64,000 bases of DNA, from positions 22,878,001-22,942,000 of the forward strand of contig NC_073401.1 of NCBI RefSeq assembly GCF_028641065.1, in the 5' to 3' direction. Of this stretch, positions 1-64,000 are shown piece by piece. How positions within the stretch are numbered: the stretch's first letter is position 1; every line of letters begins with the position of its first letter. Origin of the DNA: Leucoraja erinacea (taxonomy: Eukaryota). Position numbers and translations under genes: made by a program. The notes under the pieces are model-generated. The model saw only the letters and a list, made by a program, of their open reading frames with translations, searched no databases and was not told the DNA's origin.

Positions 1-208
1 CTTTAGAATATAGCATGGAAATAAGCCCTTCTGCGCCGATCAGATCGCTCTGTACACTAGTACTATCCTACACACTAGGAACAATTTACTATTCAGTGAA
101 ACTAATTAACCTACAAACCTGTACATTTTTATAATATTCCTCTACCCTGTTTAGAATATTACCTTCATGTCAGCAGTGCATCATTTAACTAAGGGACCTG
201 ACATTTAT

Positions 209-500
209 TAGTTTAGTTTAGAAATGCAGCTTGGGAGCAGGCCCTTCGGCCCACTGAGTCCGTGCTGACCAACAATCTTTGCACACGAATACTATCCTAC
301 ACACCCTAGGGCCAATTTACAATTTTAGCAAACAAATTAGCCTAAAAACCTGTTTGTCTTTGGAGTGCGGCAGGAAACCAGAGATCCTGGAGAAAACCCA
401 TGTAGTAACAGGGAAAACATACCCACTCCGTACAGACAGCACCTGTAGCCAGGATTGAATGTGGGTCTCTGGCGCTGTAAAGCAGCAACTCCACTGTGCT
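209..500 (-). mobile_element. HE1-like tRNA-derived SINE
   Basis: (TTTAG)n tail and body shared with copies at 17145-17457, 24360-24625 and 33098-33405. Confidence 0.75.
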
Positions 501-1165
501 GGACTAAACCGGAACTGCTATGTATTTCCAGCATTTTCTCTTTTTTACCAGACCTGCACTTTTTATAATGTTCTTCTACCCTGTAGAGAATATTACCTTC
601 ATGTAAATAGTACATTATTTAACTAAAGGACCTGACACTGCTCTGCAGAAATTCATTTGCTAATTGTGTGATCCTCCTGCAAGTTAAACAATGCCGTGAT
701 TTGCCCCATTGCTCCTTGCTGTTGAATTCCTGTGGCTCCGATATGCACATTCATTTTTTTCATTCCAGCCCCAGGCATTTTGATCATGCCCTTATTGTGT
801 ATACTAATTTCCTCACTCTACCTGTCAAAGGGAATCATTTCCTAAGTCACCTAGTGAATGTTATCATTTAATTAAGAAGGTGGATGATGGGGAATGATGA
901 GTTTTGCCGAGGATGATTGGTGTGTGATTGGAATTAAACATTTGCTGTTGATAGGGCTCTTAAAGATAGCGGAGTCGGGGGATATGGGGAGAAGGCAGAA
1001 ACGGGATACTGATTGTGGATGATCAGCCATGATCACATTGAATGGTGGTGCTGGCTCGAAGGGCCGAATAGCCTACTCCTGCACCTATTGTGTATTGTCT
1101 ATTGATAACACTTATTTAACAACATTAATTCTCATTATTTAAAATAGTTGTTGCTTTCTCCCCAG

Positions 1166-1255
1166 GAGAGTCGGGGCTTGGGAAGTCTACTTTAGTCAAG
1201 AGCCTCTTCTTCCTTACAGATCTTTACAAAGACAGGAAGCTTCTCAATGCTGAAG
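1166..1255 (+). CDS. SEPTIN5: Septin-5 exon (P-loop; [30 protein letters not shown])
   Basis: Acceptor tctccccag and donor gtaag; G1 motif. Confidence 0.93.
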
Positions 1256-4200
1256 GTAAGAATCCTTCTCTATTTTGACCAACCACTACACAACCACATA
1301 CCTTGCACCACAAGCCACCTTCACACTCACCCACCATTGACGTTTTGCCTCCTCCATCACCCAACAGAAGTCAAGTGTCCAGCTGTTGGAAAATGTTGCC
1401 ATTCAATTTGCAGGGAAAAGTCACAGTGGTCTAGCAGTTGCTGTTACTCCACAATGCTAAGGTTGCTAATATTATATACTTTTGGTCAACTGGTTTGTGG
1501 TCAGACTTAGTGGCATGCTGCCAATGGATGTTTTTCAAACAAAAGCGTTTAATCTTTGTAATGAAATGTATAATGACATCATTTGATTAGTGCCATTGTT
1601 TTTATCTAATACCTGAGTAAGAACTCCATAATGATGTTGAGTCCTATCCTGAGAAACCTTTCTCCACTCAACGTGTTCTTACACTACTTGTGCCTCAGAT
1701 CCTCATGAACGAGGAACCAATCGAGAGGTTGAATAATAGGAACAAAGACATTGTGAGATCAGACATCTTGTCTTTCTGCATGCGATTGAAACATACTGGG
1801 ATTTAGTTAAAAGTGATGAATTGAGCAAGAAAAAATAATGCAACTGAAATCACATCCACTTGTTTCTAATGCTGAGACATTGTTAGTTATTGCCTATAAC
1901 GCACCATTAAATGTCCGACTGGTCCTCGGCTTAAACTGAACCTCGATTCCATAAGGATAATTCTGCACTGCTAGGAATGTGAAGTTCTTTGCTCTGAAAT
2001 AGTAACCATTTCATGCATATCCCCATACACTGCCTGCCAATCTGATTGATACGAAAAACTGTAGTAACTTAGCGGGTCAGACAGAATCTCTGGAGAAAAG
2101 TAATGGGTGACATTTTGGGTCTCGACCCGAAACGTCACCTATTCCTTTTCTCCAGAGATGCTGCCTGTCCTGCTGAGTTATTCCAGTTTTTTTGTCTATC
2201 TTTGGTTGAAACCAGCATCTGCAGTTCCTTCCTACACAATCTGAATGATACACTGTGATGTGTATCATTCTCAGCTAAATTGGATGAAAACTCTTGAAAA
2301 CTGGTTAGGGGAAAGATAATTTTTTCTTGATAATAAAAAACGTGCATTATTAATGGGAGTCCTTGTGGTCACATAAATGCAATCAATGGCTGTCGGCACT
2401 TATGGGAACCCAGCAATGCTAACCAATCACAATGACAAAGATAGATGAGACTATTAAAATCAATATTGATCAAATATTTTTTTCTGATGACTTCTCTGAT
2501 GGTGAGAGTGCAGTAATAAAAATAGAAAATACTGAAATTGGTCAGCTGATCATGTAGCAACTATTGGAAGAGAAACATTTCAAGTGCAAGACCTTTCATG
2601 CAATTATTCCACAGATGCTGCAGGACTTGCTTAACATTTCTCTCATTTTCTGTTTTTCTTTCATATTTCTGGCCTCTGCAAATTTTTCCATTCATAATTA
2701 TTATTCCATTCATAATAATAATTTTCAATGGTGTTAATGACGATCACAAACTAATCAGATATCTTTGATTCCTCAAAATTGGACAATGCATTAATCAGTC
2801 AGTGGATGAGCAGGATGATTGCAATATATTATTTACATTTGCCCTCACATTTTCCTCATCTTTACTTCACAGAGAGGATCAATCAAACAGTGGAGATTTT
2901 AAAACACACAGTGGACATTGAAGAGAAAGGTGTTAAATTAAAGTTGACGATAGTTGATACGCCTGGATTTGGCGATGCAGTCAACAACATACAAAGGTAC
3001 GTTTTTGTGATGCCAATGGTGATTTCCTTACAAAAGCGACAGGCATGTGGAACTGTTTCCAAGGAACAGGATGATAGAAGGTTTCAAAACTCAGAATGGT
3101 GGATATTATTTTCCTCAAGCATGGATTTAAAGGGTAATATATCCAAGCTGGGTTAAGATAATTAATCTTCCATGAACCATCTGAATAATATAGAAACATA
3201 GATACATAGAAACATAGAAAATAGGTGCAGGAGTAGGCAATTCGGCCCTTCGAGCCTGCACTGCCATTTAATATGATCATGGCTGATCATCCAACTCGGT
3301 ATCCTGTACCTGCCTTCTCTCCATACCCCCTGATCCCTTTAGCCACAAGGGCCACATCTAACTCCCTCTTAAATATAGCCAATGAACTGGCCTCAACTAC
3401 CTTCTGTGGCAGAGAATTCCACAGATTCACCACTCTCCGTGTGAAATTTATTTTTCTCATCTCGGTCCTAAAAGACTTCCCCCTTATCCTTAAACTGTGG
3501 CCTCTTGTTCTGGACTTCCCCAACATCGGGAATAATCTTCCTGTATCTAGCCCGCCCAACCCCTTAAGAATTTTGTAAGTTTCTATAAGATCCCCCCTCA
3601 ATCTTCTAAATTCTAGCGAGTACAAGCCGAGTCTATCCAGTCTTTCTTCATATGAAAGTCCTGACATCCCAGGAATCAGTCTGGTGAACCTTCTCTGTAC
3701 TCCCTCGATGGCAAGAATATGCAAGGTGCAACCAGCTGAATAGCCCACATCTGAACATCTGTAAGTGAATATTACACAGTTGGATTCAGGTCATTTGTTC
3801 CAAAATGTTTGCATCAATGTTTAAGCTGTATCGCAGCATAAACCTTAATTCATCATCGTGCCTTATCTTTGTATCATATTGGCCTGGAGGTTTTTGGTCG
3901 TAACAATGGAAAATCACCAACAGTTGCCGACATTACTCTGAGGAACTGAGATCGCTGTTGAATGCACAATTTAGGATGACAGTACCAGCGTACTTCCCTC
4001 AGAGTGTTTGCAGTCATGAATACTGGAGTCAAGGGAAGTGACTGAAACTGGTGTGATGGTAAGCTGTCTACAAACAAGATCATCATGATTATGGGGAAAG
4101 GTTAGAACAATGGCATCAACCATGAATGGCAGAGCAGGTAGAAGAGGCTGAGCTGCCTACTCCTGTTTCCCCTTCTTATAGGTCTTTAGGTCTAAACATA

Positions 4201-7200
4201 ACCTAAAATGTTATGCAGTTGTTCCTTGATACCTGTGAGTATTGAATGCTTTACTAACCAGCATGGTATGCAGATGTATTAATGGCCCCTGTGGGCGCTG
4301 ATGAATTTCTCTATCGTATTTATTGTTCTTAACAATACTAAAGTCTATATTTACCAGGCCTCTATATTAAAGTCAGTATTTCTACGAATATTGCCATGCA
4401 GTTATACATCAATCAACCTATATTTAAATGTCCTTTCAGTATCAGAGCAGTGAAATGTGTTTGTTTTGTTTGCCCAGACCAAGTCAACACTTAAACCTGT
4501 GCCTTCCTAAACAAACCAAGAGGGAATCTCACTGACTCTATTCTGATTTGCTGACATTTGCGAGCCAACGTTCCTTTAAAAGAGATCTCTTTCATTTCTC
4601 TTCTCCTTTTTTTTGTGGCAGCTGGAAGCCTATAGCGGACTATATTGACCAACAGTTCGAGCAGTATTTCCGTGATGAGAGTGGCCTAAATCGCAAGAAC
4701 ATTCAGGATAACCGTATCCACTGCTGCTTGTATTTTATCTCTCCCTATGGACACGGGTAAGAGCGAATGCAATTGATAGAGATTGAAGTAATCAGGAAGG
4801 AAATGACTTTCTGCAGTGTACTTGGGTTAGTTTCCCGCACTAAATGCGATCAAGGGGCAAGGCAAGTAAAGTTTAATGATGTGTCATCAGCCACATTCAC
4901 AGCCCAATGTGTTGATTGGGAGTGAAGGAGAGCCTCTCTTGAGAATAATGTCACCAGGATTTTATTGAACTTTCTGTATTTGATTTCTTAGTCTCGGGTG
5001 AGTTTATGGTCTGCATTTTGCCTTGCAGAAGAGCTTGTCATTTGTTTTAGAGATGCTCCAGCTATCTGAAGGTATTTTAGGTTGTCTTGTGAGTTATAGA
5101 CAGGCCGGTGTTCTGTAATTAATTTATTATGCTTTACCTTTGAGAGAGAATTGAAAGGGTTTACATATTAGACTGTACTATGGTTGTTTTACAGTGGGTC
5201 CAGTCCTGGGCTAATTGTGTCTGATTGTTCTTTGAGACAATTGTGTAAGACATTGGCAGAGAAATCAGTGGTTCATGCAGTCTCTTGTGGAAGAGACTGC
5301 ACGAGAAGCTAAATCTGCATTTCTTTACATCTTATTACGGGACTTCGAAAAACAGCACTGCTCCTTGTATCATTGGAACCACTATCCACTTGCAGACGGC
5401 CCATGGTTAGCCTTTGAGATTAGATTTGTCCTTCACTGTGATTGTACTTTCTCTGGAGATGCTTGGTCTATGGAGGTGGGGAGGGATAGTCCGCCCACTG
5501 TGAGTGTAATTTATTCCATCTGCTTGGATATAGACTGCGGCCACTGGACACGGAGTTTATGAAAGCGTTACATCAGAAAGTGAACATTGTACCAATAATT
5601 GCAAAAGCTGACTCGCTCACTCCCATCGAGGTGAAGAAACTCAAAGAGAGGGTGAGAAAAATCATTCATAATATAAGTGCCTCAGAGATTAAAAAAGCAG
5701 AACATAAAATTCAGCTGCCACAGGCAAAAAGCACATCCTCCATATTATTGGTGTTATTAATATCCCAGGAAGTATGTCACATTGTCACCAACAAACTGTG
5801 CTATCAACAGCCCATATTGCTAGTCATTCACAAATACCATCTGGTTTGGAATTCCATTACAGCTGCAACATTGACATTTAAAGACAATGTGGAAAATTGC
5901 CCAGATAACTAATTTTAACAAGCTAATTATTGCCCAATCAGTCTTCTCTCAGCGATGCATCATCTGCACAAGATATTCCCCAACATTGTCAAGCGGTAGA
6001 GACAATCCGGGCATTAAACCCAACGCCTGGTCAACCTGGTCAGCGTTTACCAGCATCCACACTTTTTCAGTCTTGCAGCCATTATTTTGCAATCTCAGGT
6101 CCTTTGATGATTCCCCAGCCATTGCCCCATCCTCACTGCTCAGTTCACCAGCTCTGCAACATTTTAAATCCATTTCATAGCTTGCGCTTATAGTTTCACT
6201 GACTGTGAAACATTGTGAAACACAGCACGCTGTGGTCTGTTGGTTCCTAAACCCAAACTCATCCCTACATTTGCTGCCAAGGCCTCCACCCATATAATCA
6301 GTAGGTCAGGCCACATCTGTGGGGAGCAAAATAGAGTTTGACATTAACTGTTTCTCTACCCGCAGATGTGGCCAAACCTGCTGTGTATTTCCAGCATTTA
6401 AAATTTTTTATTTCGGATTTCTAGCATTTCCAATTTTTTTTACATTCTCACACAACCACCCCACATATCATGCTGCAAAAGCCTGGAACTTTTATGTTTC
6501 TCCACCAATTTTCCTAGCTTCATCAATGTCTTCACGAGTTACTCCTTTGTTTGGATTTTTGTCATGTCTGAAGTTCATGGTCTTGTTTGACTATGTCATA
6601 ATCATTGCTGTTCTTGTCAAATTGAATTTCTCAGCCTGGTTTATTAACTGGAACTCTACTCTGCTCTTCCTTGTTCCAATGTAGATAAGAGATGAAATTG
6701 AACAATACGGAATTAAAATATATCAATTTCCTGAATGTGACTCGGATGAAGATGACGAATTTAAAAAGCAAGATAAAGAACTAAAGGTAAATTGAAATTC
6801 AAGGAACGAGAGATTCAAGCAAAATGGTGGAAGTGGTGAATTTAGTTTTTAGAAAGAATCAGACTTTGATACAGCAGCAACAGATACTAGAGAAGGAAAT
6901 GATATGATGAGGACAGCTTCAGTGAAGTAACTCCAACTCTGATGCACTTGTTTCACTATATAACACATCCATGTTGCTATTCACTGGAGTTTTACTGTGT
7001 TCCTACCTGATGCAAATTCTGAGTGGAAACAGCGGGATCGTCCCCCATTCTACCTTCCCAGAGCTGAACAGGACTTTAATCCTGACCATCATTGTATTTG
7101 CCTGGGCTCAGAACACAGACTAATATAATAGACCTGATATAATGCAATGCTCTATATCCATGAGGATCGCAACGTTACGAAGAAGATACAGATTTGTAAA

Positions 7201-10200
7201 AGGATTTGATCTTTATACTTATCTGTTGATAAACTTTGGAATCAATTCTGATTTGATTGTTATTGGGAGAGGTAATATTTTGTGATAGAGTCTATAATTA
7301 TGGCCCAGTGTGCCATTAGAAGCAGGAACATATTCTTATATTAATTCATTGTTTTCTCATAGGAGACATTAGGACAAACCATTCAGTGGGATGAGGCATT
7401 TATTAAACCTGTGTTGGTCTTATTATTAAATATATTTTTCAATGAGATATTCCATTGTCTTTCCTTCACTTTTCATTTTTATTAATCCTCCTTAATATAA
7501 TTTCCTACTTCTGAATGGTTACAGGAAAGCATTCCCTTTGCAGTCATCGGCAGCAACACGGTGGTGGAAGCTCGAGGTCAGAGGGTCCGTGGCCGACTGT
7601 ATCCATGGGGCATTGTAGAAGGTGAGCAAGCTCAGGGAAGGAGGGGAAGGAGAGGCAGCCTAACTTGCCCTGCTCCAGAGAGGCCCTGACATGTGAGCGT
7701 TTTAAATCTTAAAGTAGAGGAGAAAACCCCCCCTTTCTCTTCTTGAATGGAATTTTTTGCAAGCATAACATATTAACAATAGGCTATTATCCAAGTGATA
7801 GATAGCAAAATAACTCAGTGGAAGAATGTAAAATATAGAGCACTTTCTAATTAATCTGACACTATTATACAAAAGGACATTGCCTGATATTAAACTAAGA
7901 TTAATACTTTACAGAATGTCACATTAATCCCCACTCGTGTTACCTTAGCCAAGAGAGTTGTATGGATGGCATCATCAGTTTTGTGCAAAATCGCTAGGAA
8001 ATGGATCAAATCAGCCACAGGAGAATGCAGATGCTGGAATTGTGATCAAAAAACCAAGTGCTGGAAGAACTCAGTGGGTCAGGCAGCATCTGTGAAGGAA
8101 TGGACAGACAGTGTTTTGACACCCTTCTTCAGACTGTTTGCAGTCGGGGAGAGAAAGCTAGAAAAGAGAGGTGAGGGTGGGACAAAGGTGATATGTGGAT
8201 ACAGATGAGGGGGGCTAATTGACAGATGGGTGTAAATGACAAAGACTAGAGGTGAAAAGGATACAAAAAGGTGTCAGATATGGAAAGAAGACAGGAGTGA
8301 AATGTGAAGTCAGAGGGAAGAATTTTGGTGGAAGGGAGCAGGGGGAAGAGAAGGATAGGGAGATAAATAGGAAAATTGGTAGAGGGATGGGAGATAAGCA
8401 CATGGAAGTGGGGATAGGAGCATGGTGACTGGGGTGGTGGGAAGTGGTGTAAATGTATGCAATGTTTTTAAAAAGGGGCATTATTTTTAATTGGTTAATT
8501 CTATATTCAAGCCACTTGTTTGTAAGCTGCCCAGGAGGAATATGATGTGCTTTTCTTCCGGTTTATGTGTGGTCTCACTTTGGCAATAGAGGACAGAAAG
8601 GTCAGCATGGGAATGGGAAGAGGACTTTAATAAATGATTAGCAACCGGGAGCTCCAGCCAGTCTTGGCAGGCAGCGTGCAAGTGTTCAGCAAAATGGTGA
8701 CTTGGTCTCTCCTATGTAAAAAAGACCACATCGAGAGCACAAAATGCATTCTGAATGAGGCGAACTCCCACAAAAGTATTATGTTCGCATCTGTACCATT
8801 CAGAGGCAAAGACTAGATTGATTGGGCTGACTGCTTTGGAGACACTTCGAGAAATTACATGTAGGTGTGTCTGAGGTTGTGCTTGTTTGGATAAAAGTCA
8901 AAGATACAATTTTCAACCTGGGCGTGCTCAATTTAAATCATGCCCAAACTAGCATCCCTTTTGTGAAATGTTTAGTTTTAATTCTCCACTCCCACTAATT
9001 TGTTTATTGCGAAATGCAAAAACTGTCAAGAGCCAATATTCAAGTCAAGTCAAGTCACATTTATTTATATAGCCCATTTTAAAAAACAACTCTCGTTGGC
9101 CAGTGCTTTACATGTGTTATAAGATGCTGGGCAGTGTTTTAAGACCTAATTAGTTATTCTGATTTTTTTACAAAGTATTCCATGACATACTAAAACATGC
9201 CAATAGTATGATTAGATTACGAAAGCTGAAAATGGGCTTACCACACACAAAAGGTATGCTCATTTTTGCACGTGGTTTTAGTGCAACATTTATGATAAAC
9301 TGATTCTAAATGTAATTTGCAATTTCAATGGGCACAGTGGTTAATTAATTAACATTTTAAACAAAAAAAATCATTCATAACGTTTAAATATTTTAGTGTC
9401 ATTGACTCCATATGAACCATTGTTACATTGTTGGATCCCAAGAATGTAAATGTATAAAAAGTAACAGCAGGCCATTTGACTTCTCATGGTACACAAAAAT
9501 GCTTGCTCTGCTATTCAATAAGATTGTGCCAGAAGCATAAATGCTGGTTCTTTAGGGTTTCCTCGAAATGTGCGGACAGTTAGGAGCAACATCTTTATGT
9601 CTGAAATGACAATAACACCATGTAACACTAGGACATCAATAAGATGAAAAGTGCAAAAAGGTCCACCTGAATTTTACTGTCCAAAGTAAAACTCAATTGA
9701 TTGAGGAAAAATAAGTAATTGACAATAGATTTCCTGATTACACATTTTTCAGAGTCAATATTTACCAGCCACTCCTTTACACTGAATTATTTTCACAGAG
9801 CATTTGCCTCGGTGCAGCATTACTGCCTCTGAGACAAAAGTTTCAGCACCACTTGCCCAGTATGGCTGAACCTCCACTTTGCAATATGAGTGAAATATTC
9901 AAGTCCAGTTGGTAGGGCTGGGTGGGGTGGATCTGGTATTGAGTGAGATTTCCTAAAGCTCTCCCCTGAACAGCACAGATGCAAGGAACTGCAGTTTTTC
10001 GGTTTTACAAAAAAACACAAAGTACTGGAGTAACTCAGCAGGTCAGGCGGCATCTCTGGAAGACATGGTGACGTTAGGTGACGTTTTGGGTCAGGGAACC
10101 TTCCTCAGACGTCATCTGACACTTCGTCATTGCAGTCAATAAATAACTAGCCTGAAGAATTGTTTCTTGATTATATTTCATTACAGTGGAGAACCAGGCA

Positions 10201-12171
10201 CACTGTGATTTTGTAAAACTGCGGAACATGCTGATCCGAACACACATGCAGGACCTGAAGGATGTTACCTGGGACATTCACTATGAGAACTTCAGAGCTC
10301 GGTGCATTCAGGAAATGACAAGGTTGGTTTTCTTTCTGCCCATCATTCACCCTCCCATCAGAGCAATGTTGAAACTGAATTTATCGTCAGCCAATTCCAC
10401 CTATTGTTTATTGCATTCATGATTTATCATGGATGCTGAATTAGGTTGACCTTTAGGTTTATTATTGTCATGTGTACTGATACGTTGAAAAGCTTTCATT
10501 TTGCATACTATAAAATAAGATAATATTAGACATAAATACAAGCAAGCCAAACTCAAGTGCAATAGTTAGAGTGAAGGGAAAGATGAAAAATGCAGGATAC
10601 AGTTCTCAGCATTATAGTGCAAGAACCACAGGATTGTCGGAATCATTTGGTTCATGCCTCATGCAAAGAAAAAAACATGCGGTCCTCTCTCAAAAATAGC
10701 TCTTTTAGGGTAGAATTTCCATGGAAGTTCTTATCAGTGAATTATACCATTTCCTTGAATTTTCACCACTCCTTTTCTGAGGACTCCTTGCAAGAATTGC
10801 TCTGCTAAAATTCATGGCTTTTCCAGACAAATTACAATGGTTCAATGAGTGGTCCTCAAATTCTCAAGGGTTTCCCACAAGTACTCTACGAGACACTGGT
10901 GAGGTTTTCGTGGAGGTATAGGGGATCGACACCAACCACCATGCTAAATTGTGGCCATTTTCTCGTTGGGGAGTTTCACTCAGTTCATGTTATCGTCATG
11001 TTTGGAAGTGTAGAATCGGAAGATCAGAAATTATTTTATTATTCCCAGTGTGACATTATAAAATTGCAAAGCCAGCTGAAAAAAAGCCACTGACTTTTCC
11101 ATTCTTTAATTTACACAGTAAATTGACCCAGGACAACCGAGCAGAAAGTCCGCTCCCCATACTCCCAGTGCCAACTCCGGATGCAGAGACAGAGAAACTG
11201 ATCAAAATGAAAGATGAAGAGGTGAGTGGCTGAAGTGTGAAGAGAGATGAGTGTCTGAGGTGTGAAATCCACATCATGTAACTGAATAGTCTGTGACAAT
11301 CTTGAGTCTGTTACTGGTGGCCAAATTCACCGAAAATATTTAATCCACATTTGTGATTTTACTGTTTAATTTTGGTTTGCTGTTCATTTTTTAATTGTTT
11401 TGAGACTTGACAGGAAGTAATCATTTGCAAATTAATCAAGATGAGATTTTGCCATGATTAGCTTGAATATGGAATCGCCAACAGTGGGCAGAGCCAGTTA
11501 AATAAAATTGGTGTTGCAATGTTGTTCTTTCCCAGCAATTAATTCATTCCCTGTGCTCCTGAGTAGTGACTGCTTATCTGGCTATAAATAATCTACAATT
11601 TCGAATTTCAGCCAGATATTAAACTGGATTTGCAAATGTATTGCCCAACATAGGAACCACTCAAATTGGTTTCCCATTGAATCATCAGAAGGTAAAACTG
11701 GACAGATGAAAGTAAACAAGGCCTATCCACACAAGAATTTGGAAACTTGGATTGTAACTTGAATATTAGCCTTTGGTCTCTGATTTGACCAGGGAATCAA
11801 GTTGTTATTAAGTAATCTCCTTATCATAGATGTTGAGGTAATTTCTTATGTTATCTGCCAGTTCTCAGTGTATTTGAATATAATTTAATTTCACATAGTA
11901 TTCAATTTATGCAAACTCAGCTGTTTGCATTTTTCATTATCTGAATAATATGAATGTTCCCAAGCGTTTTAGACACTCATAATCCTAGTATAAGGGATGC
12001 GTGGTTGTTGAACCAGTGTGTATTGTTCAATGATGGAAAAACCACTGCTGCTGCCTGTTGCTAGTGTGTATCAGTACGCAATAGAGCTCAGTAATTACAC
12101 CTTCCTTTCTGCAGCTCCGGCGAATGCAGGAAATGTTGCAACGAATGCAACAGCAAATGCAAGATCAGTGA
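1166..12171 (+). CDS. SEPTIN5: Septin-5, 5'-partial. Coding exons 1166-1255, 2873-2996, 4622-4756, 5534-5651, 6685-6786, 7525-7621, 10187-10322, 11119-11221, 12115-12171 (stop TGA); upstream exons lie before the window
   Basis: Introns are GT-AG and exon phases are consistent (1/1/2/2/0/0/1/2/0). The spliced product has the P-loop GESGLGKS, G3 DTPG, G4 AKAD and the septin unique element ([16 protein letters not shown]). The C-terminus [52 protein letters not shown] is typical of SEPT5, and GP1BB lies downstream as in other vertebrates. Confidence 0.96.
2873..2996 (+). CDS. SEPTIN5: Septin-5 exon ([41 protein letters not shown])
   Basis: Acceptor cttcacag and donor gtacg; G3 motif. Confidence 0.95.
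3190..3717 (-). mobile_element. CR1/HER1-like LINE 3' fragment
   Basis: ORF 3287-3748 carries the CR1 C-terminal motif [39 protein letters not shown]; (TTCTATGT)n tail. Confidence 0.9.
4622..4756 (+). CDS. SEPTIN5: Septin-5 exon ([45 protein letters not shown])
   Basis: Acceptor ggcag and donor gtaag. Confidence 0.95.
5534..5651 (+). CDS. SEPTIN5: Septin-5 exon ([39 protein letters not shown])
   Basis: Acceptor atag and donor gtgag; G4 AKAD. Confidence 0.95.
6685..6786 (+). CDS. SEPTIN5: Septin-5 exon ([34 protein letters not shown])
   Basis: Acceptor gtag and donor gtaaa; not in the ORF track, translated by hand. Confidence 0.94.
7525..7621 (+). CDS. SEPTIN5: Septin-5 exon ([32 protein letters not shown])
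   Basis: Acceptor ttacag and donor gtgag; translated by hand. Confidence 0.95.
8010..8770 (-). mobile_element. Penelope-like element remnant (GIY-YIG endonuclease C-terminus plus terminal repeat)
   Basis: ORF 8487-8681 reads [35 protein letters not shown], the PLE endonuclease tail. It is followed on the - strand by a terminal segment with a decayed CTGAAGAAGGG motif. Confidence 0.75.
10187..10322 (+). CDS. SEPTIN5: Septin-5 exon ([45 protein letters not shown])
   Basis: Acceptor ttacag and donor gttgg; septin unique element. Confidence 0.95.
11119..11221 (+). CDS. SEPTIN5: Septin-5 exon ([34 protein letters not shown])
   Basis: Acceptor acacag and donor gtgag. Confidence 0.93.
12115..12171 (+). 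CDS. SEPTIN5: Septin-5 last coding exon ([18 protein letters not shown])
   Basis: Acceptor ctttctgcag; TGA at 12169-12171. Confidence 0.94.
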   Translation, partial: LRRMQEMLQRMQQQMQDQ

Positions 12172-12488
12172 GTGATGGACTGAGACTGAGCAAAGAACAA
12201 AGACTCACCACTTCAACCAAATCCAACTGGCGTGAGGAAGGTGACACAAGGCGCAGGGCGAGCCCCTGGGGGAAATGCACTGTACAGAACGTGTCATGTG
12301 TTTCCTGTTATACTCTAGAGACAGCTCAAGGGTCACCTTGTGTCTGGCCTACCCTGTATAGTGCCACCATATAATTTACATATCCTGCTTGTTTGTCTGG
12401 GTTTGTATTTAATATCTTGTCAGTACAATTTAACAACATTCAGAGGGATATCTACATTGGAATGCGTATGTGGAAAATACTCTTTACT

Positions 12489-12494
12489 AATAAA
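12489..12494 (+). terminator. Candidate SEPT5 polyadenylation signal AATAAA (alternative at 14915-14920)
   Basis: Canonical hexamer about 320 nt after the stop, followed by a GT/T-rich tract. Confidence 0.4.
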
Positions 12495-15400
12495 TGTTTT
12501 CAAATGGGTCTGACTTCAGGTATTGGGTTTTTTTTAAAGGTCAGGAGTGCACGTGCTGGCCAGTGAATAATTTTGTACACATTGACATCCCATTTTTTTT
12601 TCTGATAACCGCAGAGAAAAGCAGAAATGACAGTTTGCATTTTTCTTTAAACTCTCCGTACCTTCCTGCTAAGGTTTGAATAGAAACCCATGAATATTCT
12701 GGGCGAAATTGCAGAAAATTCTGCCGTGCCTCAAAGCCCGTCCATCAAAATCATCATAAGAACATAAGAAATAGAAATAAGTATAGTCCTTCCTTGCCCA
12801 CTGGGTCACCATTCACTATGATCATGGCTGATCTTCTACCTCAGTGCCATTTATTAACACATGGCTATTTGCCAGCAAAACCCCCATATCCCCTGGTTCC
12901 CTTCATGTCAAGGTGGGTATAGGGAACACGCTGCCATAGGATGCAGCTGAGGCAGGTAGCATAACACCATTGAAAAGAAACTTGGAAAGGTACATGGATA
13001 GGAAAGGTTAGAGGGATATGGGCTAAACATGAACAAATGGAAGTAGCTTTGATGGGCTATCTTGGTCGGCATGGACAAGATGGACCTAAGGGAGAGTTTC
13101 CATGCCGTATGATTCTATGACATTGTATCTATCAATCTATGCTTTTAATGAATAATGATCAAACAATGGAACCTGAATAAGAGTTCAGATTGGCAATGAG
13201 GAAGTTCATTGTGTATTGAATACAAGATTTCTCCCAGAATGGTTTCATGTCTATGTCAATTGAATAATTCCTTTCTCTTTTCTGTGAACTCTGGCTGCGT
13301 AGAAACCATTATTAAGACAAACCTAGTTTATGTTTCAGAAGACACAAAATTGTCCTTGGTGGAAAAATATATCACAGCACTGTATAAATGCATTTATCCT
13401 GCTTGCAACGTTTAATTCAGTTGACTCCTTTGGGCAGAATTTTGGAAGCAGATTCCAATGAACATACAAATCACATTTAGCACATGCAATGGGAGACACA
13501 TTTCCCTACTGAAGTGTGAGACACATTCCAATACTTCTACAAGCCTTTTCCAGGCTTACAAGCTTTCTCCTTGGAGAAAGTTCGGCCAGTTTCACTAGTA
13601 TTTCACCATGCTTCTGATGATTGAGAGAAGAATTTGCATAAATTAGCTTTGCATTCCCTGTAAATTACAGAACGAAGGGTGATTTCAGAGAGTTTTGATC
13701 ATTCTGAATGGAATTAATGGGATAGATAGAGGAACTGACTTGCTGAAGTGCTGTCAGACAAAGGTACTTTACATAAACCAAAGTAATTCAGAAAAATAAT
13801 TAGGATTCACTTCTCCCCACAAGAGTAGTAGTAGTAGTACGGGATACTTTCCTACAGAAAACAGTAGATTCTAAAGCATTACAAATGTTTAAATCTCAGA
13901 TTCATTGATTACTGCTGTCCAGGGTTATAAAGGGATATGTGCCAAAGGCTAGTGAAAAAGCTATAATACAGATCAGCTGCAATTTTATTGAAAGATGGAA
14001 CAGGCCTCGGTATGAATGGCCTACTTTTTTTTTTAAATATTGGGCATTGTTAAAAAGATGTAGAAATATCATTCATATTGTATATTTCAGGAACACTTCT
14101 AATGAAACACTTTGAAGATGTAGTCGCTGTTGGAAATCACAACAGATAATTATGTGCCATATGGTTCCACACATACCGTAATGAAATTAATAGCATGTGG
14201 TATAATACAGTGATGATGCCTGAGATATAAATGTTGGCTGGAGAGTCAGAGAACACCTTGCTCTTCCTGGACCATCTATGTCTACTTGAGGAAAAATTCC
14301 ATTCTAATATTTAAACTTTACTCAGTTTACAGCTTTTGCGTATTTTATGCTTCTGATAAAAACTAGGCAGTCATGTCAAAAGGATAAAGATTTTCTTTCC
14401 TGCTCCACCCCCCACCCGACTCAGCAGCTTTCAGCTTATTTTTCTCTGTAACTATTTGGTATCTGTGTATCATTAACAGGAGGCCCCATATGTTGTAGCA
14501 CTCTACCTATTTTGCTGTCTGCCTCAAAATAAGGCACAGAGTAGGGAGTTCCCTTCAAGCTGTAAATGGAAACAGCTCGGCACGGTATCTTCTTGGCATT
14601 ACAGACAAGACAAGCTTCTGTTGATAGATTCTGATGAGCAGTTCAATTTCTACAACATTACATTCATTACAGTCATTGTAATATAAAGGGTAATGTAATA
14701 TTTATTAATGTTTGGATCAAAAATCTCACTCTTTGCTTGGTGTAGTGCATTACTCATTTCCTGTATGGTTCCCTGTGTTTTTATACTTCCTGTAAACAGG
14801 TGCATTTACTGAAGGCACGCTGCATTATATCCCCTTGTAGCGACAATGTATCTTTTGTCATTACTTAATGTAGAGCATTTTAATATATTTCTGAAAAGCC
14901 TACTGAACCATCTTAATAAATTGGCATCATGCTTGTGTTTAGCATATCAATTCCAAATGCTGACATGAATCAAACATTATTTTGTTTATCAATAGCTTTC
15001 ATTGCAGGGCCTCGCAGAAGTACGGAGGCTTGTATTTGTTTTAAAATGGATTTCACAGCTTGTATCCCCAACTGTAATGCTTGCCCTCGTGTTATTAAAA
15101 TACGGCCCTTATTCCAATAATTGGTGTGCTTTAAGGACAGCATGAAAGTGACAATTGCTGTCAGGCTCTGCAAAGATTAGAAACACTTGTTTTTCATGCC
15201 AAGCTCCAGCAGGGAGACAGAGATAAAATGGTTTAAAAACTGCCAACTCATCTACACTGCTACATTGACTTGTTGTTCATTTGCAGCCAGCAATATTGAT
15301 AAGCTGCTTTTGAACTAAAAGCCAAGACTATGTGCCAAGTATATTATAGCCTTTGCCCTAAACTAGACAAGGAACAAAAAAACCAAATAACCTGTAGTTT

Positions 15401-17144
15401 CAAAAGGAAGAAAGCATTACTATGGAAGGAAAAAATATATATATATTTTTTATATATATCTATATATATATATATATAAATTAAAGAAAATGTTGCCTTA
15501 ATTTTAAACAAAACTGCAATCTTTACTTTTGATAAAAACTTCTACAGTTTTGCAGATGGAAAAAAAATTAATTGGAATTCCTGACAATATGTAAATATAT
15601 CAAGAATATTTTTGGATTTTGTATTTAGAAGGGAGGCATCATTAAAAAAGATCAGTGGTTTTTTAAAAATTTAACCCAAGGAATTCTATGACAAAGCAAA
15701 TTATTGGAAACTAACAGCAAATTACAATAATTTTAATTAATCATTCTACCTATGAATGTATGAGATATGGTGTGGTAATTTGGAAATTGACTACTCTACT
15801 TGCATTCATATTATGAAGGGTTCCTTGAGGAGATCAACGTGTTTATGTTTCAAAAACTGTACATAAAAATAAGGCATATATGATGTAGGGTGGCTGACTT
15901 TAAAAATAGACCCTTAGTCATTGTGTTTTGTTCAGCAGGGATTAAATGAAACACTAACACATTCTTCTCTATCTCCAGAAAATTGCTATGTCTTTGGAAA
16001 CACTGGGTAAAACAAATTAGTTTTATGGTTATATCTTCATAAAGCGTGTTTTCACAGAGCGATCTTTCAAAACACATATAGGAATAGAATCACCCATAAT
16101 ATGTGGAATTTTGTCATTGTCTATTTTTAGCTAATGAGAAGTTTTGTTTTATCCATAGCAGTGCAGTATGGAATCCTTATGGGTCACTGTTTCTAGTCTA
16201 ATCTGTTGAAAGTTTTCCTCATAAAATAGCCTTTCATTCCAGGTTTCAGTGTCTGTAAATCTTCCCTAATCTGTTTCCAGTGTTACCATCCTTACATGAG
16301 GAGGTCAATACTATGCAGTGTACTCCAGTCCAGATGTCACAAATGTTACAGATACCTGACAAGCAATCTCCCATCATATGAGAGGAAGAGTGAGAGTGGA
16401 GTGAAGGCAGGGCCATTGATGAGGTTATCCGTGTCTCAGTTGGTAACATTCCAACCTTAGAACGTAAAATATAGAAAAGTACAGTATAGAAACAGACTCT
16501 ACAGCCCACAATGTTCATGCTGAACATGATGTCAAGTTAAACGAATTACCTCTGCCTGCATGTGATCAATATCCCTTCATTCCCTGCATTTCCATGTGAA
16601 TTCAATTTTCACCCAGAGACTTGAGCACATAAGGACACAGAAGCTGCATAAATGCAGTCATACCTAGATTATATACAATACAATAAGACCTCCTTACTCT
16701 TACGTTTACATGAATTTGTAACTAAGGTTTACAAAGCATTTGTATTCATAATCACTTGATGCACCATTATGTCGGCATTCAGTAAGTAAGTAAGTAAATT
16801 TTATTTATATAGCACGTTTAAATCAACTCGCATTGAAACCAAAGTGCTTTACATAAAATAAATAATTAAGTTTCAGTACATCCATAGAAAAATTATAAAA
16901 AACCAAAAAAAAACAGTGTTGGGTTAATTGCCTTTCACTTGTGTACAAGCACATTTTGATACAGTTCAACGTCAGCACTTCCTAAATTTTTATAATTTAA
17001 AGTCATTCTGGATTTCTCTTTGTGCACCAGAGTGTGCAAACTTAAATTTCTTCACATGATACTCCATCTGCCATGTTCTTGCCCATTCACTCAACATGGC
17101 TTGATTCCCCTCTAAATCTTTTTACATTCACCTCCACGCTTGCT

Positions 17145-17457
17145 TAGTTTAGTTTAGAGGTACCGCGTGGAAACAGGCCCTTCGGCCCACCGGGTCCATG
17201 TCAACCAGCGAGCCCCGCACATAAACACTATCCTACTCCCACTAGTGACAATTTTTGACATCCATCAAGCCAATTGGCCTACAAACCTGTACGCCTTTGG
17301 AGTGGGGGAGGAAACCAAAGATCTCGGGGAAAACCCACACTGTTCACGGGGAGAACGTACAAACTCCCTATAGACAGCACTCCTGGTCGGGATCGAACCC
17401 GGGTCTCCGGCGCTGCATTCGCTGTAAGGCAGCAACTCTACCATTGCGCCACCGTGA
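17145..17457 (-). mobile_element. HE1-like tRNA-derived SINE, near full length
   Basis: B-box-like GGTTCGATCCC on the - strand; LINE-like 3' tail with (TAAAC)n. Confidence 0.8.
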
Positions 17458-18334
17458 CACTGCTTAGTTTTGTGTGAACATCAAACTTTAAAATATGTCA
17501 TTTGGTCCACTCGGCCAAATTGTTGACATAGATCGTGAGAAGATGAGACTTCAAGCTGCAGCCTCAGTGGATCCCAACAGTCGTAACACACCAACATGAG
17601 AAGGATTCTCTCCCGAGATGCTGCCTCACCCACTGAGTTACTCCAGCATTTTGTGTCTAACATGAGAAGGATTTATGTGTACTCACTCTCAGCTTTCTGT
17701 TGATAACCAATTCTCAATCTCTGTCAGTATTTGCTCACAATTTCATGTACTCTAATTTTCTAATGGATCAATTTTCACTGTGGGATTTATCAAAAACCCA
17801 ATTACCACATATCCGTTGGTTCCTCTTCACCAGTTCTTCCATTGCATCGCAAATAACTCCAGACTAAAGTGATCTTCTTTTCATAGGTCACCCTGACTTT
17901 GACAATCTGATTCATTTTTTTCAATGATATTTGTTAATACATAATTTATTATAAATTCTAGTATTATCCCTTACCACTTAAGCCAGCGGACTAGTCAATC
18001 ATTGTTTTTGGACAGTGTTGTCACATTTTCACTTTTTGAACTATAAGAAATAGGTTCACAACACAGAAATTTTGAAGATATATAATCACTACAGCTTGTC
18101 CTTCAGAACTTTGTGATATAGATCTTTGGGTCCTTCAGATTTTTCAGCTTTTAAGCTCACCAATATTAATTTCCTCAACTCCTTGTTCTTGCTAAACACA
18201 TTTTTTTCTCATGTTTCTAGTAGGGTTTCTGTGTCTTCCGCATTGAAGATGGACACTGGTCAGCGCGGACTCAGTGGGCCAAAGGGTCCGTTTCTGCACT
18301 GTACTTCTAAAACTAAACTAAAAACTAAAACAAG

Positions 18335-19885
18335 GACTGATTAGGGATAGTCAGCACAGTTTTGTACGTGGGAGTTTGGGTCTCATGAATCTCATTGAGT
18401 TTTTTGAAGCTTTAACCAAAAAGGTTGCTGAGGGCAGAGCAGTGGAAGTTGCCATTATGGATGTCAGCAAGTCATTTGATGCGGCTCCACATGGCAGGCT
18501 GGAATGATGGATCGCATGGGATTAGGGAGAGCTAGCTGACTGGATAGAAAATTGGCTTCATGGAAGGAAGCGGAGAATGATTGTGGAAGTTTGTTTTTCA
18601 GACTGACGACCTGTGACTAGTGGTGTGCCTCATGGATCGGCACTGGGCCCACGGCTCTGTAGTCAAGAGTCAAGAGTGTCATGTGTCCCAGATTGAACAA
18701 TGAAATTCTTATGTGCTGCAGCACAACTGAATATGCAAACACAGTATGATATGACAAACGAGACAGAAAAAAGAAAAGCTTAATGTGTATATATACGTAC
18801 ACATACTCACAACATACTCATATATATGTATATACACATACACACATACTCAAAAAACAAACAAAACAGTGCAACAATAATAATAATAGACACATAGAGT
18901 AGAGCAGGGGGCTGAGCACGCAGCCTTGAGGTGCTCCCGTACTGATTGTTAATGAGGGTGAAGTTTATATCAATCATTTGGATGGATCAGTTTATATCAA
19001 TCATTTGGATGGATTTGCAGATGAGACTATAGTGGATGATATTGTAGAATAGCAAAGATGGTAACAAAGGTAACAGCAGGATCTTGATCAGTTGGGCAAC
19101 TTCAATGCAGATAAATGTGAGGTGATGCACTTTTGGAAATTTAACCAGGCAGTACATTCACAATAAATGGTTGAGCTCTGTGGAGAGGAAGAACAGAGGG
19201 ATCAAGGGAATGTAGGTACATAGTACCTGGAAAATTGAGTCACAGGTAGATCAAGAAGTCAGGAAGTCTCCCGGTGTATTGGCCTTCAACAGTCGGGTAT
19301 TGAGTACAGAAGTTGAAATATTATGTACAAGGTGCTGGCACAGCCACATTTGGAGTATTGTGTTCAGTTTCAGTCACCCTGCTAGAGGAAAGATAATGTT
19401 AACCTGAAAGGAGTGCAGACAAGATTTTCAAAGAAGATGCCAGGACTTGAGGGTCTGAGTTACAGAGAGATGTTGGGCAGGGTAGGACTATTCCTTGGAG
19501 CGTAGGGAGATGAGAAGAGATCTTAGAGGTGTACAAAATCATGAGGGGAAATGATAGGGTAGATGCACTGAGTCTTTTAACCAGATGAGGGGAATCAAGA
19601 TGCAGAGGCCATAGGTTTTAGATGAGAGGGGAAAGATTTAATTGGAATCAGAGGGGCAACTTTTTCACACAGAGGGTGGTGCATATGTGGAATAAGCTGC
19701 AGGTGGAGGGGGGGGGGGGGGGGGGGGGGGGGTGTAGTTAAGGCAGTAACTATAACAACAGTTTAAAGACTTTTGGACAGGTATATGGAGAGAGAAGGCT
19801 TAGAGGATATAGACCAAATGCAGACAGGTGGGACTAGTGTAGATGGGACACCTTTGTCGGCATGAGCAAGCTGGGCCGGATACTC
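18335..19885 (+). mobile_element. Degenerate CR1 LINE with a nested Rex1/L2-like fragment (about 18660-18955, - strand TISTGAPQGCVLSPLLYS)
   Basis: RT motif remnants ([28 protein letters not shown]). Confidence 0.75.
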
Positions 19886-20436
19886 TGCTGTGTGTGTTTG
19901 AGGAGGGGGGGGGGGGGGGGGGGGGGGGGGGCGGCGGTGCACAAAAGGACGGAGAGATAAACTTGGACAGAAATTATGGAGTCATATAGCTACACATCAC
20001 GGAACCAGGCCCTTCAGCCCACCCTGGCCATACTGACAAAGATGGGCTAGGTGCATTTGCCGTATTTGTCCATGGCCCTCATTACCTCCCGAATTCAGAG
20101 TTGAGCACCAGTTTTCGGTAAGGATTTACTGGTGTTTTACACAGAATGATACACATCGTGTAGGTAGCAAACAACTATTCAAAACCGATGATAATGACAC
20201 ACGGTTAGCGGCAAGAAGCCACACAGAGGGCTGTGGGACATCGGAGGTCACAGGTTTTACACTTTCATTCATGTCCCAACTTGTACTGGCCGGCTTTTCC
20301 CAGCTTGCTGTGTACGGATTGGCCTGGGATGGTGTCAGGCCATAAGATATTTTCGTGTTTCTAGGAATTATTACTGAACCAAACAATGAATTTGCAGCCA
20401 GCCAGCCGATAAACTGGAAATTGCACAGAAGAGAGA

Positions 20437-20859
20437 ACTCGATGGGCTTTGCTGATTTCGTGCCGTTTAACACGATACTGGGTGGGGCTGCAAACCAACC
20501 AGCTGTTTACGGCCACCCCTGTCCCTTTATCAACTGGGGCAGCATCTATCATCTGTCGCCGTGACGTCCTAACGAGGTCCTTTTATTTAAAACTGAAAAA
20601 AGAACTTAAAAAAATTATTTTGGGATGGCGGGAGGGGGGGGAATGTGGTGGGTGAGGTGGGTGGGTTTTAAGATGTTTTCGGAGGGGGGTGATGGGATTA
20701 ATTACAGCACTGTTGCACTCGATGGGCTTTGCTGATTTCGTGCCGTTTAACACGATACTGGGTGGGGCTGCAAACCAACCAGCTGTTTACGGCCACCCCT
20801 GTCCCTTTATCAACTGGGGCAGCATCTATCATCTGTCGCCGTGACGTCCTAACGAGGTC
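20437..20859 (+). repeat. Identical 143-bp direct duplication (20437-20579 and 20717-20859)
   Basis: Direct sequence comparison. Confidence 0.9.
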
Positions 20860-21066
20860 ACTCAAAACTGAAAAGAACTGGAGTTTAAAAAATTATTTTG
20901 GTGTGAAATGCTTGCACACGCCTGTGCATTTATTTAGTCTCGTCTTTTACAGTAGAAAAGACATGCTGAACATTAGGATATAAGTCAAAACACTGAAAGG
21001 TGGGGGGGGGGGGGGGGAGGGGGGGGGGATGGGGGGGGGGGGGGGGAGAGGGATGGGGGGGGGGGT

Positions 21067-21114
<48 letters not shown>

Positions 21115-21227
21115 GAGTTAATGAAGCAAGTTCCAGTATAAACAATTTATGAACAATTAAATTGAATTAGCATTTTTGTTTTTTTTAGTGTTTAACGGAC
21201 AAGCTTGATTACCAATGGTATAAAATG

Positions 21228-21860
21228 TGCCTTCATAACAAGAGGATTTCAGTATAGGACTAAATAGGTTCTTCTGCAGTTGTATAGGGCTCTGGTGAGA
21301 CCACATCTGGAGTATTGTGTACAGTTTTGGTCTCCTAGTTTGAGGAAGGACATTCTTGTGATTGAGGCAGTGCAGCGTAGGTTCACGAGATTGATCCCTG
21401 GGATGGCGGGACTGTCATATGAGGAAAGATTGAAAAGACTAGGCTTGTATTCACTGGAATTTAGAAGGATGATCTTATAGAAACATATAAAATTATAAAA
21501 GGACTGGACAAGCTAGATGCAGGAAAAATGTTCCCAATGTTGGGCGAGTCCAGAACCAGGGGCCACAGTCTTAGAATAAAGGGGAGGTCATTTAAGACTG
21601 AGGTGAGAACATTTTTTTTTCACCCAGAGAGTTGTGAATTTATGGAATTCCCTGCCACAGAGGGCAGTGGAGGCCAAATCACTGGATGGATTTAAGAGAG
21701 AGTTAGATAGAGCTCTAGGGACTAGTGGAGTCAAGGGATATGGGGAGAAGGCAGGCACGGGTTATTGATAGGGGACGATCAGCCATGATCACAATGAATG
21801 GCGGTGCTGGCTCGAAGGGCCGAATGGCCTCCTCCTGCACCTATTTTCAATGTTTCTATG
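21228..21860 (+). mobile_element. CR1/HER1-like LINE 3' fragment
   Basis: [30 protein letters not shown]; shared 3' UTR. Confidence 0.9.
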
Positions 21861-23624
21861 TGATGCTTCAAAAAACCTTTTATTCGTGTAGTGTAGCAAT
21901 GAAATGTCAGTTAAATTTATTATTGTAATCGAAACATTAGGATCTTGGACAAATTATGGGGGATTTCTCACACATGTGCTTGGAAACGGTTAAAGTCGCC
22001 TGGTAGCTTCAGCAGGGGTCCGCTAGAACCCCGCAAGACACAACTCCCTAAAATCGTTTCCCCAGTGGATGCGCCAAGATGCAGCCCCAGTCGGTCGCCA
22101 ATCCGCCTCTGCAGCGCCGCAAAATCCTCATGCTTATGAAAACAACATTTCGGAGTGGAATATCCTAAAGTAGTCGCAAAAGTTCCAACTAAATTTACAC
22201 ATGCAACCAGCTGCAGAATACAAGTCAGAAAAGACGTTTCATGCAGAATAAAATGGGGGGTTCGCACCATATCTACTTTAAAAAAAAAAGAACCGGTGGT
22301 ATAAATCTTTTATTTATCTTGTAGAAAGTATAAACGTGACTGGCTCGTTGTATTGCTGCCTTATCCTGGCATTCCAGTTCATTGATTTTTTTGGTGTGGC
22401 GTCAATGGTTATGTGATGGAAAAACGAGGTTCCAAAGGATCTCCAAATCACGTTTCACCTTGTGTTGCTTTAAAAAAAAAAATCTTGTGTCTCTTCTCCA
22501 GTTGGCGACTAACAAAGAAGTATTTTGGTTCTGATCAGCGGGACAAACCTGCCTGGCGTATCAGTAGAGGAGAAGCAACGGTATATTTGCAAGGGAAGTG
22601 GGAAATACACCCAAGACGGAAAACATCTGTGATTCTGTGAGGACCCTGCCGGATCGAAAGGTTAGTTGGTCAACGTTTAACAAACCCCAGGACAAGGGGT
22701 CACAGCTTAAGGAAATCCTTTAAAACCGAGATGAGAAGAACTTTTTTTCACACAGAGAGTGGTGAATCTCTGGAATTCTCTGCCACAGAGGGTAGTTGAG
22801 GCCAGTTCATTGGCTATATTTAAGAGGGAGTTAGATGTGGCCCTTGTGGCTAAGGGGGTCAGGGGGTATGGAGAGAAGGCAGGTACGGGATACTGAGTTG
22901 GATGATCAGCCATGATCATATTGAATGGCGGTGCAGGCTCGAAGGGCCGAATGGCCTACTCCTGCACCTAATTTCTATGTTTCTATTACACCGCTATGCA
23001 GGGGTGACTAGTGTCAGATATGAAGAACGGTCTCGACCCGAAATGGCACATATCCATGTCCTCCCTGACCTGCTGAATTACTCCACCCCTATGTTTCCTT
23101 TCATCCACCAATGCCGTCTGACCCGCTGTCTTCCTCCAGCCTTTTATTTTTTGCTCAAGATGCCAGCCTCGGAAATGTATTGTGTCGCAAAATATTGTGC
23201 AATTTGTTCTCTATTGAATTGTGTTCAATGGGCTAGCTGCCTGGAAACCAGAGGGTTATCTACTGAGCTACAGCCGCGAGTGATATGTCTGTTCCCGCCA
23301 GGTGCACAGTCCTCGGTGATCCAAAGATATTGCAGACCGAGCAATAAATCCTCCCAACCTAAATGAAACTTTGAAACACAAGGACCAAATGTTGAATATA
23401 ATGTTATGATTGCTTCCTCCACGCCCCTCTCTCCTCCCCCACCCACCCATCCGGTTCGACTATTACTTAATTACCATTTTAAGATAAGCGCTCAACTTTT
23501 GACTTGTGAGCCAGATCCTGATCGTCGTCTTCCTTACATCAACGTCCCTTTCACCATCTATTTTACAGCCTAACTTGTTATTTTCTCCCACGTTCCCCAC
23601 CCCTTCCATCCGCAGGTTATTAAA

Positions 23625-24182
23625 ATGATGAGACGGCGAGAAACGCTCCTTGTATTTCTTTCCCTGCTTCGGGTGGCGGTGTTCGAGTGTCCAGAAGCGT
23701 GCAGCTGCACAGGGACCTCTGTGGACTGCAGCGGCCAGGAGCTGAATGTCAGCACCATTCCCAGGCGCTTTGGGAACACCATCACCGAAATCAGGCTGAG
23801 CAACAACAAACTCTCTGCCATCCCCAACGGGCTCTTCGACACCATGTATCACCTGAGGTCTGTGGCTTTGGACAATAACCCGTGGACATGCGATTGCAAC
23901 ATTTTATACCTGAGATCTTGGCTTCTTAAACAAGAAGACCGATCCCCGTATAAGCACCTGTCGTGCTCCTCGCCCGCGGAGCTCCAGAGCAGGCGGATAC
24001 TGTATCTAACCGAGGATGAAGTGGTCGCTACGTGTGACGACTGGTACTGTCCCGTTGTCCTGATCTGTCAGATTGGACTGGTCGTCTTCATCGCCATCCA
24101 GGCTATTCTTCTGATATTCGTTATAAGGTTTTTGAGGAGATTTGAGGCTCTTTCCGAAGAGGCCATTCGGTCATCAAAGTAA
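23625..24182 (+). CDS. GP1BB: Platelet/thrombocyte glycoprotein Ib beta chain (185 aa)
   Basis: Signal peptide, LRRNT (CPEACSC..VDC), one LRR (EIRLSNNKLSAIPNGLFD), LRRCT (NPWTCDCNILYLRSWL..C..P), juxtamembrane Cys (WYC), TM helix and basic RRF. It lies directly downstream of SEPT5 on the same strand. A strong acceptor (ccgcag, 23614-23615) just before the ATG implies an upstream first exon. Confidence 0.9.
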   Translation: MMRRRETLLVFLSLLRVAVFECPEACSCTGTSVDCSGQELNVSTIPRRFGNTITEIRLSNNKLSAIPNGLFDTMYHLRSVALDNNPWTCDCNILYLRSWLLKQEDRSPYKHLSCSSPAELQSRRILYLTEDEVVATCDDWYCPVVLICQIGLVVFIAIQAILLIFVIRFLRRFEALSEEAIRSSK

Positions 24183-24359
24183 ATCCGTCTTCACTCGGAC
24201 TACCATCCACTAAATAGCCAATTGAAAATCATTTATCCGATCAGCACTCTTGACCGAACACCCGCGGTTTCCCTCAATGAGTTCTTGTTAGTGCCGGAAA
24301 AAAAAAGCCCCTTGTTTTAAATGCGCCGACGCTGGAATTCTGCGTTGCTGTTCTTTATA

Positions 24360-24625
24360 CTTTAGACTTTAGAGATTCAGCGCGGAAACAGGCCCTACCG
24401 CTCACGAGTCCGCACCGACTAACGACCACCCCCCGCACACTAGTTATATCCTACACACTAGAGGAACAATTTACAATTTTGCCCAAGCCAATTAACCTGC
24501 AAACCTGCACGTCTTTGGCGTGTGGGAGAAAACCGTAGCACCCGGACAAACCCCACGCGGTCACAGGGGGAACGTACAGACAGCATCGATCTCTGGCGCA
24601 GCAACTATCACGGTGCCATTGTGCC
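24360..24625 (-). mobile_element. HE1-like SINE
   Basis: Similarity to the other copies in the window. Confidence 0.7.
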
Positions 24626-24987
24626 GCCTTTCACCTCCTCCGATCGCTTCAAATTTTGTCAACTCCCTAATCTCCTTCACTCCACAATTGCATCATCCGT
24701 TTACTCCCCTGCAACATATTCTATACATTCTATACCCATAATATAAATATTTTAAACCCATTACCAATCTATTGACTCTCCTGCGATGAACACATCCCCT
24801 AAAATCTCCCGTGAATTAAAATGTATTACTACAGTGCCACACCATTGCCCATTAGTCATGTCTATAGACGTTCTTATATACGTTTCCTCTTTCGTTGTGA
24901 TGTATTGGGTTTCCTACTTTAATACCAGCAGCAAACATTGTCTTCTCTCATCCAAACAATTCGCTTCTGTGACGAATAGTTATTTAA

Positions 24988-25213
24988 TGCCCCTGTCCCA
25001 CTTAGGAAACCTGAACAGAAACCTCTGGATACCTTGCGCCCCACCCAAGGTTTCCGTGCGGTTCCCGGAGGTTTTTGTCAGTCTCCCTACCTGCTTCCAC
25101 TAGCTGCAACCTCCGGCAACCACCTGCAACCTCCGTTAACTGCACGGAAACCATGGGTGGGGCGCAAAGTCTCCAGAGGTTTCCGTTCAGGTTTCCTAAG
25201 TGTGACAGGGGCA
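24988..25213. mobile_element. PIF/Harbinger-type MITE
   Basis: Long near-perfect TIRs (TGCCCCTGTCCCACTTAGGAAACCTGAAC...) and a TAA target duplication (24985-24987 and 25214-25216); truncated copy at about 53461-53551. Confidence 0.85.
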
Positions 25214-26357
25214 TAACACGGTTCAAATACAGACTATTAAGAAATAGCATGAGTCTCATCCTGCTTCTATTGCCCACTATCTTGAACCTTGACTCTCTTC
25301 TCGGTTGTTCGTATGTTAAGGCTCGCTGAGAATTATGTGTGTCATCCACGAGTAAATAATAGGGAACGACCATAACTTCATCCTCTAACTTGTTGGATCA
25401 GGTACCCAAAGATACCTGAACAACTTTATGCAGTCCCACTGACATGGCCCTGAGACATCGCTGTAACCGATTGCTTTTTTTTTTACACCACAACAAAAGT
25501 GAAACCTGGGAGGGAAAATAATTCCTAATCTATTCCCATTGAAGGTTGGAAGTTAAAGTCAAAAGCACCCCAATCTTCGACACCCAATACAACAAGCAGA
25601 CACAAGAAGCATTCCGCTCAAGCATTTACTTTCCTCATTATACATTGTATTTTATTGTATTGTATTCAAATTTATTGACATATCTTCACCCGAGAGTAAA
25701 ACTATCAGTTGGCCAGTTCTTGCAGGCTGACATTGCAGGGTTTGATTTGCTGTAAGCAATCCTGACATCGCGATATGCTATTTGAGTTACAGACATCCAA
25801 TGTAGAAAAATTGTACACGATTTTGTTCAAGCAGACATGTTAAAGTAATATTAAATAAAATATTAAATATTTAAATATTAATTAAATATTAATATTAAAT
25901 TAAACACTCTTCAATCTGTGGAAACTACAAATCAACAGATCTGTACATGTTACAACAAACCGATGGCGTTTTTGTATGATTTGGATTTGGATTAAATGTT
26001 ATGGATTTAAAATGATAAATCTATGTCTTTATCGCGTCGGTGCAATTGGCTTATTTGTTGAATACTGTCAACATTATCCGATTGTGTTTCATGTTTCCAC
26101 TTGCACAGGTTTTGTATTATACAAAGGAACAAATAGATACCATAGCAGAATCAAATGTAATATGGAAGGAGGAGTTTCCTGGGAATCATAAATACGGTTC
26201 TTGAACTGATAGGTGGAATGGGCAAAACACGAAGTTCTGGAGTAACTCGGTAACTCAGAGTATTCATCTCTTTTATTATTTTTTATTTTATTTATCATCG
26301 TTGAAAACATTAGCAACACAGTGGGTGCTGGTTTCCGACTGGAACGGTGACGGACGC

Positions 26358-27365
26358 ACCGCACATCTCTGTCCTCCAGCTCCTGCAGACTTCCGCCGCC
26401 GGAAGTAGAGGATTTTGGTGTGTGTGTGCTTTATCATCATTCCTTACACTGCTATGTCCGACAGTGATCGCAACTTCTACTGAAGTGTGGATGGCCGTTG
26501 GCTCACTAGAAACTCATCCCCCCTTTGACCGGTCTTGTTTTTGGTCCAGCTGGGGGTCCACCCCCCCCCCCCCACCCCCCTCCCCTCCCCGCCTCACAAA
26601 CCAGGTGGGGGAGACGATTTAGTCGCCGACTCTCCGACCAAGGAGCAGATAGCACGGGATTACATGGTACCCGTGGCGGGGGAACTCCGCCCGACCTGAC
26701 CTAATCTCTGAAGGACATGAATAGGCAAGGTTTCGGGTCTGGAAGACTGACAATGGCGAGAGGCCTTTGATGTGACAGATGGATGCAGATGGAACAGCTT
26801 TGACTGGTAGATGGCCCGTGATATCACTGGCACTGGACAGTGGTTTAAAAACAGTGACAATGGGTGTAAGGTAAGTGGAGAAGAATAGTGAAATGTGAAG
26901 CCAGAGGTAGAGATGTCGTTGAAAGGAGACGGAGGAAGGGGAGCAGAATGTAGAAAAAATAAAACGTAGAATGGGCTGAAAATGCAATGTAATTGCATGG
27001 AACGTTTATATCTGGTATGATATATACATGCCTAATATGAGAAAGAAAATCTGTAAATAGCCATTTGAATTGAATGTTGTAATATGTCCACTATTTATGA
27101 TCAACCCAAAATATTGGTTTTCTTAATTTCATGAGAAATATCGAATAGTTTGCATTCTGGTAAATACCGCACATCTCTGTCCTCCAGTTCCTGCAGACTT
27201 CCGCCGCCGGAAGTATAGGGTTTTGGTGTGTGTGTGCTTTATCATCATTCCTTACACTGCTATGTCCGACAGTAATCGCAACTTCTACTGAAGTGTGGAT
27301 GGCCGTTGGCTCACTAGAATCTCATCCCCCCTTTGACCGGTCTTGTTTTTGGTCCAGCTGGGTCC

Positions 27366-27396
<31 letters not shown>

Positions 27397-28033
27397 ACCT
27401 CACAAACCAGGTGGGGGAGACGATTTAGTCGCCGACTCTCCGACCAAGGAGTAGATAGCACAGGATTACATGGTACCCGTGGCGGGGGAACTCCGCCCGA
27501 CCTAACCTAATCTCTGAAGGACATGAATAGGCAAGGTTTCGGGTCTGGACCTTTCTTCAGACTGACTGGTGGGGGGCGGAGATAATGGAAAATGTGGTGT
27601 GTGGGGGTGGGGGTGGGCCGGCGAGCGGCCTTTGATGTGACAGATGGATGCAGATGGAACAGCTTTGACTGGTAGATGGCCCGTGATATCACTGGCACTG
27701 GACAGTGGTTTAAAAAAAGTGACAATGGGTGTAAGGTAAGTGGAGAAGAATAGTGAAATGGGAAGCCAGAGGTAGAGATGTAGTTGAAAGGAGACGGAGG
27801 AAGGGGAGCAGAATGTAGAGAAAATAAAACGTAGAATGGGCTGAAAATGCCATGTAATTGCATGGAACGTTTATATCTGGTATGATATATACATGCCTAA
27901 TATGAGAAAGAAAGTCTGTAAATAGCCATTTGAATTGAATTTTGTAATATGTCCACTATTTATGATCAACCCAAAATATTGGTTTTCTTCATTTCATGAG
28001 AAATATCGAATAGTTTACATTCTGGTAAATACC
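26358..28033 (+). repeat. Tandem duplication of about 0.8 kb (26358-27168 and 27166-28033)
   Basis: Near-identical copies, ACC microhomology at the junction, one indel of roughly 55-60 bp. Confidence 0.9.
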
Positions 28034-29101
28034 TAAGGATCGCGTAATGTCGAAGGTAACAACAGCTGAATAAAAATCCACAATCTGAATATCTACACAT
28101 TCCTGTTCAGATGACGCCAATTTTGTCAAAGGACACAATGTGCTGGAGTAACTCACCGGGTCAGGCAACATCTCTAGAGAACATGAATAGGTGACGTAGT
28201 GGGGATGGGGGAGCGGGGTGGGGGGGTTGTAGAGAAAGCTGGGAGACAGGAGAGGCAGGACAACGCGTGGCAAGTGACTGGTGGACACACGAGGGAGTCT
28301 TTGGTCGGCAGATGTTTGGAATAAAGGTCAGAGATTATTGTGAAGCCAGAGGAAGGAATGTAGAGGAGGAGGGGAGAAAGATGTGGAGGAAGAGGAGAGA
28401 AATGGGCGTTCGTCCAGCTGAGGCACAGGGATAGCGCGGTGTGGGGGAGTGGGAGTGTTAATTAATTCTCCAATTTTAGATAACCTCTAACACCCCTCCC
28501 CTCATACGTTCTGCCCCTCCCCCGTTTCGCCCTCTCCCCTCCCCTGTACGTCACCTGGACTCGCGCCTATTAACCTCCATCATCTGCCTGTCAAAATCCA
28601 CCCTAGTTTGTGTGCATCCGGCACATCCCACGCTCTGTCTATCTCCCCTCTCTCCCAGCCCCCGCACCCCAACTACAAGAAGTCTGAAGAAGGCTCCCGA
28701 CCCGAAGCGTCGCCTATCTATGTTCTCCAGAAATGCTGTCTGACCTACTGATTTACTCCAGTACTGTGTGTACTTTTGTGTAAACCGGCATCTGTAGTTT
28801 CTTCATTTATTGATTAATTGGGGTTAAAAGGATTAATGAGATGTCCGAATGCAAAAGTGTTCTGGGCTCATGAGAGAAAAAATACATAGTTCAGGATGAG
28901 GATTCCTTGTCCAATAAATATGCACAGAAGCTGAAACGTAGGGCGAGGAGCTTGACAAACTGGAGGGACCGAGGTGCAGGCGCAGCGGTAGAAAGTGATG
29001 TTTCGCTGAATACAGACCACGCAGTGTCAACGAGGAGGATATCGGGGAAAGGAAGAGTGAGGTTGGAGCTGGTGTGAGGTGCTGGATCACAATGCGCTAA
29101 T

Positions 29102-29169
<68 letters not shown>

Positions 29170-29563
29170 CAGTATGGTCCTGAAAAAAAACTTTTCCACC
29201 CAGAGAGTTGTGAATTGATGGAATTCCCTGCCACAGAGGGAAGTGGAGGCCAAGTCACTGGATGGATTTAAGAGAGAGTTAGATAGAGCTCTAGGGGCTA
29301 GTGGAGTCAAGGGATCTGGGGAGAAGGCAGGCACGGCTTATTGATTGGGGACGATCAGCCATGATCACAATGAATGGCGGTACTGGCTCGAAGGGCCGAA
29401 TGGCCTCATCCTGCACTTATTTTCTGTTTCTATGGAGTTGGGAGTGCAGACGTCAGATGATAGCGGACAGAGGGAGAGAGAGACGGGCATGTGTTGGGCC
29501 TGGGAATTGGTTATAGGTTCACAGGAGGATGGCAATCAGCAGGGGTAGGAGACCTGAGCGTGT

Positions 29564-29599
<36 letters not shown>

Positions 29600-30365
29600 G
29601 GCGGTGGCGGTGGGTGGGACGTCCAATGTCAGGAGCCTGTAGTCACCTTTAGTGGAAGCCAGGAAAATGAAGAGTCATTAGTGAATAAGGCAGAAAACGA
29701 AATCTGTGTATGGAAGGGGAAATTAACGCAAGCCAACAAACAGCATTACGCAGATAATAACACTGTGAATACGCAGGGAACCTCCGTAAGGAAAGGCGCT
29801 TCATGGACTGTACGTGTCTGATTTCTTCCTAGGAGCCTCGAAACTCGCTCCCCCCCCCCCCCCCCCCCCCCCCCCCCCACCCCCGGCTCCTGATACATGC
29901 TCACAGAGCCTCCTCTCCCCCCCCCCCCCCCCCCGGTTCAATCTGCCCATCTTCCCTCCATTATCTGGCTACATCTTAATTTGCCTTTATTCTCTGCATG
30001 AATTTCTCAGCCACGTGTCCTGGTTCTAGTGACAATTATCATATTTCCACGATATGAAATGAACCGGGCTCAATTTTAAACACACTTTGCCCGACTTATC
30101 ACTCACCAGCATCGTAAACATTTATATGAATTCAATTTTGTCAGAGATATTAAAAAATACAGGAGAAATATGGACCCGGTGATAATAGAAGTTTTATTAC
30201 GTTGCGACAAAGATACATTGATGGTTTTAACTTCTGAATGAATCCACTGTGAGAATCGTACAACTGTTTTAATTGAAACTGTATTAGACAAAACTTTGTG
30301 TAATTGTCTAAGTACGATGATACACATTTCTAAGGAAGCAAAACAGAATACACAAACTGCTTGGA

Positions 30366-30688
30366 TTACATGCAGCTGGATCGCGCGATGTTTGTCTGCA
30401 GCGGGCCTGTCCGAGCCTCGTGTTTAACCACACAGGAGTAAAGCTCGTGTGATTTCCAGACTGTGACTGGCAGAGTCAGGTAACTGCTCGCACTGAACGT
30501 GTTGTCCTTCTCCTGCTGGATCCGGCTGGTCTCAACGCCGTCACTTCTCGCCCTGCCGTCCACCTTCCACTCAATGTCCACAACGCCCGGATTAAACCCG
30601 CTCACCAAACACACCAGGGTGGCGCTGCTCCTTCCCAAGATTTCGGCCTCCGAAGGTGGGAGGACGGACACCGCTGGGGATCGCGGAG
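30366..30688 (-). CDS. IgL cluster 1 constant exon (C1-set)
   Basis: 323-nt exon, acceptor ttttcag, penultimate interchain Cys (SSCM); AATAAA on the - strand at 30193-30198. Confidence 0.96.
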
Positions 30689-33600
30689 CTGAAAATAGAA
30701 ACAAGTGCAGGAAAGTGAATTGGGGAATAACATCAACGTCTGAATCAAATTGCCCCTTTCTTCTGTTATTCTACAAATGGGAACATGTGCAAAGAGTTGT
30801 CAATGTTCGACCAACAGAATGGGTGACATTTCGGGTCGGGATCCTTCTTTAAAACCGGCCCCGACCCGAAACGCCACCCATCCTTTTTCTCGAGAGATGC
30901 GGCCTGACCCGCTGAGTTACTCCAGCACTCCGCGCCCATCTTTGGCGGGATAAAAACCGGCATCTGCAGTTCCTTTCTACACCGAATTTCATCAATGCAT
31001 TTTGCACTTTTACAGCCTGCAACCCTGGAAATAATACTGGACCACAATTTGGGAAATAGCCTCTTCGTAATATGTATGAATTATAGATGTTTTACATAAG
31101 AAAACAATTCAAACTAATCAAATTTTTATATTTGGAACTATCGACTCCCTTCAAAGACACGTTTATGTCTGTTTCGAATGCAATTGGGAACATTTCGGTG
31201 TTTGGGCCAGAAAAGGCGGCTCTGAATAGGTGTCAAGTCAAGTCAAGTCAAGTCTATTCGTCACATACACATACGAGATGTGCAGTGAAATGAAAAGTGG
31301 CAATGCTCGCGGACTTTGTGCAAAAAGACAAACAAACAAACAACCAAACAAACTACAAACAGAATCACATATTCTTTTACATATTAAATATTGTGGGCGG
31401 AAGGAAAAAGGTTCAGTAAAGTCAAGTAAAGATGGAAACAGTAAAAGAAAGAATCAAAATGGAAACTGCCACGGTGTCATGTATTGGATGGTTTTAAGAC
31501 TGACATTCAATCTGACGTCCGGCGATATGTGCACTTACATGGAACAGATCCAAAATTGAAATATATTTTCAACTGTTCTGCCTGCAACTGAGCTGCAATA
31601 TTTAGTATCCATTTCACCAAGTTTGCTTCTTTCTGTCTGGATTTCTACACTAATATTGATGGAAGTGGCAAAATAGAGTTTGATTCTCGAGGTTTCTGGA
31701 CAAATCACAGCCACAGTTTCTCAACCTCGCTGATCATTACAGCCAAGCTCTGGTAGAGCTCTAATATACAGAGTACATATTTCACCACGAAGATACAGAT
31801 ACGTTTATGCACCATTTTATTTTTCAGGCCCTCATTCTGTCTTTCCGAAACCGTTCCCGGGTCAGAGAGTCACGAAATCAAATATATGCATTTTCTAACG
31901 AAACAATAATCGCCCATTTTCTAACGATACGATGAACAATGTATTTGTGCTCTGAATCAACTCTAAATTCACTGCAATTCTTAACATGAAACCAAAAATG
32001 GCCAAGCTGATATTTATTTATTATCCAAAAATAAAGTTTCCGGCATAATTGAGTGACTGAACTTCACAACTACTAATTTAGCTGCAAAGCGCATTATCGT
32101 GCAATTGAATCATCCTACCACAACCAGAGAGCAGTGCAGAACTACTATCTACCTCATTGGTGACCCTCGGACTATCCTTGATCGGACTTTGCTGGCTTTA
32201 CCTTGCACTAAACGTTATTCCCTTACCATGTCCGCTGTAAATGGCTCGATTGAAAGCATGCAGTCTTTCCGCTGACTGGATAGCACGCAACAAAAAGCTT
32301 TTCATTGTACACCGGGACACGTGACAATAAACTAAACTGAACGGTTTGTACCAAAAATAGACACAAAATGCTGAAGTAACTTAGCGGGTCAACCATCATC
32401 TCTGGAAAAAAAGGGATGGGTGGCGGTGACGACCCGAAACGTCACCCAACCTTTTTTTTCTCCGAAGATGCAGCCCGACCCGCAGCATTTTGTGTTTATG
32501 AAGGAACTGCAGATGCTGGAAAATCTAAGGTACACAAAAATGCTGGAGAAACTCAACGGGTGCAACCGCAGCATTTTGTGTCTATCTGTGAAAAGATGAA
32601 ATCGGGCAATGGTACATAGGGGAAAATAGACATTTATTATTCCCAGTTTCATGACATAGAAACATAGAAAATAGGTGCAGGAGTAGGCCATTCGGCCCTT
32701 CGAGCCTGAACCGCCATTTAATATGATCATGGCTGATCACCCAACTCAGTATTCTGTACCTGCCATCTCACCATACCCCCTGATCCCTTTATCCACAAGG
32801 GCCACATCTAACTCCCTCTTAAATATAGCCAATGAACTGGCCTCAACTACCTTCTGTGGCAGAGAATTCCAGAGATTCGCCACTCACTGTGTGAAAAATG
32901 ACGTCCTTACTCTACTCCTGTCTCAACTTGTCTGCTGCCGAATCTCCCACCAGGCCTTTGCCAGCCGTAGCCTTGGATTCCTCTGTCTGCCTTGAAAGAT
33001 TCCTCTGTCTGCCTGGAACTCCTTCCAAACTTCACCAACTTTTATTATCTTGTGCACTATGAGTGTAGAGATTTTAAAATGGCGCTGCACGAACCACTAG
33101 TTTAGTTTAGTTTAATTTACAGCTGCAGCGTGGAATCTGGCCCTTCAGCCCACCGATTGCATGGCGGTTATCGATCACCAGTTCTATGTTCTCCCATTTT
33201 CTCATGCATTCTCTACACACTGGGGACAAATGAGATAAAACCCGTTAACTTGCAAACCTGCACGTCTTTGGAACGTGGGGGGGAAACCGGCGCACCCGGG
33301 GAAATCCTACGAGGTCGCAGGGAGAGCTTACAAACTCTGTAGAGGCAGCGCCCGTAGATAAGATCGGGTCTCTGGCTGTGTAAAGCAGCAACTCTAACAC
33401 TGCGACTCAACTCAGCCCCCTGTTCTGTCTGAATATAGTTTATTCTTTTGTTTTTTTCACTTGAACTAAATATTTTACCAAGTTGGGTGATATTTGCCTT
33501 TCCTCCCTGAAAAGTGAAAAGATTCAGCGACAAATTGATCAGCGCTTTGTACACCGGATGAATCAAAAGATGGGCGTGGATGCAAAGGAGATGGAAAGAT

Positions 33601-34146
33601 TAAAAAAACAAGAAATAAAAGCTGGTGATTGACATAGGACGGGTTGCATTCTGTTAATACTTACTGCCCAGATTCAGTTTGGTTCCCGTCCCGAAGATAT
33701 ATCGACTACCGGTCCACATAAAGCAGTGATAATCAGCGGCGTCCGTTGATTGAAGGTTGGTGATGGTTAAATGCATTTGGTTACTCGACGAGTCACTGGT
33801 ACCGGTAAATCGATCAGGTATTCCGGAAGCTCTGGTGCTGCCATACCACACCAAGACTGGAGTGTTGTCGTGTTTCTGCCAGTACCAGCTCGGATAGGAT
33901 AAAGTGCCTTCTGACAGGGTGCAGATGATTCTGACGGTGTGCCCCGGGGATGCTGAGATAGACGGGAACTGGGTAACTATCACCTCCGCGCTTGTGGCTG
34001 TCGGAAATACCAAATGAATTAAATGCTCAGAGCTCTTCGAAACATTTATGCAATGTAAGAATATACAACAAAATTAAGAATTGCGTGTTTTACTCACTGC
34101 GAAGAAATAACACCAGTACGGTCAGTCCCCGAATCCATTCAGCCAT
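30366..34146 (-). CDS. Ig light chain cluster 1 (type II/lambda-like), complete: leader 34146-34098, germline-joined VJ 33997-33665, C 30688-30366
   Basis: Phase-1 GT-AG introns give one open frame: MAEWIRGLTVLVLFLRTTSA-EVIVTQ..C..SWYWQK..GIPDRF..DYHC-FMWTGSRYI-FGTGTKLNLG-TPRSPAVSVLPPS..ATLVCLV..SSYLTL..YSCVVKHE..RSSCM*. Confidence 0.93.
33098..33405 (-). mobile_element. HE1-like SINE in the J-C intron of cluster 1
   Basis: Similarity to the other copies. Confidence 0.7.
33665..33997 (-). CDS. IgL cluster 1 germline-joined V-J exon
   Basis: V-set Cys/Trp/Cys continuous with the J motif FGTGTKL; no RSS between V and J; donor gtaag. Confidence 0.95.
34098..34146 (-). CDS. IgL cluster 1 leader exon (MAEWIRGLTVLVLFLR)
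   Basis: 49-nt exon with Kozak-like gccATGG and donor gtgag; homologous to the cluster 2 leader. Confidence 0.88.
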
Positions 34147-34230
34147 GGCGAGTGACAGTGCGGGATCCCAAGCGAACGGTGCAACTGGTGATCGACAGAA
34201 ATCTGATTCTTGGCTCTTGGGAGTCCGCAC

Positions 34231-34301
34231 CTTATGAACTCAGAAACATCGCAACGTCACTGAGTTTTAATTATTTATGCAAATTGCTGAACACGTGACG
34301 T
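34231..34301 (-). promoter_or_regulatory. IgL cluster 1 V promoter: E-box CACGTG (34292-34297), octamer ATTTGCAT (34277-34284), TGACGT (34254-34259), TATA-like TTCATAAG (34231-34238)
   Basis: Octamer in light-chain orientation about 130 bp upstream of the ATG; the module is conserved in cluster 2. Confidence 0.85.
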
Positions 34302-34789
34302 AGCATTACGGAATTAGAGGTTCATTCTAGACTGATATTTGCAGAGCTCGCTCACTGCAAAGGGCTGAGAGAAACAAACGTATAGGGGAAGGTAGACACA
34401 AAATGCCGGAGTAACTGAGCGGAACAGGCAGCATCCCTGGATGGAAGGAATGGGTGACGTTTCCGGTCGAAACCCTTCTTCAGAGGAAGGCAGAGGAATA
34501 GAAGATACAGCAGAGATTTGAGATGTACAAGGCCGGGGTTGGCGTAGACTGCAACAGTTGAGGAATAGAAGGGCTTCAGTAGCCCAAAATAGACAGTAGA
34601 CAGACAGATACATATATCGCACAGTGCGTAAGGAAAATACTGCCCAGTGTTCAACATAAGAATTTAAACAAGTCAATGAAAACCAATGGCACACTATACT
34701 TTACAGAACAGTCGCTCAAGGGAGATCTCCGAAGACCTTATCGGTAATTTCTCAATTTTCAAACATAGTGTTTCCATGCACAACAAGGG

Positions 34790-35442
34790 AGCAATGCAGA
34801 ATAGGTGGAACTATAGGCCGGTTAAACTGGCTTTGGTTGGTAAGGGTTTAGAGTCCATTATGAAGGATGAGGTTACAGAGTATTTAGAAGTTCACGATAA
34901 AATAGGCTAAAGTCAGCATGGCTTTGTGAAGAGGAGATCTTGCTTGACAAATTTGCTGGAATTATTTGAAGAAGTAAATAACAGGACAGACAAAGGAGAG
35001 CCAGTAGATGTTACTTATATAGATTTTCAGAAAGCCTTTGATAAGGTGCCACATGTTAGGCTGCTTAGGAAGATGAGAGCCCAGGGTATCAATAGGCAGA
35101 TACTAGCACGGATAGCAGGTTGCCTGGATGGCTGAAGACGAAGAGTGGGATTAAATGCAGCTTTTTCTCGTTGGCTGCCAGTGACTCATGGAGTTCCGCA
35201 AGGGTTGGTGTTGGAGCCGCTACTCTTCACATTGTATATTAATGATTTGGACATGGGGATGGAAGGCTTTGTGGGAAAGTGTGCAGATGATAGATAATAG
35301 GTGGAGGGGTAGATGGTGTATAGAAAGCAACCCTCGGTACCCATTGGAAAATATCCTGTGATAGGTAAATCGATCGTTGGTGTGGACTCGATGGGGTTAA
35401 GGGCCTGTTTCCACGCTGTATCTCTACACTAAACTAAACTAA
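34790..35442 (+). mobile_element. CR1 LINE RT fragment
   Basis: NYRPV, SCLTNLLE, IDFQKAFDKVPH. Confidence 0.85.
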
Positions 35443-37043
35443 TCTCCGACACAGCATTGATCCCATGTCTTCTCTGGCTTTAAGTTAAAGGACTTTTTGA
35501 AGAACTTTCGTGAAAATCCAACCATAAAAAATGTTTGATACCTCCATCAGCCATTTTGTCCGGGGCCTCGACCACTATTGATCTCGAGATTCCACAGCAT
35601 TTACACACACACACACGCTGAAATCTTGTCGGCGATCAGGCGGTATAGGATTAGCCAACTCATTCTCTGGCGTATAAAGCGAGCGGAAGTTAGGTTAAAA
35701 TATGGTAGTTTGTTTTATTTGATGCTGCCAAACCTTCTGAGATCCTCCAGCAATTTGTTTTTTTGTCCCGGTTTGCAACATCTGAAATTGCTTTTATTAT
35801 TTTTTTTAATGTTTTAAATTATTACCATTGTTTTACGTCGGTAATAATAATTTATTGCCTTTCACTTTTTTTCCTTATTTAATTGAATGGCCCTGATTTA
35901 CCAGTTGATAAATATTTCTGATAGTCAAAGGCCTTCGGAAATATAGACAATCTCTCGTGAGTTCGGACAGAGGGCGAAGATTTTAACGTGATGCTCTCTT
36001 TGACTCATGCACAACCCGTGTTGTTGGCGCTCCTGCTGCTGTTGTTCCAATCTGAGCCAGTCGGATCTGGGAACTTTAGTCGACTGGCAAACACCCGCGC
36101 CGAGTACAAAGGGGTAGAAACATTTTGAAAAATCGAAGCGCATGAATTCGACAAAGCCTATAGAAGATTGCAGTGCGCAGACTATTCGACCTTGTGTATT
36201 CAGGGAAGATAGACATAAAAAGCTGGAGTACCTCAGCGGGGTTGGCAGCATCTCTGGAGAAAGGGAATAGGTGATGTTTTGAGTCCAGATCTTTCCTCGG
36301 ACTTATTACGGGCGCGGCTTCCGAAGACATTTATCAATTTCAATTTTAATTTCAATTAAAAAACTTTATTGGCATGATAAAAAAATACATTGTTATATTG
36401 CCAAAGTATAAAACATGACATGCATATTTAAGATGCATAAGTATAAATACAAGTATACAGTGCATGGATAGATATGTCCCTGTACATAAACTCGCAATCG
36501 GCCTATAGCCCTTTATTGATTGCTACACGTTCTTGCGGCTGTAAGCAGTACAACACAATAGCAAGTTTAGCAATTCAATATTAATTTCTTGGTTATCTTT
36601 CTATCGATAATCTTCTAGACGGAGGTTTAAGGTCTACAACATCACCACCTACCGGTGTAAGCACATCTGGCACACGCGAAGTAATAGCATAAGAAAATGT
36701 GTGTTACTTCAGACATTATGTTCCACTGTTTGCGGGTTTGAATTGGTAATGACTTGCAAGAAATCTGGAATTAAAAGCTAATTGGGAAAAAGATCATCTT
36801 TGCTTGGGGCGACGGTAACCATGAGCTATCAGATGATCACAAACCCCTCGAATCGCTGATATGCTTCAGAAAATACAATTTGTAACTAATTTGGGATGCT
36901 TAGCACCTGAAAATTCTCCGTCATTCAAAAGCACCGGCTGATTCAATAGCATCCTCTACTAGGAGTTCGAGTTTAGTATATTGTCACGTGTACCGAGGTA
37001 CAGTGAAAAAAGCTTTTGTTGCGTTCTAACTAGTCAGCGGGAT

Positions 37044-37075
<32 letters not shown>

Positions 37076-37079
37076 GGGA

Positions 37080-39870
37080 TTGACAAATAGTATAAAGATA
37101 GAGTTAATGCGGAAGTGAGTACAGGAAAAGTTACATAAGACTCCCGAATTAATGTGAAGGAATGTTCGAGAAGGGAAAGAGAGTAAGGTCAGGGCGAATA
37201 GTGACCGGAGTGAGAGGGGAGGTGGATACCGAAGTCAAGGTGTTGTATTGCGCGAAGTTTAAGAAATAAAGTGGATGAGCTTGAGCCAGAAATGGACAAG
37301 TATGATGTTGTGGGAATTACAGAGACATGGATGCAAGAGGACCAGGGCTGGGAACTGAATATTCAATTATATACGTCCTAACGAAAAACAGACAGGTGGG
37401 CAGAGGGAGTGGGGTAGCTCTGTTGGTGGGGAATTAAATTCAGTCCCTTGCGGGGGGTGACATAGAATCAGTAAATGTAGAGTCAGTATGGATGGAACTG
37501 AGAAATAGTAAGGGTAAAAAGACCTTAATGAGTGTCATCTACAGGCCCCCAAACAATAGCCTGGATATAGGGTGCAGGTTTGAATCAAGAGTTAAAATTG
37601 GCATGTTGTAAAGGTTGTTATGGGAGATTTCAGCATGCAGGTGGACTGGGGAAATCAGGTTGGTTCTGAACCCCAAGAAAGGGAGTTAGTGGAGTGCCTC
37701 CCTGATGGATTTTTAGAGCAGCTTGTACTGGAGCCTATCAGGGAGAAGGCAATTGTGGATTTAATGTTGTGTAATGAACCGGATTTGATAAAGGAACACG
37801 AGGCAAAGGAGACATTAGGAGGTAGTGACCATAATATGATACGTTTTAATCTACAATTTGAGAGGGAGAAGGGTAAATCGGAGGTGTCAGTGTTACAGTT
37901 GAACAAAGGGGAATATGGAGACATGAAGGAGGAGTTGGCCAAGTTGACTGGAAAGATACCCTAGCAGGGATGACAGTGGAACAACAATGGTAGGTATTTC
38001 TGGATATAATACAGAAGGTGCAGGATCAGTTCATTCCAAGGAGGAAGAAAGATTCCAAGGGGAGTAAGAGGCGACCGTGGTGGACAAGGGAAGTTAGGGA
38101 ATGTATAAAAGAAAAGAAAAGTACAACATAGCAAAGATAAGTGGGAAGCCAGAGGATTGGGTAACTTTTAAAGAGCAACAGAAGATAACTAAAAAGGCAA
38201 TACATAGAGAAAATATGAGGTACGAAGGTAAGCTAGCCAGGAATATAAAGGAGGATAGTAAAAGCTTATTTAGGTATGTGAAGAGGGAAAAATTAGTTAA
38301 GACCAACGTTGGACCCTTGAAGACTGAACAGGGCGAATTTATTATAGGGAACAAGGAGATGGCAGACGAGTTGAACAGGTACTTTGGATCCTTCACTAAT
38401 GTAGATTAACCCTTATTAATCCATGTAGTGGATCATTCACAAACAACTATGGAGGGCACAAACAATCTTCCTGATATCGTAGTGGCCAGAGGAACCAGGC
38501 TGATGGAGGAACTGAAGGAAATTCACGTTAGGCAGGAAATGGTGTTGTTGGGACTGAAGGCTGATAAATCCCCAGGGCCAGATGGTCTGCATCCCAGGGT
38601 ACTTAAGTGGCTCTAGGGATCGTGGATGCATTGGTGATCATTTTCCAATGTTCTATAGAAAGGATCAGTTCATGTGGATTGGAGGGTAGCTAATGTTATC
38701 CCACTTTTTAAGAGAGAAAACAGGGAATTATAGTCCAGTTAGCCTGACATCGGTGGTGGGGAAGATGCTGGATTCAATTATAAAAGATGAAATAGCAGCA
38801 CATTTGGATCGCAGTAGCAGGATCGGTCCGAGTCAGCATAGATTTACGAAGGGGAAATCATGCCTGACTAATCTTCTGGATTTTTTTGCGGATGTAACTG
38901 GGAAAATGGTCAAGGGAGATTCAGTGGATGTAGTGTACCTGGACTTTCAGAAAACATTTGATAAGGTCCCACATAGGAGATTAGTGGACAAAATTAGAGC
39001 ACATGGTATTGGGGGAAGGGTGCTGACATGGATAGAAAATTGGTTGGCAGGCAGGAAACAAAGAGTAGGGATTAACGGGTCCCTTTCAGAATGGTAGGCA
39101 GTGACTTGTGGGGTACCGCAAGGCTAGGTGCTGGGACCGCAGCTATTTACAATATATATTAATGATTTAGATGAAGGGATTGAAAGTATCATTAGCAAAT
39201 TTGCAGATGACACAAAGCTGGTTGGCAGTGTGAACTGTGAGGAGGATGCTATGAGGATGCAGAGTGACTGGGACAAGTTGGGTGAGTGGGCAGATGCATG
39301 GCAGATGCAGTTTAATGTGGATAGATGTGAGGTGGCATGACAGGAAGGCAGATTATTGTCTAAATGGTGTCAAGTTGGGAAAAGGGGATGTACAATGGGA
39401 TCTGGGGTCCTTGTTCATAAATCAGTGAAAGCAAGCATGCAGGTACAGCAGGCAGCGAGAAAAGCGAATGACATGTTGGCCTTCATCACAAGAGGAGTTG
39501 AGTATAGCAACAAAGAGGTTCTTCTGCAGTTGTTCAGGGCCCTGTGCAGTTTTGGTGTCCAAATTTGAGGAAGGACATTCTTGCTATTGAGGGAGTTCAT
39601 TGTGGTAGTTGACGACTGTGTTTCCTCTCTGGTGGCTACCCACAATTTAGAATTAGGTGGAATGTGATCCACGTTGGCGCATGTTGATTAATTTGATAAC
39701 CATGCATTGATATATGTTTTGATACCAACTATATGCACAAATTCATAGGTGTCAGAGGTTATGGGGAGAAGGTAGTAGAATGGGGTAAGGGGAGAGTGAT
39801 AGATTAGCCACGATTGAATGGTCGAGTAGACTTGATGGGCCGAATGGCCCAATTGGACTCCTATTCCTTA
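37080..39870 (+). mobile_element. Long degenerate CR1 LINE (APE endonuclease plus RT, many stops and frameshifts)
   Basis: GITETW, IYRPP, MGDFS, GSDHNMI; SPGPDGLHPRVLK, YLDFQKTFDKVPH, FADDTK. Confidence 0.92.
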
Positions 39871-40623
39871 TTAAATGACCAAATTCGAAATATCTTGATG
39901 GGATTCATTTTCACATTCTAACACCTCTACGCATGACATTGCTGAACAATTAATTTCTAGGTTTTTCACTACCTAACCTACAGAATTCCTTTCTCTTAAA
40001 TAATTAAAGTAGATTAATTTCGTAAGGTTTGGATTCATTACATTCAATCAACGTGCGTGTACTGTCATTCGTGGTCAATGTATCACTTTGTAGTTATTTT
40101 ACATGAAGCTGACGAAGGGTCTGATGGAGGGTCTTAACCCAAAACGTCACCCATTCCTTCTCTCCAGAAACGTTGCCTGTCCCGCTGAGTTAATCGAGCA
40201 TTTATGTCTACCGATAATAATGAGTTCCTCTTTCTTTGGTGTCACCCACAATAGACAATAGACAATAGGTGCAGGAGTAGGCCAGGAGTAAGTAAATTTT
40301 CCACTTGAATAACTTAAATAACAAAAGCTCTCAGCAGAATGATTGAAAATAAATGTCAATAATTCCACATTAATGGGAGGTCCCATATATGGACATCCGG
40401 GTGACAGCTTGATGTTTTCATGCTTCGATTCCAGATTTGACAACGACATGGATGGGAGTGTTCGCAGGTCAGAGAACAACCCAATCCATCCCGCTCTCCT
40501 TCTTATTTCCTCGTGATCTATTCGCCCACAATGTCAATTAATGCTCCTCCATTAACTGAAAGTTACAGTGGCCAATTAGCACGACCCTGGGGTTTGTTGA
40601 GAAATTGGAGCTCACGGGGGGAT

Positions 40624-40668
<45 letters not shown>

Positions 40669-41940
40669 GGGGGGGGGGGGGGGGGGGGGGACCCACACAT
40701 CACATCGCACGCATCATAATCTTCAAGGATCAGCTTCTATCAAGCTCGTTTCGGGGACAGTTTTGGCCGTTCAAAATGCCCTTCCAAGTCCATTAAGCAC
40801 ACAGGGACCCCACTCAAAAATCCTGGGACCGCAGACGATTTATTAATTCTCCACGGTCAAATCCACATGCTATTATTTTGCTGACTGACTTAATCCGTTT
40901 GTTTCTTGTTTTCACCCAGTTTATTCCCCATCGTAACGTTTTACGATCTGCGCCTCTCCTGACTGGAATGGAACTCCGCTTAACCAGCCAATGAGCAAAC
41001 CCTGGATTATTGCATCCCGCCCCCTGCTTCCGATCTAACTGCTAGCCCATAGTTCATTCAATTTGATTTGACGGGCACCATCTCACCCATTGGGGAATCG
41101 TTTTTTTTTAATCGTCATAGTGACTATTATCGTCATAGTGACATATAGAAACATAGAAACATAGAAATTAGGTGCAGGAGTAGGCCATTCGGCCCTTCGA
41201 GCCTGCACCGCCATTCAATATGATCATGGCTGACATCTTATCATCATGGTGACATCTCAATGCTGAATCCTGTTATCAATCTCTTTTCCAGTGAAAACCA
41301 TCTCATTTATCCCTTCCTTTCGAATGTAAACTATCCCAGTGAGATAATATGTGTGGGGAAGAACTGCAGATGCTTGTTTAAACCGAAGATAGACACAAAA
41401 AGCTGGAGTAACTCAGCGGGACAGGCAGCATCTCTGGAGAGAATGAATGATTGACGTTTCGGGTCGAGACCCTTCTTGGTCACCCATTCCTTCTCTCCAG
41501 AGATGCTGCCGGTCCCGCTGAGTTACTACAGCTCTTTGTGTCTATCCCAGTTTGATACACGGCTGTGTATTTCCATAATTGATTAAATTATGAACTTTTA
41601 AACACAACTTTCTTTCTCCTACACCTTGTTCAACTGGTTCCATGTGCCCACCAACCCTCACTTTCTCCACTATCAGTTTCCGTAAATGCAGCCTCCCGTG
41701 TCTCTGCTCATTATCTTCCACCTTCTGTGTCTAAATCCACCCCCCTACCCCCCCCCCCCCCCCGGCCTATTTTCTCATTTTTGCTTCTCTCCCCACATCA
41801 GTCTCTATCACCCACCCACCAGCTGCTTTCTCCCGACTCTATCACTCCCCCTCTTTAACATGGCACCTTCTGCCCTTCTTAACTAATTCCACTTTTCACC
41901 AGCTAGCCCCGGTCTCACCCACGCTCTTAGCTCGTTATAG

Positions 41941-42420
41941 GCAACGACGCATGCTGTATGTAAAGGCGAATATCCTCTTGCGTAAATTTGGTGCGTGTGC
42001 AGATGTGGTGAAGATGTCGCTATTTAGAGCATACTGCACACCACTCTACACTGCGCACCTGTGGTCGAACTATTTAAAGACAAGTATGCAGAGACTAAAG
42101 GTGTCATATAACGGTGCCATGAGAACACTGCTAAGGCAACCTAGATGGTGTAGTGTCAGTAATATGTTTGTGGCTGCAGGAGTCAGTGCTTTAGAAGCTA
42201 TCCTAAGACACCACATGTATAAATTCATTTGCAGGATAAATGACTCTAAAAATGTGCTTATTGTGGCCTTGACAAACATAAGGGTTAGCACTACACGCTA
42301 CGAATCCCAGCTGTGGAGACACTGGTATCGTTGTCTCGTTGTAGGACATTGATCATCTTTTAATCTGGATTTTTAACTTAAGTATTGTGTTTAAAAAATA
42401 AATAAATTATGATGTTTTTA
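41941..42420 (+). mobile_element. Non-LTR retrotransposon ORF2 C-terminus from a lineage distinct from the local CR1 (L2/Daphne-like, clade uncertain)
   Basis: 133-aa ORF LYVKANILLRKF..CADVVKMSLFRAYCTPLY..LW..LKVSYN..R.LL resembles non-LTR RT C-terminal regions; AT-rich 3' tail. Confidence 0.6.
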
Positions 42421-43412
42421 TATTTATAAGATTTTATATGCATTTATAATATTTGATATGCAATGCATTTTTAATGTAATGTTGCCCCTTGTCTAACCAG
42501 CTTTTAAATGTGAGACCAGGTCTTTGACAAAAAAAATAACCACGGTTCACGGAAGTACGTAGCAAGGAACTACAAATACTGGTTTACACTGAAGATACAC
42601 ACAAAGCTACACAGAAATGCTGGAGAAACTCAGCGGGCGCAGCAGCATCTATGGAGCGAAGGAGATAGGCAACGTTTCGGGCCGAAACACTTCTTCAGAC
42701 TTCAGATTTTGGCCCGAAACGTTCCCTATCTCCTTCGATCCATAGATGCTGCTGCACCCGCTGAGTTTCTCCAGCATTTTTGTGTACCTTCAATTTTCCA
42801 GCATCTGCAGTTCTTTCTTAAACAGATAGACACAAATATTGGTGTAAATCGGGACAGGCATAATCTCTGGATAGAAGGAATGGGTGACCCTTCTTCACAC
42901 TGAAGGGCAGTCCATATATCCAGCGATGCTGCCTGTCCCGCTGAGTTACTCCAGCATTTCGTCTTTATCTTCAGTGTACACCAGTATATGTAGTTCCTTT
43001 CATAGCCATTCATTGTTCTTCCCGCCGTAACCCACCTAGAATTACTTTAAAAAGACAAACTTGGATTAGTTTAATTAGGCGCCATGGCCTGAAAACAAAA
43101 CCATGGCGAATAAAATCTTCGTGTACTGCATCGTTTCCGTCCTAACTGTTGTAAAGTTAATTTGCTGAAGTTAAAACTTTTGCTCAGCATATTTACTAAT
43201 GTATTAATGCATATTTATGATATCATTGTTTTGGTACAAAATAGTCGAGCAATGCAGGGCGATAAATGAGACATTATTGCTCTCCTCTCCTTATTAAATT
43301 ACATTGTGCATTTTCTGTGACTGAAAAAAATCTATAAAAGAAAACAGACATGTAATCTCTGTGCGTGAATTTTATTTCAAAATGTATCAATTCAAGACAT
43401 CATATTTTTGAA

Positions 43413-43735
43413 TCAAGCACAACCAGATCTGGCGATGTTTGTCTCCAGTGGGTTTGTCTGAGTCTCGTGTTTAACCACACAGGAGTAAAGCTCGTGTGAG
43501 TTCCAGTAGGCGGCTGGCAGAGTCAGGTAACTGCTGGTACTGAACGTGTTGTCCTGATCCTGCTGGGTTCGGCCTGTGTCGACGCCATCACTTCTCGCAC
43601 TGCCGTCCACCGTCCACTCAATGTCCACAACGCCCGGGTTGAACCCGTTCACCAAACAAACCAGAGTGGCGGTGCCCTTTCCCGCGATTTCTTCCTCTGA
43701 AGGCCGAAGGACTGACACCGCGGGGGGCTGGGGAT
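43413..43735 (-). CDS. IgL cluster 2 constant exon
   Basis: 323-nt exon, acceptor ttttccag; AATAAA on the - strand at 43371-43376. Confidence 0.96.
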
Positions 43736-46700
43736 CTGGAAAATGGAAAGAAGTACAGCATAATGGATTATTAAAGCTGACCTTCCGAATCAAGTGTTTT
43801 TTGTTTTTTTTTTGCTTCCCCGGGTTCCAGATATAGATTGTTTGCCGTGTGAGGGAGAATTGAGTAGACGGGGATGCAATCTCTGGATTTCAGAGCACCG
43901 AAACAGGCAAACTCTTTTGATGTCTTGAAAGATTGCATGCAGCGAGAACATTTCCCCCAGCACCCGAGAGAACAGATTCAGAATATCTTTCAAAGGTAGA
44001 CAAAAATGCTGGAGAAACCCAGCGGCTGAGGCAGTATCTCTGGAGCGAAGGAAATATGCGACGTTTCGGGTCGAGACCCTTCTTTAGACTGAAGAATGTC
44101 TGAAGAAGGGTCTCGAACCGAAACGTCACCTATTCCTTCGCTCCATAGATGCTGCATCACCCGCTGCGTTTCTCCAGCATTTGTGTCTACCTTCGATGTT
44201 TCCAGCATCTGCAGTTCTTTCTTAAACAGAATATCTTTCAGGCCGTTTAGGGTTAATATGAACCGAGTATCTTCGGAGCCAACTGGAAGTATTGTGTAGT
44301 CTACTCCTGACACCGTGTATTATGTTTTTATTTCTATTACTACTTTACAATTAATCTAAACACGTGAAAATGTCTGTGCAACAGAAGATCATTACTACAG
44401 TTTGTCCAAAGTCTGGAAACAATTCACAAATGTAAGAATAAATCAACGATTTTCGGTAGATATTTTGGAAAGAGACACTCCCGTAAATACGCTGTGTTCC
44501 ATTCAATGTTCATCCTATTTACATCCTTAGGGTTGAAAAAATAATTCGGACAATCTTGATGTTTTCGATGTAAAATGAGTGATTCAGGAGGGGTGGGAGA
44601 AGGTGGGGTCGGTCAGAGGAATCAACATTGATTAAAGCGGGACTCTGACAATGAAATGCGTTGGGCTCGTTTCATTCCATCCTTGAAATTATAAGCAGCG
44701 AGATTTGCAGTTTCGCCACCAAACTCAAAATATTTCAGTGTTACCAATTCAGATAATTTCCGCTACAACTTAACCCCCCACCTCCTTCGCCACTTCAATT
44801 GTTTACAGTTTTGCACTATTTCTGATGGACGTGTCAAAGTTATATCAGGCTACCGCTGGGGCGTCGGGATGTTCACTCCCTCAACCAACCTACTCGCATT
44901 GACCAAGATCCCAGCCGGTTCACAGGAAGACAAATTCAAAAGTCCGCTAAACAACTTCATCCTCCTCGTGATACATACACATGGGCAAGGTCATGGGTGC
45001 TAAAGTCACACAATGTGCAAGTTCATTAAATGCATTTTCCAACAAATAACGACTGTTATTATGAATCAATGTTTACCGTTACACCAAGCCGAAGAAGACA
45101 TTTCAGTTCGAAAGAAATGTCACTAGATGTATCCAGGCCAAAACCTTAATGCCTTTGGATACTGTGGTTGTGAAACGTAATATATCAATGCAAATTCCCT
45201 CCTAAATAAAATCCATTGGCTTCTCAAGGAATGAAGTGAGACTGCTGAAGCCAGTTCGCCAAACTCTATTGAGTAAAACACAAAATGCTGGAGGAAATCG
45301 GAGGATCAGGCAACATCTTGGAAGGGAATGAACAGGTTCATTCGCTTCACAGCTGCTGACTGACCCACTGTGCCCCCAGCACTTTGTGTTTTATTCAGGA
45401 TTTAAGCATCTGCAGTTATTGTACGGCCCTTCCCTTGCTATCTTAAAACACAGTTCACGCGGTCCTCGTTTCAATAGCACTAAATGCTGCTAATACCGGC
45501 GCACCAAAAGGGATTGCTTTTGACAAGCTCCTGAAAAAGCACCCATTTTTAAATTTAAAATCTTTAAATTGTTTTCTGTAATTGCCGAGTTGGATATCAG
45601 ATGCATCCGCTGCAAATTGTACGGGTGCTGATACAATGGAGGGACTGCAACCTTCATTCACAAATTAATTCCTGAGTTACGGAGGTTGCACTACAAAGAG
45701 AAGTTACACTGGCCGGGACTGCACTCTGAAAACAGGGACAATATCATAAATATTTCCTATTGTCTTTGACAGTTTTAGATACCGGGATGCCGGTTCTAGG
45801 CTTGGAATTCTAGAAGGGACGGGACGGTGTCAAGACTCAGGTTACAATAAATTTAGTTATTAGATGGCGCTGAATCATTTGGAATCTCAACCCAAGAGCG
45901 CTGTTGGAGCCCATGCGCCGGCTATGTGTAGCGTAGAGGTAACGTTATGGGCTTCAACGCATGTTCTATTTGAATGTTCTATTTGTTGAGACTTGCAACA
46001 ATTTCATACACCAACCCCTGCAACGTCAATCGGAAAATGCTCACCATAGTATTTGCTGTGAAATAAAATGCGACGTGTACAGGTTTTATAATTACGTTTT
46101 TGGTATTTGCTGACAATGAGTTTTAGCACGGGAGTCAATTCAAAATGTATTTCCTCGTCGAACTTCACGGCGAAGATCCTCACAGGACATTGCTAAACAA
46201 ACAATCAAACAATTGTCTACATTCATCGGTGCGTCAGTTTTGGCTTCGATATTGACACAGCTAATTTGTTTTTGAATCTATCACACATACCTATGCTACA
46301 TCCAGACTTAACCATTCCCGTCTCCTCTCAAAGTTGAAACGCTCGGTAAGAGGATCATCTAATAAGTGACTCCGAGATCTGCTCCAACATTTTAACACGC
46401 AAACATGGAGACTGCAGATGCTGCAATCTAAAGCAAACAAAAGCAAACTGGTGGACGAGCTGAGTGGACCAGGTACCATCTGTGTACGTAACACGTTGGA
46501 GTTAGGACATTGTCACGATACTGGGTCTCAACCTGAAATGCCTCCACAGGTGCTGCCTAACTCGCTGAGCTAGTTTGTTTATTTGCCCCAGGTTTTTTGT
46601 CACGCTACGCAAATGGAAGTGCAGTCCGTTTTCTTTAAATCTCACCGGAGGCTATTCACGTACCCTGTATTAATACATTATAATGGCATCAGTTTCCGTT

Positions 46701-47324
46701 TATATTCACAAAGCAAATTGCGGGTTTGTTTTATTCGCTTCCGTATTATTGCAAGAATTGGAGGTTGAACGTTTTGAAAATCGGTTAAAATTGAAAGCTG
46801 GTGATTAGTCAAAAGCCGTTTTTCAGATAGCCATTATTTTACTTACTGCTCAGATTCAGCTTGGTTCCTTTCCCGAATGTAATTACAGATGTTGCTACTG
46901 CACAGTAATAATCAGCGACATCCTCAGCTCGCACGTTGGTGATGGTCAGGTGCATTATATTGTTCGGATCATCCACGGTACCGGTGAATCGATCTGGAAT
47001 TCCAGAAGCTCTGGTGCTCTCATACCACACAAGGACCGGTGCGCTGCCGGTCTTTTGCCAATACCAGCTAGTGACGTAGCTGCGCATCTGGGCTCCTGAG
47101 AGGGTACAAGTCATCTTGACCGTTTTCCCCAGAGAAGTCGAGATGGACGTAGGGTCCTGAGTCAACAAAATCTCTGCGATTGAAGCTGGTGAAATAACAA
47201 ATTAATATTTGTAAACATACAATCTATCAGCAGAATGCAAAGAGCAGCTGCCTGGTGATTAGGTTTTCTACTTACTATGGAAGCAGAACACGAACGCGGC
47301 CAAAACTCGAATCCATTCAGACAT
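43413..47324 (-). CDS. Ig light chain cluster 2 (type II/lambda-like), complete: leader 47324-47276, germline-joined VJ 47185-46847, C 43735-43413
   Basis: Open spliced frame MSEWIRVLAAFVFCFHTSIA-EILLTQDP..C..SWYWQK..DYYC-AVATSVIT-FGKGTKLNLS-NPQPPAVSVLRPS..ATLVCLV..YSCVVKHE..RSGCA*. Confidence 0.93.
43993..44226. mobile_element. Palindromic non-autonomous Penelope-derived element with a 14-bp target-site duplication
   Basis: Inverted arms at about 43993-44089 and 44098-44193, flanked by CAGAATATCTTTCA at 43979-43992 and 44227-44240; many related copies in the window. Confidence 0.75.
44094..44135 (+). ncRNA. Minimal type I hammerhead ribozyme motif (Penelope-associated)
   Basis: CTGAAGA-A-GGGT CTCG AACC-GAAA-C-GTC; intact catalytic core with a palindromic loopless stem III (ACGT). 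Confidence 0.55.
46847..47185 (-). CDS. IgL cluster 2 germline-joined V-J exon
   Basis: V-set domain continuous with FGKGTKL; acceptor ttcaccag and donor gtaag. Confidence 0.95.
47276..47324 (-). CDS. IgL cluster 2 leader exon (MSEWIRVLAAFVFCFH)
   Basis: 49-nt exon, accATG, donor gtaag. Confidence 0.88.
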
Positions 47325-47400
47325 GGTGAAGGAGGTGGCGAGGGTCAGAATCTAAACGTTTTCCGACAGAGGTCCGTTTCTGGTTCTTGAGAAATCTCCC

Positions 47401-47467
47401 CTTAAGAACTCCTCGACATCACAACGTCACCGAGTTTTAATTATTCATGCAAATCACTATCCACGTG
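47401..47467 (-). promoter_or_regulatory. IgL cluster 2 V promoter: CACGTG (47462-47467), octamer ATTTGCAT (47447-47454), TGACGT (47424-47429), TATA-like TTCTTAAG (47401-47408)
   Basis: Same motifs and same internal spacing as cluster 1. Confidence 0.85.
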
Positions 47468-48739
47468 ACATCGAATTACTGGATCATTGTGGAGCGATAT
47501 TGACAAATCATCGGGCTTTTTTCTGTGCTTGAGCGTAGGGTAGAGAGGGGGGGGGGGGGGGGGGGGGGGGGGGTATAGTTAGAATCATAGAGGAGAACAG
47601 AAGAATAGCAAACTGCATGGCCAGATGTAGGAACTGCTTTGTAGTCAGTGGTTAGGCAGGCAGATATATTTTGTGCAGAAACAGAAAATACTAGGGATGC
47701 TCAACACCTCAGAGAATACACGTGAAGGGAAAAAGGACGTGACCTTTTGTTAAGTCAATAAAGCTTCACCAAAACCAAAGAAACCAGCTCTTCACAGATG
47801 CTACCGAGTGTCACCTCCAAATACTGTTTTTGTTTCAGATTTCCAATTTTCAACTTCGTATTTTTGATTCCGAGCTGGAAGGAATGAAAAAAAAACGTTG
47901 AAGATTTTACGAAGATTTTTGAAATTAATTTTAGCCTTAATTTGTGGAAACTTTATAAACCATTATTTTCTTTGCTGTGTTACCCATACAGATAACATGC
48001 TATGAATCGTGCAGGTTTTCGATGGCGCCGCATAAGCTTTGCGGCAAACCATCATATACTTTGTGCTTGGAGAGTTTAAGCTCCAAAACAGTTCTCAATG
48101 TGTATGTGTATATTTGTAGGTTATAATACTGTGTGACGAGCTAACAATTCAGAGGACGCTCTCGCCATTTCCGTATTCATCGACATAGGACAGAAAGCAT
48201 TAATACTTCAATTGTCAACTCGAAATGTTCGGGACAGATTGATGGAGAAGGGAAAAGAAATCGCGGAGTATCATTGCAATGAAGATATGTGAAAGACAAT
48301 TGCGTTTTGCACAATTACATGAAAACACGATAAATCCTTGAAACGCATTTGACAAAACAAAAGGCCCATTGAAGGATTTATCATTGTGGGCAATAATATA
48401 GTGAAACATATTTCTGAATGGGCAAAACAACAAATCAGAAAATAAGGACACTTGGAAACTTTGGAGTTAAATTGGCGCAATTGGGTAGGCTGAGATCATT
48501 GTCGAGAAATTACAGAGTTTAGAAAAATGAGTCATATAGTCATAGAAGGCTACAGTGTGGAAACAGGCCCTTCGGCCCAACTTGCACACACCAGCTAACA
48601 ATGCCCCAGCTACACTAGTCCTACTTGCCTGCGCTTGGTCCATATCCCTCCAAACCTGTCCGATCAATGTACATGTCTAACAATTTCTTAAACCAGTCTG
48701 GCCCGTGAGGTCATTCTGAGGAGTGGATAGGCACATAGA

Positions 48740-49380
48740 AAACATAGAAAATAGGTGCAGGAGTAGGCCATTCGGCCTTCGAGCCTGCACCGCTATTCAA
48801 TATGATCATGGCTGATCATCCAACTCAGTATCCTGTACCTGCCTTCTCTCCGTACCCCCTGATCCCTTTAGCCACAAGGGCCACATCTTAAATATAGCCA
48901 ATGAACTGGCCTCAACTACCTTATGTGGCAGAGAATTCCACAGATTCACCACTCTCTGTGTAAAAAACGATGTTCTCATTTCGGTCCTAAAAGACTCCCC
49001 CCTTATCCTTAAACTGTGACCCCCTTGTTCTGGACTTCCCCAACATCGGGAATAATCTTCCTGCATCTAGCATGTCTAACCCCTTAAGAATTTTGTAAGT
49101 TTCTATAAGATCCCCCCTCAATCTTCTAAATTCTAGCTAGTACAAGCCGAGTCTATCCAGTCTTTCTTCATATGAAAGTCCTGCCATCCCAGGAATCAGT
49201 CTGGTGAACCTTCTCTGTACTCCCTCTATGGCAAGAATGTATTTCCTCAGATTACGAGACCAAAACTGTACGCAATACTCCAGGTGTGGTCTCACCAAGA
49301 CCCTGTACAACTGCAGTAGAACCTCCCTCCTCCTATACTCAAATCCTTTTGCCATGAATGCTAACATTCCATTCGCTTTC
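48740..49380 (-). mobile_element. CR1/HER1-like LINE 3' fragment
   Basis: ORF 49137-49403 reads [27 protein letters not shown]. Confidence 0.9.
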
Positions 49381-49383
49381 TTG

Positions 49384-50637
49384 ACCAAACAATACTGCAC
49401 CATCTTGTCTCCTTAGACTCTATTCAATATATAACTATTGTTTGTAAACGGTTAGAGGATTTCCATGATACACCAAAGAATATAATGCGGGTACCAAGTA
49501 ATTAAAAACGTTAACACAATGCTATTTTTCTTTGCTGGGCGATTGAATGAAAACAGAAGACTTGGAATGGTACTCTTTCAGTTCAACGCATCTTGTCCTT
49601 GAATTGGTACTGGCTAAATGATTGATATCGATGCTGATCAGTTCCGTGACGTTTTCGGACGTTAGATTGTATGCGGAAGTCACAAACTACACCACCAAGT
49701 TCCACCAACCATGTTAGCTGGACATTTGGCTGCATTTACATTCAGAGAGTAATCCGCTCTGAGAAAACGCGGCACAGGAACGCCAACTGATCCATTTGAG
49801 TAAAATGTTTCATTGCGTGTTTCCTTTAATATCATATGATTATTAAAAAATATTGGAGACTTTCAGATGTAGTGAGTTTTTTTTACAGTTGTAATAGATG
49901 ACACATCTGGAGGCGGGTTTTGCAATTTATTTCAGTGAAGTTTATGAATGGAAATTAGTATGATTCCTTCATCTAATCCAGTTAAATTCTGCAAGAAACA
50001 CGTAATTATGAATGAAAAAGCTGTATATCGGAAATAAACAGTAAAGGCTGGAAACAGTTAGTAGGTCAGATGGCACCTATGACCACAGAAGTAGATGTGA
50101 CTTTTCAGATCCATGGCGTTTGGTTTATTCGGGAAATCATTCTTTCACCGTCTCAATTATGTGGGCGTTTTATTTTAGCTGGCTTTCGATCAATTTCCTT
50201 CTTTGACTCCGTTTTTTACCTCCCATTTATTCTTCTTCCTCTTCTGATGCTATCCATAACATCCATTTGAACAGGGGTCCTGATCCGAACTGTTATCTGT
50301 CAATTTCATTCCTCAGAAGTAGCCTGCCCCACTGAGTTCCTCCAGCACTTTGAGTTCCCCTTAAATTCCACCAAAAGCACTCTCTTCAGTCTCTATAAAG
50401 TGAACACTTTCATGTTTCGATGTGCGCTGTTCAATCTCTTTTGCACCACCGGCCCACACCGGGATCACCAAACAATACTGCACCATCTTGTCTCCTCTCT
50501 ATTCAATATATAATTATGCTGTGTAAACCATTAGGGATGTCCATGATACACCAAAGCATATAATGCGGGTAACAAGTAATTAAAAAAATTAACACAATGC
50601 TATTTTTCTTTGCTGGGCGATTGAATGAAAATAGAAG
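49384..50637 (+). repeat. Diverged direct repeat of about 175 bp (49384-49559 and 50467-50637)
   Basis: Direct sequence comparison. Confidence 0.85.
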
Positions 50638-50922
50638 GATGTGCTTTTCAGTAGTTGACAATTGCCGCAACCATACCTTTAGTATACTACTTAGTATTAG
50701 TATCATTTTTGAAGTAATGTTATTAATGCCTTGAGTGCAATCTGGGGATAATCTGAAACAAGCAGGATTATTACGGAGACTGGACGGGCTAGGTTTACAC
50801 CTGCTGGAATTTAGAAGATCGCGAGGGGATTTGAATGAAACGTAAAATCTTGAGGAGTCTTGATAGAACATATTATTAAGAACACTATGGCACAGGAAGA
50901 GGCCCCTCAGCCCAGCAACTAG

Positions 50923-51946
50923 TAGGTATGTTATAAAACCTACCCGAATCGTGGCTGAGCATCTGCCCCACCCCTTGTGTGTGATTTTGGCGCTGTTTAG
51001 AGGGGGCGGGTTTAAAACGCGATTTTTACTAGGCTGTTGCAATCGAAAATGTTCAGCCTAGTAAATCATTAACGGAAAATCGCTGAAAGACCCCTTCGCA
51101 AAAGGTATTATTAGTTTTTATGGCCTTGTAAAATAGTTAGAGTAGTTTAAAAATCACTCTCTCACTCCGCAACCTCTCGCAGCCCTAGGGTTTTATAAAG
51201 CAAACAATTAAAGGTATGTACCTTATTTTTACATTAAATGGGGCATGTTTATAACCCTGTTATTAAAGTTTTCTATAGCGAGTAGCTCATTTTGGGCTCT
51301 TTATATCCCGCAGTATTTTTCTGGGAATTTGAGGGCACAAATCCAGCGCAATGTGAACGTTCTAAACCAGCGCGTTCACAGGAACCCACTAGAAAGCCGA
51401 TTTAAATTGACTTTAAGTTACAGCAATTGAACACTAAATTCCTTCCATTTGGCCTATAAATTGATGTAAATGAGATTTAAAAATCATGTTTTATTGTGAA
51501 TTATTTGTGAATATTATTTGGACACTTGGGCTATTTAAAAATGTTAATCATTTATTAAGAAATGGATAGATGTTTAGATCTAGTAAATTGAAGTTTGAAA
51601 TTAGCTACAATTGGGTAACTAACTAATTATATGCTTTAATTTCAGGCCATCCAAGTTAGATTATTCAAGTCAGAATGGTTCAATCTATGATAACTGAAAA
51701 TTTCATTCAGTTCTCTTAATTTTTAAGAAGGTTATGCGCTTTTGACTGTCCACGATCACAGCTTTTTTGTTATGTCCATAGAAAATCAATAGGGAACAAG
51801 ATGCTAATTTCCGAGTATGAAAATGGCCATAACTTTTTTATTATGAAAGTGAATTAGGTGTCAAATTAAACTTATTGTTATGCTTTATCTGATGGGATAA
51901 ATTGCAGACTTGATTTTTTAAATCTCAAAATTTTGTAACATTGCTA
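50923..51946. mobile_element. Non-autonomous DNA transposon with TAG-ended TIRs
   Basis: Left end TAGGTATGTTATAAAA versus reverse complement of right end TAGCAATGTTACAAAA; direct repeat CAACTAG on both flanks; interrupts a CR1 3' fragment. Confidence 0.75.
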
Positions 51947-54900
51947 CAACTAGATGCCATGGCCAACCATTATCTGCCTGCATATAATCGATATCCCTCC
52001 ATTCCCTGCATGTCAATACGCCTACACAAAAGTCATTTTAAACGCCACTAATGTATCTACTTCACGACTTCACTACCCACGACTGCGCGTTCCAAGCACT
52101 TACCACCCTCTGCGTATAAACATTGCTCCGCACATCTCCTTTAAATTCAGAAATACTGTATCTAGAGGTCAGGATACTGCTTAATTTTAACGGAGGGTGG
52201 GGTGGGGGATGGGGGGATGGGGGATGGGGGGGGGGGGGGGAGGTGGCATCCATTCATGTCAGGGATGAGGCGTTGGTTTCCCTCTCAATTTCTTCCATAT
52301 ATTTTGGAAGGCGGAAGTAGATAGATTCCGGCCTCTGTATAATCATGATTTTACACAATTTTGAAGTTCATTCTCCTCCTATGTACTCATATGTACAGTT
52401 GAGAATGTGGAGCGAACAGAAATCGGATTCATGTACATTAGTCTAAATAGGTGGATGTGGACTAAGGCAGATTCGGTGGTGCTTCTGCCTTGTAACTTTC
52501 TATGACTATTTAAACTTCCTCCAGTAGGTCTGTCGCCCCTCGCAAGGCTTCTTCACTTTATTTTCATCGACACGTATCAGCCTCATCCATATCTCCTGGT
52601 CCCCTCCCCGTTCCACATATTTTACTGACCCACTTTGCAGCAATTCAAAATATGTATGTTTTCTTTTTTTTAAGTTTTGGCGAAAGATCATCAGCGTAAA
52701 CCATTAACCCTGTCGCTTTCTCCATAGATTCTGCCTTAGTCGATATGTGCCATTACTATTTCAGATGTATTACATCAGCAGACTTTCTTTGCAATCAGGC
52801 ACCGCACTCGTCTTCTTTTCAGAAGGTGCACTCACTCTATCGATGGAGATGACAAGCATTAAAGATCAGAGTCAAACCGCATTCAGGAAAATCCAGGGCA
52901 ATTATTTGAACGAAACAGTTTTTTTGGCAGAGCCACACAATGACTTTATCATGCAACAGGGTTTCAAGTACTAATGCAAATTTCCCTCTGGTCGCTCACG
53001 ATACAACAACATGTGTAAATGGTATAACATTTCCATCCAATGGCACAAAGGCATATTACATCAGATACATTTCAGAACATTTGCGCGAAACCGCCAGACA
53101 CGAGAGCAAAGTTATAGAAGCATAGAAACACTGAAACATGGAAAATAGGTGCAGGATGAGGCCATTCGGCCCTTCGAGCCAGCACCATCATTCATTGTGA
53201 TCATGGCTGATCGTCCCCTATCAATAACCCGTGCCTGCCTTCTCCCCATATTCCTTGACTACCGCTAGAGCTCTATCCAACTGTCTCTTAAATCCATCCA
53301 CTGCCTTGTCCTTCACTGTCCTCTGTGGGAGGGAATTCCACAAATTCACAACTCTCTGGGTGAAAAAAGTAAGGGATAACTCAAAATTGGACAATTCATA
53401 CCCCCAACCCAGTTGTTGTACTAGTTTCACTGTCTTCCTGGTGAGTTTCACTGTCTGTAATGCCCCTGTCCCACTTAGGAAACCTGAACGGAAACCTCTG
53501 GAGACTTTGCAGGTTGTTGCCGGAGGTTGCAGGTCGTGGAAGCAGGCAGGGAGACTGACAAAAACATCCACTATCATCGTCTATCTTTCTAGTTTCCCTT
53601 TCCCCTGACTCTCAGTCTGAAGAAAGGTCTTGGCCCGACACCCCTTTTCCTCAGAGATGATGTCTGACCTGCTGAGTTACTCTAGCTTTTTGTGTCTATC
53701 TTCCGTTAGGTTGCAAGCAACCCCAGTGGAATATGAGGCGCAGTTCTATTTTGCCTGTTCACTCTGGAAATACAGGAGGCCTAGGACAGAAACATCAGTA
53801 AAGGACCTGGAGATGGAGCATAATGTTTTAGCAACTGGGAGACCCAGGAGGCTTAGGTGGACGGGGTCCAAATTTAGCAAAGGCTAGAGATGAAAAGGAG
53901 AGGAAGATTGGTTTAATGGGATGAAGGAAAGCAGCAGAGTCCACCAGTATTGTCCGATCAGAATGGCAAGCGTCCTGGCACTTATTACAGATGAGGATGA
54001 AGGATCCAGAGATAAATGAGTAAAGGATTGTTTTAAATTGGAAAAGGAAACATGTAAGTTTTTCCATTCTTAGTGGGCATATAGTGGGTATTATTGTAGG
54101 CTCATTTAGCTCATCGCGTTATTGACCAGATACGACTAAATGTGACCACGTGAACAGTGATTGTAAATATTAAATTTCGTGCCACAGACCTTTCAAATGT
54201 CAAATGTCAACCCGCAGACATGAATTTCTTCTTTTCCTGCTAAAATCAAATCTGTGAACTTGTCCAGTTAGTTAATTCTCCCAATTGTATTATAATGTAA
54301 TAAGTTATAATGGTGTGCAGTCAATTAGTTTACATAGGTGATTCGGATAAGGCACCTACATTATGTTTTTAACCTTGCTGTCTAATCAGCCAAAGCTCTG
54401 AAGATGACAAAGGGAGGCTACATGCGAATGCAGATAGGTGGAGAATAGGCACGTATCTGGCAAGTAAGGGCATAAGGTGATACAAAAATAGATTAGGACT
54501 ATTCAGAAGCTCTGCTAACAAGCAACTTCCATGGAGAGAAAAATAAAGTTCATGTACAGGATCTGATGAAGCTTCTCGCTCCAAAGATTATCACATTAGA
54601 ATAATAAGCTAATATTTTCCAGGGCATGTTTTCTGTCTTCCTTGATTCGTCTCATCTCATCGATGTAAATATCTTGGTGATAAATCCCTGAAATGCATTT
54701 CAAAATCCTAGCTATTCTAAACCCCCAAGTGTTTGTGAAAGTGGACACATTATTGTTCAGAACTTGATTACCGAAAGATTAGAATAGTGAAGAACATATA
54801 TAGGCCTTGCAGATTGTGCGAAAGGCAGCAAACGCTATATAGAAGTTCATGCATGAATGAAAGCTGATTCAAACCTTGAGTACAATTTTGAGCTTTGCGA

Positions 54901-55350
54901 CGAGGATGACGTAACAATGAAGAACTAATTATCCTAGGTACACAGTGTCTGATGCTGCAAATGGATAACTGCTGTCAGGTTTGGACACTGGGGCTCAAGA
55001 AAGATAAACAGCATTAGCCTTGCAAGGCACATGACGTATATTTGTTGAATGACAGCGAAAAGTACAAGGAATTAATCTAACCAATGTTTTTATTATGAAT
55101 CCATTGGAAAGATGGAAAGAAGCCAAGTACATGTAAGAAATCTGGATATATGCAGAATGTTCAAATTACAGCAAGACTATTTCTGATTCAAATCAGACGA
55201 CACCCTTCCACACTTACAGCAATAAGTCGCTGAAACTAATTCCTGTCAAAGTATGTCAATAACAGTTTACATGGCACGGCAATGTCAGGAACAATTAAAT
55301 TGTGGACATTTGTAAATACCATTGAGCATAATTCAGCAGAATGTCTAGAT

Positions 55351-55704
55351 CAGGGGTGGGGAACCTTTTCATGGTGGAAGGCCGCATTGTTAGCTGTAAT
55401 CTAATAAGGCCGCAGCCAAGAAACTTCAACTAGATGTACTTCAAAATGTACATTATTTTGTTAAAATAGCCCTCATGACTTACTAATGCTTTAATTGTGG
55501 CCGTCAGTCGGGGAGGATTATTTCGTTGAAACTTCTTTTACTCTGGTATTTAAAACACATTTTTTTAAGATCAAAATTAAAATAATAAAAGACGAACAAA
55601 AACATATAAAAGGATTTGTTCTACAAAATTTGGATTCATTCTAAAGGCCGCGCTTAATGGCTTAGGTCGCATGCGGCCTTAAGGCCGCAGATTCCCCACC
55701 CCTG
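55351..55704. mobile_element. hAT-Charlie-type MITE
   Basis: 13-bp TIR CAGGGGTGGGGAA; perfect 8-bp TSD GTCTAGAT (55343-55350 and 55705-55712) matching the NTCTAGAN preference. Confidence 0.92.
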
Positions 55705-56932
55705 GTCTAGATGATTGCTGAAAACCACCGAAGCATCTGGTGAATGCAAGCAAACAATGAAATACATTATGAAGGATGGGGGAGATAAAGAAAGGAAAGC
55801 AACAAGCAAAACATTGGATTAAACACAATACTGGGGATCAAATCAAATGAAAAATATGATGAAGATAGCAATAAAAAATTGAACAACTAAGCCAACTGTA
55901 CAAAAATCGTTTTATAAGGATAGTAGATGATATCTGATGAATATATGGCTTGGTAAAAACTGATATCCACCATGTTCGATTACATAGGTAGGTGCTACAT
56001 GGGGCTAAAAGGTGTTTCTATATTTTCTGTGAGATTTTGCAACAATAGAACAGATTCTCAAGTTTATTCTCAAATGATTGCAAGACTTCCAAAAACTACC
56101 CATACTGCTGATCATGATTTGATTGATACGATGTTTCACAGTGCCACATTAATCAACCAAAATTCTGGAAGGATAAGGATTAACATGCTTTACCAACATT
56201 CCAATATTGCTGTGCTTCCCTTCTTGAAAATACAATTGGTTTCAAATTAACCTCCGCAAATGGCACTGTACTTGGACATATCGAAAATATTAGCGCTCCT
56301 GTAATACACAATGTGTGCTCCTAAAGATGCTGGGTTAGTAGGTCTGTTACACAGTCTGAAGCTTTCCTGCAATGTATCAAAAAGAACAGGATTGTCAATG
56401 TCTCTGTCTCAATGCCCCCCTTGGATGCTTCAAATCATTTGTCTATGTTCAGCTTTCCCAGGAACTTCAGACACATAATTCTAATCAATACTAAATAGAA
56501 TCTTAGCACACTAATTGTTGGGCTGTGAGCCCAAGTTATTAAACTCTGCACACTGTGGAGAATCATGATTTCGTGAAGTCTAACATTCAGTACGAAAACA
56601 CAAAATGAAGGAGGAATGCCAATGCAGAAATCACATATGAAGAGCGAAAGCGTGTAACAAATAAACTGCTATAGCTCAATAGACAAATGTAACCATGATC
56701 GTTAGCATTACATTGCTCCAAATGCGGATATCTAATTCAAAATAGGGTTGAAACATTTNNNNNNNNNNNNNNNNNNNNNNNNNNNNNNNNNNNNNNNNNN
56801 NNNNNNNNNNNNNNNNNNNNNNNNNNNNNNNNNNNNNNNNNNNNNNNNNNNNNNNNNNNNNNNNNNNNNNNNNNNNNNNNNNNNNNNNNNNNNNNNNNNN
56901 NNNNNNNNNNNNNNNNNNNNNNNNNNNNNNNN

Positions 56933-57527
56933 TCCGACCGACTGCCGTCCGGCGCCCTTCCTGCCTTTCAATTCGTGCCCGATACTCGCAGATGTCCAAT
57001 CGGAATGGCCGATGCTCGCAGATGTCCAATCAGAATGGATCCATTTGCATGTACGGCTGCCGGCTGCATTTCTTCCTTTGATTCATTGCCACGCCCAATC
57101 CAGACGCTCAATCTCCGAGATCTTTTCCATTTCGGTAGAGATTTCGCTTTTCTTTCTAAGTATCTGCTCCTCATTACATTTCGTCGTGTTTAATGCACGT
57201 TTTTAATCAAATCCTTCCCCCCCCCCCCCCTCCACACCCAAATATTTCAAAATTAACTGGCTTCTCCATTTACATGTCAGCTTCCAACACACTTCGAAAC
57301 AAAGTTGCAAGACAGGAACACTCTGAACTTTTCACTGCTGCAGCAGGCAGGGGAGGTGCCATTGGATTTTTTTTTAAATCCACTACTGAGGGAGGCAGGG
57401 CAGTGCTGGAATCTTACTTTTGGGAACGGCTTCAGTTCCATTGGAGGAGACGGGTGCATGGTGGAATATTGGGTTGGGGGATCACACCATTGGGGGATCA
57501 GACCCAACGGGTCTGCACTTGGTCTAG
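56933..57527 (+). mobile_element. Helitron-like non-autonomous element, 3' part (5' end probably in the N gap)
   Basis: Terminal hairpin CAGACCC-AAC-GGGTCTG (57499-57515), then 8 nt, then CTAG|T (57524-57528). Confidence 0.6.
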
Positions 57528-59159
57528 TAACAGTTAAATCTCCTCTGGGCATCATCCTCCAACAGCCACTCAATTCACCATAAATCCAGTAATTGAATTT
57601 GCACTGGGCTACAATTTATAAACAAAAGCACAATTTTTGTGTACTTTGGGATGTTTGTGAAAATCTTTGTCACAATCCAGTGCTGATGCAGGAAATCTGG
57701 AAAAAAAGTCAGCAAAATGAAAGGGATACTCAGCAGCAGCTTAAATACCATTCACAACAGCAAATATATGTTTTATGTTACATACATTGCTTACTGTTCG
57801 CTGTCACTGATATGATTGGAGATGGAAAATAAGAGGATGATTCGGTGGGAATAACGCAGTTTTGCTCTTGTACTGGGAGTGAAATATATAAACTACTGCT
57901 ATATTAAAGACAGAATGTCAGGACTACACTAGCTTAGTCACAAAATAATATATGTAGGGTACATTTATGTATTTGTCTTCTTATAGCTCTGAATTTGTTT
58001 ACCCGTGCTGAATAGTGCCCATTACGTCTGTGGTATATTTGACACCAATGAAAAAACTGAAACCGGATATCTTTTTGCTAAATATAACAACAGTGTTTGC
58101 ATACTATTTTCACTTTAGTTATTTATCGGTAGGTTGTCAATAAATCATCACCAGCTTAACTATGAACAGATGGCTTTCGGGAGTTCCCCACTCCTCAGAG
58201 AGGCAGTGACTGCGGCCAATAAACCATATATCGCGAACCGAAAGAAGAAATATTCTCAGATGCCAGTTATTTCAAAATATTGCACATTCTAAGCAGCGAC
58301 TTGGATATTATTTATAGGTCGTTTAAATGAGCAAGAGAAGAAGCCCATTGNNNNNNNNNNNNNNNNNNNNNNNNNNNNNNNNNNNNNNNNNNNNNNNNNN
58401 NNNNNNNNNNNNNNNNNNNNNNNNNNNNNNNNNNNNNNNNNNNNNNNNNNNNNNNNNNNNNNNNNNNNNNNNNNNNNNNNNNNNNNNNNNNNNNNNNNNN
58501 NNNNNNNNNNNNNNNNNNNNNNNNNNNNNNNNNNNNNNNNNNNNNNNNNNNNNNNNNNNNNNNNNNNNNNNNNNNNNNNNNNNNNNNNNNNNNNNNNNNN
58601 NNNNNNNNNNNNNNNNNNNNNNNNNNNNNNNNNNNNNNNNNNNNNNNNNNNNNNNNNNNNNNNNNNNNNNNNNNNNNNNNNNNNNNNNNNNNNNNNNNNN
58701 NNNNNNNNNNNNNTCTGATAATTGTTAGAGTGTATGTGTGTGTGTATATGTGGTTGTCTTTAGATCTTCTCAAAAACACTACGCGGTAACGATAACATTT
58801 TTAGATATTCTTTTTTTTTTAATATAATTTTATTTATTAGAAGTTGTGTACATTACAATAATATAAGCCAAAAATAACATAATACATTTCTTGTACCACT
58901 TCATATTTTAAACTTTATAAAGCAGAAAAGTAAAGAAAATGAGATAGGATAGTGAGTGTGTGAAAGAGTGATCAAAAAAAGACCCTTAGACACGAAGAAT
59001 TGGGAAAAGAAGTTAAGAAGTAAGCCATAGAAAACGAAAAAGAAACAAAGAAAACAGAAAATATGTTGAAAGTTTTTTTTTTTAAAGAGCTAAAAGGGAT
59101 ATACCAACTTCGTATATTTCCTCCCCCCTCACCAGGTCTTGAAACCATTTCTTTTTTAC

Positions 59160-59582
59160 ATTTTTACATATTCTGATTGACATTTTTTCCCTCGATCACC
59201 TTAACTGAACATTTTATGCTTTATTTCTCCTTATTACTGATTAAAAGTAAAAGTTTAAAAACATCAAAAGACTTTGAATTTTAAATGACCAGCTTTCGCT
59301 GATGGCGTCACAGTAGCTCGGTTGGCAGTGATCAACTTCACTGAATATTTCATCCTATATTTCACGTTATTCGTGATTAAAGCTTAAAAAAAATGCCAAC
59401 TTTCACAAGATTTTTACATATTCCGATTCATATTTTTCCCCTCTAGGCAGAGAGCACCTTCACTGAACATTTTATGCTTTATTTCTCAACATTACTGATT
59501 AAAGTTTAAAACAATTTATAAAAGACCAGCTTCAACTGATGACGTCACAGTGGCTCAGCTCGCAGTGATCAGCTTCACTGAA
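59160..59582 (+). repeat. Imperfect tandem duplication of about 180 bp inside a repeat-like segment between gaps
   Basis: 59160-59345 versus 59410-59582. Confidence 0.75.
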
Positions 59583-62500
59583 ACACTCTGAACTTTTCGG
59601 GGTCTGGAACGGGTTCGTTGGGGGAGNNNNNNNNNNNNNNNNNNNNNNNNNNNNNNNNNNNNNNNNNNNNNNNNNNNNNNNNNNNNNNNNNNNNNNNNNN
59701 NNNNNNNNNNNNNNNNNNNNNNNNNNNNNNNNNNNNNNNNNNNNNNNNNNNNNNNNNNNNNNNNNNNNNNNNNNNNNNNNNNNTACTCCTGATCAGTGCA
59801 ACCAAAACAAGTTAAAACAAGATAAAAACACATCCAATAAGCTGGAGTGCAGGGAGGAGAGGAGCGTATCTGCAATGACGTTATAACAAATGCATTGGCA
59901 TATGTACACAATTTTAAAAGTTTTCCTCGAATACTAATTATGATTTCACCAATACCCCACACATTGTCAGAAACTTGAATGGTAAAATTTGGGTGCCCGT
60001 TTTTGGAAATTATTGAAGATGGGATTCGACCGGAAACGTCATCTATTTCTTTCTCCAGGGATGCTCCAGAGATGTCTGACCCGCCGACTTACACCAGTTT
60101 TTTGCGTCTATCTTCGGTTTAAACGAGCATCTGCAGTTCCTTCCTACACAAGACTGAAATGTTTCCAGTTGTTTTAGCCCACTCTGCATCAAATCAATAA
60201 AATGGTGTGTATTTGATAAATAAAATACTAATGGTTAGGACAGCATTGTGTTTAGTGTTGCAGGCTCTTGCTCCAAAACACAACATGAAAGCACAACCCT
60301 GCATCTACCTATCAGGGTATGAGTTTGTACCAATAATGTCTACCCTCCATTTATTTGACTCGCGTAGGGCAAAGTATGCACTGCATAACTTCTATTTATC
60401 ATGATATGAAATTGAAGAATATGAAACTCTGATTTACCATTAAGATTATATATATATTCTATGTGCCTGTGTCAAATCATCTGACTTACATAATTGCATG
60501 CATAATTTCTTAATCTTTAGTATAGAAATTGGAAGGATTAAAAGATATTCGCCTTCCTAATGCAACACCACTCGCCTATTAAATCGGTGTAATGAGGTCA
60601 CGAGCATGGACACCATTGCATGCATTAGGGATGCGTTCACGTTTATAGATTTTATATGGATTTTGCAAAAAAATATCATTGTCGTGATATTGTATACAAT
60701 TGACTGTAAATGTATATCATCTCTGCAATAAATTGTAATGCTCACAAGTATGGAAATATGTGTAGGAAGGAACTAGAGATGCTGGTTTAAACCGAAGATA
60801 GACACAAAAAAGCTGGAGTAACTAACTCAGCGGGACAGGCTGTATCTCTGGAGAGAAGGAATGGGTGACGTTTCGGGTCGAGAACTTTGTTCAGACATAT
60901 GTAAGACAATAATGCCATCTACCGGTGAATGTTCAAACGGCGGACAGAGATCACCTTTGCTGATTTGTGTTCACCGATTATATCTACCTTCGATCAAATG
61001 TATACTTTTGATGGAGTTTGGCAATGGAGCAGGAATTTGCTGAACTTAACAACAATTATTTTGAGGAACCTGTCCATTAAACTGGAGCGGAAAAGCAAGT
61101 CCATTCATTTGAATTGAGAGAAATGTCAATGATGGAAACGTGACTAGCAGTATTATACTCAAGTGAGATTGTTTCAATGTTTTCAATTGTCATCTATAAG
61201 ATTCGCTGTTGTATGTAGCTATATTTACTATTTGCACATACCTTTATTTTCATTCATTTTGATGTGTTTCGAAATGTGAATTAATTTATATGGTTGCATT
61301 AATGCTTTCGAAAACATTGAATGCCATCAGCAGCTTTGGCAGGCAGTAATGTCTCTCAAGTATTGCGGAGGTCTTCACTACTTAAGATTAGTTCAACACT
61401 TAAGCACAAGTTCACAGAAGATAGGTCCAATGACAGAGGCAGCTCTTATGGCGAAGTAATGACATTTGTAGTAGGTGCCCACTGTTGCAACAACGGTGCT
61501 ACACAATGAGGTCGTTCTGAGCGGCTCAATACCCATTATTTTAGGAGCCGGGGTGACTGGTCCCGTTCGCCTACACATCACCCACTCCCGCCCCCATTTC
61601 CCTGACAGCTACCCTCCATTTGTGTGTGTGCATGTGCTTTTGGTATGTCAGCAGTAACTATCCCTCGCCATTTGTAACTGTTTTCATCCTATTTGAATGC
61701 AAAGCTCCAAATCATTGCTTCAATTATTAATCTCAAGCATTAACATCAATGGGCTTGAAAATAATCCATGAATTGGTGTTTCGGACTGGAAAATGTGGCC
61801 GTTAGCACTCACTGAATGGACCATGTCATCGCCGAACATTGCGATGTTCGCATGATTGCAAATATGGTATGAAATTAATATGACAAATGTTGGAAGTTCG
61901 ATTTCGGTATTTAAGTGATGTGTTTCGATCTGTAACTGAGCACCATACAATAGGAGGATTAGTTGAGGAAACGGTTCAATCACCTGATTACCAGCGCAAA
62001 AGACATCATCAATTAAGAAATCCTGTGAAATATACATCAATAAGAAGAGAATAGCAATAAGCAGCCAGTTATGACCGGAACTAATATATACATCAGATAG
62101 AGCAGGTGAACGCCAAAGTTCAGACTGAAACCATCAGGTGCTACTGATGCATTGAGATTACAGATCCCAAGAAACATTCTCATGAATGCCGTCACGGTTA
62201 GAGATCCAGCAAAACAAGACTCCGCCATTGGATTCTATATGACTCGCCGGGGCGGGCAATATCTGATTGGGGATGGACAGGTATCGTTTCAGGTCTAGAC
62301 CCTTCTGCACTAATTGAGACAGAGGGCAGAAAGCTGGAAAATATATATGAGGTGTGATAAAGCCTGCCAAGTTATAAGTGGATACATGTGAGAGGGGGTT
62401 GAATAGCAGATGGGGGTAGGGGGTTAATTGGCAAAGGCTAGGGGTGAAAAGGGAATCAGCACCAAGCGGGGAATGGAGTGAAGGATAACCCTGGAGGAAG

Positions 62501-63141
62501 GGGGTGAAAGGAGATAGGTGACGTCCCCAACCTGTTACTAACAATTTTGTCAAATAGGTGGTATATTTTTTAATTATAAATTTATTTTACGACTGGATAT
62601 TGACATCGTACTAGAGGGTATCTTTAGATAGGATTTACCCAGATCGGATAATTTATTTTTTTCATAATTTATAATTTTCATAATTTTTCATCATTTATAC
62701 TCCCTGTTAAAAATGTGTTGTTATTCCCTGAGAAGAACATCCAAGCAGTTTCCATATGCCGAAAGCTGTTTATCCCAATTCTGGGAATCACAATTTATAC
62801 TTCGGTTAATTGTTGTTACGAAGCCCCCCTTCAAGATGAGTCTAGCGCTCACCCCTGCGAGCCTAAACTTTATTCCTCTCGTTATATTGTTTAAATATAT
62901 GACCACTTCTGGTGATTAATGGTCAGCTGATTAAAGACCGCGGTAATGCCGCGGTTAACTAATTCGTCAACCCACACTTTTCATCGCGGTTTCCATTGTA
63001 TAAACACTGATATGTTGTGATATTTTGTGCGGATTTATTGGAGACTATTGGGTACTTCAAGCATATTCGCGTAATGCCAAGACTGTACTTCCGTATTTCT
63101 GGGATATCCAAAATAGGGATACGGATTGGCACCTAATCTGG

Positions 63142-63175
<34 letters not shown>

Positions 63176-63561
63176 ATGTGCAACTTCCCTTCAGCTGTCC
63201 TAACACATGGATCACCATCAATCATGAAAATGCAGTTTACTTGAAATATTACGAAGTTTCACAAAATACCAGTTTATACACACTGGCATCATCGGACATT
63301 ATTGTTTTTATTCTATTGAAGGCAAGGACATTTGCACAGAAAATTACAACGATGCATCGTAAGTAGAATAATCTGTTTTATTGCATTAAATGTTACATTA
63401 TTGTTTGTCAATTCACCGTAAATTACGGACAGCGCATTCACGGCAACAAAATGCACACGTGCTGCGTTCGAACAACTACCCTGTTAAAGCGAACATTCGA
63501 TATCTGAATATTGGATTAATTTACAACGAAATGGAGCAAATCGGGAAATTGATCCTTTGAA

Positions 63562-63884
63562 TTAGAGGCAACTGGATCTGGCGATGTTGGCCTTAATCGG
63601 GGTTGCCTGGGTTTCGTGTTTAACCACACAGGAGTAAAGATCGTGTGAGTTCCAGTAGGCGGCTGGCAGAGTCAGGTAACTGCTCGCACTGAACGAGTTG
63701 TCCTTCTCCTGCTGGACCCGGCTGGTCGCAGCGCCGTCACTTCTCGCACTGCCGTCCACGGTCCACTTAATGTCCACAGCGCCCGGGTTGAATCCGCTCA
63801 CCAAACACACCAGGGTGGCGGTATTTTTTGCGGTGACTTCACCCATTGATGGCGCCAGAATGGAAACGGTGGGGGAGCGCGGAC
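63562..63884 (-). CDS. IgL cluster 3 constant exon (its L and VJ lie beyond the window end)
   Basis: 323-nt open exon (PRSPTVSILAPSMGEVTAKNTATLVCLV..RSSCL*), acceptor tttccag; AATAAA on the - strand at 63377-63382. Confidence 0.95.
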
Positions 63885-64000
63885 CTGGAAATAAAGAATT
63901 GAAATAAATACAGGTGAATTATTTATCAGTTAGTCCTTGGAGTGTAGAAGACCTTAGGGTGATCGCATGGCGGTGTACAAAATCGCGAGGGGAATACATA

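What the first reader, a model, noticed from the sequence alone, without database searches (positions are those of the whole stretch)
1166..63884. Cluster-type Ig lambda-like locus directly abuts the SEPT5-GP1BB pair (compact 22q11-like linkage)
Seen: SEPT5 and GP1BB on +, then IgL clusters on -, with the first C exon only about 6.2 kb from the GP1BB stop and no recognisable gene in between. Established: human SEPT5-GP1BB and IGL are both in 22q11.2 but megabases apart, and TBX1 follows GP1BB there. Inference: this is positional support that chondrichthyan type II light chains are orthologous to tetrapod lambda, and it marks one physical end of the IgL array. The adjacency may be ancestral or may come from a lineage-specific rearrangement.
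Basis: partly seen in the sequence, partly recalled or inferred. Interest (0 to 1): 0.7.

Follow-up and report, generated by a model that had tools for sequence, protein, structure and literature searches.

The report
Split skate antibody lambda gene locus
In this skate the pre-assembled lambda-type antibody light-chain genes form two facing arrays on either side of a 415-kb block of ordinary genes ending in SEPT5-GP1BB, an arrangement likely shared with sharks, and the neighbours of the other array are the genes that flank the lambda locus in land vertebrates, which supports a common origin.

Summary
The adjacency is real: GP1BB stops at 24182, the first light-chain C exon ends at 30366, and no gene or N lies between. 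The clusters are germline-joined type II (lambda) genes, not kappa, sigma or sigma-2. But this is not the end of the array. The contig holds 19 clusters: 14 to the left and 5 to the right of a 415-kb block (HIRA, MRPL40, FKBP-like, UFD1, CDC45, CLDN5, SEPT2-like, SEPT5, GP1BB). GNAZ, TOP3B, PPM1F, MAPK1, YPEL1 and PPIL2 precede the left array, so it lies between the published tetrapod lambda markers (GNAZ; HIRA/MRPL40). That is the real positional support; my trees could not choose between lambda and kappa. TBX1 is 7.3 Mb away. Accession order in bamboo shark and thorny skate repeats left array, GP1BB, right array, so the layout is probably elasmobranch-wide. The two arrays carry separate ancient V lineages, yet their C exons are as alike across the block as within an array, suggesting exchange. 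Type II = lambda is already accepted; I found the synteny and split layout in none of 8 paper searches. The scan noted a HIRA-adjacent shark lambda gene before, on other DNA.

The parts
1166..12171 (+). SEPT5-type septin, last 9 exons (1166-1255, 2873-2996, 4622-4756, 5534-5651, 6685-6786, 7525-7621, 10187-10322, 11119-11221, 12115-12171); earlier exons lie left of the window
   Evidence: Open spliced frame with canonical sites; septin by PDB search (no SEPT5 row listed there); the name SEPT5 rests on position between CLDN5 and GP1BB and on a recalled C-terminal sequence
23625..24182 (+). GP1BB coding exon, 185 aa
   Evidence: 24 hits, 22 named platelet glycoprotein Ib beta or carrying that name in the source column; best named 79-80% identity; LRRNT
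24183..30365 (.). 6183-bp gene-free spacer, repeat-rich, with tandem duplication 26358-27168 / 27166-28033
   Evidence: unique parts recovered as single-copy-depth contigs in 4 of 4 runs
30366..30688 (-). C exon of right-array cluster R1 (type II/lambda)
   Evidence: 69-71% identical to sandbar shark lambda chains; closest other C in the genome is L14 across the block, 79% aa and 87.6% nt
33665..33997 (-). Germline-joined VJ exon of R1, open frame, no RSS
   Evidence: a spliced leader-VJ-C protein 99% identical in C is in the protein collection (P0002)
34098..34146 (-). Leader exon of R1; octamer ATTTGCAT at 34277-34284
43413..43735 (-). C exon of cluster R2
46847..47185 (-). Germline-joined VJ exon of R2, open frame, no RSS
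   Evidence: groups with a sawfish V at 98/96
47276..47324 (-). Leader exon of R2; octamer at 47447-47454
63562..63884 (-). C exon of cluster R3; its VJ lies just right of the window (G000:C25:22943247-22943591)

Best explanation
The window shows the inner edge of the right arm of a two-part, germline-joined type II (lambda) light-chain locus: 14 clusters and 5 clusters face each other across a 415-kb block that ends in SEPT5-GP1BB, a layout likely already present in the shark-ray ancestor. Shown: cluster counts, orientation, fused VJ without RSS, and the gene order GNAZ - TOP3B - PPM1F - MAPK1 - YPEL1 - PPIL2 - 2 HES-like - left array - HIRA - MRPL40 - FKBP-like - UFD1 - CDC45 - CLDN5 - SEPT2-like - SEPT5 - GP1BB - right array - lone IgV receptor gene - RPLP0 - PXN, with TBX1-GNB1L 7.3 Mb further on. 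Inferred: the left arm holds the position orthologous to tetrapod lambda (between GNAZ and HIRA/MRPL40); the right arm is an old second array at the point where the human-type GP1BB-TBX1 contact is absent; each cluster is expressed as a ready-made leader-VJ-C unit without RAG joining; the two arms keep separate V lineages while C exons are exchanged between the inverted arms by gene conversion or C replacement.
For: Layout: 19 of 83 C-domain matches and 19 of 47 V-domain matches in G000 lie on C25 at 22.298-22.493 Mb (14) and 22.908-22.987 Mb (5); all other matches are at most 43% (C) or 44% (V) identical. 12 of 14 left clusters are +, 5 of 5 right clusters are -. No N between 22,464,475 and 22,934,759. 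0 of 19 VJ exons have an RSS-like match; 17 of 19 VJ frames are intact (L13 has a stop, R4 a J frameshift). Neighbours: HIRA and a type IA topoisomerase by family search; claudin, UFD1, CDC45, MRPL40, septin, cyclophilin, L10, paxillin/LIM, HLH/orange, TPR by Pfam (36 of 66 candidate exons hit a family); PP2C, kinase, Yippee (6 of 9 hit); Gz alpha best PDB match; TBX1 best PDB match at 30.25 Mb. Published tetrapod lambda markers are GNAZ/RTDR1 on one side and HIRA/MRPL40 on the other (PMC4762898 passages); TOP3B, PPM1F, MAPK1, YPEL1, PPIL2, HIRA, ESS2 are in the lambda-region synteny list of PMC9614664 (section 11 part 1). Chiloscyllium punctatum: left-type chain GCC28643, GP1BB GCC28657, right-type chains GCC28658 and GCC28659; Amblyraja radiata: left-type XP_032899439, GP1BB XP_032899462, right-type XP_032899465/467. 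V tree: left clade 99/95, right clade 99/99, each with sharks and rays, the right one including Callorhinchus. C exchange: four-fold sites differ at 257 of 396 (0.65) in left-vs-right V but 177 of 612 (0.29) in left-vs-right C, equal to within-array C (124 of 423; 35 of 119); left-vs-right C identity within a genus exceeds same-class identity across the shark/ray divide in 16 of 17 genera.
Against: Order in other species is read from accession numbers, not coordinates; the 13 models between GCC28643 and GCC28657 were not seen, and RefSeq numbering is not strictly positional (in Hemiscyllium left-type chains XP_060700057/058 come 7-8 numbers after GP1BB XP_060700050, and no right-type chain was among its 6 rows; in Pristis the numbers are hundreds apart). 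No contig spans the 6.2-kb spacer. Trees do not unite type II with tetrapod lambda: best VJC tree joins lambda with kappa at 80/82; type II + lambda p-AU 0.108, type II + kappa 0.075, type II + sigma/sigma-2 0.138, none rejected. Kappa, sigma and several lambda reference rows are unnamed proteins that I labelled by inspection. Mobula is the 1 of 17 genera without the C signal, and it is slight in rays generally. Synonymous comparison used skate DNA only, 8 of 19 clusters, 21-50 sites per pair. RTDR1/RSPH14 and C22orf39 were not located. Three 100-N gaps inside the arrays make 14 and 5 lower bounds. Expression of single clusters was not measured.
Confidence: 0.8

Rival explanations
1. The GP1BB-IgL contact is a recent skate-lineage rearrangement or transposition of a few clusters and carries no deep history.
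For: Human-type GP1BB-TBX1 contact (gene table of PMC4487986) is absent here, so a rearrangement happened in some lineage; the spacer is repeat-rich; R3-R5 are recent copies, C 94-98% identical.
Against: Consecutive accessions GP1BB, IgL, IgL in bamboo shark with right-type V, and a left-type V 14 numbers earlier; catshark scaffold with 3 of 3 right-type chains while a left-type chain is on another scaffold; right V clade includes sharks and Callorhinchus.
Confidence: 0.07
2. The adjacency is an assembly misjoin at repeats between 24.2 and 30.4 kb.
For: No contig of 7 laid runs spans the spacer; all break at repeats.
Against: No N in the spacer or the whole block; unique spacer pieces are found at single-copy depth in 4 of 4 runs with four organism labels, one reaching from the spacer into the C exon (X19 record 29917-30474); independent assemblies of two other species give the same order by accession.
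Confidence: 0.03
3. The layout is real and old, but C exons are alike across the arms because of slow evolution and shared selection (pairing with heavy-chain CH1), not exchange; the V lineages simply diverged earlier and faster.
For: C domains are constrained; in rays the within-genus excess is small (0.70 vs 0.67 in this genome; reversed in Mobula).
Against: The signal is at four-fold degenerate sites: R1 C differs from L07, L12, L14 C at 0.17-0.20, below the 0.33-0.45 between V L06 and other left V, a split that the V tree places before the shark-ray divergence. In sharks left-vs-right C identity is 0.75-0.92 against 0.64-0.73 across superorders, and left and right C of one species pair in the C tree (97/80, 98/91, 93/81).
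Confidence: 0.1

Closest known systems
Cartilaginous-fish Ig lambda light chain (type II; nurse shark NS3; sandbar shark lambda)
   Same: Leader-VJ-C miniclusters, all germline-joined, as reviewed in PMC5192425 (passages); C 69-71% identical to named sandbar shark lambda chains; one clade at 100/100; little skate type II is listed as lambda in Table 2 of PMC5985310 (section 29).
   Different: [quoted passage not shown]
Tetrapod Ig lambda locus (human IGL at 22q11.2, Xenopus type III, chicken IgL)
   Same: Same marker genes: GNAZ on one side, HIRA/MRPL40 on the other (PMC4762898), plus TOP3B, PPM1F, MAPK1, YPEL1, PPIL2, ESS2 nearby (PMC9614664 list). With 12 of 14 left clusters on +, HIRA/MRPL40 are downstream and GNAZ upstream, the polarity that paper gives for Xenopus.
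   Different: Tetrapod lambda rearranges through RSS in one V-(J-C)n array; here V and J are fused, clusters are self-contained and a second arm lies beyond GP1BB next to RPLP0-PXN. Sequence trees here do not resolve the orthology.
Human 22q11.21 core block HIRA to GNB1L
   Same: Order HIRA, MRPL40, UFD1, CDC45, CLDN5, SEPT5, GP1BB kept (PMC4487986 table); TBX1 is still followed by a GNB1L-like gene on the opposite strand (name recalled).
   Different: Extra FKBP-like TPR gene and SEPT2-like gene inside the block; GP1BB is followed by the right IgL arm and TBX1 is 7.3 Mb away; C22orf39 not located.

Membership tests
Chondrichthyan type II (lambda/NS3) light chain | V and J joined in the germline, no RSS | tested here: met
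   19 of 19 VJ in one exon, 0 of 19 with RSS-like match; 2 of 19 broken
Chondrichthyan type II (lambda/NS3) light chain | One leader, one VJ, one C per cluster | tested here: met
   Leader, donor and acceptor found for 19 of 19; J-C introns 1.0-3.1 kb
Chondrichthyan type II (lambda/NS3) light chain | Groups with named shark lambda chains, apart from kappa, sigma, sigma-2 | tested here: met
   VJC tree 100/100; C 69-71% to sandbar shark lambda versus 41-43% to this genome's sigma and sigma-2 C
Gnathostome lambda isotype (orthology with tetrapod lambda) | Forms one clade with tetrapod lambda | tested here: inconclusive
   Not recovered in C, V or VJC trees; p-AU 0.108, and alternatives are not rejected either. 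Published trees do group them, with mixed kappa/lambda branching in C (PMC5985310 section 29)
Gnathostome lambda isotype (orthology with tetrapod lambda) | Lies between GNAZ/RTDR1 and HIRA/MRPL40 | tested here: met
   GNAZ 21.45-21.52 Mb, left array 22.30-22.49, HIRA 22.52-22.58, MRPL40 22.586; RTDR1 itself not searched
Gnathostome lambda isotype (orthology with tetrapod lambda) | Lambda-type RSS spacing | not testable with these tools
   RSS were removed by germline joining
Kappa (type III/NS4) | Groups with kappa V and C | tested here: not met
   Kappa-labelled V form their own clade at 100/100 without the window's V; labels by inspection of unnamed rows
Kappa (type III/NS4) | Flanked by RPIA and EIF2AK3 | not tested
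   These genes were not searched; neither was recognised among exon candidates of the 1.37 Mb read
Sigma and sigma-2 (type IV, type I) | Groups with sigma or sigma-2 | tested here: not met
   Sigma-like loci on C29 and sigma-2-like loci on C1206/C1433 form separate clades at 100/98 and 100/99

The most novel reading that the evidence does not exclude
Sharks and rays carry a bipartite lambda locus at least as old as their common ancestor: two inverted arms with two V lineages that predate the chimaera split and differ in promoter (octamer-driven right arm, mostly octamer-less left arm) act as two sub-isotypes that keep a shared C region by recombining across the 415-kb HIRA-GP1BB block; the left arm fixes the ancestral jawed-vertebrate lambda site, and the right arm marks the break that separates GP1BB from TBX1.
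Probability: 0.3. Interest if true: 0.7.

Novelty: new variant of a known kind. Interest (0 to 1): 0.5.

Why it matters
The lambda label of shark and skate type II chains rests on trees that are weak for C domains and were unresolved in my own runs; gene order gives an independent test, and it agrees. The two-arm layout also gives a simple natural experiment: fixed, non-rearranging V lineages separated by ordinary genes, with apparent C exchange and different promoter elements, can be tested for arm-specific expression, hypermutation and allelic exclusion. It also dates a break in the 22q11.2-like HIRA-to-GNB1L block between GP1BB and TBX1. It does not change any accepted classification.

Tried and rejected
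Phylogeny as a test of lambda versus kappa: three trees and four AU tests, unresolved. Spanning the spacer with public data: 7 runs laid, only short contigs, none spanning. First coding-potential scan was GC-driven and uninformative; the splice-site finder replaced it, and its last run near the lone V gene printed nothing because the region masked itself. RefSeq accession order is not a reliable map in Pristis, Heptranchias, Heterodontus or Hemiscyllium. Callorhinchus linkage could not be tested: its GP1BB rows carry no contig. PDB search with the C domain was dominated by multi-domain chains; best single-domain light-chain rows looked lambda-sized but are no test. PD-1 as identity of the lone IgV gene: rejected, since PMC12151841 places shark PD-1 among other genes and its tail motifs differ; the protein atlas did not hold the sequence. 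TBX1 next to GP1BB: rejected. Three key papers (Criscitiello and Flajnik 2007, Das et al. 2008, Flajnik 2024) were not held and are known to me only second-hand. Earlier-finding look-ups by place, by GP1BB words and by GP1BB sequence were empty.
Full report
Setting. The window is G000:C25:22878001-22942000, + strand, on a 33.29-Mb contig of a 2.19-Gb genome. Positions in Mb below are on C25.

Observation. Nine septin exons splice to one open frame ending at 12171; GP1BB runs 23625-24182; C exons lie at 30366-30688, 43413-43735 and 63562-63884 on the - strand, with fused VJ exons at 33665-33997 and 46847-47185. The spacer between the GP1BB stop and the first C stop is 6183 bases, 44% multi-copy, with no N, no Ig fragment and no exon candidate. 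Four of four public runs under four organism labels hold its unique parts at single-copy depth, but no contig of the seven runs laid spans it.

What the clusters are. The C1 exon is 69-71% identical to named sandbar shark lambda chains and 41-43% to this genome's sigma-like (C29) and sigma-2-like (C1206, C1433) C exons. In a 25-row VJC tree the 7 type II rows form a clade at 100/100, apart from kappa-labelled (97/95) and sigma/sigma-2 rows (98/96). None of 19 VJ exons has an RSS-like match; all 19 have a leader, a J donor and a C acceptor; 17 of 19 VJ frames are intact. Germline joining is the known state of this isotype (PMC5192425, passages), and little skate type II is tabulated as lambda (PMC5985310, section 29). 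No kappa-like C was among the 83 matches in G000, in line with 'ND' in that table.

The array does not end here. Whole-genome searches gave 19 C and 19 V of this family on C25: 14 at 22.298-22.493 Mb (12 on +) and 5 at 22.908-22.987 Mb (all on -). The arms face each other across 415 kb that hold no N and no Ig fragment. Three 100-N gaps inside the arms make the counts lower bounds.

Gene order. I read 21.77-23.14 Mb and predicted exons with a splice-site and codon score, then checked chosen candidates against Pfam (36 of 66 hit, 6 of 9; candidates were picked by eye from 219 and about 90 predictions) and PDB. Order: ESS2 21.12, GNAZ 21.45-21.52, TOP3B 21.75-21.77, PPM1F 21.79-21.80, MAPK1 21.88-21.89, YPEL1 21.96-21.98, PPIL2 22.04-22.15, two HES-like genes 22.23 and 22.25, left arm, HIRA 22.52-22.58, MRPL40 22.586, FKBP-like TPR gene 22.61, UFD1 22.62-22.63, CDC45 22.64-22.67, CLDN5 22.69, SEPT2-like 22.72-22.77, SEPT5, GP1BB, right arm, lone IgV receptor gene 23.00, RPLP0 23.02, PXN 23.04-23.14. 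SMARCB1 is at 19.31. TBX1 is at 30.24-30.27 on +, followed by a GNB1L-like gene on -, with no gene recognised in the 110 kb before it. Family-level hits are tool results; the choice of paralogue name (TOP3B, PPM1F, MAPK1, YPEL1, PPIL2, CLDN5, SEPT5, FKBP-like, GNB1L) rests on recalled sequence and on neighbourhood.

Positional argument. PMC4762898 (passages) uses GNAZ/RTDR1 on one side and HIRA/MRPL40 on the other to define the tetrapod lambda locus in human, Xenopus, chicken, mouse, anole and alligator; PMC9614664 (section 11 part 1 and passages) lists TOP3B, PPM1F, MAPK1, YPEL1, PPIL2, HIRA, ESS2 and SMARCB1 in the same region. The skate left arm lies directly between these markers, about 25-30 kb from HIRA. 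It matters because sequence did not settle the question here: type II + tetrapod lambda p-AU 0.108, type II + kappa 0.075, type II + sigma/sigma-2 0.138, and the best tree joins lambda with kappa at 80/82; the C and V trees are also open at that depth. The kappa, sigma and part of the lambda rows are unnamed representatives that I labelled by inspection.

Age of the layout. GP1BB and type II chains share a contig length in 17 of 17 other elasmobranch species where both had a chromosome-scale record; Rhincodon, Rhinoraja, Pristiophorus, Callorhinchus, Squalus, Carcharhinus and Hydrolagus lacked one of the two data and were left out. In Chiloscyllium punctatum GP1BB is GCC28657, right-type chains are GCC28658 and GCC28659 (consecutive locus tags 0007090-91), and a left-type chain is GCC28643. 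In Amblyraja the numbers run left-type 439, GP1BB 462, right-type 465 and 467. In Scyliorhinus torazame 3 of 3 chains on one scaffold are right-type and a left-type chain is on another. Against: numbering is only a proxy; in Hemiscyllium left-type chains follow GP1BB by 7-8 numbers, and in Pristis, Heptranchias and Heterodontus the numbers are hundreds apart. I put the layout in the shark-ray ancestor at about 85%.

Two V lineages, one C pool. Left and right V form clades at 99/95 and 99/99, each with sharks and rays; the right one includes Callorhinchus. Across the shark/ray divide V identity is 0.64 within a class and 0.50 between classes, whereas C identity is 0.69 and 0.70; within a genus left-vs-right C identity exceeds same-class identity across superorders in 16 of 17 genera, strongly in sharks, weakly in rays, reversed in Mobula. 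In skate DNA (8 of 19 clusters) four-fold sites differ at 0.65 in left-vs-right V but 0.29 in left-vs-right C, the same as within arms, and R1 C differs from L07, L12 and L14 C at only 0.17-0.20. Since the arms seem to predate the shark-ray split, the simplest reading is exchange of C exons between the inverted arms. An exact octamer lies within 700 bases upstream of 5 of 5 right and 1 of 14 left VJ exons.

Mechanism, graded. Shown: anatomy, counts, order in this genome. Established knowledge: type II clusters are expressed without rearrangement. Inferred: left arm at the ancestral lambda site; right arm an old second array at the GP1BB|TBX1 break; C exchange. Not resolved: whether bony vertebrates lost a right arm or cartilaginous fish gained it, and which lineage moved TBX1.

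Novelty. The isotype and its lambda label are known. Eight searches showed no paper giving this synteny or the split layout for a cartilaginous fish; (GP1BB, immunoglobulin lambda, synteny) returned none. [quoted passage not shown] The scan's own notes hold several 'ordinary' lambda arrays and one shark lambda pseudogene beside HIRA. Verdict: real, correctly classed, wrongly called an end; moderate interest, 0.5.

Noticed in passing
L045:8407-8850 (+) = G000:C25:23,000,4xx-23,000,8xx; further candidate exons near 23,003,555 and 23,007,110: A lone single-exon V domain with a J-like GxG end lies 13 kb beyond the right arm (Pfam V-set 6e-16; only weak antibody hits in PDB), with a putative transmembrane exon and a tail holding TxYxxI and VxYxxL motifs: a likely inhibitory IgV receptor, not PD-1 by published synteny.
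   Followed up: partly
G000:C25 arrays, 700 bases upstream of each VJ: Exact octamer in 5 of 5 right clusters and only L06 of 14 left clusters.
   Followed up: partly
G000:C25:22,364,074-22,364,241 (+): Decayed C-exon fragment between the two inverted left clusters and L06.
   Followed up: no
G000:C25:22,339,490-22,356,731: Clusters L04 and L05 are inverted relative to the other 12 left clusters, next to a long LINE-like open frame at 22.33 Mb.
   Followed up: no
G000:C25:22,957,070-22,957,402 and 22,472,933-22,473,271: R4 has a frameshift at the V-J junction and L13 an in-frame stop in V.
   Followed up: partly
All 14 left clusters: CDR3 is 8 residues with a Trp at position 3 in 14 of 14 left clusters, against 8-11 residues and varied sequence in the 4 readable right clusters: one old join on the left, several or more diverged joins on the right.
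   Followed up: no
G000:C25:22,719,000-22,774,400 (+): A second septin, closest to SEPT2, lies head-to-tail before SEPT5.
   Followed up: partly
G000:C25:22,226,000-22,255,100: Two convergent HES5-like bHLH-Orange genes between PPIL2 and the left arm; an unidentified coiled-coil-like gene may follow at 22.27-22.29 Mb (no Pfam hit).
   Followed up: no
Proteins P0281, P0296: Two unnamed light chains branch next to but outside the type II clade (92/91); no close C match was seen in G000.
   Followed up: no
window 26358-28033: 870-bp direct duplication at 90% identity in the GP1BB-IgL spacer.
   Followed up: no
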